In this document: positions 1 through 64,000 of the stretch, piece after piece | Position numbering within the stretch: position 1 is the first letter of the stretch | Layout: each line of letters begins with the position of its first letter | Source of the DNA: Octopus vulgaris | Lineage: Eukaryota | Direction of reading: 5' to 3' | Assembly: GCA_951406725.2 (NCBI GenBank) | Contig: OX597821.1 | Location: 116,560,001 to 116,624,000, forward strand | DNA: 64,000 bases | Made by a program: the position numbers and the translations under genes | Notes under the pieces: generated by a model | What the model saw: only the letters and a program-made list of their open reading frames with translations | Databases searched by the model: none | Told to the model about the DNA's origin: nothing

Positions 1-216
1 GTTTAGCCCCTTGTGGGTAGTAAAGAAATAGGTATTTCGTCTGCCGCTACGTTCTGAGTTCAAATTCTGCCGAGGTCGACTTTGCTTTTCATCCTTCTGG
101 TGGTCGATAAATTAAGTACCTGTTACACACTGGGGTCGATCTAATCAACTTAATCCCTTTGTCTGTCCGTGTTTGTCCCCTCTATGTTTAGCCCCTTGTG
201 GGCACTAAAGAAATAA
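1..216 (+). mobile_element. SINE family A, headless tandem units
   Basis: Tail ...GTGGGTAGTAAAGAAATA joined directly to GGTATTTCGTCTGCC. Contains B-box GAGTTCAAATTC and the GTCGACTTTGCCTTTCATCC core shared with more than 10 other copies. Confidence 0.85.
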
Positions 217-219
217 GAA

Positions 220-900
220 GGACAGAAAGAGGTGTGTTGCTGTAGAGGAAATACATGGTTACCACATTTGGAGGAAGAGAGAGAGAGAGAGAGAGAGAGA
301 GTGATCAAAAATGAAAGTGAAAGTGGAGGAGAACAAGAATGAGAAAGATGGTGGTGATGTGCCAGGTCCACCTCTCTAGGTACAGGGATGAGAATATAAA
401 TGGGATGGTAGAGCATTGCCAAAAGTGTATGAATAGGGTGTTCAAGGGAATGAAAAGAAGGGGTAAGGGGTGATGCAGTGACTGGTGAAACCTGGGTATA
501 TGGAAGGATGGGGCAACTGGATGCAGTGGGTAGGGCAGTGAGGAGAGGATCGGGATGCAGGAGTAGGGAGGGAGAGATAAGCATTTTGGATAGGAAAAAG
601 GATTTGTAAGGAAGCGAAGGAGAAGCAGAGATGTAGTTTGGTTTATTGGAGGACAGGGTGTGTGAAAAATTTGAATGTTACATGTGGGTGGAACAAAGCA
701 TTCCCAAAACTCAGTTTCACTGAGGTAGGTGGGTCTTCTCAAGAACCCCTAATATCTCCAGACATCTTGATCCATTGTCTTCTCCTCCTTGAGGTCCAAC
801 ATCCTGAGATTGATCCTCACCACTTCATCACATGTTTTCCTGAGTTTCCCTCTTCCACAGATTGCCATCTACTTTAAGCGATTGGCATTTCTTTATACAG
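220..900 (-). mobile_element. RTE-clade LINE 3' remnant (ORF end plus long 3' UTR)
   Basis: Reverse strand 900-740 reads, with a frameshift, CIKKCQSLKVDG.CGRGKLRKTCDEVVRINLRMLDLKEEKTMDQDVWRY, a typical RTE C-terminus. 220-270 resembles 31350-31405. Confidence 0.6.
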
Positions 901-1584
901 TCGTCATCATTCATATGCATCACAATCATCATCATCATCGTTTAATGTCTGTTTTCCATGCTGGCATGGTTTGGACAGTTTGACTGAGGTCTGGAAAACC
1001 AGAGGCTACACCAGGCACCACTCAGGGAGCACTGGCACCACTTGATAACTGCTGCTGACAAAATAAGTACTCAGCTTAAAATAAAAAATACATACTGGGG
1101 GTCAATTCATTCAACTAAAAATTCTAGAAGGTGATGCCCCAGCATGGCCACAATCTGATGATTGAAACAAATAAAACGAATAAAAAGATACAAAATAAAA
1201 GATCAACCATCTTAATGACTGTCCTTTTGTCCTTCCATAGTATGACCAAGGATTTCAATGGAAACTACATAGCTCAGCTTAATTTTTTTTCCATTACATA
1301 CTTCCATACTTGATAAGCACATAAAACCTAAGGTCTACATTAAGAGTCTGGATGGGGAAATTAAAAGCCATTTTAAGCCTTCTTTTAGCTTCCACGATCA
1401 TCATTAACACCATTGTTATACTGTAATCAGTTGATCTATATTGGCATCAACTAAACTGGCCTCCGCAATAACAGCATCTCTTCATGTGCTTCAAACTGTT
1501 ATTCATTGCCATTGAAAGGACTGCATGAGTCAAAACTGGATCTTTTACTCCAATTAATCTTCTTCACCTTAGATTAAACCATTT

Positions 1585-1732
1585 CATATACATACATACA
1601 TGCATACACGTGTATGTGTATGTATGTGTATGTGTGTGTGTGTTTATATATGTATGCATAAATCTGTATATACATATATATATATATATACAAACACATA
1701 CATATACACATATATATATGCATATATGTGTG

Positions 1733-1778
<46 letters not shown>

Positions 1779-2025
1779 CACATATATATATGTACTCATA
1801 TATATGTATGCATATATATATAAATACATACATACACACACATATCTATACACACACATATGTGTATATACATATATGTATATACACATATGTGTGTATA
1901 TACATATGTGCGTGTATATATATATATATGTTTATATATACACACACACACACACACACACATATATGTATGTATGTATACATGCATATATACACAAACA
2001 TGTATACACACAAACACACATGTAC
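1585..2025. repeat. Compound (TA)/(CA)/(TG) microsatellite
   Basis: Directly visible. Confidence 0.95.
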
Positions 2026-2183
2026 CTTTCTGTTTTTAAACTTTTCTTTCCACGTTTTTATTTCTCTTTTGTTTTCACTCATTTATTTTCCTTTGATGAA
2101 AATTGCATGGAGAATGACAGGTGCTTCATTTTTTTTTTTTAATCAGTCCTCACTCCCCACTGTCATTGCTAAATGGTGATGAC

Positions 2184-2545
2184 CCACCACCACCACCACC
2201 ACCACTACCACCATCACCTACACCACCACCACCATCACCTCCACCACTACCACCTCTACCACCAATACTATCACTACCACCACCACCACCACCACCACCA
2301 CCTTCACCACCACCATCACCATCAACTACACCACCACCATCATCATCACCACCACCACCACCACCTCCACCACTACCACCTCTACCACCAATACTATCAC
2401 TACCACCACCACCACCACCACCACCACCTTCACCACCACCATCACCATCAACTACACCACCACCATCGCCACCACCATCATCATCACCACCACCACCGTC
2501 ACCTCTGCCGCCGCCAACAGCAACAATAACGACAACAACAACCAT
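2184..2545. repeat. (CAC)n microsatellite with internal ~126-bp duplication
   Basis: CACCTCCACCACTACCACCTCTACCACCAATACTATCACTACC... occurs at about 2236 and 2362. Confidence 0.9.
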
Positions 2546-2817
2546 TAACACCAGACAACATGGAGCTTAGCTTTTATGTTTTTTAAATCCCCATCGTCTC
2601 CACCCTTATCCTCATCCACCCCCTCCATCTCTGTTACATTAAGGCAACAGCTTAATAGGTAATGAAACCAGTTGCTTTTACACCTTAACCTGTATTTATT
2701 CTGATAAAGGGGACAGGCTTAATACCTGCCTGTAATAAATAATTCACTCACTAAAAAAAATCCAGGTAAATAAATAACGAAGTAAACTCATTGTGTGTGT
2801 GTGTGTGTGTGTGTGTG

Positions 2818-3199
2818 TGGTTCTGGGCTTAGTCCCACTGTGTGACACCTTGGGCAAGTGTCTTCTGCAATACCCTCAGGCTGGCCAAAGCTTTCTGAGT
2901 GGATTTGGCAGGTGGAAACTGAAGGAAGCTCATCATGTAGATATATATTTATATATCTAGTTAATCTAAACATGAACAAAGAGAAAACACAACAACGTGA
3001 GGACGTGGAACAAGTATAGTGTTATTGGACACTGAGGAAAGGAAAGAAAGAAGGAGGATTTAACGTTTCGAGCGGAGCTCTTTGTCAGAAACATGGAAAA
3101 AAGGAAAAGTCCAAGGAAGGGAAGACAGAGAAAGAAAATCGCCAACGATACACACGCGATCACATATTCAAAATATATATATAGCTATGTGTGTGTGTT

Positions 3200-3261
<62 letters not shown>

Positions 3262-3495
3262 TGAATGTGTGTGTGTCTTTGTGTCTATTTTTCTGCTACC
3301 ACTGCTTGACAACTGGTGTTGGTTTGTTTACACCCACCTCCCATCACACATAGAAGTTCAGAAAAAAGCGACCATCATTATAAGTACTAAGCTGGTAAAA
3401 AATAAGTACTGGAGTCGATTCGTTCAACTAAAAAATTCTTCAAGGCAGTGCCCCAGCATGGCCACAGTCTAATGACTGAAACAATGAAAACTTAA
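2818..3495 (+). mobile_element. SINE family B, interrupted by an HHR-bearing insert
   Basis: ACCTTGGGCAAGTGTCTTCT core and CCAGCATGGCCACAGTCTAATGACTGAAAC tail. Foreign 2955-3172 lies in its internal microsatellite. Confidence 0.8.
3058..3092 (-). ncRNA. Degenerate minimal type-I hammerhead motif
   Basis: Reverse strand: GTTT-CTGACAA-A-GAGC-tcc-GCTC-GAAA-CGTT-AAAT; core has G8A. Confidence 0.55.
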
Positions 3496-3662
3496 AAGCC
3501 ATATTTCACTCCTTAATGGTTACCTCTGAAGAGTGCAGGGTTACATAATCAGACTGTTACCTAACACTCCATTAAACCCCTAGTGCAAAACTGATCAGTA
3601 AGATCAGCTGTGATGGATATATAATACTGTATACTTTGATTAATACACACACACATATATAT

Positions 3663-3803
3663 TAATAATATTTTATAAATTTAAAGCTTATAAGTGATCA
3701 CTGTTAAATGACTAAAGAAAATAGTCTAATATTGGGGTATAGACTATTTTCTTTAGTCAATTAACAGTGATACTTTAAGCTTTAAGCTTCAAAAATATTA
3801 TTA
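3663..3803. repeat. Fold-back inverted repeat with 3' tail between microsatellites
   Basis: 3697-3728 is the reverse complement of 3740-3771 with 1 mismatch; outer arms are looser. Confidence 0.8.
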
Positions 3804-3848
3804 TTTACACAATTGTAAAGCACGACACTGCTTACTAAATCATTGCTG

Positions 3849-3894
<46 letters not shown>

Positions 3895-4279
3895 GTGCGT
3901 ACACACACACACACACACATGTATATAACTGAAAAGATTGGCACCAACAAGAAGGGGTGCAGTTGGACATTTAATTTTTAATCACTACAATTGTTTTCAC
4001 GCAATGCAATCCTCCAAGTGCACAGGTACTTGATTATGTAACTGTTTCCCTGCATTATGAAATCTGAGAGGAGGTGGTGGTGGTGGTGGGATCTTGTCCT
4101 GCAAGTTACTTGAGGAACTCAGAAATGCCAGAGCCACATAAAATGCATCCAGTCAGTACACTCTGTGAAGAGGCTGGCATTAGGAAGGGCACCTGAACAT
4201 TGAATCTTTACCAAAGCCCTCTGGCTCATCAGTTCCTGTTAACCCATCCAACCCATGCCAGCATGGAGAAAGGGACATT

Positions 4280-4570
4280 ATATGATGATAAAGATGATGA
4301 TGATGATGATGATGATGATGATATGATGGTGTTGGCAGTTGTGGTGAGGATGATGATGGTGGTGATGGTGATGATGGTGATGGTGATGATGATGGTGGTG
4401 GTTGTGATGGTGATGGTGATGATGATGATGATGATGACGACGACAATAATGGTAATTATGATGATGATGATGATGATGGTAACAATGATGATGATGCTGA
4501 TGATGATGACAATGATGATGGATGATAATGATGATGATGATAATGATGACCACGACAATGACGATGATGA
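4280..4570. repeat. (GAT)n/(GGT)n tract at the tail of a family C copy (4090-4280)
   Basis: Follows CCAACCCATGCCAGCATGGAGAAAGGGACATTA. Confidence 0.85.
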
Positions 4571-4950
4571 CCTGGAGCTAAAATGACAAAACCAACAATA
4601 ACCATACAGTTTCTGCCAGAGATTTTTTCCAGCAGCTTCCATCAGGTTGATGTTAAACTAAGCAGAGAGTCTCTGACAAAGATGGATTCTTGTGGTTAAT
4701 CCAAAGCTGAAACTTGATCCCTACAACGGCTGAATCTTGCAAATAACGGCAAAAAATATCACAAAGTATATTTTCAAGATCAATAAGCGTTTGTTTGCCT
4801 GTTTTGTTTTGGCTTTTCTTCACTCGAATACATGATGTTTATTATTGAGAAGAGAAATCCACAAGCAATCTTCCTGCTACAGCTGATTAGGTCTTTCAGT
4901 GACACACATCCATTCCACTGTCACCATTATCATGCATGTTACATTGTATA

Positions 4951-4990
<40 letters not shown>

Positions 4991-5052
4991 TCATCATCAT
5001 CATCATCGTTTAGCGTCCGTTTTCCATGCTAGCATGGGTTGAACATATATAT

Positions 5053-5460
5053 GTAGGTGTAGGAATGGCCATGTGGTAAGTAGCTTGCTTGCCAATCACA
5101 TGGTTCTGGGTTCAGTCCCACTGCGTGACACCTTGGGCAAGTGTCTTCTACTATAGCCTCGGGCCGACCAAAGCCTTGTGAGTGGATTTCGTAGACGGAA
5201 ACTGAAAGAAGCCCGTCGTATATATGTATGTGTGTGTGTGTATGTTTGTATGTTTGTGTGTCTGTATTTGTTCCCCCCACCCAACATCGCTTGACAACCG
5301 ATGCTGGTGTGTTTACATCCCCGTAACTTAGCAGTTTGGCAAAAGAGACCGATAGAATAAGTACTAGGCTTACAAAGAATAAGTCCTGGGGTCAATTTGC
5401 TCGACTAAAGGCGGTGCTCCAGCATGGCCGCAGTCAAATGACTGAAACAAATAAAAGAGA
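5053..5460 (+). mobile_element. SINE family B, full length (tRNA-like head, CORE-like segment, internal microsatellite)
   Basis: Head TAGGTGTAGGAATGGCCATGTGGTAAG...GGGTTCAGTCCC; core ACCTTGGGCAAGT; tail GACTGAAACAAATAAAAGA. Confidence 0.88.
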
Positions 5461-5619
5461 GTATGTATATATATATAATAATAATAATGAAATTATTGTA
5501 TACAGTGCTCAGGTGCACCACAACTTGTCAAAAGTGCATATATAGCATATGCAGAAATGTCTGGAAAGTGAACAGTGTATGAGTGCGTATGTGAAAGGTG
5601 CATTCCAGAGGTTTTGAAA

Positions 5620-5872
5620 ATTTTCAGAAGTTTGAGGCATTGAGCCTCATGGAGGTAATGTGACTGGGTTCCTTTCAAATGTTGGGCCTCGCAAAGGCAA
5701 TGACTGTGACCTTTAGCATTATGTTCTGCTTGAGAAGAAGACCCACCAAGCAAAATCACAGTCATGGCAGATACTGGTATCACACAAATGACACCCATGC
5801 CAGTGGAACATAAAAGCACCCGTTACTCTCTTGTAGTGGTTGGCATTAGGAAGGGCATCCAACTGTAGAACA
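5620..5872 (+). mobile_element. RTE ORF-end remnant fused to family C repeat
   Basis: CCTTTCAAATGTTGGGCCTCGCAAAGGCAATGAC matches the RTE end at 17855-17945, then GCATTAGGAAGGGCATCC. Confidence 0.6.
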
Positions 5873-5874
5873 CT

Positions 5875-6088
5875 GGTCTGTTGCAGGTGAGCTGCTAAAT
5901 GCAGGAGGAGAAAGTGAGAGAAAGTGGTGGCAAAAGAGTCAGCAGAGGTTTGCCATTACCTTCTGCTGGAGCTGTGTGGAGCTTAGATGTTTCACTCATA
6001 AACACATACATCACCTGGTCTGAGATTCGAACCTGCAATCCCTCGACTGCAAATCTGCTGCTCTAACCACTAGGCCATGTGCCTCCAT
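5875..6088 (-). mobile_element. tRNA-derived SINE family E
   Basis: Reverse strand A-box TGGCCTAGTGG and B-box GGTTCGAATCT; body homologous to 58858-59160. Confidence 0.75.
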
Positions 6089-6851
6089 GTATTGTAATAT
6101 TACAATCATGAAATTAGCATTAGCTTATCTTACTTTTTCTTGGGGAACCTCTAGGAGCCTTTTGTGTAACCCTAGGGTTCCGGGGACACCAGTTGAGAAA
6201 CACTGCTATAAACCATCTCCTTTATAGCATCATACCTGCTCTTGTCCCTCTATCACACTTTAATCTCCCCACACCTGGCACAAAACCAACACCCCTTTCT
6301 TTAAAATAGTGCCCCCACCACTAAGTCAAGGGGCCGTTTTCCTTTCCTTGTTCTGCTCCTGTCTTGCAAGTTACTTAGTTGCCTCACTAGTGCTGGTGGC
6401 ATGAAACAAAGCACCCAGTACATGCTGTAAAGGGGTTTGTATTAGAAAGGGCATAGAGGTGGAGAACGCATGACAAAGCAGATGCTGTTTGCTGGGTCCT
6501 GTCAAATCAACCCAACCACGGGGCCAGAATGGAAAATGGATGTTTAAACAACAAGGAGAAGGAATTATCACACACACACACACACACATTAGGAAGGGCA
6601 TCCAGCCATAAAAACCCTGCCAAAACTGACACAGTAGCCTGGGGTGGTCTTCTACTGTCCTACCCCTGCATGCATGAAAAACATATGTTAAACAATGATG
6701 ATGATGATGATGATGATGGTGATAAGGATGAGAGACATACATGCACAAACCCACACACACACAGATGCACACATACACATATATAGATGCACACACGCAC
6801 ACATATATAGATGCATGCGTGCGCTCACACACACACACACACATGTATATA

Positions 6852-7264
6852 TCTATAATATAAATTGGACATGGGCGATCGTTATATTCTTTCTTGTCTT
6901 GAGGTTCACAGCCAAACGATTGGGTGGATCTGCGTGAAAAATGGCACTCATGTGGAGACGGGTGCATAGATTGGAATGCAGTTTGTATTTTTTTCCTAGC
7001 ATCCATACTTACCGAGAAAATTAATTAAAACTTTTTCTAATGGAATTCTCCTCTTTCTTCCGCCATTAAAACAACCAGTTGCTTAGAAGCTGTTTTCTGA
7101 CAGAGTGGTGGGTTTAGGAAATTGTCATACAGCTGAAGGCTCCAATCGAAACAGGGGACCCGAAATGTTAAGGTTGACAAACGCTGTAATAGATTATGCC
7201 TAACCGAAAACGATCACAGCCACATCATCCAAACAGACTGGGTGAAACCGGGCTTAGCTGCTAA
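6852..7264 (+). mobile_element. Probable non-autonomous Helitron
   Basis: Starts A|TCTATAATATAAA; ends with hairpin CTGG-GTGAAA-CCGG about 10 nt before CTAA|T (CTRR); A/T insertion site, no target site duplication (TSD). Confidence 0.6.
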
Positions 7265-8509
7265 TATATATATATATATATTTGTACAATTATAAATAAG
7301 GGCAAAAGAAAGATATTTCTATGCCAATATGCTGAGAAATAGATTTTAAATCGCCAATCACCACATACGAAATACATCACTACGAACACACGTTTTGCTG
7401 AAATTGAGGAAAGCACGCTAACAGAATTTTATTAAAAATGCGTTAAATCTATATATGTATGTATGTATATATGTATTGTATCTCTATATATGTATATATG
7501 TATTGTATCTCTATATATGTATGTATTCTATCTCTCTATATGTACGTATTGTATCTCTATATATTTATGTATTCTATATCTCACTCTATATATATCTATG
7601 TATTGTAACTGTGTTCATTTCCTTCCTTTTTAGTAGATTGGAGCCAATGGTATTGAATATTTGTGTGAATTATTTCATGCAGAGTAACTGTTGTAGATTA
7701 GGTGTGAATTTTAACCGAGACAGAACCCACAGAGGACATTGTTGTCGCTCAAGCGTTCGATTATTGAAGCATGTCGACAGCCCGTAGCATTAAGTAGTGC
7801 AAATACATATGAATTAGTAATTTCTTTGCCATGTCACTTTGAATATCCTTTTTTTCCTGTTCTCTTATCTGACCAACTAATCAGGGTGCACACACACACA
7901 CACACACACGCACGCACGCACACACACACATGCGCACACACACATGCATGCATGCACGCACAAACACATACATGCATGCATGGACGCACACACGGTGATG
8001 TTGAGAATGATGTCTGTTTTGGAAGTGGTCATTGACTAACAAGGAAAGTGGTGAACTGTCAACTTGGTGTGTGTGGGGGTGGAGGTGTGGCTGATAGTCG
8101 GGGTGAGGTGGGTGGGGGAGAGATGTCAAGGCAGAATAATGACAATCAATGAAATGGTTTCTATGGCTACAATAAACAACTATAAATTTGATGACTCTTA
8201 CTTACTAACTACTACTACTACTACTACTACTACTGCTGCTGTTGCTGCTGCTGCTGCTGCCATGGGTTGTGGTTGTGGTGGGGACAAAAGTAGTGGTACT
8301 GTTATTGCTGTTGCTGTTGTTGTTGTTAAGCTACAAGCCGGGTAAGGGTGATTAAGGTGATGGTCTAGGGCTTAGGGGCGGGAGACCCCAGACCTTGGAA
8401 AAGAAAAACTTTGGTCGTCTTGTTGACACCCGGGGGGGTAGCCATCGAAGTCACAGGAAATGGAGATCTCCAGGTCCAAATTATTGAATGGCTGCTGTTG
8501 CGGTTGTGG

Positions 8510-8556
<47 letters not shown>

Positions 8557-8981
8557 GGTGGTGGTGGTTGATCCCAACTGGCATTGACAATTCAATTATT
8601 CCATCATACGTTCCTGAATTAAATTGTAAGTTGGCTGAGTATTCCGTAGTCATATGTACTCTTAGCATAATTCTTCAGCCGAACCAACAGAGCACAGTGA
8701 GGGCGACAAGGTTTGAACCTTTCAAATTACAAATACAACCCATCTGACAAGCTTCCATACAGTTTCCCCTCCAGACAATTTCCCTCTTAGCTTTGAGTCA
8801 ACCCAAGGACAAAAAAACTGACATTTGTCCAAGGTACTGTGCAGTGAGATTGAACCCTAGACGTCATGGCTGCAAAGCAAATTTCTAAATCATTTCACCA
8901 TACAATGACTATTATAAATACTACAAAAGAAAAAAAAAACTGTATACATCACTTACAGTTCTCTGTGGTTTGGGACATCAA

Positions 8982-9345
8982 TAGGTGCAGGTGAGGGTCT
9001 GTAGTTAGAAGTTTGCTTTCCAACCACATGGTTCTGGGTTCAGTCCCACTGCATGGCACCCTGGTCAAGTGTCTTCTACTATAGCCTCGAGCTGACCAAA
9101 GCCTTCTGAGTGGATTTGGTAGATTGAAACTGAAAGAAGCCCATTGTAAATGTGTGTGTGTGTGTGATTTTATGTCTGTGTTTGTCCTCACCACCATCCC
9201 CGTAACTTAGCGGTTCAGCAAAGGAGACCAACAGAATTAAGTACCAAGCTTAAAAATAAGAAGCACTGTGATCAGTTCATTTGACTGAAAAATGCTTCAA
9301 GGCAGTGCTCCAGCATGGCCACAGTCTAATGCCTGAAACAAGTGA
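8982..9345 (+). mobile_element. SINE family B
   Basis: Same head, core and tail as 5053-5460. Confidence 0.85.
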
Positions 9346-9468
9346 AGTTTTTAAAAAATGGAAGATCAATCTTTGTTTATCACTGATTCATTCATCACTG
9401 ATCTGGAACAACATGGTACGTACGCTCATTTGTGAACCATGTTACACTTAGCATATATTGATCTGTAA

Positions 9469-9850
9469 TAGGCGCAGGTTTGGCTGTGGGGTAAGTAGCT
9501 TGCTTCCCAACCAAATGTTACCAGGTTCAGTCCCTCTGTGTGGTCCCTTCGGCAAGTGTATTCTACTATAGCCTCAAAATCCACTTGTGAGTGGATTTGG
9601 TAGACAGAAACTGAAAGAAGCCCGTCATGTGTGTGTGTGTGTGTGTGTGTATTCGTGTGCCTGTGTTTGTCACCCCACCATTGCTTGACAACCGATGTTG
9701 GTGTGTTTATGTCCACATAACTTAGCGGTTCGGCAAAAGAGATCAATAAAATAAGTACTAGGCTTACAAAGAATTAGTCTTGGGGTCGATTTGTTCAACT
9801 AAAGGCAGTGCTCCAGCATGGCCACAGTCTAATGACTGACACCAGTAAAA
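9469..9850 (+). mobile_element. SINE family B flanked by ~115-bp direct repeat
   Basis: About 9357-9470 is repeated at about 9859-9973. Confidence 0.85.
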
Positions 9851-10030
9851 GTCTAAAACAATGAAAGGTCAATCCTTGTTTATCACTGATTCATTCATCA
9901 CTGATCTGGGACAACATGGTACGTACTCTCATTTGTGAACCATGTTACACTTATCACATATTGATCCGTAATAACACAGATCAGCAACCAATCAAACATT
10001 CTGATTCTCATGATATTTTTTATGTTATTC

Positions 10031-10092
<62 letters not shown>

Positions 10093-10095
10093 TTA

Positions 10096-10715
10096 AGGCA
10101 GCAAGCTGGCAGAAACATTAACATGCTGGATGAAATGCTTAGCGATATTTCATCTGTCTTTATGTTCTGAGTTCAAATTCCACCGAGGTCAGCTTTACCA
10201 TTCATCCTTTCGGGGTTGATAAATTAAGTACCTGTTGCAAAATTAAGCAGGTCCTGTATTTCAAAGGGTCGTCTTTGTTACATTCTATGTTAAGCTCAGT
10301 AATGTAGCTAGTGGAAGGGGGGGGTGCTTTTAAGTCTGCTATAGGCAATATGTTTTTTGTGGGATCTGGGGGTGACAAATGGAAGGGCTGCCCTGGGTTG
10401 CACACACTCTAGCTGTACTAGTGGTCCAGCTGAATCTCTCTCTGAGAATTATGTTATGGGTATACGTGTCTGTGGAGCCCTCAGCCAATTGCATGTTAGT
10501 TTCGTGAGCAGGCTGTTCCATTGATCGGATCAACTTGAATATTTGTTGCCATAACCGATGGAGCGCCAGTCACACTGAATCTCCCTCTGAGAACTACACT
10601 ATGGATACACAGGTCTACGGAGCACTCAGCCACTTGCCTGTTAATTTCACAAGCAGACTGTTCCATTGATCGGAACCATTGGAACACTCAACATCATCGT
10701 AACCAAGGGAATGCC
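10096..10715 (+). mobile_element. SINE family A head/core with alternative tail; tail tandemly duplicated (~145 bp)
   Basis: CTGAATCTC(T/C)CTCTGAGAA...CTGTTCCATTGATCGGA at about 10430 and 10575. Confidence 0.7.
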
Positions 10716-10904
10716 AGCCATGAACAAACGTAGACACCCTCTCGGTCTTTCCACCCTTAACCCTGCGGAACATTTTGAATATGTGAGCTGGGGAGAGAGG
10801 TAGGGAGAAAGAAAGAGGAGAGAGAGAGAAAGAGAGAGAGTGGGAGAGAGAGGGGGAGAGAGAGAGAGGAAGAGAGAGATGGTGATGCACTGACATTTGT
10901 TTCT

Positions 10905-11283
10905 TTTATTCATTCATTTGTTTCAGTCATTTGACTGCGGCCATGCTGGAGCTCCACCTTTAGTCGAAGAAACCGACCCAGGACCTATTCTTTGTAAGCC
11001 TAGTACTTATTCTATCTGTCTCTTTTGCCGAACTGCTAAATTAAGGGATGTAAACACACCAATATCGGTTGTTAAGCGATGTTGGGAGGACAAACACAGA
11101 CACACACACATATATATATACGACAGGCTTCTTTCAGTTTCCATCTATGAAATCCGCGCACAAGGTTTGGTCAGCCTGAAGCTATAGTAGAAGACACTTG
11201 CCCAAGGTGTCACACAGTGGAAATGAACCTAGAACCATGTGGTTGATAAGCAAGCTACTTACCACACAGCCACTCCTGTACCT
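10905..11283 (-). mobile_element. SINE family B
   Basis: Reverse-complement match to the family consensus. Confidence 0.85.
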
Positions 11284-12368
11284 ATGGTACATTTTTTCTT
11301 TTATTGACCCTATAAGGATGGACGGTAATGATGACCCCACACAGATTTGAACTTGGAGTGGAGAGACAGTCAGTTCAATTTTCACAATGCATTTTTTCCG
11401 ATGCTCTACCAACTCAACCATCCAGTGACATAACCAGAAGGTGTTACACTTGCCCCACCCCCACCCCTGGGGACAGGGTAGGGAAGACTGCCTCTATCCT
11501 TTCCCCCTCACCCCTCCCTTTTTTAAGTAAGTCTGGTTACCCATGCCATAAGTCGCTGTCCTTTGTCCAGCGTCAGACCAAACCCCAGTCAAACAAACCC
11601 TGTGATCAAAAGCATTCCGACTCCCTTTTGGTGGTGAGTATCTCGGACTACATTGGTTGATGTGTCTCTGCTGCTCTCCCTACCACCATTTCTCCTATTC
11701 CACCTCCGCTTCCTACTGCCACTACTGCCGCTGCTGCTACTACTACTACTACTACTACTTCTACTACTACTACTACCACTACTACCACAACCACCACCAC
11801 CACCAGCATCACCATCGCCACTGCTACTACTACTACTACTACTAGGGATTTGTTATTCATTGTCTTTATTATTTTCATATCAGTGAGATTGCAGATTACA
11901 CAACCATTTCTCTTCTACACAGTTTATCACTCACTTCATTTAACTTGTGGTTTCTCTATTTATATATCAGTATTATTATTATTATTGTTTTGTTGTTGTT
12001 GTTGTTGTTATTATCATTGTTGTTGTTGTTGTTGTTATTGCTTTTATTATTATTATTATTATTATTATCATTATTATTGTTATTTGTATTTCATTTATGT
12101 AATCCTAACCCTAACCACTACAGTTGATCTTTATTTTAAACATACAACTTCTTCTTCTTCTTCTTCTTCTCTCCTCCCCTTCCTTCCTCTTCTCTCCTCC
12201 TCCCCCTCCACTAAGCTCCCTTTCTCATTTCTTTTTCTCTCTCTCTCTCTCTTCCCTACATTAGTAATCCCTTTATTTTCCTTCTTTTCTATTTATTCTA
12301 CCTTCCTTTTATCTGAAAAAACGTTTTTTTTTCTCATTCTTGTTCTCCTTCTTTCAAAGTCATGCTTT

Positions 12369-12439
<71 letters not shown>

Positions 12440-12711
12440 GTATGTAAGTATGTATATATATATATATTTATCTCAACATTATATTATATTTATATTTATC
12501 AGATATAAGTGAAGTTTGATATTCATCTTGAAACTGGCAATCTATAAAAAAAGTAAACCATCTTTTCTTATAACGTATATTAATATGATGTATTGTAATA
12601 ATAGTTAACAAATTCTGAATCACACATCTTGCATTAATATAAATAAATGTTTTACAATACACTGCAGTACAAAAATCTACATACCACTTCATAGAATATA
12701 CCACAAGAGCA

Positions 12712-12952
12712 GAAGGCGACAAGCTGGCAGAAACGTTAGCGCGCCGGGTTTAGTTGTATTTTGTCTGTTGTTACGTTCTGAGTTCAAATTCCACCAAGGT
12801 TGACTTTGCCTTTCATCCTTTTGGGGTCGTTAAATTAAGTACCAGTTACGCACTGGGGTCGATGTAATTGACTTAATCCATTTTCTTGTCCTTGTTTGTC
12901 CCTTCTATGTTTAGCCCCTTGTGGGCAATAAAGAAATAGGTATTTTGTCTGT
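12712..12952 (+). mobile_element. SINE family A
   Basis: GAAGGCGACAAGCTGGCAGAAACGTTAGC head; tail TTTAGCCCCTTGTGGGCAATAAAGAAATA followed by the start of a second unit. Confidence 0.85.
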
Positions 12953-13212
12953 CATGCCAATCCTCACATGGGATCATAAGTGTTGGGTATTAACCTTTAT
13001 ATTACTGTATTTATTTTAATATGCTTTGTATTTCTTTCAATTCCTTTAAATATAACAAAGAATTTAGTAAAATAACTTAGTTATCATTAAGCCAATGTTA
13101 GGAACATAAATTGTGACTAAGGTTTGGCGGAAGATTTTGATTCAAAACTTATGAAAACAAGACATTTGTACTCAAAGCCAGGGATGGTTTCAGCTGGCTT
13201 AGTACTTTCACG

Positions 13213-14090
13213 AATACGAGCAGCCAAATCAGAATTTCTGCAAAGGTTCTCTGAAGTAATGTTACTCAAACATGGTGCACAGCTTGGAGATCAGGGAGAC
13301 TCTCCAAGCTGATCCACTCCTTCATTGCATTGAGAGGTTACAGCTGTGTCACCGGAGGTGTGTGCTTAGAATGTTACAAGAAAAGAATCACAAGATGGAT
13401 TCTTCAAGCTGAGCTAACCAGCAGGAAGCCTAAGGGTAGATCAAGAATCAGATGGTTGGATGAAATTGCAAAGTTTTCAGTCGGTCATGCTTGAGTGGGT
13501 GAGGATTCCAACCAGAAAGTGTAATGACAGCGGCTTCTGCTAGGATCCTATGGAGGAGGTGCCCAAAGACTCTACACCCATGACTCTCCCAGAAATGGTA
13601 GGCTGAGAAGATGGACACATGGACAGACGGATGGATGGATGGCTAGGTGGGTGGATGGGTGGATGGCTAGGTGGGTTGATGGGTGGGTAGATGGGTAGGT
13701 GGATGAATGGGTGGATGGATGGGTGGATAGGTTGGATGGGTTGATAGGTGAGTGGATGGATGGGGTAGATGGATAGGTAGGTGGGTGGTTGAATGAGTGG
13801 ATGGATGGGTGGATAGATGGGTGGATGGATGGATGGACGAATGAGGGATAGGTGGATGAAAGGATGGATGGGTGGATGGATGAGCGGATGGGTGGGTGGA
13901 TGAGTGGGTGGTTGGATGGGTGGATGGATGAGCGGATGGGTGGATGGATGGATGGGTGGTTAGTTGGATGGGTGGATGGATGGATGGGTGGGTGGATGAG
14001 CGGATGGATGGGTGGATGGGTAGGTGGGTGGATGGGTAGGTGGTTGGATGGGTGGATGGATTATTGGATGGGTGGATAGGTGAGTGGATA
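13213..14090 (+). mobile_element. RTE (Expander/Rex3-like) LINE 3' remnant with expanded (GGAT)n tail
   Basis: Frame-broken translation IRAAKSEFLQR...EIRETLQADPLLHCIERLQL...RKPKGRSRIRWLDEI. GAAGATGGA leads into about 470 bp of (GGAT/GGGT)n. Confidence 0.65.
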
Positions 14091-14274
14091 TATTTGGTTT
14101 TGTTTTGTTCCAGAGCACCTGAAATTGGGGAAAAACGAGAAAAAAACCCACTCAGTTGTAAAAATTATTAGAGCAGGTGGTTACACAACAAGATAAGCTT
14201 TATATTATAAATGGAAATTAATCCCCCCATCTCACCACCACCACCACCCTCTTCATTATTATCATCGGCATCAT

Positions 14275-14305
<31 letters not shown>

Positions 14306-14520
14306 AGCATGACCTATAATGGTAAGATCAAGGTTTTGTACTGGATGACCAAAAAAAAAAAAGAACAATCAAAATATTTTCCCACAAACTGGAACAGATG
14401 CATGGATGTGTGTTGAAAGAAGTTTGCTTCCCAACCACCTGGTTCAAGGTTCAATTTCTCAATGTGACACCTAAGGCAAGTGACTTCAACCAAGGCATCA
14501 GGTGAAGCAAACTCTTGGGA

Positions 14521-14590
14521 ATTATGGAATTTGGCAGACGAAAACTATGCACACGTGCATACCTATATATATATATACATACATACATAC

Positions 14591-14663
<73 letters not shown>

Positions 14664-14720
14664 GTATATATATATATATGTTTGCACGTGTGCATAGTTT
14701 TCGTCTGCCAATTCCATAAT
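14521..14720. repeat. Inverted duplication of a SINE B segment around a (TA)n tract
   Basis: ATTATGGAATTTGGCAGACGAAAACTATGCACACGTGCA versus TGCACGTGTGCATAGTTTTCGTCTGCCAATTCCATAAT. Confidence 0.9.
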
Positions 14721-14822
14721 ATATATACACACATGCACATGCACACGCACACACACACATAAATGTATACAATAAGGATATTTACATATCACACATATGT
14801 ACTATGATATGTATGTATATAC

Positions 14823-14858
<36 letters not shown>

Positions 14859-14915
14859 TTGTATATATACATACATAAAATAAATGAATGGTATATATAT
14901 ATATATATATATATA

Positions 14916-15569
14916 AATACTACAAAATTAGAGAATGGAGAAACATACTTAAATCAATAAAACATCAACTATCCGATGATACTCAATCCATACTTTAATA
15001 CACCATTACATAGGAGTAAAGGCAATATATAAAATGAAATGAGATATACAGTAATAGTAAAAGTAAAAAGATAAAGAGATATAAGTAAAAAATTACAAAT
15101 ACAATATGCAAATAAATCAAAACTGACAGCTGTTTCGGCAGTGAGGACAGTCATACCTCATTTAACCTATAAGCCATAAAGGCAGGTATAAATGAGGCAT
15201 TAACAAAGATGCCCCACGGCCTCTTCAGAGAATTAAATTAAATTTGTTATAATAGTGAAAAATATTATATAATCATATACATATAAATATAAAAATATAA
15301 AAAAGTAAAATATAAAAACTTATACATCATAATGCTACACTTGTATAATATAATACATATTTGTACAAAAAGGAAGGTAACCAGAACAAAATAAAGCAAA
15401 ATATATAACAGTGTATATATAATATTAATAAGTACCGATATCATACATATTTAGCTAATAGTTTTTATAAAAAAAAGGGCTAACACATATGGAGATGAAA
15501 AATAATAATAATTAAATCCGTGGTACAGTTCATAAAATTCTAAAGCTATAAAAGTTAATAAAAATTACT

Positions 15570-15603
<34 letters not shown>

Positions 15604-16049
15604 GTAATAATAATAAAAATAATAAAAATAGATACAGTTAAGTTATCACCAAGTCCATCCTTCCAAGATCGAAATAACTATGAGTTAAGAAATGCTGACC
15701 ACTAGGTAAAGAAAATTTAGATTAATTCGATTGGCTATTGGTTTGAAATTTAAATCACAAAAGAAAATTTATATATTGCCTTTACTCCTATGTAATGGTG
15801 TATTAAAGTATGGATTGAGTATCATCGGATAGTTGATGTTTTATTGATTTAAGTATGTTTCTCCATTCTCTAATTTTGTAGTATTAATTTACGGTAATAT
15901 TATTACCCTTACCCATTTAATACAATAGATGAACTGATTGCTTGACAATTTCTAACATCTATGTATTAATTTTTGTTGGGTACCTATCTAGCAGTATATT
16001 GGATATATATTATCCCATGGTGGGTTGAATTTTCAACCCCTATCTCATT

Positions 16050-16052
<3 letters not shown>
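14916..16052. mobile_element. Penelope-like non-autonomous element (inverted arms plus tail) in (TA)n
   Basis: 118-bp identical inverted arms 14916-15033 and 15768-15885; unpaired tail 15886-16052; HHR inside. Confidence 0.7.
15121..15234 (-). ncRNA. Type-I hammerhead motif with long stem II
   Basis: Reverse strand CT-CTGAAGA-GGCcGTGGGG...CCTCACtGCC-GAAA-CAGCTG-TC-AG; palindromic stem III; stem I only 2 bp. Confidence 0.6.
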
Positions 16053-16096
<44 letters not shown>

Positions 16097-16098
16097 GC

Positions 16099-16145
<47 letters not shown>

Positions 16146-16198
16146 TATAAAATAAATAAATAGTATATATCATCATTATCATTATCATCATCATCATT

Positions 16199-16237
<39 letters not shown>

Positions 16238-16453
16238 GTTGTTGTCATTTAATGTCTGCTTTCCATGCTGGCATGGATTGGACGGTTTAACTGAGGACTG
16301 GTGAGCCAGAGATATAAATATATATGAAACAAAATCTCTCCCTCTCTCTCTCTTTTTCTCTCTCTCTCTATCTATCTATCTATCTCCATTGTCCTGGAAC
16401 CTCACCCAAAAATACAAAAATAAACAAAATCAAGTCTCTTCTTCTAAACTATT

Positions 16454-16506
<53 letters not shown>

Positions 16507-16509
<3 letters not shown>

Positions 16510-17292
16510 AGAAAAAGGCAACAAAAATGGATCAGTATTTCGGTACAATTGTTTTATACGAAGACCAGCTTTATTAAGGCTGCAAATATTGCAGCAAATA
16601 CAAGTGACCCGTACTCATCAGCCAAAAACACATCTGAGTTCCCCAAACATCTAAGGGGGTGAGGCTACACTCATGAAACATCAGGGATAGTTCTATAAAA
16701 ATCAGATTTAGATAATAAACGGACTTCCAAAGTTCTCTAATGTTGCACAGTCATATAACAGGTCTTAAAAAAGTATTTTAAAAAGCCTGTTAGTTTCACA
16801 GAAAATGAAAATGTAAATCCATCCATAATGAAGTAGGTTTGATTTCTGGAGATATGAGGAGAGATTTCATACTCACAGACGATGAATTTATCCATAATTA
16901 GTCCATAATAAAGTGGGTATAGTTTCCTGATGTATGATGATATACTGGTTACACTTTAGAAGTCAGTTTATTATCTAAATCTGATTTTTATAGAACTATC
17001 CCTGATGTTTCATGAGTGTAGCCTCACCCCCTTAGATGTTTGGAGAACTCAGATGTGTTTTTGGCTGATGAGAACGGGTCACTTGTATTTGCTGCAATAT
17101 TTGCAGCCTTAATAAAGCTGGTCTTCGTATGAAACAATTGTACAGAAATACTGATCCATTTTTGTTGCTTTTTTCTTGTTTATAATCACCCCGCATTATC
17201 TTATGGTTAATACCATATAGATTTCTGGTGCATCTAAGTTAAGTACCTCATTCATGTGAGTTCAAGAGAACTCACTTGAATCTTAATTGTTT

Positions 17293-17295
<3 letters not shown>
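16507..17295. mobile_element. Penelope-like non-autonomous element (221-bp inverted arms plus tail) in (TA)n
   Basis: Arms 16507-16727 and 16959-17179 with a few mismatches; tail 17180-17295; HHR in each arm. Confidence 0.75.
17061..17146 (+). ncRNA. Type-I hammerhead motif (mirror copy at 16540-16625, minus strand)
   Basis: Two-arm consensus TTGG-CTGATGA-GTACG...CGTAT-GAAA-CAATTG-TA-CCGA. Confidence 0.7.
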
Positions 17296-17345
<50 letters not shown>

Positions 17346-17499
17346 TATCAAAACACATGTTTCGACCAGTCATTCTGGGTCTCTTTAAGTACATCAATTA
17401 AAAGTCTCACTCAAGATTACTTGACTCAGCTTACATACCACTATATGTCCATCAAGTTCGAGAATATATGTATATAAATATATACATACATATATATAT

Positions 17500-18080
17500 A
17501 TCATCATCACTATCATTTACCGTCCGTTTTCCATGCTAGCATGGGTTGGATGGTTTGACCGAGGTCTGGGAAGCCAGGAGGCTGCACCAGTCTCCAGTCT
17601 GATGTGGCAGTGTTTCTACAGCTGGATGCCCTTCCTAATGCCAACCACTCCGAGAGTGTAGTGGGTGCTTTTTACGTGCCACCGGCATGGGTATCACAAC
17701 TACAATTTCCATTTGATTTTTTTTTTTATGTTGATGTACTTAACTCAATAGATCTCCTCAAGCACAGCAGGTTGTCTTATGATTCAAGGTACTTGGAATG
17801 GGCTGGGGCTGGTTATGTGAAGCTGGTGTAGGATACAGCTGTGAACTCATTTTATTTGTCAGGTCTTCGCAGTCACAGCATATCTCCAGAGATCTCAGTC
17901 TTTCATCATTGCCTCTGTGAGGCCCAACGTTCAAAGGTCATGCTTCACCACCTCATCCCATGGCTTCCTGGGTCTACCTCTACCCCGGATTCCTTCAACT
18001 GTTTGGGAGTGGCACTTCTTCACACATCTCTCCTCATCCATCTGTAGTACATGACCATACCAGTGCAAATGTCTCTCTTG
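17500..18080 (-). mobile_element. 5'-truncated RTE LINE: ORF end plus 3' UTR (family C) plus (GAT)n tail
   Basis: Reverse strand QERHLHWYGHVLQMDEERCVKKCHSQTVEGIRGRGRPRKPWDEVVKHDL*, running on into the family C body ending CCAACCCATGCTAGCATGGAAAACGGACG. Confidence 0.8.
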
Positions 18081-18317
18081 TACACCATACATATATATAT
18101 CATCATCATCACCATCGTTTAACGTCTGCTTTCCATGCTGGCATGGGTTGGATGGTTTGACTGATGAGTGGTGAGCCAGATGGCTGTACCAGACTCCAAT
18201 TTTAATCTGGCAGAGTTTCTACAGCTGGATGCCCTTCCTAACACCAACCACTGCGAGAGTGTAGTGGGTGCTTTTACGTGCCACACTGATGATGGTATAT
18301 ATATATATATATATAAA

Positions 18318-18370
<53 letters not shown>

Positions 18371-18384
18371 ATATATATATATAT

Positions 18385-18598
18385 AACGGGAAGCTTTATG
18401 AAAATAGACAAAAGACGAAGGCAGGTGGAAAACAAACAAACAATTGTATTAGTATGGTGCTCAGGAAATATAAATAAAACAAGTCTTTAACGTTTCGAGC
18501 CTACGCTCTTCAACAGAAAGATACACAGAGAGAAAAAAAACACAGAAAGAAGGAGAGAAAAAAATGCGTGCAGTAACTAACGAATCAACATGGCGGTC
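18385..18598 (-). mobile_element. ~215-bp HHR-bearing element between (TA)n tracts
   Basis: Reverse strand 18520-18485: CTTT-CTGTTGA-A-GAGC-gtag-GCTC-GAAA-CGTT-AAAG; related to 2955-3172. Confidence 0.6.
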
Positions 18599-18612
18599 TA
18601 TATATATGTATG

Positions 18613-18663
<51 letters not shown>

Positions 18664-18839
18664 ATATATATATATATGTCTATATATATGTATATATATA
18701 TATTTGTATAATCAGGACTATGCATGTATCGAAATATATGTAAAATCCTAATTAAGTGTTAAGTAAAATTGATATTAAACTTGCAGTGAGGAATTTCAGC
18801 AAAGAAACATCACAGTAAGAAAACAGAACAAAGGAGGCA

Positions 18840-19210
18840 GTTAATAATAACAACAACAATAATGATGATGACAATGATGGTGATGATTACAACAACAAAT
18901 AATGATGATGACACTGATGATGATACAGATGATGATGATGATGATGGTGATGATTACAACGACAAATAATGATGATGACACTGATGATGATACAGATGAT
19001 GATGATGATGATGGTGATGATTACAACGACAAATAATGATGATGACACTGATGATGATACAGATGATGATGATGATGATGGCGATGACGAAGACAATGAT
19101 GATAATGATAATAATGATGATAATGATGATGATAAAGATGATGATGATGATAATGATGACAATGATGATGATAAAGATGACGATCATGATGATGATGATG
19201 ATGAGGATGA
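18840..19210. repeat. (GAT)n tract with ~66-bp higher-order unit, 3 copies
   Basis: GATTACAAC(A/G)ACAAATAATGATGATGACACTGATGATGATACAG repeated. Confidence 0.9.
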
Positions 19211-20204
19211 AGTTTCCATTATCCTTATATATCAGATAATTTTCCTTTCACTGCAATCATTGAGTGAACCCTGGTGAAATATTGATGAGAAGGTAAAGGA
19301 TGAAGTGACAGGAGAGGAAGAGGATTGTAATGTGGATGGGTGGTATCAGTGGTGGGAGTGGCGGTACAGGCGGTAGTGGCAGTGGGGGGTGTGATAGCAG
19401 TGATGATGATGCTGATGGTGATGTGATTTTCCTGATTGAGATCGTGGTGGTGGTGGCAGTGGTAATGGTGGTGGTGGCAGTGGTGACTGTGACAATGGTC
19501 ATGGTGCTTCCAGGAGTCATGGTGGTCGTGGTACTCTTGTTGTTGTTGGCAGTGGTGGTGGTGGTAGTGTTGTTGATGATGGTGCTTCTGTTGGTGATGA
19601 TAGTGGTGGTAGTAGTGGTGGTGTTATTGTTGTTTTTGGCAGTGGTGTTGGTGGTGGTAGTGTTGTTAATAGTGGTGCTTCTGTTGGTGGTGGTTGTGGT
19701 GGTGGTGGTGGTGATTGTAGTGCTTCAGGAGGTCATGGAGGTAGTCATGTCAGTGGCAGTTGCAGTTGCAGTTGCGGTTGTGGTTGTAGTTATGTAGTGC
19801 TTGTGGTTAACTATAGTATAATCAAAACCAAATCCAACCGAAAACACAAAGAAACCCACCAAAATCTCTTTTAATAAATATTGTGATACTCGGAGCCATG
19901 AAGGACCTGTCTGACTTGGAGAAGTCCCTGTCTGTTGCCTTCTACAGGAAGAGGTTCGTTTGATTGTATTGGAAATTAATTGGATTTTAAGGCTGATGAA
20001 GGGGCCTACCTTGCAGGAGGAGATAGATAGACTCAGCAGATAATTATGAGTCCATCTTGTCTGTTTTTTACACCGGAAATCGAATTCACTCAAGCTTGAA
20101 ATAATATAGCAGTTTATTGATGTGTTTGTTGTGATGTTAGGGATGCAAATGGCCACGTTATAGATTTAGCCTAGTTTTTCCAGTATATTCATAGCGAAAA
20201 TGAA

Positions 20205-21138
20205 CACAAACACACAAACCTACACACACAGACATACATAGACACACATGTGCACACAAACAGACACGTACAAATATATACACATACACACAAGCATAAT
20301 CACACACAAATACACACGCACAAACAAACACACAATACACACATAAACATACACAACATACATATCTACACAAACATACACATACATACAAGCACACACA
20401 CACATACGCATACATGCATACATACACGATACATACATACATATACATATACATACATACATAATACACACATGCACACAAAACATACACACATGCATAC
20501 AGAAACATACGCACACAAACATACGCATACACATACACACACACACACAAACATACACACATGTATACACAAACATTTACACACAAACATACACACACAC
20601 AAACATATACACACAAACATGCACACACAAATATACACACACACATACGTACACACATACACATACATACATACATACATACATACATACATACATAAAT
20701 ACATACATGCATACATACGTACATACATATATGCATACGTACATACATATACACATGTGCATTATACAGACACACATAGATACACATGCACATGCATTAT
20801 CTTCTGCAATTATGTGCAGTCTCACATTAGCTCTCCTTTTCTCTTTCTCTCACTCACACTCACTCTCATACATAAATACACATATATGCATACACAGACA
20901 TACACACACGCATACATACACACATTCTTTGCACACAAACACACATTCATTTTCTCTATCTCATATATACACACACCACTCTCTCCACTGTACAATCATA
21001 CATACATACACGCATATATAAATACACGCATATATATATGCATGCATGCATACAGGCAAGCACACATACATACATGAATATATATATATACACACACACA
21101 TATATATGTATGTATATGTATATATATGTATATATATG

Positions 21139-21171
<33 letters not shown>

Positions 21172-21247
21172 ATATATACATGTATAATATATATATTTAT
21201 ATATATATATACACACATACATATATACATGTATACATATATATATT

Positions 21248-21281
<34 letters not shown>

Positions 21282-21460
21282 CCTACATATACACATGAAT
21301 GCATATACACAAACATATTCTTTGTTTCTCTCTCTGTCTCACACACACACACACACTTACACAAATACACATGCACACACACACATTGTTTCTTTCTCTC
21401 CCACACTCTCTCACAAACACACACACACACACACATGTACACACACACACACACATGTTG
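20205..21460. repeat. Large degenerate (CA)/(TA)/(CATA) microsatellite
   Basis: Directly visible. Confidence 0.95.
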
Positions 21461-22364
21461 TATGCCTGTATGCAACGTTTACAAATGCTAAGCAATTGAA
21501 CTTCTGCTGCCTCGCAAACATCAGTTCCACATCAAAGCCAAACCGAAATGTCCCAAGGCTTTTTATCATATTTTTGGATCATCTTCTCTTCGTTTATTTG
21601 CCGAGATTTTTCTGCTGTAAAACAATAAAACCCATGCAACAACACAACAAAAACAAACGAAAAATAATACAAAAAAAAAAAAAACAGAAGACAAAATCAG
21701 GAAGAACTCCAATATAATGAATGCTTAATGTCTGCAATGGTTTTTCTTTCAACTTTGTTGATTATAAAGATGAGGAAGAAAAACAACAACAGCAGCAGCA
21801 GCAGCAACAACAACAACTGCAGATGTAAACCATAATAATGTCAGCATTTCAAGAAAGGAAGGATTTTTTTTTTAGCTGATGAGAAAAATCTTGAGAAGTT
21901 TCCATCTTGGGAATTGGCTGATTGTCTGATATGCGTGTGTGTTTGTGTGTTTGTGTGTGTGTGTGTGTACATATATATATATATACACACACACACATAC
22001 ACATATATATTACACTACATTATATGTATATTAGATATAAAATATGTATATATGTATGTTTTTTATATATACATACATACATATATGTATACATATATAT
22101 GTATATATAAGTATGTAAGTATGTTTATATATATATATATAGCATATATATATACACACATACATATACGTGTGTGAGTATATATATATGTATGTATGTA
22201 TGTATAGTCACACACATATACATATATGCATGTGTACATGTGTATTTATGTGTATATATATACACACACACACATTTATATATATATATATTATATGATA
22301 TATATATGTCTACATATGTATGTATACATATGCATACATTTATATGCATACAAACATATATATA

Positions 22365-22412
<48 letters not shown>

Positions 22413-22760
22413 TACAAAGACACACACACACACATATGTATATGCTCTTATAAATGCATATGATGTATATGCAAGTATGCATACGTGTATATGTATGCAT
22501 GCATGTCTACCAAAGAAACGCGGAAATTCTGCGCAGTAGACAGCCTCAGGCTTTGCTTTTAAATGCTAAGTTTTCTATTTGTGGTGAAGAAAAGAAAAAC
22601 AAAGAAAAACTAGAAAATACAACAGGAATATGCTTCGTGTTGTGTACTAATTATGAGGGGAGAAGCATGATTGCCACAAAATCAGCATTTCCATATCTGT
22701 AGAACCCCATTATACAAAGTGCAGTGATGTTATTCTTGAGAACTCTGCGAGGTTTTCCGC

Positions 22761-23300
22761 AATGATGATGATGATGTTGATGAGGATGATTATGATGATG
22801 ATGATGATGATGACAATGATGACGACAATGATGATGATGTTGAGGATGATGACAACGATGATGATGATGAGGAGGAGGAAGAGGATGACAACGATGATGA
22901 TGAGGATGGTGATGATGATGGTGATGGTGATGATGACAACAATGATGATGATGATGATGATGATGATGATGCAATGATCATGACAACGATGACGGCAATG
23001 ATGATGATGATGATGACGGCAGTGACAGTGATGATGGTGACAATGACAGTGGTGTTTTAGATGATGGTAGCGGTGATGATGATGATGAGGAAGAGGAGGA
23101 GGTTGACAATGATGACCATGGGGATGATGGCAGTGATGGTGACGAGCATGATAGTGGTGGATGTAGTGTTGGTGGTGGTGGTGGTGGTGGTGGTGTAAGT
23201 GATGTTGATGAAGAACAAGATGATGATGATGATGGTGGTGGTGGTGGTGATGATAACGGTGATGACAATGAGGAGAAGGAGGAGGAGGAGGAGGCTGATG
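22761..23300. repeat. Degenerate (GAT)/(GGT)/(GAG) microsatellite
   Basis: Directly visible. Confidence 0.9.
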
Positions 23301-23582
23301 ATTACAGTCTAAATCAGTAAATTGCATAAAACCTCATTAGAGTAAGAAAAGCTAATTAGTTCATCACAAACGACTGCATATTTAAAACATATTGATGTTT
23401 GTTGTTAGAAATTGTCTCTTCTTTGCATTGCAATGGTTCTCTGGGTCAAATTCATCCCTATGTTCATCTTGGAGTACAATGGTGTTGCAGACGTTTGGAC
23501 ACAGCCATGTTGGTGCCACCTAATTGCCGTCACTGATTCGATGCTGACTTATTTGACATCAGACATTTTACTCTCTCTCTCT

Positions 23583-23623
<41 letters not shown>

Positions 23624-23669
23624 TGTGAGCATCTAGTTATGTCTGTATATATATTCTTTTATTCTTTTA

Positions 23670-24111
23670 TGGCGAGCTGGCAGAAACGTTAGCACGCTGG
23701 GTGAAATGCTTAGTGGTGTATTTCATTTGTCTTTACGTTCTGAGTTCAAATTCCACCAAGGTCGACTTTGCCTTTCATCCTTTCAGGGTCAATAAATTAA
23801 GAACCACTTGCATACTTGGTTCAATCTAATCGACTGCCCCCCACCGTCCCCAAAATTTTCGGGCCTTGTGCCTAGAGTAGAAAAGATTATTCTTCTAGTT
23901 GTGTCAGTCGTTTGACTGCATCCATGCTGGAGCACCACTTCCAGTCAAACAAATTGACCCCAGGACTTATTCTTTGTAAGCCTAGTACTTATTCTATCGG
24001 TCTCTTTTGCCAAACTGCTATGTTACAGAGACATAAACACACCAACATCGGTTGTCAGGCGATGTTGGGAGGACAAACACAGATGCACAAACATACACAC
24101 GCATACATACA

Positions 24112-24157
<46 letters not shown>

Positions 24158-24188
24158 CATGTATGTATATATATATATATGTACATAC

Positions 24189-24230
<42 letters not shown>

Positions 24231-24615
24231 CGACAGGCTTCTTTCAGCAAGCTACTTACGACACAGTCATGCCTGCACCCGTATCTTTTATTCATTTTAG
24301 TCGCTAGACTGTGGCCATGCTGGGGCATCACCTTGAGGAATTTTAGTCAAATGAATTGACCTCAGTACTTTTATTCAAGACTAGCACTTATTCTATCAGT
24401 TTCTTTTGCTGAACTACTAGGTTACAGATATGTAAGCACATCAACATTGGTTAAGTGGTGGAGGGGGGGTAATAAACACAGACACAAACACACACATACA
24501 TAAATATACAATGGGCTGCTATCTACCAAGTCCACTCACAAGGCTTTGGCCAGCCCAAGGCTATAGGACTGAACCTGGAACCATGTGGTTGGGAAGCAAG
24601 CTTCTCATCCCACAG
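23670..24615. mobile_element. SINE cluster: family A (+, tail type 2) then two family B (-)
   Basis: A ends GGGCCTTGTGCCTAGAGTAGAAAAGATT; B copies at about 23895-24280 and 24285-24615. Confidence 0.8.
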
Positions 24616-24697
24616 CAATGTCTTTGATTCACTCAATATTGGCTTCCATGTGACGCAATTAATTAGAAAGTTATTTGACTCAGAACTTTTATATATA

Positions 24698-25219
24698 CTG
24701 TAAATCCTCGAGTATAGTCCGCCCTTGAGTATAATACGCAGGGGATTTTTAGGGGACTGTACTTCTGAAAAACCTAAACCTTGTGTATAATACGCACCCC
24801 TTCTCTCACTTGAGTCATGCGTAATTAAGCCAGCAGCACCTAGTTGAACAAACACTTCCGCGCATGCATAATATAATAATGGTGATGTTCTTAACTGTTA
24901 TATGGGAATGTAAATATGCTTGCAAATTGTTTTTGTTACATGTTATTCTGTGTTCTGAATACTTTTATTTTATTAATTGTTGCTTACTGCAAGTTATGGA
25001 TGATTCTTTTATGACATCATTGCTTTCAAGCTTAGCTTAAAGTATTTTCATGCTCGACATCACAAAATGGGTCTGAATAAACATTGCCGGACAGCAAATA
25101 GAGACTCGGACATTGCTTAGAAAATATGTTTCATTTTTAACCATGTATATAGTACGCACTAGGGATTTTGACCTTTAAATTTTGGGAAAAAAATGTGGAT
25201 TATACTCGAGGATTTACGG
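24698..25219. mobile_element. Tc1/mariner-superfamily (pogo/Tigger-like) MITE
   Basis: Terminal inverted repeats (TIRs) CTGTAAATCCTCGAGTATAGTCCGC and GTGGATTATACTCGAGGATTTACGG, TA on both sides, subterminal GTATAATACGCA repeats. Confidence 0.85.
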
Positions 25220-25659
25220 TATATATCACAGTCTTGACCAGTCTACTGGATGTGGTCACAATGCACTTTGCATCGTTTTAGCTTTTGAAAAACCCTTTCT
25301 GTTAAAAGCATAAGGCCTGAAATTTAAGGGGAGAGGACTAGTTGATTACATCGACCCTGGCGTTTCACTGGTACTTAATTCATCAACCCTGAAAAGATGA
25401 AAGGCAAAGTCAACTTTGACAGCCTTTTTAGCTTTTGAATAATGCCATCTTGCTAGCTAGGCGAGCAGGCCAACACTCCCTGCTTTGATTGGAAGGCTAT
25501 TCCAATGCAGGGATACCCATTTACAGCTGAGTGGACTGGTGCAATTAAGAGTTTTGCTCAAGAACACAATGCACCATCCAGTCCAGGAATTGAACCCATG
25601 ATCTAGCAATCATGAGTGCAAGACTCTAACCACTAGGCCATGCGCTTTTACATATATAC

Positions 25660-26025
25660 AAACGTTGGGATTCACAGAAGAGATGACAGGGGACTAAGAC
25701 TCCACCTGGTGGCAGTTTGCTGTACTTGAAAAGACACATCAAGCTAAGTAAAAGTGTGGTTGCCCTTGCATACAGGTTCGTCCCTTGTTGCTTCCTCCGG
25801 CTGAACATCCTTAATCTTATGGGATTGTAAGTACTGGTGCCATGTAAAAAGCACCCAGTACACTCTGTAAGGTGGTTGGCATTAGGAAGGGCATCCAACT
25901 GTAGAAACCATGCCAGAACAGACAGGGAGTCTGAACAGCCCTTCAGCTGGTCAGCTTCTGTCAAACTGTCCAAGCCATGCCAGCATGGAAAATGGATGTT
26001 AAATGATGATGATGATGACGATGAT
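25660..26025 (+). mobile_element. RTE ORF-end remnant plus family C 3' UTR
   Basis: ACGTTGGGATTCACAGAAGAGATGAC..., then GCATTAGGAAGGGCATCC and a (GAT)n tail. Confidence 0.65.
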
Positions 26026-26042
26026 ATATATATATATACACA

Positions 26043-26850
26043 CTGGCAGAATCGTTAGCACCCTGGGTGAAATGCTTAGTGGTATTTCGTCTGCCATTAT
26101 GTTCTGAGTTCAAATTCTGCCAAGGTTAACTTTGCCTTTCATCCTTTCGGGGTCAATTAAATAAGTACCAGTTACACACTGGGATCGATTTAATCAACTT
26201 AATCCGTTTATCTGTCCCCTCTATGTTTAGCCCCTTGTGGGTAGTACAGAAATAGGTATTTCGTCTGCTGCTACGTTCTGAGTTCAAATTCCGCTGAGGT
26301 CGACTTTGCCTTTCTTCCCTTTGAGGTCGATTAAATAAGTACCAGTTACGCACTGGGGTCAATATAATCGACTTAATCCCTTTATCTGTCCTTGTTTGTC
26401 CCCTCTATATTTAGCCCCCTGTGGACAATAAAGAATACACACACACACACGGTGCAACCAGGATTGAAATGCGTAGCCGTATTTCGTCTGCCGCTATGAT
26501 CTGAGTTCAAATTCCACTGAGGTCGACTTTGCCTTTTATCTTTTCGGGGTCGATTAAATAAGTACCAGTTATGCACTGGGGTCGATATAATCGACTTAAT
26601 CTGTTTGTCTGTCCTTGTTTGTCCCCTCTGTGTGTAGCATCTTGTGGGCCATAAAGAAATAAGAAACGTTAGCATGCCAGGCAAAATGCTTAGTGATATT
26701 TCGTCTGACTTCACATTCTGAGTTCAAATTCCTCTAACGTCAACTTTGCCTTTCATCCTTTCAGGGTCGATAAATTAAGTACCAGTTTCTGGAGTTGATG
26801 TAATCAACTGGACCCCTCCTCAAGAATTTCAAGCCTAGAGTAGAAAAGAA
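26043..26850 (+). mobile_element. Tandem array of about 4 SINE family A units
   Basis: GTATTTCGTCTG...GAGTTCAAATTC...CACTGGGGTCGAT unit repeated; last unit has tail type 2. Confidence 0.88.
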
Positions 26851-28464
26851 TAATTTTAGTCTTATGGTCTCAAGGGTTCCAAAAGCAGCAAAGGCTTTTT
26901 TTTTTCTTATCGCAGAAAATTTGCTTTTCTACACGAGATAGTTCAGTGACTGCTGTAGTTCTTTGGCTGACTCAATTATATCAGCTTCCATATGATAGTT
27001 AATTAGAAAGATATGTGATTCAGAGCTTATATATGTACAATGACAGAATTAAGTGGATTTTATCAGACCTTAATTAGTTTGGGGGAAAATTAATAATTTG
27101 ATTTCAGAAAGGCTATCCTTATCTATAGAATTTCAGCTACAACAGGATCACAATATTTTGATTAGCGTAATTGTTAACCAATTGCAAGTAAGATTTCTTT
27201 GTACAGAGCCTTAAGATAATTGGGGGAGCAGATTGAGAAAGAATTCGTAGACGCTGAATGATAAAGATGTTTGAAAAGCAGCTTTATTGATCAATTTTAT
27301 GATAGACGCATCAACAAACTTTCGAACTTAAGTTTCGTATTTTGATAAAAGCGTATGAAAAATAATTATTCATCAACAGACTCCTACGATATTATAATTT
27401 GGTTTTCCCTTTTACACAGTTCAGTTTCGGATAATTACAATCTTCCACAATAATTAGCAGAATTAGGACAATGTCATGCTCTTCTCTCTGCACGGAACTG
27501 CAAGTCTCTATGCAGTTTCAATAACGAAATGTTACTTCAAAGTAACAGCCGTTTGCATTTCCATCAAAGCGTCGCCTCAAGAATTTTATATCTGCAACCG
27601 ACCTCTTAAGTTTAACCACCAACTTTGTTATTTACGTAAAGGTTAAATGACAGCAAGGTTACAATTTCCTGGAAGGGGTTGGCAAATAAAAAGGAGAAAA
27701 TTGATATTCGATGATTCACCTACCAACCCCAATGGATTCTAAGAAAGAAAAGAGTGCAGATAGACAAGTGCAGATAGACGTCTAGTTACACTTGCATCTC
27801 CATGCAAATCTAATGAAAACGCATGTGTTTGAAGAGACACAGCAGAACTTTCCCCGCTCCCATGTATACAATAAGAAAGAATTGACGTAGACAGATTAGG
27901 TTATAAATATTTATGTGCAGGCACGTGTATTTTATATGGCCACAACTATACAACAGAATGCATAACGGATAGAGAGGCCACTGAAATAATTTCAGTTATT
28001 AGGCAATCTTTTTGGAATAACAATGCTCAAATTTTTCAATCAGACAGGCTTCATACTGGACGTAGATTTAAACAGTCCTTCCTAATAATTGCTCTGGGGC
28101 CTTATCATGAAATCACTTGCCCCAAGTCACAAAGCCATTTCCTCAACGCAATCAGATATTGGCAATCTACCCAAACTTATTCCAATATCATCTTGCAATT
28201 ATCCTACAGTATGGCCTCTATTCAAGCATGCCTAATGCGCCTTCGCTCGCCGAATAGAAATGTAAAAATTCCGATAAGCGTGCCACTGAAGAGTTTGACG
28301 AGGTAGAGTACAATTTCACAAATAGTTTCCGCCAAATGTGATTCAATACAAGACTGTCATGGTCGACAGGATGTAATTAACCTTCAAACAGTTATCTCCC
28401 TTAAAGCCGACTGCACCTCCTCTAATACTGTCTTTAGATCTAATGAGAGGGAGAGGGGTAGAGA

Positions 28465-28962
28465 AAGAGTAGGAGAGACATGCGGAGAAAAGGGGAGATG
28501 AGGAGTCAGGCAGAGAGGAAAGGTAACTAAACGTAAAAATAGAGAGAGAGGGAAGGGGAAAAGGAAAAGAAAGACAGCAAGGGAGAGGTTAGGAAACGGA
28601 GAGGACAATGGAAAAGGGAGAAAAGGAAGGAGTAGGAGAGACATGTGGGGAAAAGGGAGAGACGAGGAGTCAGGCGGAGAGGAAAGGTAACTAAACGTAA
28701 AAATAGAGAGAGAGGGAAGGAGAGAAGGAAAAGAAAGACAGCAAGGGAGAGGTTAGGAAACGGAGAGGACAATGGAAAAGGGAGAAAAGGAAGGAGTAGG
28801 AGAGACATGTGGGGAAAAGGGAGAGACGAGGAGTCAGGCGGAGAGGAAAGGTAACTAAACGTAAAAATAGTGAGAGAGAGAGAGAAGGGGAGGAAGAAAA
28901 GAAAGACAGCAAAGGAGAGATTAGGACAATGGAAAAGGAAAAAAAAGGAAGGAGTAGGAGAG
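28465..28962. repeat. Purine-rich tandem repeat, ~164-bp unit, 3 copies
   Basis: AGGAGAGACATG at 28471, 28634 and 28798. Confidence 0.92.
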
Positions 28963-30223
28963 TTGAAGAAGAAACGAAGGTAGAATGAATGAAATCAATA
29001 GAGAGAAAAATACAGAAGCCTGTTAGAGAGAGAGAGAGAGGATAAGCATAAAACAGAAATGTTTACTGAGAGAGGAAGAGAACATGAGAGAGAAATAAGG
29101 GGGAAATGACTGGACATAGAGAAAGAAAGAGATAAGCAGACATTGACAGATAAAAAGAGGAAGAAAACGAAAGAGAAAGTAAAGGGTGATAGGAGAGGTC
29201 ATGGGAGCTAAGGCACGTGATGTCATTGATATGCAATTTGATGAACAGAAGATAAAAGAGAAGAATATCTGTATTGAATTACAAACAGGTCTTTCACATA
29301 GAATAGTGAGGAAGGAGAGAGAGAGAGAGAGAGGAATAATGTTATGATATGGTTTGGTTCAGCGATGTTGGCTTCACATCAATTTAGACGAATTTAGACT
29401 GTTGGCAGATATCATACCCAGCTTTTTCCAAAATAATCCAACTAGAGATCCCAAAGGACAAGCACTGGAATAAATAAATTAATAAATAAACGAATAAATA
29501 TTTATTTTATTTGCTGCATGAATAGAATATGCATTAAAAATTGTTAACAAAAATATAACTGTAAGGAGCGTAGTAAAGAACATAAAAATATATAAACTTT
29601 AAATATATTTTCATAGCTTTCATACGTTACATAATGCATATATAATATAATATTATATTATATTATGTTTTATACAAAATAGTTTACATATTTATATATC
29701 TTGAGATGATTTGTATTATAAAAGACGCAAAGTAAAATATAATAATGCATTCGATCCCCTACAGAGAAGAAAAACGAACAGTTCAGAGGTAAATGCTTAT
29801 CTTTCCCCACTGGGCCCAAGAGTTTAAACTCCAGTGCGATTATTCTTAACCTGGTAGCGAGCGTCTCACTGGGGACAATTTGCTCTTTTAGGAATGACAT
29901 AGGAAATAGATAAGGGTCGATAAAGATATTCCTATCATATGTGTTACGAATATCAGTTCATTGTAAAGAGAAATGTTACTGTTCAAATTCCGTTTACCAA
30001 ATAGTATTTTATTTATACACTCTCCTCATTACTGTCGTCCTCTCTCAACTTCCATAAAATTATATCTGAAGGCACGAGCATAGCTAGAATGTTTGCCGCC
30101 CACGGACCCCACAAAAAAACACATTGCCTACAGCTATAGTCAACATCAGGATGAAAAGTACCGTTCGGGGTGAACTGCCCCTACAGCCTCATCCCCGAAG
30201 GTACTCTTCGTTCTTCTCTTCTT

Positions 30224-30304
<81 letters not shown>

Positions 30305-30769
30305 GTTATTATTATTATTCTCTCCCCCCCTCTCTCTCTCTCTGTCATTTTCAACCCCTTACTGTGCTTTTCTAGTCACACTTAATCAAGTGACAAGTAT
30401 TTATTTGTAAAGGAAGACCTCTCATTTTAGTATTTATCCCACTTTTTTCAAATATTGACCCCTTAAGTAGATAAGAATTGTTTGACAATCGAGCCAACTT
30501 GCTAGATGGAGCATCTTACTACCCTTCAATTCACTTTCACTTGTCTTTAAAAAATGAAGGACTCATTTGATAATGTAGTCCTAAATACGCCTACACCTGA
30601 AAAAGAAGACAGGACGGTCACTAGCGAATGCTTTGATCCTAAGTCCATTGAATCAGGCCTAAACTAGGAAAACCTCAAAATATTTGGCAGCTAGCAGAGC
30701 TGTACACATCTACCAATCATCTACATCCTAAACCCTTTTTAACAGCTGATGAACAGAGTTTAAAATATA

Positions 30770-31003
30770 TATTTCTTTATTGCCCACAAGGGGCTAAACA
30801 TAGAGGGGACAAACAAAGACAGACAAAGTGATTAAGTCAATTACATCGACCCCAGTGTGTAACTGGTACTTTATTTATCGACCCTTAAAGGATGAAAGGC
30901 AAAGTTCACCTCGGCAGAATTCAAACTCAGAAACGTAACAGCAGACGAAATACCGCTAAGCATTTTGCCCAGCGCGCTAACGTTTCTGCCAGCTCGCCGC
31001 CTT
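30770..31003 (-). mobile_element. SINE family A, full length with 16-bp TSD
   Basis: ACAGAGTTTAAAATAT at 30753-30768 and 31007-31022. Confidence 0.9.
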
Positions 31004-31969
31004 ATGACAGAGTTTAAAATATTGACGAAAGATACCCACTCTTCTCCTCCACCTCATCATCATTTAATGGCCATTTTCCATGCTGGCAGGGGTTGAACAG
31101 TTTGAGAGAATGTGGTGAGCTGCAGGGCTGCATAGAGCTCCAGTATTAGCTTTGGCAAGGCTTCTCGGGGCTGGATGTTCTTCCTAACACCAACCATCTT
31201 ACAGAGTGTACTGTGTGCTTTAATGTGGCCCTGATACCAGTGAGGTCACCAAGTAACTTGCAAGACAAAGTAAAGAAAGTCCCTTCACAGAGCAGGGGTG
31301 ATTTTGAGAGAGGGGAACGAGGTTTCATGCCAGGTACTGAAAAACTCAAGTATGAGAGGGAGGCAAACATAAGTGTCTCGCTTTAGAAGAAATACATTGT
31401 TGACCCTACATTACATAAGGGTGGGTAGGGTGGTCGCTGTTTAGCCTTGGGCAAAACCTATGATCAAGGTATTCCTACTATGGCCATCCCATTCATTTTG
31501 AGTGTATCTAAGATTACAGAATTGTTAGCATGCCAGACAAAGTGTTTAACAGCATTTCTTCTGGCTCTTTATGGCCTTAGTTCAAATTCAGCTGTGTTCA
31601 ACTTTTCCTTTTGCCCTTTCAGGGTCAATAAAATAAGTAGCAGTTGAACACTGGGGTCTATGTAAATGACTTAGTCCCTCACACTAAAATTGCTGGCCCA
31701 ACGCCATAATTTGAAACCATTATTTGATAGATCCTTCCTAATTTTTTAGACAATGAGACGTAATTCGCATGTGATTTAGCTGGTACTTTTAGCAGGTTAA
31801 ACAACCACACTGAGAAGTGGGGCCCTTATAGCACCCCTCTTCTCCATACCTGTTGGCTCAAAACCTGAGCTATCATACTGACAAACCTTCAAGTACTCCA
31901 TTGCTAATAGTGTCAAGTCAGTGATTTAAATCTTCTCAATGTGATTTCTTTTCTTTCTTTTTTTTCTTT

Positions 31970-32383
31970 TTTACTCTAGGCACAAGGCCCGAAATTTTGG
32001 GGGAGGGGTACAGTTGATTACATTGACCTCAATACGCAACTGGTACTTAATTTATCTACCCTGAAAGTATAAAAGGCAAAGTCAACCTCGGCGGAATTTG
32101 AACTCAAAACATAATGACAGACAAAATACCGCTAAGCATTTCGTTCAGTGTTGCTGTTTCTTATTTCAAGGGGCTACACAGAGGGGGCAAACAAGGACAG
32201 ACAAAGGTATTAAGTCGATAATATTGACCCCCAGTGCGTAACTGATACTTATTTAATCGACCCTGAAAGGATGAAAGGCAAAGCCAACCTTGGCAGAATT
32301 TGAACTCAGAACATAGCGGCAGACGAAATAACATTTAGCATTTCATCCGGTGTTGCTAACGTTTCTGCCTACTCACCACCTTA
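31970..32383 (-). mobile_element. Two tandem SINE family A copies with different tails
   Basis: Reverse-complement match; tail type 2 near 31970 and tail type 1 near 32165. Confidence 0.8.
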
Positions 32384-34159
32384 ATAAAATTTCCATTCTG
32401 ATATTCAACATATTTATTTGTCTCAAAAAGTGAACTCAAGACCTTATCTTCTTTTCTCATCAGACACTTTAGTCTTTCACTCATTCCTCAGGGATTTATT
32501 CTAAAAGGTGTAGGAGTGGCTGTGTGGTAAGTAGCTTGCTTACCAACCACATGGTTCTGGATTCAGTCCCACTGGATATTCGATTCTTATCACTCTCGGC
32601 ACATATCCTCAGATTTCACTGTCCTCAGACTGACACCCAAACAACCTGAAATGTTTGTATATGAGCTTCTGCTGCAAATGCCAAGCAGTACAGTATGTTG
32701 TTTCCAAATTTCTGGCAGAGTGAATTGCATCATGGTGGTGTTTTTCTCACAGACGGTGCCCAACTGACCCTACCATACTGTGTAGTTGACAAAATCAAAA
32801 ACACACAATGTGCATGCACAAAATTAAAAAGATTAAATGGCAACAATTTACCCATCGCACCATGTCTCTATCTGTCTCTCTCTCTCTATATATATATATA
32901 TATTTATCCCTGTCAGTGCAGGTGCCACTTAAAAGCACCCAGTCCACACAGAAAAGTGGTTGATGTTCAGAAGGGCATCCAGCTGCAAAAACCTTGCCAA
33001 AACTGACCTCGCCTGTGCTTGTGCCATGTAAAAAGCACTAAGTCCACTCTACTGAGTGGTTGGTGTTAGGAAGGGCATCCAACTGTAAAAATCCTGCTAA
33101 AACAGTCACAGAAGTCTGGTCGCCATCCTGGAGCACTGCCTTTAGTCGAACAAATTGACCCCAGGACCTATTCTTTGTAAGCCTAGTACTTATTCTATTG
33201 GTCTCTTTTTGCCAAACCACTTAGTTACAGGGACATAAACATACCATCATCGGTTGTAAGCAATGGTGTGGGGACAAACACACACACACACATGACAGGC
33301 TTCTTTCAGTTTCCAATCTACCAAATCCACTCACAAGGCTTTGGTCATCCCAAGGCTATAGTAGAAGACACTTGCCCAAGGTGCCATGCAGGACAATGTG
33401 GATGGTAAGCAAACTTCTTACCACACAGCCACGCCAAAGAATTTTTGTAAAATAACTTTGTCCTGCTGAATTCTCCTCAAATCATTGAGAGAGTCCCATA
33501 AACCACTCAATCTGTAACCATTCCATCTTTTGCCAGGCATTGTTTATCTCCAACTACATCACCCGCTATGTCTTTCTTGCATATTTTTCTATTTTTAGGA
33601 CAGCAGTGTATGATTTGACAAAGTTTTGACTGCTATTTCTAGCACGTGGAGTAATTGCATTGAGGCTTTCTCAATGGTTCAATAGCTACAATGTTGTTGA
33701 ATGACCTAAAATTATACAATTTACAGCCTGATTAATTAATGTTGCTGATCTCATTCACAGCTGGTGTTTGTAATATTATACTTGAGAAAAAAATGTGAAT
33801 GAAAACCGAAATACTAACAGTATTGAAATTATACAGTTGCATTCTGATGAATCGATATTGTTTATACCATAACCATTGTGTAAATATCATATTTTGAGGA
33901 AATACTGTGAATGAAACACACAAATGAATAGCAATAATGCTGAGAGTATTTATAACTGTGCAACAGATTTTTACAGTTGGTGCAGGCATAGCTGTGTGGT
34001 TAAGAAATTCACTTTGCAACTCTGCGGTTTTAGTTTGGCTGCACTGTGCAGTACTTTGGGCAAATGTGTTCTATTGTAGTACCGGGACTAACCAATGTCT
34101 TGTAAAAGAATTTGGTAGATGGATACAGTGCAGAAGCCCATTACGTATATATAAATATA

Positions 34160-34465
34160 TATTAAGTGGTATAGATGTGGAGATTTACATTCGTGACTTC
34201 AAGTTTCTATATAAATGATATAATAATCATAATATGTCTTCAGTTGTTGTAAACTCAGTGTATACAATTACAAACATGAAAGAATACTTTGATGGGCACT
34301 GGGCTCACAACAGCTGAAGAAGTGCAATGATAACCATAGTGCTAACACGGAAACTTAGTCCTGTATGAGAGTTTCCCTAAGTGTATCATTCAATAAATAT
34401 AGTCCTCTAATTCCAATGATATCGAAGTCTATCTTTTTTGTCATCTCACACCATTTGTCACTAAA
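34160..34465 (+). mobile_element. ~300-bp HHR-bearing element in the microsatellite of a SINE B
   Basis: 34310-34364: ACAG-CTGAAGA-A-GTG...CAC-G-GAAA-CTTAG-TC-CTGT; AATAAA downstream. Confidence 0.6.
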
Positions 34466-34485
34466 TATATATGTATATATATATA

Positions 34486-36035
34486 TTCAATTCAATTCAA
34501 TTCAATTTTTATTGGCTCAAAAAGCAAAAGCAAGGCCATGTAGGGGGACAAGGAATTATGTACAGGGAGGGTGGTCATACAAAGAGTTCAGGCTATTTCT
34601 AATCAAGAGAGACTATGAACCGAGCGGTCATCGGCATCTTCACTATCTCGTCCAGCAGCTTATTCCAAAGATCCGCAACCCTGACGGAGAAAGCCCCTCT
34701 CCTTCGATTGAGATAAAATCGTCGTAGATAGAGCTTTTCAGAGTGACCCCGCAGCCCACACTCTGGAGCAGGAGTGAAGAACAGCTCTTTCGAGAGGTTA
34801 CACTTTCCGCTTATGATGTTGTGAGCGAGAACGAGATCACCACGGTATTATCGTTTTTCGAGAGAATGAAGGTCGAGTGTCTTCAACCTTTCTTCATAAG
34901 ACAAATGCTTGAGACCAAGAACCATGCAGGTAGCCAGTTTCTGGACTCTTTCGAGATGATGTTTCTCTTTGAGGAGATAAGGAGAAGAGACTTGAATCCT
35001 GTACTCCAATATGGGTCTCACCAGCATGACATAGAGTGGTAGGAATATGACTGCTGTGAATGACCGTCGAATCAAAAACAGAACTCCACATGCTTTGTTG
35101 GCAGCAGGGACGCATTGGGCCGAAGGCGAAAAGGAAGAATCCACCAAGATACCCAGGTCCTTTACTTGGTCGGTCTTCTCCAGCAGCAGACGACCCTGCT
35201 CGAAATCAAGTTGAGTTGCAGGAGCGGAGCCAACAGGCAGATGACAGTACTTTGACACGTTCAGACACAGGTCCCATTCGTTTGACCATCTCCAAACTTG
35301 GTGGAGGCATCGATGAAGATCATCTATATCACCGCGAGGAGCGACCAGTTTGACATCATCGGCAAATAGAAGGGTGTGTTGTGTGAGGTCATCGGGAAAG
35401 TCATTGATGAAAACTAAAAACAATAACGGCCCAAGCACTGAACCTCGAGGCACGCCACTGCTCACACTGGAGACGTCGGGCAGCAAACCATTAACTTGGA
35501 CTTGGAAGGAGCGATCTGAGAGGAAGGCACCAACCCATCATACAATATCCGGATGGAAACTATATGCTTGAAGCTTGACAAGTAATAGGCAGTGGTTAAC
35601 CGAGTCAAAAGCTTTGGCAAAGTCCAATAAAACGATGTCAACAACATCACCATCATCCAGGATACGCATCACCAATTCTTCCATTACCAGTAAGTTGGTC
35701 AAGCTTGATCTCTTCAGCATGAAGCTGTGTTGGGAATCAGAGATAGAGGCTGTGTTTTGGAGGTGGAGCAACATACTTTTCTTCAGGATAGTTTTGAACA
35801 TCTTGCTGATTATTGAAGTAAGGGAAACCAGTTGGTAGTTAAGTGGGTCTTCGCGGCTCCCTTTCTTGAAAATCAGGCAGATTATCGCTGTTCTCCAGTC
35901 CGCAGGTACAACTCGTGTCGCCAATGACATATTGAATAGAAGTGTTAAAGGTTCGCAGATGACCGGAGCCAACGCTTTGATAACCTGTGGGTGTATGCTG
36001 TCAGGGTCATGACCCTTGTTGACATCGAGGCCTTG
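34486..36035 (-). mobile_element. 5'-truncated CR1-clade LINE, reverse transcriptase pseudogene
   Basis: ORFs 35538-36119 and 34848-35486 carry DFAKAFDSV, GVPRGSVLGPLLF and LFADD. C-terminus LRGHSEKL...FSVRVADLWNKL; AATAAA plus (TTGAA)n tail; stops and frameshifts present. Confidence 0.92.
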
Positions 36036-36740
36036 AATAAATATATATATATATATATACTCACACACACGCATACATCTATATACATGCATATATACAT
36101 ATATGCGCACTCTATACAATCTTTATACTCTTTCGTTTTTCTCTCTTATTCTTTTACCTCCTCTTATCCAACTATTCTATCCTAATACTCTATCACTCTC
36201 TCTCCCTCACTCCTTCTCCCTTGCTCACGTGGTTTCCACGTGACCATCAGCCATCTTTCTTTCTCTCCATTCTAGCTAGAACAAGGAAGACATGTTCTAG
36301 TTTGTCTCCTGTCCTAGATTGATTTATGCATTCACCACCACAACCTTGTTTAGGCTTAGCATCCCTTCCTGTTTCTTTTTACTGTCCTGTTTGTATTACC
36401 TATTTTGACCCTCCACAAAATCCCAAATTTTATTTAATTTGCTTTGCGGGACCAACTGTTTTATCAAAAGCATATACTGTTGTTAAATGCTCAAAATACA
36501 AGACTAGAAAAACAGCCAACAACTGATGAAGGGTCGTTCTTTATGTTGTTTGTTTTGTTTTCCATTTGTATCTTTCATTGTTTCAAAGAATAGTTCATGT
36601 TCCATGTGCTCATACTTCATATTTTTTGTTGCTATACACATTTCATGATGTCCTGTACCCACATATGCATATACATATACGTATAGATGTAAGTATGTAC
36701 ATATACGTGTGTATATATGCTTATATATATATATATATAT

Positions 36741-36788
<48 letters not shown>

Positions 36789-36789
36789 A

Positions 36790-37119
36790 TATTAGGGAAT
36801 AAATCCAAACTTACAGGGAAAAATTAGATTTAGGATTAAATCCAATTTTATAGTATAAATATATTATATTATATTATATTAAATTAGAGATAAAACCACT
36901 ATTAGGCAAATCAAACAGTGAAAAACATAAGCCAATACATAAAATTAATTTTAAAATATAAAAGTTAAAAATAAAAAACTATTTAAATAATTTAAATAAT
37001 TTATTTAATAAATTATTTAAATAATTTTTTATTTTTAACTTTTATATTTTTAAATTAATTTTATGTATTGGCTTATGTTTTTCACTGTTTGATTTGCCTA
37101 ATAGTGGTTTTATCTCTAA
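36790..37119. repeat. AT-rich near-perfect palindrome (36884-37119) with unpaired tail, in (TA)n
   Basis: TTAGAGATAAAACCACTATTAGGCAAATCAAACAGTG... versus ...CACTGTTTGATTTGCCTAATAGTGGTTTTATCTCTAA. Confidence 0.85.
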
Positions 37120-37162
<43 letters not shown>

Positions 37163-37167
<5 letters not shown>

Positions 37168-37913
37168 TTAAAATTACTAAGTCTCTCTAAAAGAGAACAC
37201 GGCAGCGTTCCCGGAAAAAAATAGTTATCGCCATACTAATATGGCATTCTTATAAAAATAAGAATAAAGCTGACCGCTTATTAGCTCCATGAGGCCATCG
37301 CCTTAAGTTAGCTATTTGATACACAAACTGTATCCATATAACCTTCGAACAAGGGAGGTCAGTCGCTCCACACTACTTGACCGACAGCTACAGACGCGTT
37401 TCGGGGTATTGCCCTTTTCAATGTAGCGTAGCCAGACCAGTAGGTGTCGCTTCTGACAATCTCTGTTCGAAGGTTTTATTTACCTAGTTTCGGTGGAATA
37501 CATCCACTTGTTTTCAATAATAATGCATGCCATATTAGTATGGCGATAACTATTATTTTCCGGGAACGCTGCCGTGTTCTCTTTTAGAGAGACTTAGTAA
37601 TTTTAATATTTCTATTATTGAAAACAAGTGGATGTATTCCACCGAAACTAGGTAAATAAAACCTTCGAACAGAGATTGTCAGAAGCGACACCTACTGGTC
37701 TGGCTACACTACATTGAAAAGGGGCAATACCCCGAAACGCGTCTGTAGCTGTCGGTCAAGTAGTGTGGAGTGACTGACCTCCCTTGTTCGAAGGTTATAT
37801 GGATACAGTTTGTGTATCAAATAGCTAACTTAAGGCGATGGCCTCATGGAGCTAATAAGCGGTCAGCTTTATTCTTATTTTTATAAGAATGCCATATTAG
37901 TATGGCGATAACT
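37163..37913. mobile_element. Retrozyme-like 362-nt monomer as inverted, circularly permuted pair
   Basis: Right copy 37527-37888 followed by a 25-nt repeat of its own start; left arm 37163-37522 is the reverse complement of the same unit opened at 37613. Confidence 0.8.
37709..37748 (+). ncRNA. Minimal type-I hammerhead, U3:A8 variant (mirror copy 37387-37427, minus strand)
   Basis: CTACA-TTGAAAA-GGGG-caata-CCCC-GAAA-CGCG-TC-TGTAG; all three stems pair. Confidence 0.8.
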
Positions 37914-37914
37914 G

Positions 37915-37978
<64 letters not shown>

Positions 37979-37999
37979 TTGTATGTGTGCATGTGTCTT

Positions 38000-38439
38000 T
38001 ATACAGTTCTATATTTAAGAGATGAGGAATTATGTATATTATTTACATTATTTACATTTGACGGATATTTGTCCTCATCTTGTTTGTCGTTAACAAAACG
38101 TTTTGGCTGATATACCCTCCAGCCTTCTTCGGGTGTCTTGAGGAAATTTCGAACCTGGGTTCTCATTCCTAAGGTATTTTTCAATGGTGGGGTTTGTAGC
38201 CCGCACTCTTAACCACTACGCCATATGCCCAAGTTCAATTCCAAGCAGTGACCTGAACAATAACAGTAACAATAATAATAATAATAAACATCTAAAAATA
38301 CCTTAGGAATGAGAGCCCAGGTTCAAAATTTCCCCAAAACACCTGATGAAGGCTGGAGGATTTATCAGCCGAAACGTTTTGTTAACAACAAACAAGATGT
38401 GGACAAATACCTGTCAAATGTAAATAGTGTAAATAATAT
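38000..38439. mobile_element. SINE family D (tRNA head plus HHR tail), inverted dimer 1
   Basis: Minus copy 38000-38230 carries the 5' head; plus copy 38231-38439 starts at the B box; HHRs at 38092-38137 (-) and 38338-38383 (+). Confidence 0.85.
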
Positions 38440-38624
38440 GTGTCCTTATGTTTCTGTTTGTCCCCTCCACCACTTGACAGCCAGTGTTGGTTTGTTTGTC
38501 TCCAAGTAACATAGTGGCTCAGCTAAAGAGAACAATAGAGTAAGTATCAGAGTCAAAAATACAAACTGGGGGCAACATGTGCAGGTAAACACTGTGTGTA
38601 TGTGTATGTATGTGCATGTGTCTT

Positions 38625-38826
38625 TATACAGTTCTATATTTAAGAGATGAGGAATTATGTATATTATTTACATTATTTATATTCAACGGATATTTGTCCT
38701 CATCTTGTTTGTTGTTAACAAAACGTTTGGCTGATATACCCTCCAGCCTTCATCAGGTGTCTTGGGGAAATTTTGAACCTAGATTCTCATTTCTAAGGGA
38801 TTTTTCAATATTGTTGTTGTTGTTTG

Positions 38827-38888
<62 letters not shown>

Positions 38889-39054
38889 GTTATTATTATT
38901 GTTATTATTTTTGTTATTGTTATTGTTCAAGTCACTGCTTGGAATTGAACTCGGGCATATGGCGTAGTGGTTAAGAATGGAGGCTACTAACCCCAAGATT
39001 CCGAGTTTGATTTCAAGAAGTGACCTGTACAATAACAATAATAATAATAATAAC

Positions 39055-39104
<50 letters not shown>

Positions 39105-39133
39105 TGATGATGATGATGATGATGATAATAATG

Positions 39134-39215
<82 letters not shown>

Positions 39216-39238
39216 TAATAATAATAATAATAATAATG

Positions 39239-39302
<64 letters not shown>

Positions 39303-39478
39303 CATTGAAAAATACCTTAGGAACGAGAACCCAGGTTTGAAATTTTCCCAACACACCTGATGAAGGCTGGAGAGTATATCAGCCGAAATGTTGTGTTAAC
39401 AACAAACAAGATGAGGGCAAATATCTGCCAAATGTAAATAATGTAAATAATTCCTCATCTCTTAAATATAAAACTGTA
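38625..39478. mobile_element. SINE family D inverted dimer 2
   Basis: Minus copy 38625-38952 truncated at the B box; full plus copy 38953-39478 with about 270 bp of (AAT)n; HHRs at 38716-38761 (-) and 39352-39397 (+). Confidence 0.85.
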
Positions 39479-40555
39479 TGAAATTTTGTGTTAGACTTGG
39501 GAAGTCTGCTACAGAGACATTGAGCATGCTTTGGCCAGGTTACAGCAATGAGGCAATGGGTCGTATGCCATGTTCTGTGTGGCATGAGTGCTTCAAAAGC
39601 AGAAGAATGTCCCTCGAAGACAATGAGCATTGTGGAAGACCTGCGACAAGCGTCACTTCTGGTAATGTGGTGTTGTGCATTGAGAATTTATCCCCCAAGG
39701 TCAAAGCATCAATCGAGAGTTCTACTGTGATGGTTTGAAGCATTTGAGGGAGCACATTTGGTAAAAGGAACCGGATCTCTGGAATGCAAAGAATTAGATT
39801 CTTCACCAAGCTCTCCTCACTTGTGAGTTTCTTGCCAAAAACAACATGGTATTGCTTCCACACCTGCCCTCTTCACCAGATTTTGCACCTCCAGGCTTCC
39901 AACTCTTCCCCAAGATGGAAATGCAGCTCAAAAGTTTTAACACTGTTGTTAAGATCCAGGGCAAATTGCAGAAGGTCCTTGACTTGCTTACAGAAAACGA
40001 CTTCATCATCATCATCATCATCATCGTTTAACATCCGTTTTCCATGCTAGCATGGGTTGGTGTGTTCGAACGGGGTCTGGGAAGCCAGGAGGCTGCACCA
40101 GGCTCCAGTCTGGTCTGGCAGTGTTTCTACAGCTGGATGCCCTTCCTAGCGCCAACCACTTCGTGAGTGTAGTGGGTGCTTTTTACGTGCCACCGGCACA
40201 GGTGCCATTAGAGGCTGGCAGTGGCCACGATCGGTCGGTGCTTTTCACGTGCCACCTGTACAGAAGCCAGTCAAGGTGGCACTGGCATCGGCCATGTTCG
40301 GATGGTGCTTTTTGCGTGCCACTGGCACAGGTATCACAACTACAATTCCCATTTGATATTTATTTTGATGTTGATGTACTTCACTCAATAGGTCTCCTCA
40401 AGCGCAGCGACTTCTAGGCCAGATTCCAAAAGTGGCAGCACCAGTGTATTAATGCGCAAAGTGACTATTTCAAAGGAGATAATGTTAAAACTTAAGTAAA
40501 TAAGTTATTTTATATTCAACATAACTAGTCTGGGAACATTTGACATCACCTCATA
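39478..40555 (+). pseudogene. Internally deleted mariner transposase relic
   Basis: MKFCVRLGKSATETLSML...SLEDNEHCGRP (HTH region), HLPSSPDFAPPGFQLFPKM (YSPDLAP-like) and TIR-like end CACCTCATA. Split by a family C insertion. Confidence 0.8.
40005..40407 (-). mobile_element. Family C (RTE 3' UTR) insertion with 7-bp TSD
   Basis: CGACTTC at 39998-40004 and 40408-40414. Confidence 0.85.
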
Positions 40556-40865
40556 TATTGGAATTCCACATCTTATGGGCCTCTTATCAAACAAACCAAA
40601 AATCGTCATTGTTGTCTATCAACTTATGAGAAAACTAAATTTTCTTCACGTCACACCTTACTACTTAAATTAGACGAAAAGCACACAGATTAATCTAGCT
40701 CAAGGTGAACAATGCTTAGTAAATAAAAAGAATAACATTGTTGGGAACTTGAATGCTTTTGATCACATGTCTGCTCAGTCAAGGCCAAACTGGAGCCAAA
40801 AAACAATATGTAGATTATATATTGTTTTATAATAATAACTCTGGTTTCACTATACATACATGCTT

Positions 40866-40996
40866 ACACACACGCACATCACATATACACACATCACATA
40901 CACACGCACATCACATATACACACATCACATACACACGCACATCACATATACACACATCACATACACACGCACATCACATATACACACATCACATC
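40866..40996. repeat. 32-bp minisatellite, about 4 copies
   Basis: ACACACGCACATCACATATACACACATCACAT repeated. Confidence 0.9.
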
Positions 40997-41518
40997 GTAT
41001 CTCTTTTACTCTTTTATTCTTTTACATGTTTCAGTCATTTCACTGCAGCCATGCTGGAGCACTGCCTTTAGTCAAACAAATCAAACCCAGGACTTATTCT
41101 TTGTAAGCCTAGTACTTATTCTACCAGTCTCTTTTGCCAAACTGTTAAGTTTCAAGGACATAAACAAACCAACGTTTGTTGTCAAGAGATGGTGGGGAGA
41201 CAAACTGAAATAAGCCCGTCATATATATATATATGTGTGTGTGTATGTATGTATGTATGTATGTATGTATGTATATATGTATGTATGTTTGTGTGTCTGT
41301 GTTTGTCCTCCCAACATCGCTTGACAACCGATGCTGGTGTGTTTACATCCCTGTAACTTAGCAGTTTGTCAAAAGACACCAATAGATAAGTACTAGGCTC
41401 ACAAAGAATAAGCTCTGGGGTCGATTTGCTCGGCTAAAGGTGGTGCTCCAGCATGGCCAGAGTCAAATGACTGAAACAAATAAAAGAGTAAAGAGTAAAA
41501 GAGGAACAAAGAGTGAAT

Positions 41519-41665
41519 TTATTCAATAAAATCTCCATTGGTTTCAACCACGGCCTCCAGACGACTTCGGAATCTCCTGCAACTCTTCTGGACAGTCTCC
41601 TTGTTTAAGTTGGCGAATGCTGCCATAATCCTTGCCTTCAATTCATCTTTGGTGTTACTGAAACA
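41519..41665 (-). pseudogene. Tc1/mariner-superfamily transposase C-terminal fragment
   Basis: NTKDELKARIMAAFANLNKETVQKSCRRFRSRLEAVVETNGDFIE*. Confidence 0.7.
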
Positions 41666-41688
41666 AGTAAAAGAGGGAAATAATACAT

Positions 41689-41723
<35 letters not shown>

Positions 41724-42112
41724 CATATCATACATACATACATACACATACATACACACATACATACATACAGACATACAGACAGACAGACACATATACA
41801 TACATATACATACATACACATACATACGTACATACACATACATACATACATATGTACGTACATACATGCATACGTACGTACATACATAGATGAAATGGGA
41901 CTGAACCCAAAACCATGTGTTTGCAAAGCGAGCTCCTTAACCACACAGCCAAGCCTACACACACACACATGCATATGTATGAAGACTTATTTACTTTGTC
42001 CCCAGTTTCAGCCAGTTGCCTGTCGGGTCTTCACAGGATCACTAACTGCTGTCAAAGGTTAACAAAGTTCGCTTTACCTCATTACATATGTGAGAACCAA
42101 CCATACATATAG

Positions 42113-42143
<31 letters not shown>

Positions 42144-42630
42144 TGTCGTCGTCGTCATGATCATCGTCGTTGTCGTCATCTTTTAATGTCCGCTTTCCAT
42201 TCTGGCATGGGTTGGACAGTTTGACTGAGGTCTGGAGAGCCAGCGGCTGCACCAGGCTCCAATCTGATCTGGCAAGGTTTCTACAACTGGATGCCCTTCC
42301 TAACATCAACCACTCCAAGAATGTAATGGGTGCATTTTATGTGCCACTGGCACAGGGGCCAGTCAAGCCAAACCAATCCAGCATGGAACATCATCATCAT
42401 CATCATCATCGTTTAACATCTGCTTTCCATGCTGGCATGGGTTGGATGGTTTGACTGAGGACTGGCAATCCAGGAGGCTGCACCAGGTTCCAGTTGGCAT
42501 GGTTTCTGCAGTAGGAAGCCCTTCCTAATGCCAACCTCTCCATGAGTGTAGTGGGTGCTTTTTACATTCCACCAGAACATGTGCCAGTCAGGCGGCACTG
42601 GCATCGGCCACACACAAATGTTTTTTACAT
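42113..42630 (-). mobile_element. Two family C copies
   Basis: (CAT)n followed by TTTCCAT(G/T)CTGGCATGGGTTGGA...GCCCTTCCTAA. Confidence 0.8.
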
Positions 42631-42903
42631 GCTACTTGCCTGGATGTTAAATGATAAAAGAGAAAAATTATGTATATTTGTCCAACCCATGCAAGCATGG
42701 AAAATGAATGTTAAATGATGATAATGATGAGCATGTGTGTGTGATGCTATATATGAAATCATGTTTCTCCAATATGTTTGAAAGAAAACCGTCCTTTCTA
42801 TAGATGTAAATATATATACATACATGCACACACACATACATATATACTTACACACACACACATATATGTATGCATATATACATATATATACATGTGTGTG
42901 TGT

Positions 42904-42977
<74 letters not shown>

Positions 42978-43308
42978 GTATATGTAGTCATATGTACATT
43001 CATACATATATACATACAAACATGCACACAAAGACACAAAGCTTTGCAAACCCACCAAACAACAGAAAAACAGGAAATCACAGAACAATAGTTTCTTTCT
43101 TCTACCTACAGGATCTCACAAGCTACCTATGAATACCCTAATGCCCCCCACCACCTCGACACCACCAACACACATCCCTCCCCCCCACTAAGCCAAGACG
43201 CATGCCATAACTTTCATGGTTTAAATGCAACAAACCAACCTAACAAGTTGGAATGTTGTTGAAACATTCGTATTTGCATACACAAACGCACAGACAAAAT
43301 ATAAGTAT

Positions 43309-43340
<32 letters not shown>

Positions 43341-43469
43341 GTATGTATTCTTATCATTAATAATCGGCGGAAGTTCAGAGTGACTCAAAAGCCAAGAGTT
43401 TGGTGTATGTGTGTGTGTATATATATATATATATTACGGAGATGTTCTTGCATAGCAAGTGATCTGATC

Positions 43470-43542
43470 TGAGACCACGACCTGTTCACTGCCAAAATTC
43501 CATACTGCACGGAATTTTGTCAGTGAACAGGTCGTGGTCTCA
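43470..43542. repeat. 32-bp stem, 9-nt loop hairpin within a ~215-bp insert between (TA)n tracts
   Basis: TGAGACCACGACCTGTTCACTGcCAAAATTCC and GGAATTTTGtCAGTGAACAGGTCGTGGTCTCA. Confidence 0.85.
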
Positions 43543-43649
43543 AAGCGACAAAAATATTTTGACAAATTAAATTGAAATGTAGAAGAGAATCTAATGGATT
43601 TTGTGTGTTTCTTAAATGGCTTATAAACATCTTCCATGCTGCAATTGTT

Positions 43650-43680
<31 letters not shown>

Positions 43681-44098
43681 ATATTACACCACCAGTCAGC
43701 TTCACATGGGTTTGCATCCACAGCTTCCGTGCTTCCTATGGCACCCTCCTACTCAACTGGGTCTTGCACAGCACAAAATGTTGGTTTTACAGCACCTCAT
43801 AGATCCTCTCCACCAGAGACAAACCAGGACCAAGTTATCCTGTACCAATATGGCTTTCAGGCTCAGAAATGTGGGAGCACCATGATCTCATGTGCAATCA
43901 AAGGATCCCCAAAATGTTCAATGCTTTCTCCTGCTCATCTAGTTTCATATTAAAATGACCTCCTCTTAGAGAAATGCTTTAGCAAAAGCCTAGGTGTGCC
44001 TCATTGCCAGTGGTTTTCCAGCATGCCAGACACCAACCTGGGATTTCTGAGGGCGCATACTGTTGCTAGATAGTTGTTCATTGACCCTACACTAGGGA

Positions 44099-44150
<52 letters not shown>

Positions 44151-44185
44151 CAAATAAGTAACAAACTAGGATGTCGAGGTACTAG

Positions 44186-44272
44186 TGCATTATGGCCATT
44201 TCAAGCGATTCCATTTAATCAAACAATGTAAGCATTACATCAATTTGAAATACACTGCCATCTTCAGATGCA
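44186..44272 (-). ncRNA. Type-I hammerhead motif in a ~305-bp TA-flanked insert (44148-44453)
   Basis: Reverse strand TGCAT-CTGAAGA-tGGC...GCTt-GAAA-TGGCCA-TA-ATGCA. Confidence 0.65.
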
Positions 44273-45169
44273 TAATATAGGTTTTCAACATACAGGATAC
44301 TCCATAATTTTTAGCAAATATTTCATCAAAACTAGAGAATGCAAGAATTACATGCTGTTAATATTGTAGCAAAATGAATTTAGAGAGAAAATACCCCAAC
44401 TATACTTTGGAGTGGAAGAAGAGAATAACAATGGGGGTTTATGAGATGGTAAGATATATATGTGTGTGTTGGCATTACAAAGGGCACCCAGCCATAGAAA
44501 CTATGCCAAAGCAGATGGAACTTAGCCTGATCTTCTCACTTACCAGCTTCTGCCAAACTGTCCAACTCATGGCTGCATTAAATGATGATGGGATGATAAT
44601 GATATTGTTTGTTTGTTTAACGTCCATGCTGGCATGGGTTGGACGGTTTGACTGAGGAATGGCAAGCCAGTAGGCTGCACCAGGCTCCAATCTGATATCT
44701 GATCCGATAAGGTTTCTACAGCTGGATGCCCTTCCTAATGCCAGCCACTCTGAGGGTGTAGTGGATGCTTTTTACATGCCTCCAGCATGGGAGCCAATTG
44801 GGGGTACTGGCTTCGACCACATTTGGATCGTGTTTTTTATGTGTCACCAGCAGGGGAGCCAGTCAGGGGGCACTGCCATCAACCACATTTGGATAGTGCT
44901 TTTTACATGTCAAGGATAAAGGATAAAGACACCCCCTTCGGTCATGAATGACCATAGGATTGCACCGGATCATCCTCACAGCCGAAATTGCAAGGATGAT
45001 CCGGTTCTTGACTGTAGATAAAAGGCTTCGAATGACCCGTCTGTGTTTTTTTGTATTGTCTATCTGGATGTTTTGTTGTCCCTTTTTGTATCACCTAGTC
45101 ATCCAGGTGTTTTGCGTTCTTGTCCCATTTTGTATTTTATTTTATTATATATATATAGCAGTGTACATA

Positions 45170-45420
45170 CAGCGTGTGGCTTAGTGGTTAGGGTGTCAGC
45201 ATCATAATTGTAAGATTGTGGTTTCGATTCCTGGACCGGGCGACGCATTGTGTTCTTGAGCAAAACACTTCATTTCACATTGCTCCAGTCCACTCAGCTG
45301 GCAAAAATAAGTAACGCTGCGATGGACTGGCATCCTGTCCAGCTAGGGAACTCATACTCTATAGAAACCAGGAAACTGGGCCCATGAGCCTGGCTAGGCT
45401 TTAAAAAAAGGGCACATTTA
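45170..45420 (+). mobile_element. tRNA-derived SINE family F
   Basis: A-box TGGCTTAGTGG, B-box GTTTCGATTCC, TTGAGCAAAACACTT core; relatives at about 25500-25645 (-) and 49870-50045 (-). Confidence 0.75.
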
Positions 45421-45421
45421 C

Positions 45422-45452
<31 letters not shown>

Positions 45453-46779
45453 ATCAGTAATGATAAAGAGTCCACAAGTAAATCAAATGCCGGCTGAACT
45501 TTCATTATTTTTCCCTCGATGCCTACGTGAATTGTTTTTGAGTATACATTATCTGGGAGATTCTTCTTATGGTAGAAGAAATGGCTAAGTTCTTTGGCTG
45601 CTATTTCTAAAAGTTCTGTATGTGGCGAAGCAAATTTTTTTGCTGAACCCTAATTATAATTATACTCATAATTCTATAAAGTAACATTTAATATATATAT
45701 ATGTGTGTGTGTGTGTACATACATACATACACCCACACACCCACATATATAAATAAATATAAACAAACTAACATTTGTTTTTTGTTTTTTTGAAAGCGTC
45801 GAAATGTGTATTTTACAATAGAATCTGATGATAATTTTGTTCGAACACAGAAACGCTGTTGGAACACCAAAAATATTGAGTAAATTGCCCATACAAAGCA
45901 GCAACAGCAGAATGAGACATGAAAAGCATTTGGCAGTTATTTCTAGCATGTTGATCAGCCACACAAAGGATCTCAGTTGGTTTGTATGACAAATAGGCGC
46001 CAGATATTATGTAAACATCTGAGTAGATGTTGGCCTAAATTCTCTGAGTCTTAGAGAAAACTTTAGAATCTAAAGCAATCAATAATTCTCCTCTTCTTCC
46101 TCTATTTTTTTTATGTGTTTTTTTCATTCATTTATTTATTTATATATTTATTTATTTTGACTTATATCTTTAACATAGAAGTTTCAGTTTTTACCTGCAA
46201 CATACCTTGCAGAAATGCAACAGGTGTGCATTGAATGAGAGAGAGAGAGAGTGGGTGGTGGGGTGAAGGTAGGAGGTCTCTTTTACCTGAAATGATCTCA
46301 TTTCAGAAATATCCAGCTAACAAAAGCATAAGATCAATTTTAATTTGTTTATATTCATCAAAAAATATCAAGAATTGGTGACTAAGTCACACTGGTATGT
46401 TTTTTTTCTTTTTTTTTTTTGTGGTTGTTGTTTTAAACAATGGTGGTGAGAATTGAATATGATAACATGACTCTTCACAGCTAATTTCACACCCTTCCTT
46501 ACTTTTCCATGCACACACACACAAACACACACACACAAACACACACACACAAACACACACACACATTCACTCATGCATACATGGATTCACGCATAGATAA
46601 ACATACCAGCAAAGCAAAGAAACATATGTTAAACCTTAGATGAGGTTGCATGTACATATACACATATATGTACTCTTCATACAAACTTGTTGTCATGGCA
46701 CACAGGTTGTTGGTCTGGTCTGGTCTAGTGGTGGTGATGGTGGTGACTTGTTGAGGACAGAAGTTGGCTATGCTTTTAA

Positions 46780-47012
46780 GAAGGCGGCAAGCTGGCAGAA
46801 TCGTTAGCACGCCGAGCGAAATGCCTAGCGGTATTTCGTCTGCCGTTACATTGTGAGTTCAAATTCCACAGAGGTCGACTTTACCTTTCATCCTTTCGGG
46901 GTCGATAAATGAAGTACCAGTTACGCACTGGAATCGATGTAATCGACTTAATCCCTTTGTCTGTCCTTGTTTGTCCACTCTATGTTTGGCCCCTTTTGGG
47001 CAGTAAAGAAAT
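46780..47012 (+). mobile_element. SINE family A, near consensus
   Basis: Complete head, core and tail. Confidence 0.9.
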
Positions 47013-47251
47013 AGTAGGTGACTTGTTGAATTGAATGATATTGTGTTCCTTGGGCTGTGTGAAGAAGTAACTGAACAACACCCAGAAATATTTAACAGAA
47101 GATGTTATCATCACACTTAAAGGCAAATTGTGTGGGCCTTTTACAGATTACAACAGCAATAATTAGATCCTGGGTGAGAGATGCTGCTTAGAGTTTATGG
47201 CAAAGCTATTGGTATGGCAACCTGCAGCTTGCCCAACATAACTAGAAACAC

Positions 47252-47363
47252 AGGCATATGGCATAGTGGTTAAGAGCACAAGCTACTAACTCCAAGATTC
47301 CAAGTTCAGTTTCAGGCAGTAACCTGAATAATAATAATAATAACAATAATAATAATAATGATC

Positions 47364-47407
<44 letters not shown>

Positions 47408-48333
47408 TAATTCTGGTTTATTGGCCACAAGGGCTAACAAAAATCAAAGAAACATGTAAGGACAAATACAGGACGAAAAGTACAAAGGGTTTTGTCCGAT
47501 AGAAAGGTCCGTGTAAACATTCAGAATAACAACGAAAATATATATAACAAGTAAAACTCCCAATAGAGGGAGGCGCTTCGAAAGGTTACTCATGGAAAAA
47601 CCCATAAAAACCACGGGAGCCTGGTCGAAAAGGGGTAGAGAGCCCCTTTCTCCTTTTATACTTACTTTTTTTTTTCACAGGTGTAACCTCAGAATTGGTC
47701 CGTTCATACTGGCCATTTTCCCGATATTCACCCACCTTTCAATAAATTTGCTACGAGACAACACTTCCCTCTCTACTCTCACCTTCCTTTTCAAGTGGAA
47801 CTTGAAAAAGTTGATGAGGCCTTGGCCAAAGAGGAAGGTGTCTGATTTTAGCCCTTTCAAACGAGTCCACCATACTACTTCTTTCACTACAGCCACTAGA
47901 CAAAGGAAAATTGCCTTGCCCTCCCGGTTAAAGGTCGGCGAGGCAATCTTCACTATGGATTCAACTGATAGTCGGATCCATCCTATACGAGACAGTTGCT
48001 GTTTGACATAAACCCACAGGTCAGCAATACTCGAGCACTGGACAAGTGCATGCAGAATGGTTTTGCCGTCCTGAGCGCACCTCGGGCAGGTCCTGCTGAC
48101 AGCACTTCCATGCCGGTAGAGTTTATCTTAAACAGGCAGCGCTCCTCAGTACGAAAAATACCTTAGGAATGAGAACCTAGGTTTGAAATTTCCCCAAGAC
48201 ACCTGATGAAGGCTGGAGGGTATATCAGTTGAAACATTATGTTAACAACAAACAAGATGAGGACAAATATCCATCAAATGTAAATAATGTAAATAATGTA
48301 CATAATTCCTCATCTCTTAAATATAGAACTGTA
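47252..48333 (+). mobile_element. SINE family D monomer interrupted by a Tx1-like LINE
   Basis: Head GGCATATGGCATAGTGGTTAAG, then (AAT)n; tail resumes at 48152 with HHR 48198-48243. Confidence 0.85.
47410..48150 (-). mobile_element. Tx1-like (L1 clade) LINE 3' fragment
   Basis: ORF 47675-47953 is homologous to 60561-61373 (FNREGKAIF...WWTRLKGL...INFFKFHLKRKVRVER); upstream CPRC...H...C zinc knuckle. Confidence 0.85.
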
Positions 48334-48689
48334 TTATAACTGGAAACAGTTGTGCTATATCTGTGGCAATGGAGGTTCCTGTCATCTATCTGCACTATCT
48401 GTCTTAGCTGCCTTCCTGGGTTGTCTGGTTGGTAAAAATGTGTGCCAAATGGTATTTATAGGGGACCAGAATTCAAGTTCTAGAATGTCCAAGAATACCT
48501 ATCCATACCATTGCTTCTTCATGCCGATTGGTCAGTTAGTAGACCAATTGCGTAAAACTATGCTGGTTTGCTCATGATGTCTAACTGTATATCCAGGGAT
48601 TTGGTTTCAAAGCCTGGCTACATTTTATTTAAATTTATAAACACACATAACGTATTAGGAAGTGTTACTGTAGAGGAGATGTATTATGA

Positions 48690-49632
48690 TTTTATACCTG
48701 GGAGAAGTATTGTTGGTGGTCTCTTCTTAATAAGGTAACCGCTGGAGAAGTATTAGCTAAAAGTAAACCATTGTACCTGTCTTTCTTTGCCCATGAGAAA
48801 GCCTTTGACAGGGTTACTTTCTCTATGATCTAGGGGTCTCTGAAGATGCTATGAGTCAATGAAAGGCTTCTGCATCTGGTGGTGAGGTGCCTGTTTGGGA
48901 GTTCTGGGGTTGTGGAGAGTGTGGTGTTATCCCTTAGCTACCGTTAATTACCATTACTCCCAGGTCTTTTCTGACCCAGAATGGTAGTACCTATCTGGAT
49001 CCTGTTTATGGGTTGAATAGATTTTTGAAAAAGGTACATTGAGCTCCTTCATAGAGGTGAAGCAATCAATCTAAGAGAAGAAAAACTCTAAAACTGATAC
49101 CTTCTTCCAGTATTTCTTAAGCCAGCACAGAAGTGTATGGCTGATGAAACTAACATGGAGTATGCCCAGTAATGTAAAATCATACTATGGAGATAATTAT
49201 CTCATATTGGTGCACAGACTGTGACAGGAGGAGATAGCAGGAAATGATAAAGATGGTGAAAACTTTGTTCCTGGCTTTTTTTGCCCTGGAGAAATCCTTT
49301 GACAGGGTCACTTCTTTTGTGATCTTGTGGTCCCTGAGGAAGCTAGAGGTAGATAAATGGCTTGTGAGAGACATGCAAGACTCGTATAGAGGTTCTGTCA
49401 GTGAGGTGAGGATTAGCAACGAATATCACAATGAATTTAATGTAGAGGTGTCGGTCCCCAAAGCTTGGCTCGTAATTGCCTTGAACTCATCCAATCTCCT
49501 CCAGTTCAGAACATTGAAATTAAAACCAGTCATCCATAGAAACTCCTCTCTGCTGGTGATCTTGCTTTTATAATTGAATATGTAGTAGAACTAGAGAAGA
49601 AATTCCAAGCGTGGAAGCAAAACCTTGAACCA
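48690..49632 (+). pseudogene. Two decayed RTE reverse-transcriptase fragments
   Basis: FFALEKSFDRV...LWSLRKLEVDKWLVR...YRGSVSEVR (49244-49573); similar GAGAAAGCCTTTGACAGGGT near 48795. Confidence 0.7.
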
Positions 49633-49709
49633 AAGGGCCTTAAAATTAACCTAAGCTTTTGCTAAAATTTTTTATGATGGCTGTCCATCACAATGTACAG
49701 TATTGAGCA

Positions 49710-49855
49710 CTGACTCAAGTTCTAGGACTCAAAGGGTCAGTTCTAGACTGATTCAAGTTCTAAGACTCAAAGGGTCAGTTCTAGACTGACTCGAGTTCTA
49801 GGACTGAAAGGTCAGTTCTAGACTGACTCAAGTTCTAGGACTCAAAGCATCAGTT
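49710..49855. repeat. 38-bp minisatellite, about 4 copies
   Basis: CTGACTCAAGTTCTAGGACTCAAAGGGTCAGTTCTAGA repeated. Confidence 0.9.
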
Positions 49856-50796
49856 ACTTAATTTCTATGGTGTGTAATTGACTGAGATCACAAGATTCTC
49901 CCTGAACAGGACACCAGTGTATTACAGGGTTATCTATTTGCAGCTGAGTGGACTGAAGTGATGTGAAATGAAATGCCTTCCCCAAGAACTGAAATCATAA
50001 TCTTGAAATCATGAGTGCAACACCTTACCACTGAGGCATGTACCTTCAAGCACAACATATACCTCCTACAAAAAAAATACAAAAACAACACATATTTTTC
50101 TGAGGATTACTTGAACTAATAATTTGAATTTTTAAGTAAAGCATTTTTGTGAATGTGTCACGATTGGGATGTTGTAAATTCATGTTTTAAATTTTCTGTT
50201 TATAAAAATATGATTTCTCTTGAATGACAGAGTGATGAAATATAGAAATATTCTATGAAGAACTGAGGAAACATCACAGCAGGGGTCGAGAATGAAGTCG
50301 CCGTTCGAAATGATAAGATTGTTTGTTGCCAGTGCTACAAGAATTGGTGCTTCTCTTCTATTAATTCATGTTTGGAAAACTTGGATTTCTAAACGACATC
50401 TTCAATTGAATGGTGTGATTTAAATTCATTCTTTTTCATTTTGAGAAACATCGTAAATAAAATTCCAAACTTAATCTTTGAATACAATACAAATTCAAAA
50501 GTAATCACAGCCATCACGGAATTCTGGTTTTCTGAACAATTTGGTTTCAAATTTTGGCACAAGGCCAGCAATTTGGTGGGGAGGGGTAAGTCAATTACAT
50601 CAACCCCAGTACTCAACTGGTACTTATTTTATTGATCTCGGAAAGATGAAAGGCAAATCCCACATTGACAGAATTTGAAATCAGAACGTAAAGACAGGTG
50701 AAATACCTATTTCTTTACTACCCACAGAGGAGACAAACAAGGACAGACAAACAGATTAAGGCGATTATATCGACCCCAGTGCATAACTGGTACTTA

Positions 50797-51200
50797 CATA
50801 CATATGCACTCAGACACTTCAATTTTTAAAAAAACACCTAAAGAAGTGCAAGACCCAGGATTTTAAGCCATCCATCTGGGCCACTCACTACAATAGGGGC
50901 AATCTCAGAATCATGGAGGCTTTCCTTATCAACAAATTGAGACCAACCATGAACAACAGGAAAGAACTACATGAAGTAGACTAGTTAATAGAGCAACACC
51001 AGTCCATGCATGTCACCTTCCTCCTTCACCACCACCCCCACATTTGGTTAACAACTTTTCCATTCTTTGCTTTTAACAAATATCCTGAAGAAGGGGTTAT
51101 AACCCCAAAATATAGAAATGCAAAGTAAAACTGAAACTTTGTTTTCTCTTGTTTTCTTTTTCTTTTCCTTTTGTTCCTGCCTTTCACAACAAATCCCTTC
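50797..51200 (+). mobile_element. Penelope-like element 3' remnant: GIY-YIG C-terminus plus degenerate HHR
   Basis: 50835-50984 HLKKCKTQDFKPSIWATHYNRGNLRIMEAFLINKLRPTMNNRKELHEVD*; 51081-51118 TATC-CTGAAGA-A-GGGGTT-at-AACCCC-(A)AAA-TATA. Confidence 0.65.
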
Positions 51201-51419
51201 AGAAACTTCTTTTTTTTATTTTAATTAAAAACTATTTTTTTAATTCTACTTAAAAACTGTCAAAATAATTTTTCAGAAATTTTCATAAAGTTGATTATTA
51301 AAGTTTAACTTTTTTTTCATTTCTTCACCTAAAACTATTTCAGAAATTATTTTAACAGTAGTTCTAATTCAAATTCTTTTATGGTTAACTTTTTTCTTCA
51401 TTATGCAATCAAAATTGTG

Positions 51420-51750
51420 TTCCTGTGTCTAATATTAAATTAAGAAAATTGAAATGGTCTGTAAGCACTTTAAAATTGCACAAAATGTCCTAGAAATTAG
51501 ACAAAAGATGGAAGAAAGGCCTCCCAGTCGACTAAACAAAGCTAAAATGGTCTGGAATAGCTTCAAAATTGCATAACCTTAGAGAAAAGGATATTTTTGT
51601 AACTGAAAGACAAATTTTAGAGTCAAATTCTATAATCCATTTATGGAACAACATTAGGTCAGATTTAACTTCAAAATCAAAAATACCAAGTTTGGTTTCC
51701 AATAATGAAATTTTATCAGATTCATTAAGTAAGGTTGACATATTCAATGG
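51420..51750 (+). pseudogene. Possible old CR1/L2-group ORF2 fragment
   Basis: ERQILESNSIIHLWNNIRSDLTSKSKIPSLVSNNEILSDSLSKVDIFN resembles the endonuclease-RT linker. Confidence 0.4.
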
Positions 51751-51957
51751 GTTTGGGTTTGTTTTTTGTTTCTTTTTATTTTTGCTTCAATTTTATTTTG
51801 TTAATGGAGTTGATTTTATTAATGGAGCTAATGAGGAAAATAAATACATTTCCATTCTTTCTTCTTTTATTGTTACTCTGTAGGAACATATTCCAAAATA
51901 GAATTCTACATTTGCAACAGAAATTATTTATATTCCGCTGGCATTTATCAAAGAAAT

Positions 51958-52176
51958 ATTCTTTTTCTACTCTAGGCACAAGGCCTGAAGTTTTGGGAGA
52001 GGGGTAGGCCATTCGATTAGATCGTCCTCAGTGCGTAACTGGTAATTAATTTATCGACCCTGAAAAGATGAAAGGTAAAATTGACCTTGGCAGAATTTGA
52101 ACTCTGAATGTAGTGGCAGATGAAATACCACTAAGCATTTTATCCTGCATGTTAATGATTCTGCCAGCTCACCACC

Positions 52177-52211
<35 letters not shown>

Positions 52212-52475
52212 TATAATAATAACAACAATCATATTAATAATAATAATAATGATGATAATAATCTTTTCTATTATAGGCACAAAGTCTGAAATTTTTGGGG
52301 AGGGGGCCAGTTGATTAGATGGAATCCAGTGCATAACTGATACTTAATTTATCGACCCTGAAAGGATAAAAGGCAAAGTTGACCTTGGCAGAATTTGAAC
52401 TCAGAACATATAGACAGATGAAATACCGCTAAGCATTTCAGCTGGCATGCTGGTGTTTCTGCCAGCTCGCTGCCT
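51958..52475 (-). mobile_element. Two SINE family A copies (tail type 2)
   Basis: Reverse-complement match to the consensus, separated by (AAT)n. Confidence 0.8.
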
Positions 52476-52769
52476 TTTTAATCTAAGAAATATTTCATAT
52501 TTAAGATACAAGCAAGGCTGTGTGATTAAGAAGCTTACTTTTCAGCCATGTGGTTTCAGGCTCAATCCCACTGCAAGGTACCTGAGATAAATGTCTCCTA
52601 CTTATAACCTCAAGCTGACCAAATGCCTTGCCACTGAAAGTGCTTCTTAATCAGCAGTTTTCAAACTTTTTAATATTCTGGCCTGATCAAAAACCTGGAT
52701 TTTTTTAGGGGGGTGCACCAAAAAAGATAAAACAAGTTCATTTAAGAAAAGCTTAATATATTCATAATG

Positions 52770-52905
52770 TAGGTGTAGGAGTGGCTGCATGGTAAGTAGC
52801 TTGCTTATGAACCACAAGGTTCCGGGTTCAGTCCCACTGCATGGCACTTTGGGTAAGTGTCTTCTACTATAGCCTCAGGCCGACCAAAAGAATATATGTA
52901 TGTAT

Positions 52906-52970
<65 letters not shown>

Positions 52971-53975
52971 CATTTGTGTCTGTCTCCCACCCCCAGCATC
53001 GCTTAACAACCAATGCTGGTGTGTTTACAGTTTGGCAAAAGAGATCGATAGAATAAGTACTAGGCTTACAAAGTCCTGGGGTCGATTTGCTCGGCAAAAG
53101 GCGGTGCTCCAGCATGGCCACAGTTAAATGAATGAAACAAGTAAAATAGTCATAAAAGAGAGAGTGTGTAAAAAGCACCTTTCGAGGATTGGGCCTCGTT
53201 GAAGCAAAGTGGCTGAGCTCCTTTAGATTGTGCATGAAAAGAAGACCCGTCAAGCCGAGCAAAACCAGAGTCGTGGCAGATACTGGTGTCATGCAAGTAC
53301 AAGTGCCCATTACACTCTCAGAGTGGTTGGCATTAGGAAGGGCATCCAGCATTAAGAAGGGCAACCATGCCAAATCAGATTGGCGTCTGATGCAGCCTTC
53401 CAGGGTGCCAGCTCTGGTCAAACCGTCCAACCAATGCCAGCATGGACAATGGACATTAAATGATGATGATGATGAAAACTGTTGATGGACTGTTGGGAGA
53501 ATGCTTGCAGTTTGCCTGTGGCCCTGAGAGCTGCAGTTGAGAACCTCTCTTCTAAATCCTGCTATCATTAAAGGTATTGAGAAGACATTATTTGCTTTTA
53601 GTTGAGGCATAGGAGTGGCTGTGTGGTAAGTAGCTTGCTTACGAACCACATGGAAAGTATCTTCTACTGTAGCCTCGGGCCCATCAAAGCCTTGTGAGTG
53701 GATTTGGTAGACGGAAACTGAAAGAAGCCCATTGTATATATGAATATATATGTATGTGTCTGTGTATATGTTTGTGTGTCTGTGTTTGTCCCCCCAACAT
53801 CGCTTGACAACCGTTGCTGGTGTGTTTACGTCCCCGTAACTTAGCAGTTCAGCATAAGAGACTGATAGATAAGTACTAGGCTTACAAAAAATAAGTCCTG
53901 GAGTCGATTTGCTCGACAAAAGGCAGTGCTCCAGCATGGCCACAGTCAAATGACTGAAACAAGTAAAAGAGTAAG
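52770..53975 (+). mobile_element. Cluster: SINE B, RTE-end/family C, SINE B
   Basis: B 52770-53150, C 53178-53475, B 53605-53975; explains the spurious 372-aa minus ORF. Confidence 0.82.
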
Positions 53976-54099
53976 CCATGGGCAATACCTATGTACCTTT
54001 ATTTTTTCTGGGTGTTTAAAGAAAATAGGTACTTGCCCACGTGTGTGTGTGTGTGGGGGGTGTATTTGGTTGAAAAGTGCTAGATACATAGGCAGATGA

Positions 54100-54173
54100 A
54101 AGGAGACAGATAGACACTCAGAGACACAGAGAGAGACAGATAGACACATAGACAGACACATAGATAGACAGAC

Positions 54174-54248
<75 letters not shown>

Positions 54249-54249
54249 C

Positions 54250-54300
<51 letters not shown>

Positions 54301-54954
54301 GACAGGTAGAGATAGATAGAGAGATAAGCTGGCAAACAGATAGACAGACAGAAAGACAAGCAGAGAGTGAGAGAATAAGAATAATGAGTGCATATATGTA
54401 TGTCAGTGAGAGAGAAGGAGAGAGAGAGAAAGAGAGAGTGTGTGAGAGAGAGAGTGAGAGAGAGAGTGTGAGAGAGAAAGAGGGAGTGAAAGAGTGAAGG
54501 TTGCTCCCCTAACTCCTTTGTCAACAATAAACTTCTCAGCAAGATCCCAGTCCTAATTCTTTCAAGAATGTTTTCAATTTCTCCTGGGTCATGCAAGGAG
54601 GAGGGGGGGGGGTCTCTTGAACCACAATGAGTAATGATGGAGGGAGGGAGGGAGGGAGGGAGGGAGGAGGGTGGTAGTAACAGTGGTCAGGGTTTCTAGG
54701 AAGGGGGTTAATAATTGTGGTGGTGAGGATTGTGCTTCTGATGATGATGATGATAGTGGTGGTGGTGGTGGTGGTGGTGGTTGGAGTGTTGGTGGTATTG
54801 GTAATAGTGTTTGTGGTGGGAAGAAGAGGATGGTAATGGTGGTAGTAGTAGTAGTAGTAGTAGCTATTATGATGATAGTGATGATTATGATGGTGGTAGT
54901 GGTGGTGGTAGTAGTGGTGGTGGTGGTGGTGGTGGTGGTAATAGCAGCAGTAGC

Positions 54955-55009
<55 letters not shown>

Positions 55010-55076
55010 TGATGATAGTGATGATAATGATGGTGGTAGTGGTGGTGGTGGTGGTGGTGGTGGTGGTGGTGGTAAT

Positions 55077-55124
<48 letters not shown>

Positions 55125-55330
55125 TATAGTGATGATAGTGATGATGGTGGTGGTGGAGGTGACCTTTTGGGTGGAAGCAGTGAATTGCAAATGAAAGTGT
55201 AGGTTTTTTTCTCTGTATTGCATGGATGGAAAGGTGTGGCTTTGGTGGTGAGGTTTGTGGCGATGGTGGTGGCAGTGGTCGTAGTGGTGGCTTTGGTGGT
55301 GGTAGCGGTGGTGGCGGTAAAGGTAATATT
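54100..55330. repeat. (GATA)n, (GA)n and (GGT/AGT)n microsatellite block
   Basis: Directly visible. Confidence 0.92.
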
Positions 55331-56517
55331 TGGAGATGGGAACAATGCTGGGTGTGGTTGGATGCTAACAATTGATGGGAGCCACCCCTAACCCTCTTTG
55401 CATCTGAGATGTGGTGGAAGTGTAGTGCAGGGTGGGGCTGCAGGAGATGGTGGTGAGGTGATAAGGAAGATCTTGTTGTTGTTTAACCACAGGTGGTCCT
55501 GATTGAGCAGACCAAAAGCTTTCTACCTGTGACCATCCTGCCTTTTTTTCTCTCTGTGCTGGGAATTCAGGACTACACCCAATATGTCTATTTTCAAAAT
55601 TGCAAAAGTGTGGTTTGAGGGAGTGCTTGGCTACAAATTGGATAGATATTGGTGACAGTTATTGAATTAAGTTACCTGGATGTTGTTGTTTAGCCCTTGG
55701 CAGGCCATTAGAGACTGAGCAGATTTTTAATCAAAAGCATTCCAACCATGTCTTACATGATTATTTAAAGAATAGGTGCAGGCATTGCTGTGTGGTTAAG
55801 AAGGTTGCTCTGCAACCATGTGGTTTTCAGTTCAATCCCTCTGTGTGGCACTATGGGCAAGAGTTTTCTATCATAGCTCTAGGCTGACCAATGCTTTGTG
55901 AGTGAATTTGATGGACAGGAACTTTTTTCTATTGTATTAGAGATATTCCCAGCAACTCGAATGGAGAGTGTCTTCTGACAGAGCTTAGTTCTGCAGCTGG
56001 GCATTACTAATAGCAATATCATGATATAGAGGGGTGCTTTAATAGAAATATAGTGCTATTTTTGATGCGTTCTATACTTGCTTTTTCTAAATGAATTTCA
56101 ATCGGCAGATCTAACCCCCTGACCCTATTTTGCACCGGGTCCGTCGCTTATCACGAGATGTCGCCTCATTTCATTAACAGATATTTCATAATCCTTCAAT
56201 GTACAAATGACACTGGAAGTATTTGGATTTCAAGATATAAAATGCTTAACGTGAAACGATCCAGTTTGCTGTCAACTTTATTTTCCTTTATACTCAGCCT
56301 AAAAATCACTTTCACACACACATACACACACGCACGCACACACACATGATGGTAGTCCCTCATATTAGATATAAATAGGCTTGTATCAGTCCCAAAGACA
56401 GGAAATCTCGGATATGCTAAACAATATCTAGGGACTAATATATTAGTTATTGTAGCCAAAATCTACAACAAAATGCTGCTTTTAAAAATATTTCCCCATC
56501 CCCTGGGAATACACATG

Positions 56518-56555
<38 letters not shown>

Positions 56556-57461
56556 ACCACACGCATGCACACAACTACACACATATGTGTGCATCTTTGT
56601 GTTTCCCACCTTTACATGACAATCCCTACTGGTTTGTTTTGTTCTGCATTTGGCAAAAGAAATTGAGGGAATAAGCTCCAGTCTTTAAAACAAAACAAAC
56701 AAAAAAAGTACAGGGGGTCAATTTGTTCTTCTAAACCAGTGATTCCCAACCATTGTTTACCTTTGGACCCCACTGGTTCCTGTTCAACTCAGATTTAGCT
56801 TTTTTCATTCACAAAATGAGCCCCCTTTAATTTTGCTCAGATTGCTTTCAATTTTGGTGTATCAATGCAACTCTGAATTTTGATTATGATCAACCAATTA
56901 CTTTGGAATTAAAGTTGGGAAATTTGGGTAATTTTAGCCAATCAACAGACAGTGAGGCATTAACAGCTTGTTACCATGACAACTGCATGATGTGTTGTTT
57001 TTCACCCAATTGTTGTGTTGATTCTTCACACTACAAGATTTACTTCACCCACGTGTTTTGTTTTAATAAATGTTTATATTTATCAATTAGAATTTTATTA
57101 GAGATATTTTTCGTCAATTGTCTTAATATTCTACATATTTCATAAATAGCAGAAGTTGTTTGTGATGTTTATACAGTTTCTTGACATTTTGAAGGTGAAG
57201 AGAATACATCTCGCTATTGGCTAAAAATACACAATTTTTTGATTTTTAAACCTCTGTAACTTTTTCTTTCAATTTTGTTCTCCCCAACACCATACCTTCA
57301 TAGCAATTAGACTGGGAAACTTTATTATTATAGCCAATTTTCAGATTTTTTACTGTCTTTTAACAAATGCATATTTTGCAAATGAAAAAAAAAAAAATAA
57401 ATCCTTCAACTCTACTAGGGCCCATGTTTTAAAAAATCCTATTAAATTAAATATTATTTGG

Positions 57462-57630
57462 AATAGGCACAGGAGTGGCTGTGTGGTAAGTAGCTTGCTT
57501 CCTAATCGCATGGTTCCGGGTTCAGTCCCACTACATGGCAGCTTGGGCAAGTGTCTTCTACTATAGCCTTGGGCCGACCAAAGCCTTGTAAGCGGATTTG
57601 GTAGATGGAAACTGAAAGAAGCCCGTCGTA

Positions 57631-57702
<72 letters not shown>

Positions 57703-58325
57703 GCCACAGTCAAACCAATTCTACTATATGGCTCAGAAACCTGGACGTTATCAAAGAAGCTTGAGAGGCGGTTGGATGGAACCTACACTCGCCTCCTTAT
57801 GAGAGCTCAAAATCTCTCGTGGAAGCGCCATCCAACCAAAATGCAAATATATGGGAAACTACCACCTGTGTCATCTCTTGTGAAAGGTAGGAGAGTCCAG
57901 TTTGCTGGACATAGTTGTAGAGCTGAAAAAGAAGTAATTTCTACTCTTCTCCTCTGGAAGCCATCTACTCGCAATGCCAGAGGGCGCACACTCTCCTACC
58001 CTGATGTAATCTCCAGGGATACAGGCATCCAACAACAGGACCTCCGTAATGCCATGATGGACCGTGAAGTCTGGCGTAGCATGGTAAATTCCATTGTCTC
58101 GACCACGGTCGAACAATGATGATGATGATTATGTGTTTGTGTTTGTCCCCCCAACATCGCTTGACAACCGATGCTGGTGTGCTTACGTCCCCGTAACTTA
58201 GTGGTTCGGCAAAAGCGACCGATAGAATAAGTGCTATGCTTACAAAGTCCTGAGGTCGATTTGCTCAACTAAAGGCGGTGCTCCAGCATGGCCACTGTCA
58301 AATGACTGAAACAAGTAAATGAGTA
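57462..58325 (+). mobile_element. SINE family B with nested LINE
   Basis: Head 57462-57630; tail 58130-58325. Confidence 0.85.
57700..58129 (+). mobile_element. RTE-group LINE 3' end with intact frame; ORF stop lies in the (TGA)n tail
   Basis: VKPILLYGSETWTLSKKLERRLDG...RRVQFAGH...MMDREVWRSMV; a possibly related fragment PVPKTGNL...VAKIYNKML at about 56380-56480. Confidence 0.8.
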
Positions 58326-58449
58326 AATTGTATATAAAAAAATTATTAGAATTCTTTCTGTATCATGGAAGTATAACTAATTTAGTACTCATAAAATTTA
58401 ACAAGGAAATTTTATCAAGGTATTGGTCACTTTTTGATAGATTTATGGC

Positions 58450-58730
58450 CAAGTCTGTGACAGTTGATACCTCTAGCATTCTTGGCCTCTGGACCTTATC
58501 CCTGCTCCCTGCAATCGGGGTGGAGATTATTGTGCGCAAGTGTGAGCACCGTGAGCTAGAGTGGCTGTTCCAGCATGTCTCTTTTGCTATCCTCCAGGGC
58601 AACACCTTTTTCATTTTTTCTGCTGATGCCATTGAGAAATGTTTCTAAATTGTGAGAGGCAAGATCCTCCATTAACCCCCCCTCCCCGAGGGTCATGTGA
58701 ACCCTCGGGGGTTAACGAAGAATCTATCAA
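58450..58730 (+). pseudogene. CRE-like (restriction-like endonuclease type) non-LTR retrotransposon C-terminal remnant
   Basis: VTVDTSSILG...RELEWLFQHVSFAILQGN resembles AVETxGxWG...FLxQRLSxAxQRGN. Confidence 0.5.
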
Positions 58731-58783
58731 TATCTATCTATCTATCTAGCCATCGATTCATCTATCCATTTATTTATCTATCT

Positions 58784-58857
<74 letters not shown>

Positions 58858-58860
<3 letters not shown>

Positions 58861-59163
58861 GAGGCGCAATGGCCCAGTGGTTAGGGCAGTGGGCTCACGG
58901 TCGTAGGATTGCAGTTTCGATTCCCAAACCGGGTGTTGTGAGTGTTTATTGAGGGAAAACACCTAAAAGCTCCACGAGGCTCTGGCAGGGGATGGTGGCG
59001 ATCCCTGCTGTACTCTTTCGCCACAACTTTCTCTCACTCTTTCTTCTGTTGGCCTGCTCGCTTAGCCAGTGATGTGGCATCATTTGAAGGCTAAAGCAAT
59101 GAGAAGCGCATTGTGACCAGCAATGTGTAGCAACATCTGATAGCCTGGTCGGTCACGTGATCA
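58858..59163 (+). mobile_element. tRNA-derived SINE family E
   Basis: A-box TGGCCCAGTGG and B-box GTTTCGATTCC; homologous to 5875-6088. Confidence 0.75.
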
Positions 59164-59449
59164 TATATATATATATATATATACATACATACATATATAT
59201 ACACACACACACATGCTCTCTCTCTCTCACTTTCTTCTCATCCATCACCCTCTTGTACTGTCTTATATCCCTCCCCACCACTACATACTCAATAACACTA
59301 TAAAAGGGTCAAAACTTTTTACACAGGAACTTGGTTGATTTGAAAACCCCACTAGAATGGAAGAAAGTGCTAATACATGATCTAAGTTATATGATGTATA
59401 AAAACATGTAACATACAAATGAATATCTGTAAATATAAAACCATCCGAA

Positions 59450-60078
59450 TATCTGAGTACCTCATTTCATCTAGTGAGGCCATAACTCGTGGCCCCTACC
59501 TGGGACGTAATCAGTCCACCTGTGCATACCTTCCTTCTTGGGACACTTGTGAAGACCTGTTGAGGCAAGTGAAAATCAAACCAAATCAAAATAGATGAAC
59601 ATCAATGGAATTTGTATCTTTGTGGTACCAGTGCCGGTGGCACATAAGAAAACCATCCGAACGTGGCCGTAGCCAGTACCGCATCGAGTGCTGTGGGCAC
59701 GTAACAAACACCATTCGATCGTGGCCGTTCACCAGCCTCGTCTGGCACCTGTGTCGATGGCACATAAAAAACACCATCCAAGCGTGTCCGTCCACCAACC
59801 TCGTCTGGCACCTGTGTCGGTGGCACATAAAAAACACCATCCGAGCGTGACCGTCTGACAGCCTCGTCTGGCACCTGTGTCGGTGGCACATAAAATCACC
59901 CACTACACTCTCGGAGTGGTTGGCGTTAGGAAGGGCATCCAGCTGTAGAAACACTGCCAGATCTGATTGGAGCCTGGCGCAGCCATCTGTTTCACCAGTC
60001 CTCAGACCCCAGTTGAACCGTCCAACCCATGCTAGCATGGAAAGCGGATGTTAAACGATGATGATGATGATGATGATG
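59450..60078 (+). mobile_element. Long family C copy with internal ~61-bp tandem repeats
   Basis: GTGGCACATAAAAAACACCATCC...CCTCGTCTGGCACCTGTGTCG, 4-5 copies at 59630-59895; (GAT)n tail. Confidence 0.82.
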
Positions 60079-60109
<31 letters not shown>

Positions 60110-60149
60110 TCTATCTATCTATCTATCTATCTATATATCTATCTATCTG

Positions 60150-60192
<43 letters not shown>

Positions 60193-60193
60193 G

Positions 60194-60264
<71 letters not shown>

Positions 60265-60335
60265 GTCTATCTATCTATCTATCTATCTGTCTATCTATCT
60301 ATCTGTCTATCTATCTATCTATCTATCTATCTATA

Positions 60336-60392
<57 letters not shown>

Positions 60393-60396
60393 GTCT

Positions 60397-61750
60397 ATCC
60401 TCTTCCGCTTCTTGTGGAAAGGATGCGTCCCGATGGTCAGGCGATCCATTTGCTGTCAACACCCGTTAAAAGGAGGGCTGGGCATGCCGTGGTTGATGAT
60501 GCGCAGACACGCGCTGAGACTGCGACATCTCCGGCTCTATGTAGACGACGGTGAACAGGTGTGGTCACCGTTTGTGAGGCACGCATTCCCGCAACTCGTC
60601 TCCATGACCGAACTACAGTCGTGGATCAAAAAGAGGCCGAGGAAGGGCGAATGGGCGAATGGCACCGCGAGTGTCGCGTTGCTCTCAAGCAACTCTGCCG
60701 TCCCGGGTCGACCTTGAGTGACTTCAACACAACCAAAGCATTCTATAGGGGATTAGTGGAGGGGAGGTACGACGCCGAGCTCGGGGCAAACCTGGGCGTC
60801 GACGAGGAATACCTGACCCGCCTGTTTCAAACGACTTTCGGCCTGGGACCTATGGACAACTTCCAGAGATCCCTGGCCTGGCGGTGCTACCGAGAAGCGC
60901 TACCCGTTCGGGATAAGCTCTATAGGCATGGCTCGAGAAACACGGGGCCGACCTGCCCGAGATGCGGGCAGAGCGACGAAACCGCTCTGCACGCAATCGT
61001 GCAGTGTCCAGCAATTTCCGACCTGTGGGCTTATGTCGAACGACTGCTGTCACGTGTGGGACGTGTCGGTTTATCAGCCGAGTCTATCGTTAATATCGTC
61101 ATGCCTCCTTCCTTCAAACGGGAAGGAAGAGCTATTTTTATCATACTTGTGGCTATGGCGAAAGAATGTATCTGGTGGACGCGCCTGAAAGGATTAGAGA
61201 CAAACACTTTCCTCTCTGGTCAATCTCTCATCAACTTCTTCAAGTATCACTTGAAGAGGAAAGTGAGAGTAGAGAGGCAAGTTTTGTCTAGTGAATGTTT
61301 TAAAAAAAGATGGGTGAATGTAGCAAGGATGGCACATATGAATGACGAAGCCACCTTGACTATGATTCTATGAACCGTAAAAATTAATACAGAGAGTTGC
61401 TTATTTGCAAAAAAAAAAAAAAAATAAATATAACATGTGACTTCATTGACCGAGGTTACCGTGGTCTTTTCCGTAGGCTTTTCTTTCCATGGGTAAACCT
61501 CACCTGTTCTCCCCTTTACACTTCATATTGACATTTCTGTGATAACATCCCTATTGATCAATTTTTTTGCTCTCCCCCACCTTTTTTTTTTTTTTTTATT
61601 AACCCCTCCTTTTTTTAGTCCTCTTTCTTTCCTTTTATGATCCCTTTTGATCGGAAACCACCACTCCCTTTTTTTTACCCCCAAAAGAAAAGCTCTACCT
61701 TGTAATTTGTTCTATCTGTGTGCAGCCCTGTGTGGCTAATAAAGAAACAT
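60397..61750 (+). mobile_element. 5'-truncated Tx1-like (L1 clade) LINE inside (TATC)n
   Basis: ILFRFLWKG...GGLGMP; zf-RVT-like CPRCGQSDETALHAIVQC; frameshift from GGGCGAAT duplication near 60655; T-rich 3' UTR with AATAAA; (TATC)n on both sides. Confidence 0.9.
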
Positions 61751-61759
61751 ATCTATCTG

Positions 61760-61942
<183 letters not shown>

Positions 61943-62659
61943 CCCTATCTCTCTATCTATCTGTCTGTATGTCTGTCTGTGTCCCCTGTCTATGTGGACC
62001 CATGGGGTCCTGAACTAAACTCTTCAAGGTTTGGTACCCCAGCATGACTGAAACAAGTGCAAAAGATAAACACACTCAACAATATTCCATTTTTTTTTTT
62101 TTTATGATGGTGATAGAAACATGGGCGGTGGGGGTTGGGGCCAGGTAAGTAGACCAAGCTCCCTTTGTTAGGGCTGTACAGGTGGGTGTGTTAGGCATTG
62201 TTAAGAAGTAGGGGAATTAGGGTGAGAGAGTGTTAATGGAAGGAGGGGAGAGGGGTGTGACAGCAACAGATTACTTAGCTCTGTGATAATGTACAGAAGT
62301 TGTTAATAGTGTCTATTTTCTCTACTTCCACCCCGCCCCGACCACCTACACACCGGAAGCGGGCGGGGTGTGTGGGTATGGTGGTGGTGGTGGTGGTGGT
62401 GGTGGTGGTGGTTGATGGCTGATGGTGGTTGACATATCTTACTAAACTGAAGATGACTAACCCCCAGCCTTCAGGCAACCCTAACTACAAAAGAATCAAG
62501 CAGGAAAAAGGTAGTCACCTGATGGTGGCGGTGGCGGCGGCGGTGGCGGTGGTGGTGGTGGTGGTGGTGGTTTGAGGTGGGCGGGGTGGTTGAAGGCTTA
62601 CTGAAGGCAACAGTTGCTAAAGAATAAAACAAAAACAATAACACCTGTGCACTGCTGTC

Positions 62660-63082
62660 TTTGTTCCCACCACCACAACCACGCGCACCTCCACCTCCAC
62701 CTCCACCACCATCACCACCACCACCACCACCACAACCACTCTCTATGACTATCACCACCATCACTGCCACCAACCACTTTCACCACCACCACCACTACAA
62801 CCACTCTCATGTCCACCACCACCTAAACTGCCACCAGTGTCACCGCCACAACCATCACCCCACACCTATGACTATCCCCACCATCACTGCCACCACCACA
62901 ACCATCACTATCGCCACCACTACCACCACTACCACCACCACAAGAACAACATCAACAACAACAAACAGGACTACAACCATCACTATAACCCTCGCCATTA
63001 CTACCACCACCACCACCACCACTGGCACTCCCACCTCTACCACCACCATCCATCATCACCACCAACACTGCTTCCACCACTG
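62660..63082. repeat. Degenerate (CAC)n microsatellite
   Basis: Directly visible. Confidence 0.9.
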
Positions 63083-63457
63083 AGTTGACAGGTGTAAATA
63101 GAAAAAGAAAACAACTAGACATACCATAAGCACACACAGGTATACACACGTGTGTATGTATATGTGTGTGTGTAAATGTGTATGTGTGTATGCATGTATA
63201 TCACAAATACACCAAAGAGAGAGAGAGAGAGAGAGATACCGGCTTGCACACATTCACCCCCCCCACCGTCACCCATTTACGTGCATATACACAAAACATA
63301 CGTACATACATGAGTGAATGCTTGATAAAATATCAGATCAATAAAAACACTCCCTTTTACATAATCATATCTTCAGACCCCACCTACCCCACCTACTCCA
63401 CTCCCAAATACAAAAACAACATAATTACACACACTCATACATACACACACGTGTGTG

Positions 63458-63519
<62 letters not shown>

Positions 63520-63648
63520 CACACATTGACATACACAGTACTCAAATATCTATATGCAAATATATAGTCCAGGCTCTGTTCCTGTTTCCTATCTATGAAA
63601 ATATTAGAATAGGTGTATAGCTGGTTATAAAAAAAAACATGACTCATG

Positions 63649-63703
<55 letters not shown>

Positions 63704-63704
63704 C

Positions 63705-63845
63705 ATCATCATCATCATCGCTTAACGTCCGCTTTCCATGCTAACATGGGTTGGACGATTTGACTGAGGTCTGGCAAACCAGATGGTTGCACCAGACTCC
63801 AATCTGATCTGGCAATGTTTCTACAGCTGGATGCCCTTCCTAACA
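63705..63845 (-). mobile_element. Family C 3' fragment
   Basis: (CAT)n-CGCTTAACGTCCGCTTTCCATGCT...GATGCCCTTCCTAAC. Confidence 0.85.
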
Positions 63846-64000
63846 CACACACACACACATACACATTTGAATTTAATGGAATATATACAACTGCTTTTAC
63901 ATTGTGCATTAAGCTTGATAACAACCCTGGCCGCCTCTTTGTTGAAGATGAAATGAAGTGTATACCATATTCGATGGCCTATAAAATGCACAATTTTTCC

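Follow-up and report, generated by a model that had tools for sequence, protein, structure and literature searches.

Hammerhead ribozymes of a recognizable kind accompany Penelope-like elements (PLEs) in animals. The pLTRs of metazoan PLEs carry minimal type I hammerheads with a palindromic stem III, a U3:A8 core and an unpaired base before stem II. These motifs number 2,000-9,000 per genome, and some form pairs on opposite strands at a spacing of 100-700 bp (Cervera & de la Pena 2014, PMC4209133). EN+ PLEs show an inverted truncated copy, a tail of 30-40 bp and a (TA)n bias (Craig et al. 2021, PMC8557442). In the same source, Hydra-clade PLE hammerheads have a near-palindromic stem III of 3-4 bp and listed loops II of at most 10 nt, and Hydra-1_Obim from Octopus bimaculoides combines a hammerhead with a preference for (TA)n (Files S1/S2). 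The non-LTR retrozymes of animals are proposed to be non-autonomous PLE derivatives (PMC7229834; bioRxiv 10.64898/2026.07.22.740005). The Schistosoma elements Sm-alpha and Sj-alpha are SINE-like, with a Pol III promoter and a hammerhead, and are described as relying on tandem copies and cleavage (review PMC6765202).

We analyzed a 64-kb stretch of Octopus vulgaris DNA (the window), for which a sequence-only reading had proposed about nine types of hammerhead-bearing, non-autonomous PLE derivatives. The motifs resemble the PLE hammerheads of PMC4209133 in their core, the unpaired base before stem II, a stem I of 4-5 bp, the palindromic stem III and U3:A8, and the window resembles those PLEs in its high within-genome diversity, opposite-strand pairs and mostly single, truncated copies. 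Unlike those hammerheads, types B, C and I have branched stem II regions of 58-85 nt, and family D has a tRNA-like head. Motif density per base looks higher than the counts in that paper, for one selected window only. With Hydra-clade PLEs the window shares a hammerhead near the 3' end with a short near-palindromic stem III, the (TA)n preference and GIY-YIG at the C terminus, and with EN+ PLEs the inverted truncated copies and one-sided tails (PMC8557442). The Hydra-1_oBim motif given there differs in sequence from every window motif. We sought 12 short window motifs in the supplement of that paper, in which long runs are incomplete, and none was found; the assignment of the long-loop motifs to Naiads gained no support from this search.

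We consider it probable that the motifs (eight or nine kinds, decayed) represent likely 3' ends of EN+ PLEs together with at least two likely non-autonomous parasites, namely the H unit and the tRNA-headed family D (Table 1).

Table 1. Hammerhead-bearing elements and associated features in the window.
Feature	Positions	Strand	Description
Type A element	2940..3175	-	Minimal hammerhead 3088 (G8>A), stem III ACGT; kin of 18516
Locus B	14916..16050		Minus-strand body with hammerhead 15228 (core perfect, stem II region branched and 85 nt long, ACAGCTGT, just 2 bp in stem I); inverted 3' copy 15768-16050; (TA)n on both flanks
Locus C	16502..17295		Two inverted copies, alike at 96.6% over 232 bp, with hammerheads 16621(-) (G12>A) and 17065(+) (broken stem I); stem II region of 59 nt, ACAATTGT; (TA)n on both flanks
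Doubtful site 17353	17344..17470	-	GAAA, ACATGT and 4-bp stem II; adjoins (TA)n
Type F element	18386..18598	-	Minimal hammerhead 18516 (A6>U), ACGT, flanked by (TA)n tracts
G'	34166..34275	-	Hammerhead-like, core 34243, ACTTGAAGT, proximal stem I decayed
Type G element	34285..34465	+	Hammerhead 34314 with perfect core, ACTTAGT and 4-bp stem I
Locus H	37160..37916		~360-nt non-coding unit, both strands, (TA)n on both flanks
D1(-)/D2(+)	38002..38437		Inverted pair; 12-bp target-site duplication
D3(-)/D4(+)	38627..39478		Inverted pair; junction same as in D1/D2
Type I element	44149..44450 (5' limit approximate)	-	Hammerhead 44267 with perfect core, stem II region of 58 nt, ATGGCCAT and 5-bp stem I; (TA)n 43 nt downstream
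D5	47252..48333	+	tRNA-like head, (AAT)n, hammerhead part 48153-48333; 13-bp target-site duplication
GIY-YIG endonuclease remnant	50799..50984	+	C-terminal remnant of reading frame
Type J hammerhead	51075..51120	+	51085 (G12>A, ATAT), 100 nt past endonuclease stop

Hammerhead motifs in the window

All 16 motifs listed by the sequence-only reading were found again in the 64-kb Octopus vulgaris window, its coordinates marking stem I or places close to the cleavage site. The core CUGANGA...GAAA...UH (or U3:A8) is perfect in nine motifs, and seven have core defects: a single change in four (3088, 18516, 16621 and 51085), two changes or a lost base in two (two changes in D1; one base missing at G12 in D3) and at least three changes in one (17353, which also has G at position 17 and a poor stem I). 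Stem III, reported as nearly always self-complementary, is a full or odd-centred palindrome in 14 of the 16 and has lost this character in D4 and D5. Core, stems and palindromic stem III are found together in only four motifs. Because 3088 and 18516 are related, the count is eight types plus the doubtful 17353. The hammerhead-like G', absent from the original list, lies back-to-back with G and is homologous to it.

We compared motif counts with dinucleotide shuffles in 300-nt blocks, using descriptors drawn up after the sites were already known. A perfect core with stems I and II of at least three pairs each and a palindromic stem III occurred at four sites (34314, 37421, 37714 and 44267, in three loci), against a shuffle mean of 0.15 and maximum of 2 (0 of 775 shuffles). 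Allowing one core mismatch and asking for at least four pairs in stem I, with the rest of the strict descriptor kept, gave 8 sites against 1.29 (0 of 775). The reversed window contained 0 and 1 matches to these two descriptors, respectively. A perfect core with GAAA and a palindrome of at least 6 nt, stems not being required, gave 13 against 3.56 (0 of 1000). Enrichment over shuffled sequence was thus present for strict descriptors, but not for the one-mismatch descriptor without the palindrome (34 against 27; 112 of 775 shuffles) or for GAAA plus palindrome alone (40 against 32.9; 125 of 1000).

As to the stem I covariation also claimed previously, 39 of 45 positions across nine families pair with their own partner, compared with 19.7 for permuted partners (0 of 100,000; 17353 left out), a result that is biased upward because sites were partly picked on stem I. 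Pairing is broken in B, 17065, 17353 and four of the five D copies. Rfam returned no hammerhead match at the gathering score in the window, nor at E<=5 in 37100-51400. The prediction for most of today's copies is that they no longer have catalytic activity. A search of sequencing runs listed 24, all of them contigs, with no RNA source among them.

Endonuclease remnant, insertion geometry and (TA)n targets

The PLE origin suggested by the sequence-only reading is supported by a GIY-YIG remnant at 51085, inverted copies and one-sided tails. The remnant, upstream of the hammerhead, is 54% identical to P0008 (E 5.4e-4), which itself exceeds the Pfam GIY-YIG cut-off. Its nearest named Atlas cluster contains GIY-YIG in 15% of members (score 0.90). 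The 61-aa remnant had no match in a word-index homology search and no direct Pfam match. Since 51085 sits after this remnant, it belongs to the 3' end of a truncated coding PLE. Searches of the whole window by tblastn with P0007/P0008 recovered no other coding remnant, and no PLE RT was found in the window; that only one of nine types (J) has a coding remnant counts against the explanation preferred here. Visual inspection upstream of 34314 and 44267 suggested weak GIY-YIG-like peptides, which tblastn did not recover.

Inverted, 5'-truncated neighbouring copies occur at B, C, H, D1/D2 and D3/D4, and G/G' is a diverged case. At H, C and B, one end is flush to (TA)n and the other extends further by 57, 112 and 165 nt, respectively, the last being an extension of the inverted copy; these exceed the 30-40 bp tails described for EN+ PLEs. 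The one-sided tail is 36 nt at D1/D2 and is not seen at D3/D4. In seven of nine non-D families a (TA)4+ tract follows the cleavage site on its 3' side at no more than 250 nt, against a background of 19% (p=2.5e-4), and in six of eight when 17353 is left out (p=1e-3). The earlier statement that most motifs sit in (TA)n holds for these families, but not for D, where one of the four copies tested has such a tract, or for 51085. PLE-like sequence makes up about 7% of the window, matching the published Octopus vulgaris average of 6.83%.

A 360-nt unit at locus H

On the minus strand, locus H holds a full copy with a 57-nt tail; on the plus strand, an 89-nt 3' fragment is joined head-to-tail to a copy without the tail. 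As the copies start at the same base and the tail is joined straight to the start, the unit is about 360 nt long and ORF-less (longest ORF 21 aa). Both hammerheads, 37421(-) and 37714(+), are intact, with a U3:A8 core and ACGCGT. The unit folds strongly (z = -6.2), and in the predicted dimer stems III and I would be intermolecular and stem II intramolecular. H resembles the non-LTR retrozymes of PMC7229834 in its 360-nt length, lack of an ORF, strong folding, type I hammerhead and head-to-tail junction. It differs from them in its minimal U3:A8 motif and in the absence of a same-strand tandem of at least two hammerhead units, the plus strand holding 1.1 units and one hammerhead. Unlike them, H shows PLE insertion geometry directly. 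It looks like a structured non-autonomous unit inserted with full PLE geometry. Pattern scans for H, D and the D head gave 0 matches in two metagenome, three viral and one GTDB collections.

The proposal of non-autonomous derivatives suited to dimeric cleavage can be kept in part. Positive signs of a complete non-coding unit are seen only in H and D; 51085 marks where a coding PLE has its 3' end, and the singletons are not distinguishable from 5'-truncated copies. The palindromic stem III is of the described kind, but the copies that form pairs are found on opposite strands and damage affects most of the motifs, so that suitability for dimeric cleavage would fit the ancestors rather than the present copies.

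Family D carries a tRNA-like head

Family D, present in five copies, has a layout of tRNA-like head, (AAT)n and hammerhead tail. D4 is full length, with the head at 38953-39030, (AAT)n and the hammerhead at 39357, and its partner D3 is truncated at the B box; this pair has the tail at both ends, and a target-site duplication was looked for there and not found. D1 has an internal deletion in its head and a 36-nt tail, and D2 starts at the B box. These last 36 nt are missing exactly from D2 and present in the other four copies. D5 is interrupted by a LINE fragment (47408-48152). Because the left flank and junction of D3/D4 are common to D1/D2, D3/D4 may be a local duplicate, which leaves two independent D insertions. 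Among 20,000 random flank pairs, target-site duplications of the lengths observed arose 4 times for D5 and 7 times for D1/D2. The sequence-only reading overlooked both the tRNA-like head and the fact that D does not reside in (TA)n.

The A box is exact at +8 in three of three heads; the B box departs from the expected sequence at one position in D2 and D3 and at more in D4 and D5, both boxes being scored against general consensuses. ARAGORN made 0 calls at default thresholds, and at a lowered threshold called the D4 region but not the majority head; Rfam found no tRNA match in the D heads. Similarity among the tails is 86-91%, no two standing especially close, and all five are joined to head sequence, no free head being found in the window. 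The 3' part, which bears the hammerhead, ends in AGAACTGTA and is neither A-rich nor tandem-repeated; the A-rich or tandem-repeated, LINE-derived 3' end of SINEs is not apparent in the D copies of the window. The first stem I pair is mismatched in four of five copies, and in D1-D3 a C-U mismatch is found there with a T4 run, which would weaken the ribozyme and Pol III read-through.

D resembles Sm-alpha and Sj-alpha as a short non-coding retroposon in which a Pol III-type promoter precedes a hammerhead (PMC6765202), and differs in having a PLE-type minimal hammerhead, a 3' tail, inverted pairs and no tandem arrays here. With tRNA-derived SINEs, which are built as head, body and tail, it shares the A box at +8, a B box near +52, target-site duplications and dispersed copies of this degree of similarity, but its 3' part is PLE-like and not LINE-like (PMC5786205); that paper mentions neither Penelope nor hammerheads. 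D is likely to be a SINE moved by PLE machinery. A targeted full-text literature search, with Repbase, Dfam and subscription journals outside its scope, did not turn up any description of a SINE with a tRNA head that a PLE serves. These families may already be present in the octopus repeat library on Zenodo or in the supplements to the 2026 preprint on retrozymes.

Alternative explanations

It is rather doubtful that all types, including H, are ordinary 5'-truncated copies of coding PLEs, with D as the sole true non-autonomous family. The type J motif is such a case, PLE hammerheads are mostly single truncated copies in PMC4209133, and the singletons are short and lack a 5' boundary; but both H copies share a start base, with the tail joined to the start of an ORF-less unit of ~360 nt, and locus B has an 850-nt non-coding body whose longest ATG frame is 61 aa. 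Chance matches in AT-rich, repeat-rich DNA are an extremely improbable source of the motifs. Loose descriptors are unenriched, several sites require core mismatches and sites 17353 and 51328 may be chance matches, but the strict counts exceed every one of the 775 and 1000 shuffles, and the repeated families, inverted geometry and endonuclease remnant are evidence independent of the motif. For the motif set as a whole, a chance origin is refuted.

For D itself, we think it unlikely that a LINE-dependent tRNA SINE captured a PLE fragment and carries the hammerhead as a passenger not moved by PLE proteins. Target-site duplications of 12-13 bp are typical of LINE insertion too, D avoids (TA)n, its first stem I pair is mostly mismatched and the window is rich in tRNA SINEs. 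Against this, at two of the three D loci the copies form an inverted pair with the 3' part in both arms, D2 lacks the 36-nt tail that its partner D1 has, and the 3' end is not of the A-rich or tandem-repeated form. Very unlikely is a local scar, in which a SINE beside PLE debris was duplicated nearby as a patch and no mobile family exists. The placement of four of five copies within 1.5 kb, the common flank of D1 and D3 and the junction common to the pairs would fit such a scar, but D5 lies 8 kb off with unrelated flanks and its own target-site duplication around head and tail together, every tail is linked to head sequence, and no two tails form a close pair.

Discussion

In the explanation that we prefer, PLE 3' ends accompanied by parasites, a PLE protein (RT plus GIY-YIG) would bind RNA around the hammerhead, nick AT-rich or (TA)n DNA and start reverse transcription at two nearby internal sites. 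Such nicking with two internal starts would give short, 3'-biased copies, an inverted second copy and a tail at one end. In active ancestors, two motifs are predicted to have been able to pair through the palindromic stem III, forming a double hammerhead. Cleavage was probably protein-assisted and dispensable for insertion; in vitro, an anole PLE shows protein-assisted cleavage and inserts without need of cleavage (PMC11167929). The spread of H probably took place as a 360-nt unit, with transcription from head-to-tail arrangements. For D, an internal Pol III promoter made up of the A and B boxes is likely, and a single copy could therefore be transcribed without a tandem partner.

Earlier papers already give palindromic stem III, U3:A8, inverted pairs, one-sided tails and (TA)n targets as PLE traits, an octopus family included. 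The survey itself adds little, since PLE debris at (TA)n with diverse hammerheads of the palindromic-stem-III type is already in the literature, for octopus too; the window looks like a known kind of PLE relics plus one new-looking variant, family D. Pairs of SINEs and LINEs are textbook knowledge, and what would matter is family D as a tRNA-headed SINE served by a PLE. Tentatively, and with somewhat less than even expectation, we suggest that D is a true SINE of PLEs: a Pol III promoter of tRNA origin joined to a hammerhead-and-tail module from a PLE, with PLE RT/GIY-YIG doing the copying, freed from the tandem arrangement that PLEs need for transcription, and abundant in octopus as a misclassified SINE. 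With H-type 360-nt units and hammerheads with branched stem II regions of 58-85 nt, the number of ribozyme motifs in the genome that standard descriptors do not see would then be of order 10^5. Judging by the long-loop-II motifs, hammerheads in invertebrate genomes seem to be undercounted at present. H links retrozyme-sized units directly to PLE insertion geometry, and D and H taken together would show how little RNA a PLE protein needs for recognition.

Enrichment and state of the hammerhead motifs

All 16 hammerhead motifs listed in the sequence-only reading were located. The observation is real, but the motifs' intactness and their (TA)n context had been overstated. The shuffle control proposed with that reading was applied within the window. 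A descriptor for type I hammerheads that asked for a perfect core, stems I and II of ≥3 each, a spacer ≤120 nt and a palindromic stem III, drawn up like the others after the sites had been seen, gave four matches (three loci) against 0.15 (maximum 2) in 775 local dinucleotide shuffles. With one core mismatch allowed and stem I ≥4, there were 8 matches against 1.29 (maximum 5; 775 shuffles). A loose descriptor without the palindrome showed no enrichment over shuffles (34 against 27). Core plus palindrome, with no stems required, gave 13 against 3.56, a count reached by 0 of 1000 shuffles, but GAAA plus palindrome alone was ordinary (40 against 32.9), and thus the palindrome is enriched only jointly with the core. 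Stem I had been said to covary, and its strands did pair with their own partners at 39 of 45 positions against 19.7 when permuted, although this test carries a selection bias. Rfam detected no hammerhead at any of the motifs.

A perfect core is present in 9 of the 16 motifs and a palindromic stem III is retained in 14; core, palindrome and both stems are all kept only at 34314, 37421, 37714 and 44267. The motif at 17353 has at least three core changes and is doubtful as a hammerhead site. Those at 3088 and 18516 are related, while no other among 36 pairs showed 3' flank similarity; the nine or so types first counted therefore become eight plus 17353. One motif had been overlooked, 34243(-), which is homologous to 34314 and lies back-to-back with it. 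Both carry the same distal stem I helix, like that of canonical type I hammerheads. Three types have 8-nt palindromes together with long stem II regions that contain inner hairpins (85 nt in B, 59 nt in C, 58 nt in the type at 44267). A further descriptor match, at 51328(-), may be a chance match or an inverted partner.

Setting of the window

The window is repeat-rich animal DNA, with 160 rows of tandem repeats, LINE fragments and numerous tRNA-type SINE heads. One LINE fragment shows a 97% match to a UniRef entry from Octopus bimaculoides, across 14% of its length.

Coordinates of repeats and additional features in the window
Feature	Position	Strand	Description
LINE 3' fragment	47408-48152	-	zf-RVT-bearing; related to the next
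LINE 3' fragment	60555-61373	+	zf-RVT-bearing; related to the preceding
LINE reverse-transcriptase remnant	34500-36122	-	Pfam RVT_1; starts directly past the (TA)n bounding the hammerhead at 34314
SINE-like array	26256-26787		223-bp unit, 2.4 copies, head-to-tail
Tandem repeat	28463-28926		164-bp, purine-rich, 2.8 copies, 94% match
Inverted arms	14521-14720		~30 bp (93% over whole) on either side of (TA)n; either MITE-like or a remnant of a PLE
Inverted repeat	36786-37119		AT-rich, bounded by (TA)n, 64-nt extension at one side, without hammerhead
Hammerhead at 34314	34300-34372	+	Beyond an internal loop, stem I resumes as a second 4-bp helix (read from sequence)
Descriptor match	51328	-	Core GTGAAGA, stem I 6 bp, stem III AATT; very AT-rich, directly 3' of the motif at 51085
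Palindrome site	27376-27320	-	GAAA then 8-nt palindrome ACTTAAGT; poor stem I, with a near-core lying 40 nt upstream

Probable Penelope-like carriers

Three of the types (B, C and H) form inverted pairs in which one end abuts (TA)n directly and the opposite end carries an extension of 165, 112 and 57 nt, respectively. This is the geometry that Craig et al. (PMC8557442) give for endonuclease-positive Penelope-like elements (PLEs), in which an inverted truncated copy is accompanied by a tail at one end. Frangieh et al. (PMC11167929) attribute the tail at one end to two internal reverse-transcription start sites. The claimed residence in (TA)n holds for most families other than D, 7 of 9 of which have (TA)4+ within 250 nt downstream against a 19% background, but not for family D, where only 1 of 4 tested copies does. 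The inverted repeat at 36786 probably represents an inverted pair of PLE copies whose truncation lies 3' of the ribozyme.

Upstream of 51085, a 61-aa frame matches the C-terminal end of a GIY-YIG protein (P0008; 54%, E 5.4e-4), for which Pfam GIY-YIG scores above cut-off. The motif sits 100 nt past the stop of this frame and, judged from sequence, appears to form a coding PLE's 3' end. The window search found no endonuclease match for any other hammerhead type.

At H, the minus copy is a complete 360-nt unit including the tail. On the plus strand, a 3' fragment of 89 nt is fused directly to the same start base, followed by a copy without the tail. The unit has no ORF longer than 21 aa. Both hammerheads, 37421(-) and 37714(+), are intact with a U3:A8 core. 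Folding gave a z of -6.2 against shuffles; in the predicted fold a long stem I ends in the hammerhead, and a two-copy fold is predicted to form a double hammerhead. H reads as a PLE insertion in miniature and would be the strongest candidate here for a unit that is non-autonomous. Reading it as a retrozyme was rejected on the tandem criterion.

Family D

The hammerhead part is joined to a head via (AAT)n in all five copies of family D. The A box, at +8 of the head, agrees exactly with the consensus in 3 of 3 copies, and the B box, near +52, departs from it at one position in 2 of 4; neither ARAGORN nor Rfam called it at normal thresholds. A 13-bp target-site duplication (TSD) encloses D5, the single copy, from head to tail (length reached by 4 of 20,000 random pairs), and a 12-bp TSD encloses the pair D1/D2 (7 of 20,000). 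The minus-strand LINE fragment splits D5 at the (AAT)n tract and must therefore be younger than D5. Two of the three loci are inverted pairs sharing a common junction, and D2 stops 36 nt short of the end present in its partner D1. Other observations, among them the rarity of (TA)n near D, count against movement by PLE proteins. D3/D4 has tails at both ends, showed no TSD and shares its left flank with D1, so this pair could be a duplicate. At the first stem I pair, 4 of 5 copies have a mismatch, and three of them have a T4 run there. On balance, D is likely a tRNA-headed element moved by PLE proteins, and its hammerhead would not need to cleave.

Discussion

The motifs, the geometry, the TSDs and the endonuclease remnant were observed directly, as structural evidence that comes wholly from this one window. 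The proposed mechanism follows published PLE biology: the GIY-YIG endonuclease would nick AT-rich DNA, target-primed reverse transcription would begin at internal start sites, and an inverted second copy would be produced. A palindromic stem III permits dimer folding (PMC4209133; review PMC6765202), but in vitro activity is low. In an anole PLE, protein assists the cleavage, which insertion does not require (PMC11167929). Since the paired copies here lie on opposite strands, one transcript would be expected to give long double strands rather than a double hammerhead, so that most copies would be relics.

The earlier interpretation, a diverse population of ribozyme-bearing PLE derivatives suited to dimeric cleavage, was right in part, and its general picture was already known. 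Cervera and de la Pena (PMC4209133) describe the palindrome, the U3:A8 core and an additional base ahead of stem II, and also list within-genome diversity and opposite-strand pairs; Hydra-1_Obim, in the Craig supplement (PMC8557442), is an octopus PLE with a hammerhead and a (TA)n preference. PLEs make up 6.83% of the O. vulgaris genome in 190 families (PMC13282606), and the supplement to that paper does not mention hammerheads or ribozymes. In the window, hand-drawn extents cover 7.2% for the non-D types and 2.6% for D. Nine types in 64 kb thus agree with what the published share leads one to expect. For D, schistosome SINE-like elements with a Pol III promoter and a hammerhead offer a precedent; targeted full-text literature searches returned no tRNA-headed SINE bearing marks of PLE insertion. 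On the basis of this single window, the parts that look new are family D, the H unit and the types with a long stem II.

What the first reader, a model, noticed from the sequence alone, without database searches (positions are those of the whole stretch)
37163..37913. 362-nt retrozyme-like monomer in two circular permutations, with a U3:A8 hammerhead
Seen: the plus copy is A+B (37527-37888) followed by 25 nt of A again. The minus copy (37163-37522) is one almost exact full unit in the order B+A. Both carry CTACA-TTGAAAA-GGG(G)caataCCCC-GAAA-CGCG-TC-TGTAG. There is no ORF, and (TA)n flanks both sides. Known: C3-G8 is a tertiary pair in the HHR core, so U3/A8 is a compensatory swap; non-LTR retrozymes are small non-coding HHR repeats that make circular RNAs. 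Inference: both arms were reverse-transcribed from a circular or tandem ~362-nt RNA; the near-identical arms suggest a young insertion.
Basis: partly seen in the sequence, partly recalled or inferred. Interest (0 to 1): 0.82.

Follow-up and report, generated by a model that had tools for sequence, protein, structure and literature searches.

The report
Penelope-inserted retrozyme with U3:A8 hammerhead
This is a head-to-head pair of copies of an abundant 362-base non-coding repeat with a predicted self-cutting hammerhead RNA, likely pasted into a TA microsatellite by a Penelope-type retrotransposon's enzyme; it is a new member of a known class, and cutting and circular RNA are untested.

Summary
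Observation confirmed. Two arms of a 362-nt non-coding unit (4 internal differences in 360 nt) meet at their 5' ends and point their 3' ends into (TA)n. Each holds a canonical-shaped type I hammerhead with U3:A8. Contigs of three public runs show a large, varied family (4376 contigs laid from one run). Both unit junctions are continuous in other copies, no difference is listed in the hammerhead core, and other copies invert at other points. Copy ends recur at two sites 62 nt apart, the unit's only two CTATTATT motifs, and one arm here ends at each. Inverted 5' copy, two-site 'tail' and AT-rich target are the published footprint of Penelope-like element (PLE) insertion; a PLE enzyme primes both DNA strands and starts inside its RNA. 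So the two 'permutations' are likely fixed internal starts plus variable 5' truncation. The template must hold more than one unit, but tandem and circular RNA fit equally. U3:A8 is already published in natural hammerheads, including flatworm PLEs. Verdict: new non-LTR-retrozyme-type family, useful as footprint evidence for PLE mobilisation. Cleavage, expression, circles and tandem arrays are untested or not shown.

The parts
37126..37163 (.). Left (TA)n target tract
37163..37522 (-). Minus arm: one unit, from unit position 87 round to 85/86; 3' end at the 'long' end site, in (TA)n
37381..37435 (-). Predicted type I hammerhead of the minus arm: U3:A8, 6-bp helix I, helix II shortened to 3 bp by loss of one G; predicted cut after 37393
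37517..37526 (.). Head-to-head joint: 9 of 10 bases match the unit's own B/A junction (inferred microhomology); 37523-37526 repeats the first 4 bases of the plus arm
   Evidence: inference
37527..37888 (+). Plus arm, one full 362-nt unit (40% GC, no ORF, strongly folded)
37550..37557 (+). CTATTATT motif 1 (unit 24-31): 'short' end site; the plus arm ends at its second copy, 37912-37918
37612..37619 (+). CTATTATT motif 2 (unit 86-93): 'long' end site, the commonest listed end of family copies; the 62 nt between the motifs is the tail
37618..37648 (+). Second, degenerate hammerhead-like module (same 7-base first box, hairpin, GAAAC); probably a relic
37700..37755 (+). Predicted type I hammerhead of the plus arm: core 37714-37720 (U3 37714, A8 37719), helix II 37721-37733, GAAA 37734-37737, palindromic helix III 37737-37742, predicted cut after C17 at 37743, helix I 37709-37713/37744-37748
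37889..37918 (+). Start of a second unit (25 nt exact, 30 with one mismatch), ending at the short site
37916..37957 (.). Right (TA)n target tract

Best explanation
This is one insertion of an abundant 362-nt non-coding repeat with a predicted U3:A8 hammerhead (non-LTR retrozyme type), likely written into a (TA)n tract by the enzyme of an autonomous Penelope-like element. Inferred steps: an RNA holding the unit in continuous form (tandem transcript, or circle made by hammerhead cleavage and ligation) is bound by the PLE protein; both strands of the (TA)n target are nicked; each primes reverse transcription at one of two internal sites, the CTATTATT motifs 62 nt apart; the two cDNAs run about one unit each and are joined through short microhomology, giving head-to-head arms with a tail on one side. 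Shown: the geometry, the recurring ends, both junctions, the family. Inferred from published PLE work: the enzyme and the steps. Untested: cleavage (predicted to need a dimer or protein help, since helix III is 2 bp and palindromic), transcription, circles. My odds for the template: tandem or uncleaved RNA 60, circle 40.
For: Geometry equals the PLE footprint: partial tandem, inverted 5'-truncated copy at the 5' end, tail, (TA)n bias (PMC8557442 passages; PMC3846280 passages). A purified PLE protein cuts and extends both strands of AT-rich DNA and starts at two internal RNA sites that bound the tail (PMC11167929). In run X1 loose ends run into (TA)n at 37615 (10 contigs), 37618 (36) and 37910 (5), of 184 partly laid; X19 has ends at 37618, 37619, 37912 and X10 at 37624. 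These are the only two CTATTATT motifs in the unit and each arm ends at one. B-to-A and A-to-B junctions are continuous in X19 contigs, and A-to-B in an X10 contig. Three strand-switch joints at other points are listed, one in all three runs. None of 28 listed differences falls in the hammerhead core; 4 break a predicted pair against 9.4 expected in the circular fold (P about 0.01), 6 against 10.0 in the linear fold (P about 0.05). The arms share alleles that are minor in X1 (37681, 37752, 37863), as expected of one source RNA or locus. Animal retrozymes are proposed PLE dependants.
Against: No partner PLE was found: the only RT in the window looks CR1/L2-like (my reading). No dimer or longer array was seen, as no contig spans the stretch, and this locus fails the two-unit rule for an 'active' retrozyme. 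The tail is 62 nt, not the usual 30-40. The published PLE start site is not homologous to the target, whereas these are TA-like. Eighteen of 108 loose-end rows were shown, so a minority running into a longer element is not excluded. Depth dips at 37677-37718, so divergent C3:G8 subfamilies could be missed. Eight of nine predicted Xenopus retrozyme dimers did not cleave in vitro, and PLE insertion did not need hammerhead cleavage. This exact joint was not seen in independent data.
Confidence: 0.8

Rival explanations
1. The 362-nt unit is the terminal repeat (pLTR) stump of a longer protein-coding PLE, and this is an ordinary truncated and inverted PLE insertion, not a free non-autonomous unit.
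For: Same geometry; U3-A8 was found through Cercyon PLEs, and paired motifs 100-700 bp apart on opposite strands are reported; most loose-end rows were not shown.
Against: After segment A the sequence returns precisely to the start of B, here and in X10 and X19 contigs; share of laid contigs running on into unlike sequence is 0 in X1; 0 of 6 frames hit Pfam; the hammerhead has the canonical retrozyme shape, not the minimal PLE shape.
Confidence: 0.1
2. Only one arm was reverse-transcribed from RNA; the other arose by fold-back copying of the first cDNA, or the arms are two separate insertions made alike later by gene conversion.
For: Shared minor alleles; short palindromes at the joint, and self-priming was proposed for such joints.
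Against: The plus arm has the extra 86-nt segment but ends at the short site, so simple fold-back on it could not give the longer end of the minus arm without a template jump; the spacer has the wrong orientation for fold-back on the minus arm (sequence). Separate insertions would not be expected to meet 5' to 5' without a target remnant.
Confidence: 0.07
3. The inversion is an assembly artefact of a high-copy repeat beside microsatellites.
For: The joint was not tested independently: it lies at the edge of the stretch laid, and the raw-read run laid nothing. PLE structures are known to trouble assemblers.
Against: Each arm has two private changes; the joint has 4 extra bases; the arms end at the two family end sites; an unrelated element at 16507-17295 has the same layout.
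Confidence: 0.03

Closest known systems
Animal non-LTR retrozymes (Cervera & de la Pena 2020, PMC7229834; Li, Clavereau & Pollet 2026, 10.64898/2026.07.22.740005)
   Same: Non-coding unit of 362 nt (mussel units 350-390), GC under 45%, canonical-shaped type I hammerhead left free to fold in a self-paired RNA, dispersed high-copy family.
   Different: Core is U3:A8; this locus is an inverted pair of about one unit each, not a tandem array; cleavage and circRNA untested. Word searches of both main texts found no description of inverted insertions, nor of tails in the 2026 text.
Insertion footprint of endonuclease-bearing PLEs (Craig et al. 2021, PMC8557442; Arkhipova et al. 2013, PMC3846280; Frangieh et al. 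2024, PMC11167929)
   Same: Partial tandem, inverted 5'-truncated copy at the 5' end, one-sided tail between two fixed starts, AT-rich or (TA)n target, hammerhead in the repeat.
   Different: No RT or GIY-YIG ORF; tail 62 nt instead of 30-40; both end sites are TA-like, so they may pair with the target primer, unlike the anole element's site.
Natural U3:A8 hammerheads (Perreault et al. 2011, PMC3088659; Schistosoma mansoni minimal hammerheads, Cervera & de la Pena 2014, PMC4209133)
   Same: Same compensatory swap of the 3-8 pair.
   Different: Here it sits in a canonical frame (helix I 6 bp, helix II 4 bp, helix III 2 bp with palindromic loop), not a minimal one, and appears fixed in a retrozyme-type family.

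Membership tests
Non-LTR retrozyme | Type I hammerhead with canonical helices and core | tested here: met
   Helix II pair probability 0.98, helix I 0.72-0.76, palindromic helix III; core complete apart from U3:A8. Rfam models do not detect it.
Non-LTR retrozyme | Short non-coding monomer, GC under 45% | tested here: met
   362 nt, GC 40.1%, no ORF, 0 of 6 frames hit Pfam.
Non-LTR retrozyme | Highly self-paired predicted RNA | tested here: met
   z -7.0; the antisense strand folds almost as well, z -6.4.
Non-LTR retrozyme | Head-to-tail tandem copies, dimers or more | tested here: inconclusive
   1.07 units here; both junctions continuous in other runs, but no contig is long enough to show two hammerheads.
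Non-LTR retrozyme | Self-cleavage | not testable with these tools
   Needs an in vitro assay.
Non-LTR retrozyme | Expressed as linear and circular monomer RNA | not testable with these tools
   Contigs cannot show circles, ends or strand.
PLE-mobilised insertion | Inverted 5'-truncated copy next to the 5' end | tested here: met
   other joints
PLE-mobilised insertion | Two fixed 3' ends bounding a tail | tested here: met
   Ends at 37615-37618 and near 37910-37918; 62 nt apart, longer than usual.
PLE-mobilised insertion | AT-rich or (TA)n target | tested here: met
PLE-mobilised insertion | Target-site duplication | tested here: inconclusive
   Cannot be read inside (TA)n.
Autonomous PLE | RT plus GIY-YIG ORF | tested here: not met
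   No ORF or Pfam hit in the element.
PLE minimal hammerhead | Long helix II, extra base after A9, no helix III loop | tested here: not met
   4-bp helix II, no extra base, 2-nt loop III.

The most novel reading that the evidence does not exclude
The locus is a direct fossil of PLE reverse transcription on a retrozyme circle: one circular RNA was primed from both strands of a TA break at two TA-pairing sites, one cDNA stopped after one turn (the minus arm begins within about 2 nt of where it ends) and the other overran by 25-30 nt. The family would then be a genome-wide record of rolling reverse transcription on an animal circRNA, with a fixed U3:A8 ribozyme.
Probability: 0.3. Interest if true: 0.65.

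Novelty: new member of a known kind. Interest (0 to 1): 0.42.

Why it matters
Which machinery moves animal retrozymes, and whether it copies a circle, is argued so far from co-occurrence and sequence kinship. A family with many insertions, two fixed start sites and PLE-type inversions gives footprint evidence and a simple genome-only test: a peak of arm lengths at exactly one unit would favour a circle. The U3:A8 core matters practically, because descriptor and Rfam screens would miss the family, but it is not a new chemistry.

Tried and rejected
Contig ends at the cut site: two X19 contigs end at 37743, but they differ at 37713, exactly 30 nt before, and a third starts at 37714 and spans the site; this is a graph branch, not cleavage evidence. 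Expression: no RNA holder listed; X10 and X19 are only guessed to be RNA and were used for sequence only. Raw-read run X21 laid 0 reads, which is no test. Summed contig depth was not read as copy number; the depth step near the hammerhead is confounded by the window copy's own divergence. No whole genome is held, so copies could not be mapped. Pattern scans found nothing in metagenome, viral (29) and prokaryote (54) collections. Rfam: no match at gathering score; MIR6217 and other miRNA hits at E-value level are hairpin or microsatellite matches below cut-off. No tRNA. Bacterial promoter scan at chance level and not relevant. RT remnant 34851-36122 rejected as partner. A double hammerhead between the relic module and the main one was rejected by eye, as their helix III strands are not complementary. 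The supplement of an Octopus vulgaris repeat paper does not hold two motifs of the unit; it holds no consensus library. The supplement of PMC7229834 could not be read and bioRxiv supplements are closed; either may list this family or a U3:A8 retrozyme.

Full report
Observation. The plus arm is a 362-nt unit (37527-37888) followed by its first 25 nt exactly, or 30 nt with one mismatch. The minus arm (37522 to 37163) is unit positions 87-362 then 1-85/86, with three substitutions and one lost G inside. The arms meet 5' to 5' across four extra bases and both 3' ends run into (TA)n. There is no ORF of 120 aa and no Pfam hit in 6 of 6 frames. The unit is 40% GC and folds at z -7.0, against +1.0 to -1.3 for six control stretches. 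There is no third copy in the window. The microsatellites and repeats remind me of octopus genomes; that is recalled and was not tested.

The hammerhead. Core 37714-37720 has U3 and A8; helix II is 4 G-C pairs with a 5-nt loop; helix III is 2 bp with a 2-nt loop, the whole a 6-nt palindrome that pairs with a second copy (-7.5 kcal/mol); C17 is 37743. Helix I has 5 bp in the plus arm and 6 bp in the minus arm, followed by an internal loop and a further helix. This is the canonical metazoan type I shape (helix I 6 bp, helix II 4 bp, short palindromic helix III, dimer-dependent) and not the minimal PLE shape (PMC4209133, first two of four parts read). That the loops resemble the tertiary-contact loops of the Schistosoma ribozyme is recalled, not tested. 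U3:A8 is known: natural cases, active in vitro (PMC3088659 passages), and about 1,300 Schistosoma motifs first found through Cercyon PLEs. Two searches for the variant found that one paper only; a U3:A8 core in a canonical retrozyme hammerhead did not turn up, but unread supplements may hold one. Rfam misses the motif. Each arm has a private lesion: the plus arm lost the sixth pair of helix I (37708), the minus arm one G of helix II.

The family. Twenty of 24 listed runs, from 8 studies and 4 organism labels, hold part of the stretch. Four were laid on 37523-37913. X21 laid nothing, which is no test. X1 laid 4376 contigs (1446 at 99% or more, 1828 at 95-99, 998 at 90-95, 104 below), X10 45 and X19 23. 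This shows a large, varied family, not a copy number. None of the 28 listed differences lies in the hammerhead core, so U3:A8 is a family trait among contigs at least 88% alike; depth dips just upstream, so divergent subfamilies may be missed. Four of 28 differences break a predicted pair against 9.4 expected in the circular fold (P about 0.01), six against 10.0 in the linear fold (P about 0.05); the tolerated ones are one-sided changes, not two-sided covariation.

Ends and joints. The best-supported loose ends in X1 run into (TA)n at 37615 (10 contigs), 37618 (36) and 37910 (5), of 184 partly laid; X19 ends at 37618, 37619 and 37912, X10 at 37624. Eighteen of 108 rows were shown. These two sites are the only CTATTATT motifs of the unit, 62 nt apart; the minus arm ends at one and the plus arm at the other. 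Both junctions are continuous elsewhere: an X19 contig runs from B-like sequence into A, and X19 and X10 contigs cross from A into B without gaps at the junction. Strand-switch joints lie at 37566/37799, 37582/37875 (all three runs) and 37759/37846; the side lengths of the first two (46, and up to 36) fit short arms running to the long end, that is head-to-head pairs (inference). The arms share alleles that are minor in X1 by summed depth: 37681 (other letter 136,897 of 146,352), 37752 (867,856 of 922,826), 37863 (813,925 of 1,022,122). That points to one source RNA or locus, provided X1 is close to the window's own population.

Mechanism. Partial tandem, inverted 5'-truncated copy, one-sided tail and (TA)n bias are the described PLE footprint (PMC8557442 passages; PMC3846280 passages). 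A purified anole PLE protein cuts and extends both strands of AT-rich DNA, starts at two internal RNA sites that bound the tail, and does not need hammerhead cleavage to insert (PMC11167929, first two of four parts). Applied here (inference): each target strand primed one cDNA at one motif, on an RNA that holds the unit continuously, and the cDNAs were joined by microhomology, since 9 of 10 bases at the joint match the unit's B/A junction. Both arms cross the predicted cut site and one exceeds a unit, so a cleaved linear monomer cannot be the template without a jump. Tandem and circular RNA both can. The minus arm starting where it ends hints at one turn of a circle, but the microhomology explains that position too.

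Comparison. It works like a PLE-mobilised non-autonomous element and fits non-LTR retrozymes in size, composition, fold and ribozyme type (PMC7229834 passages and sections 14 and 17). Tandem arrays, cleavage and circles are not shown, so membership is probable, not complete. That retrozymes depend on PLEs is already proposed and supported by co-occurrence and phylogeny (2026 preprint, first three of five parts read). Word searches of those two texts found no description of inverted insertions, and a library search for retrozyme plus inverted plus insertion returned only the preprint. Caution: 8 of 9 predicted Xenopus dimers did not cleave. Earlier notes of this scan describe the same footprint in other genomes; they are unchecked leads.

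Verdict. Its value is as footprint evidence tying a retrozyme-type unit to PLE insertion and as a testable case for a circular template. Interest 0.42.

Noticed in passing
window 37618-37648 (+), and its copy in the minus arm: A second hammerhead-like module with the same U3:A8 box, a 5-bp hairpin and GAAAC, starting at the long end site. 10 of 5000 shuffles give such a module (test chosen after seeing it). Its A15.1 equivalent (37647) is G in about a quarter of X1 depth, so probably a relic of an internal duplication.
   Followed up: partly
window 16507-17295: Unrelated element with a similar layout: inverted arms of 227 nt at 97%, a 116-nt extension on one side, (TA)n on both sides, a CTGATGA box in each arm; no Pfam hit in 6 frames.
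   Followed up: partly
window 36785-37126: Very AT-rich inverted-repeat insert between (TA)n tracts with a one-sided extension, directly left of the finding.
   Followed up: no
window 37985-39482 and 48153-48334: Five copies of another repeat, in both orientations, with a minimal C3:G8 hammerhead (38343, 39357), beside (TAA)n and a tRNA-like SINE-looking segment.
   Followed up: partly
window 18386-18600 and near 3040-3096 (-): Two decayed minimal-hammerhead motifs of one apparent family; the first lies between (TA)n tracts.
   Followed up: no
window 34851-36122 (-): Broken reverse transcriptase remnant (Pfam RVT_1), CR1/L2-like by my reading, not a PLE.
   Followed up: partly
window 60555-61370 (+): ORF with a zf-RVT domain, probably another LINE remnant.
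   Followed up: no
window 37220-37916: The two arms would form about 300 bp of near-perfect double-stranded RNA if read through, a likely substrate for editing or silencing; no host gene was identified.
   Followed up: no
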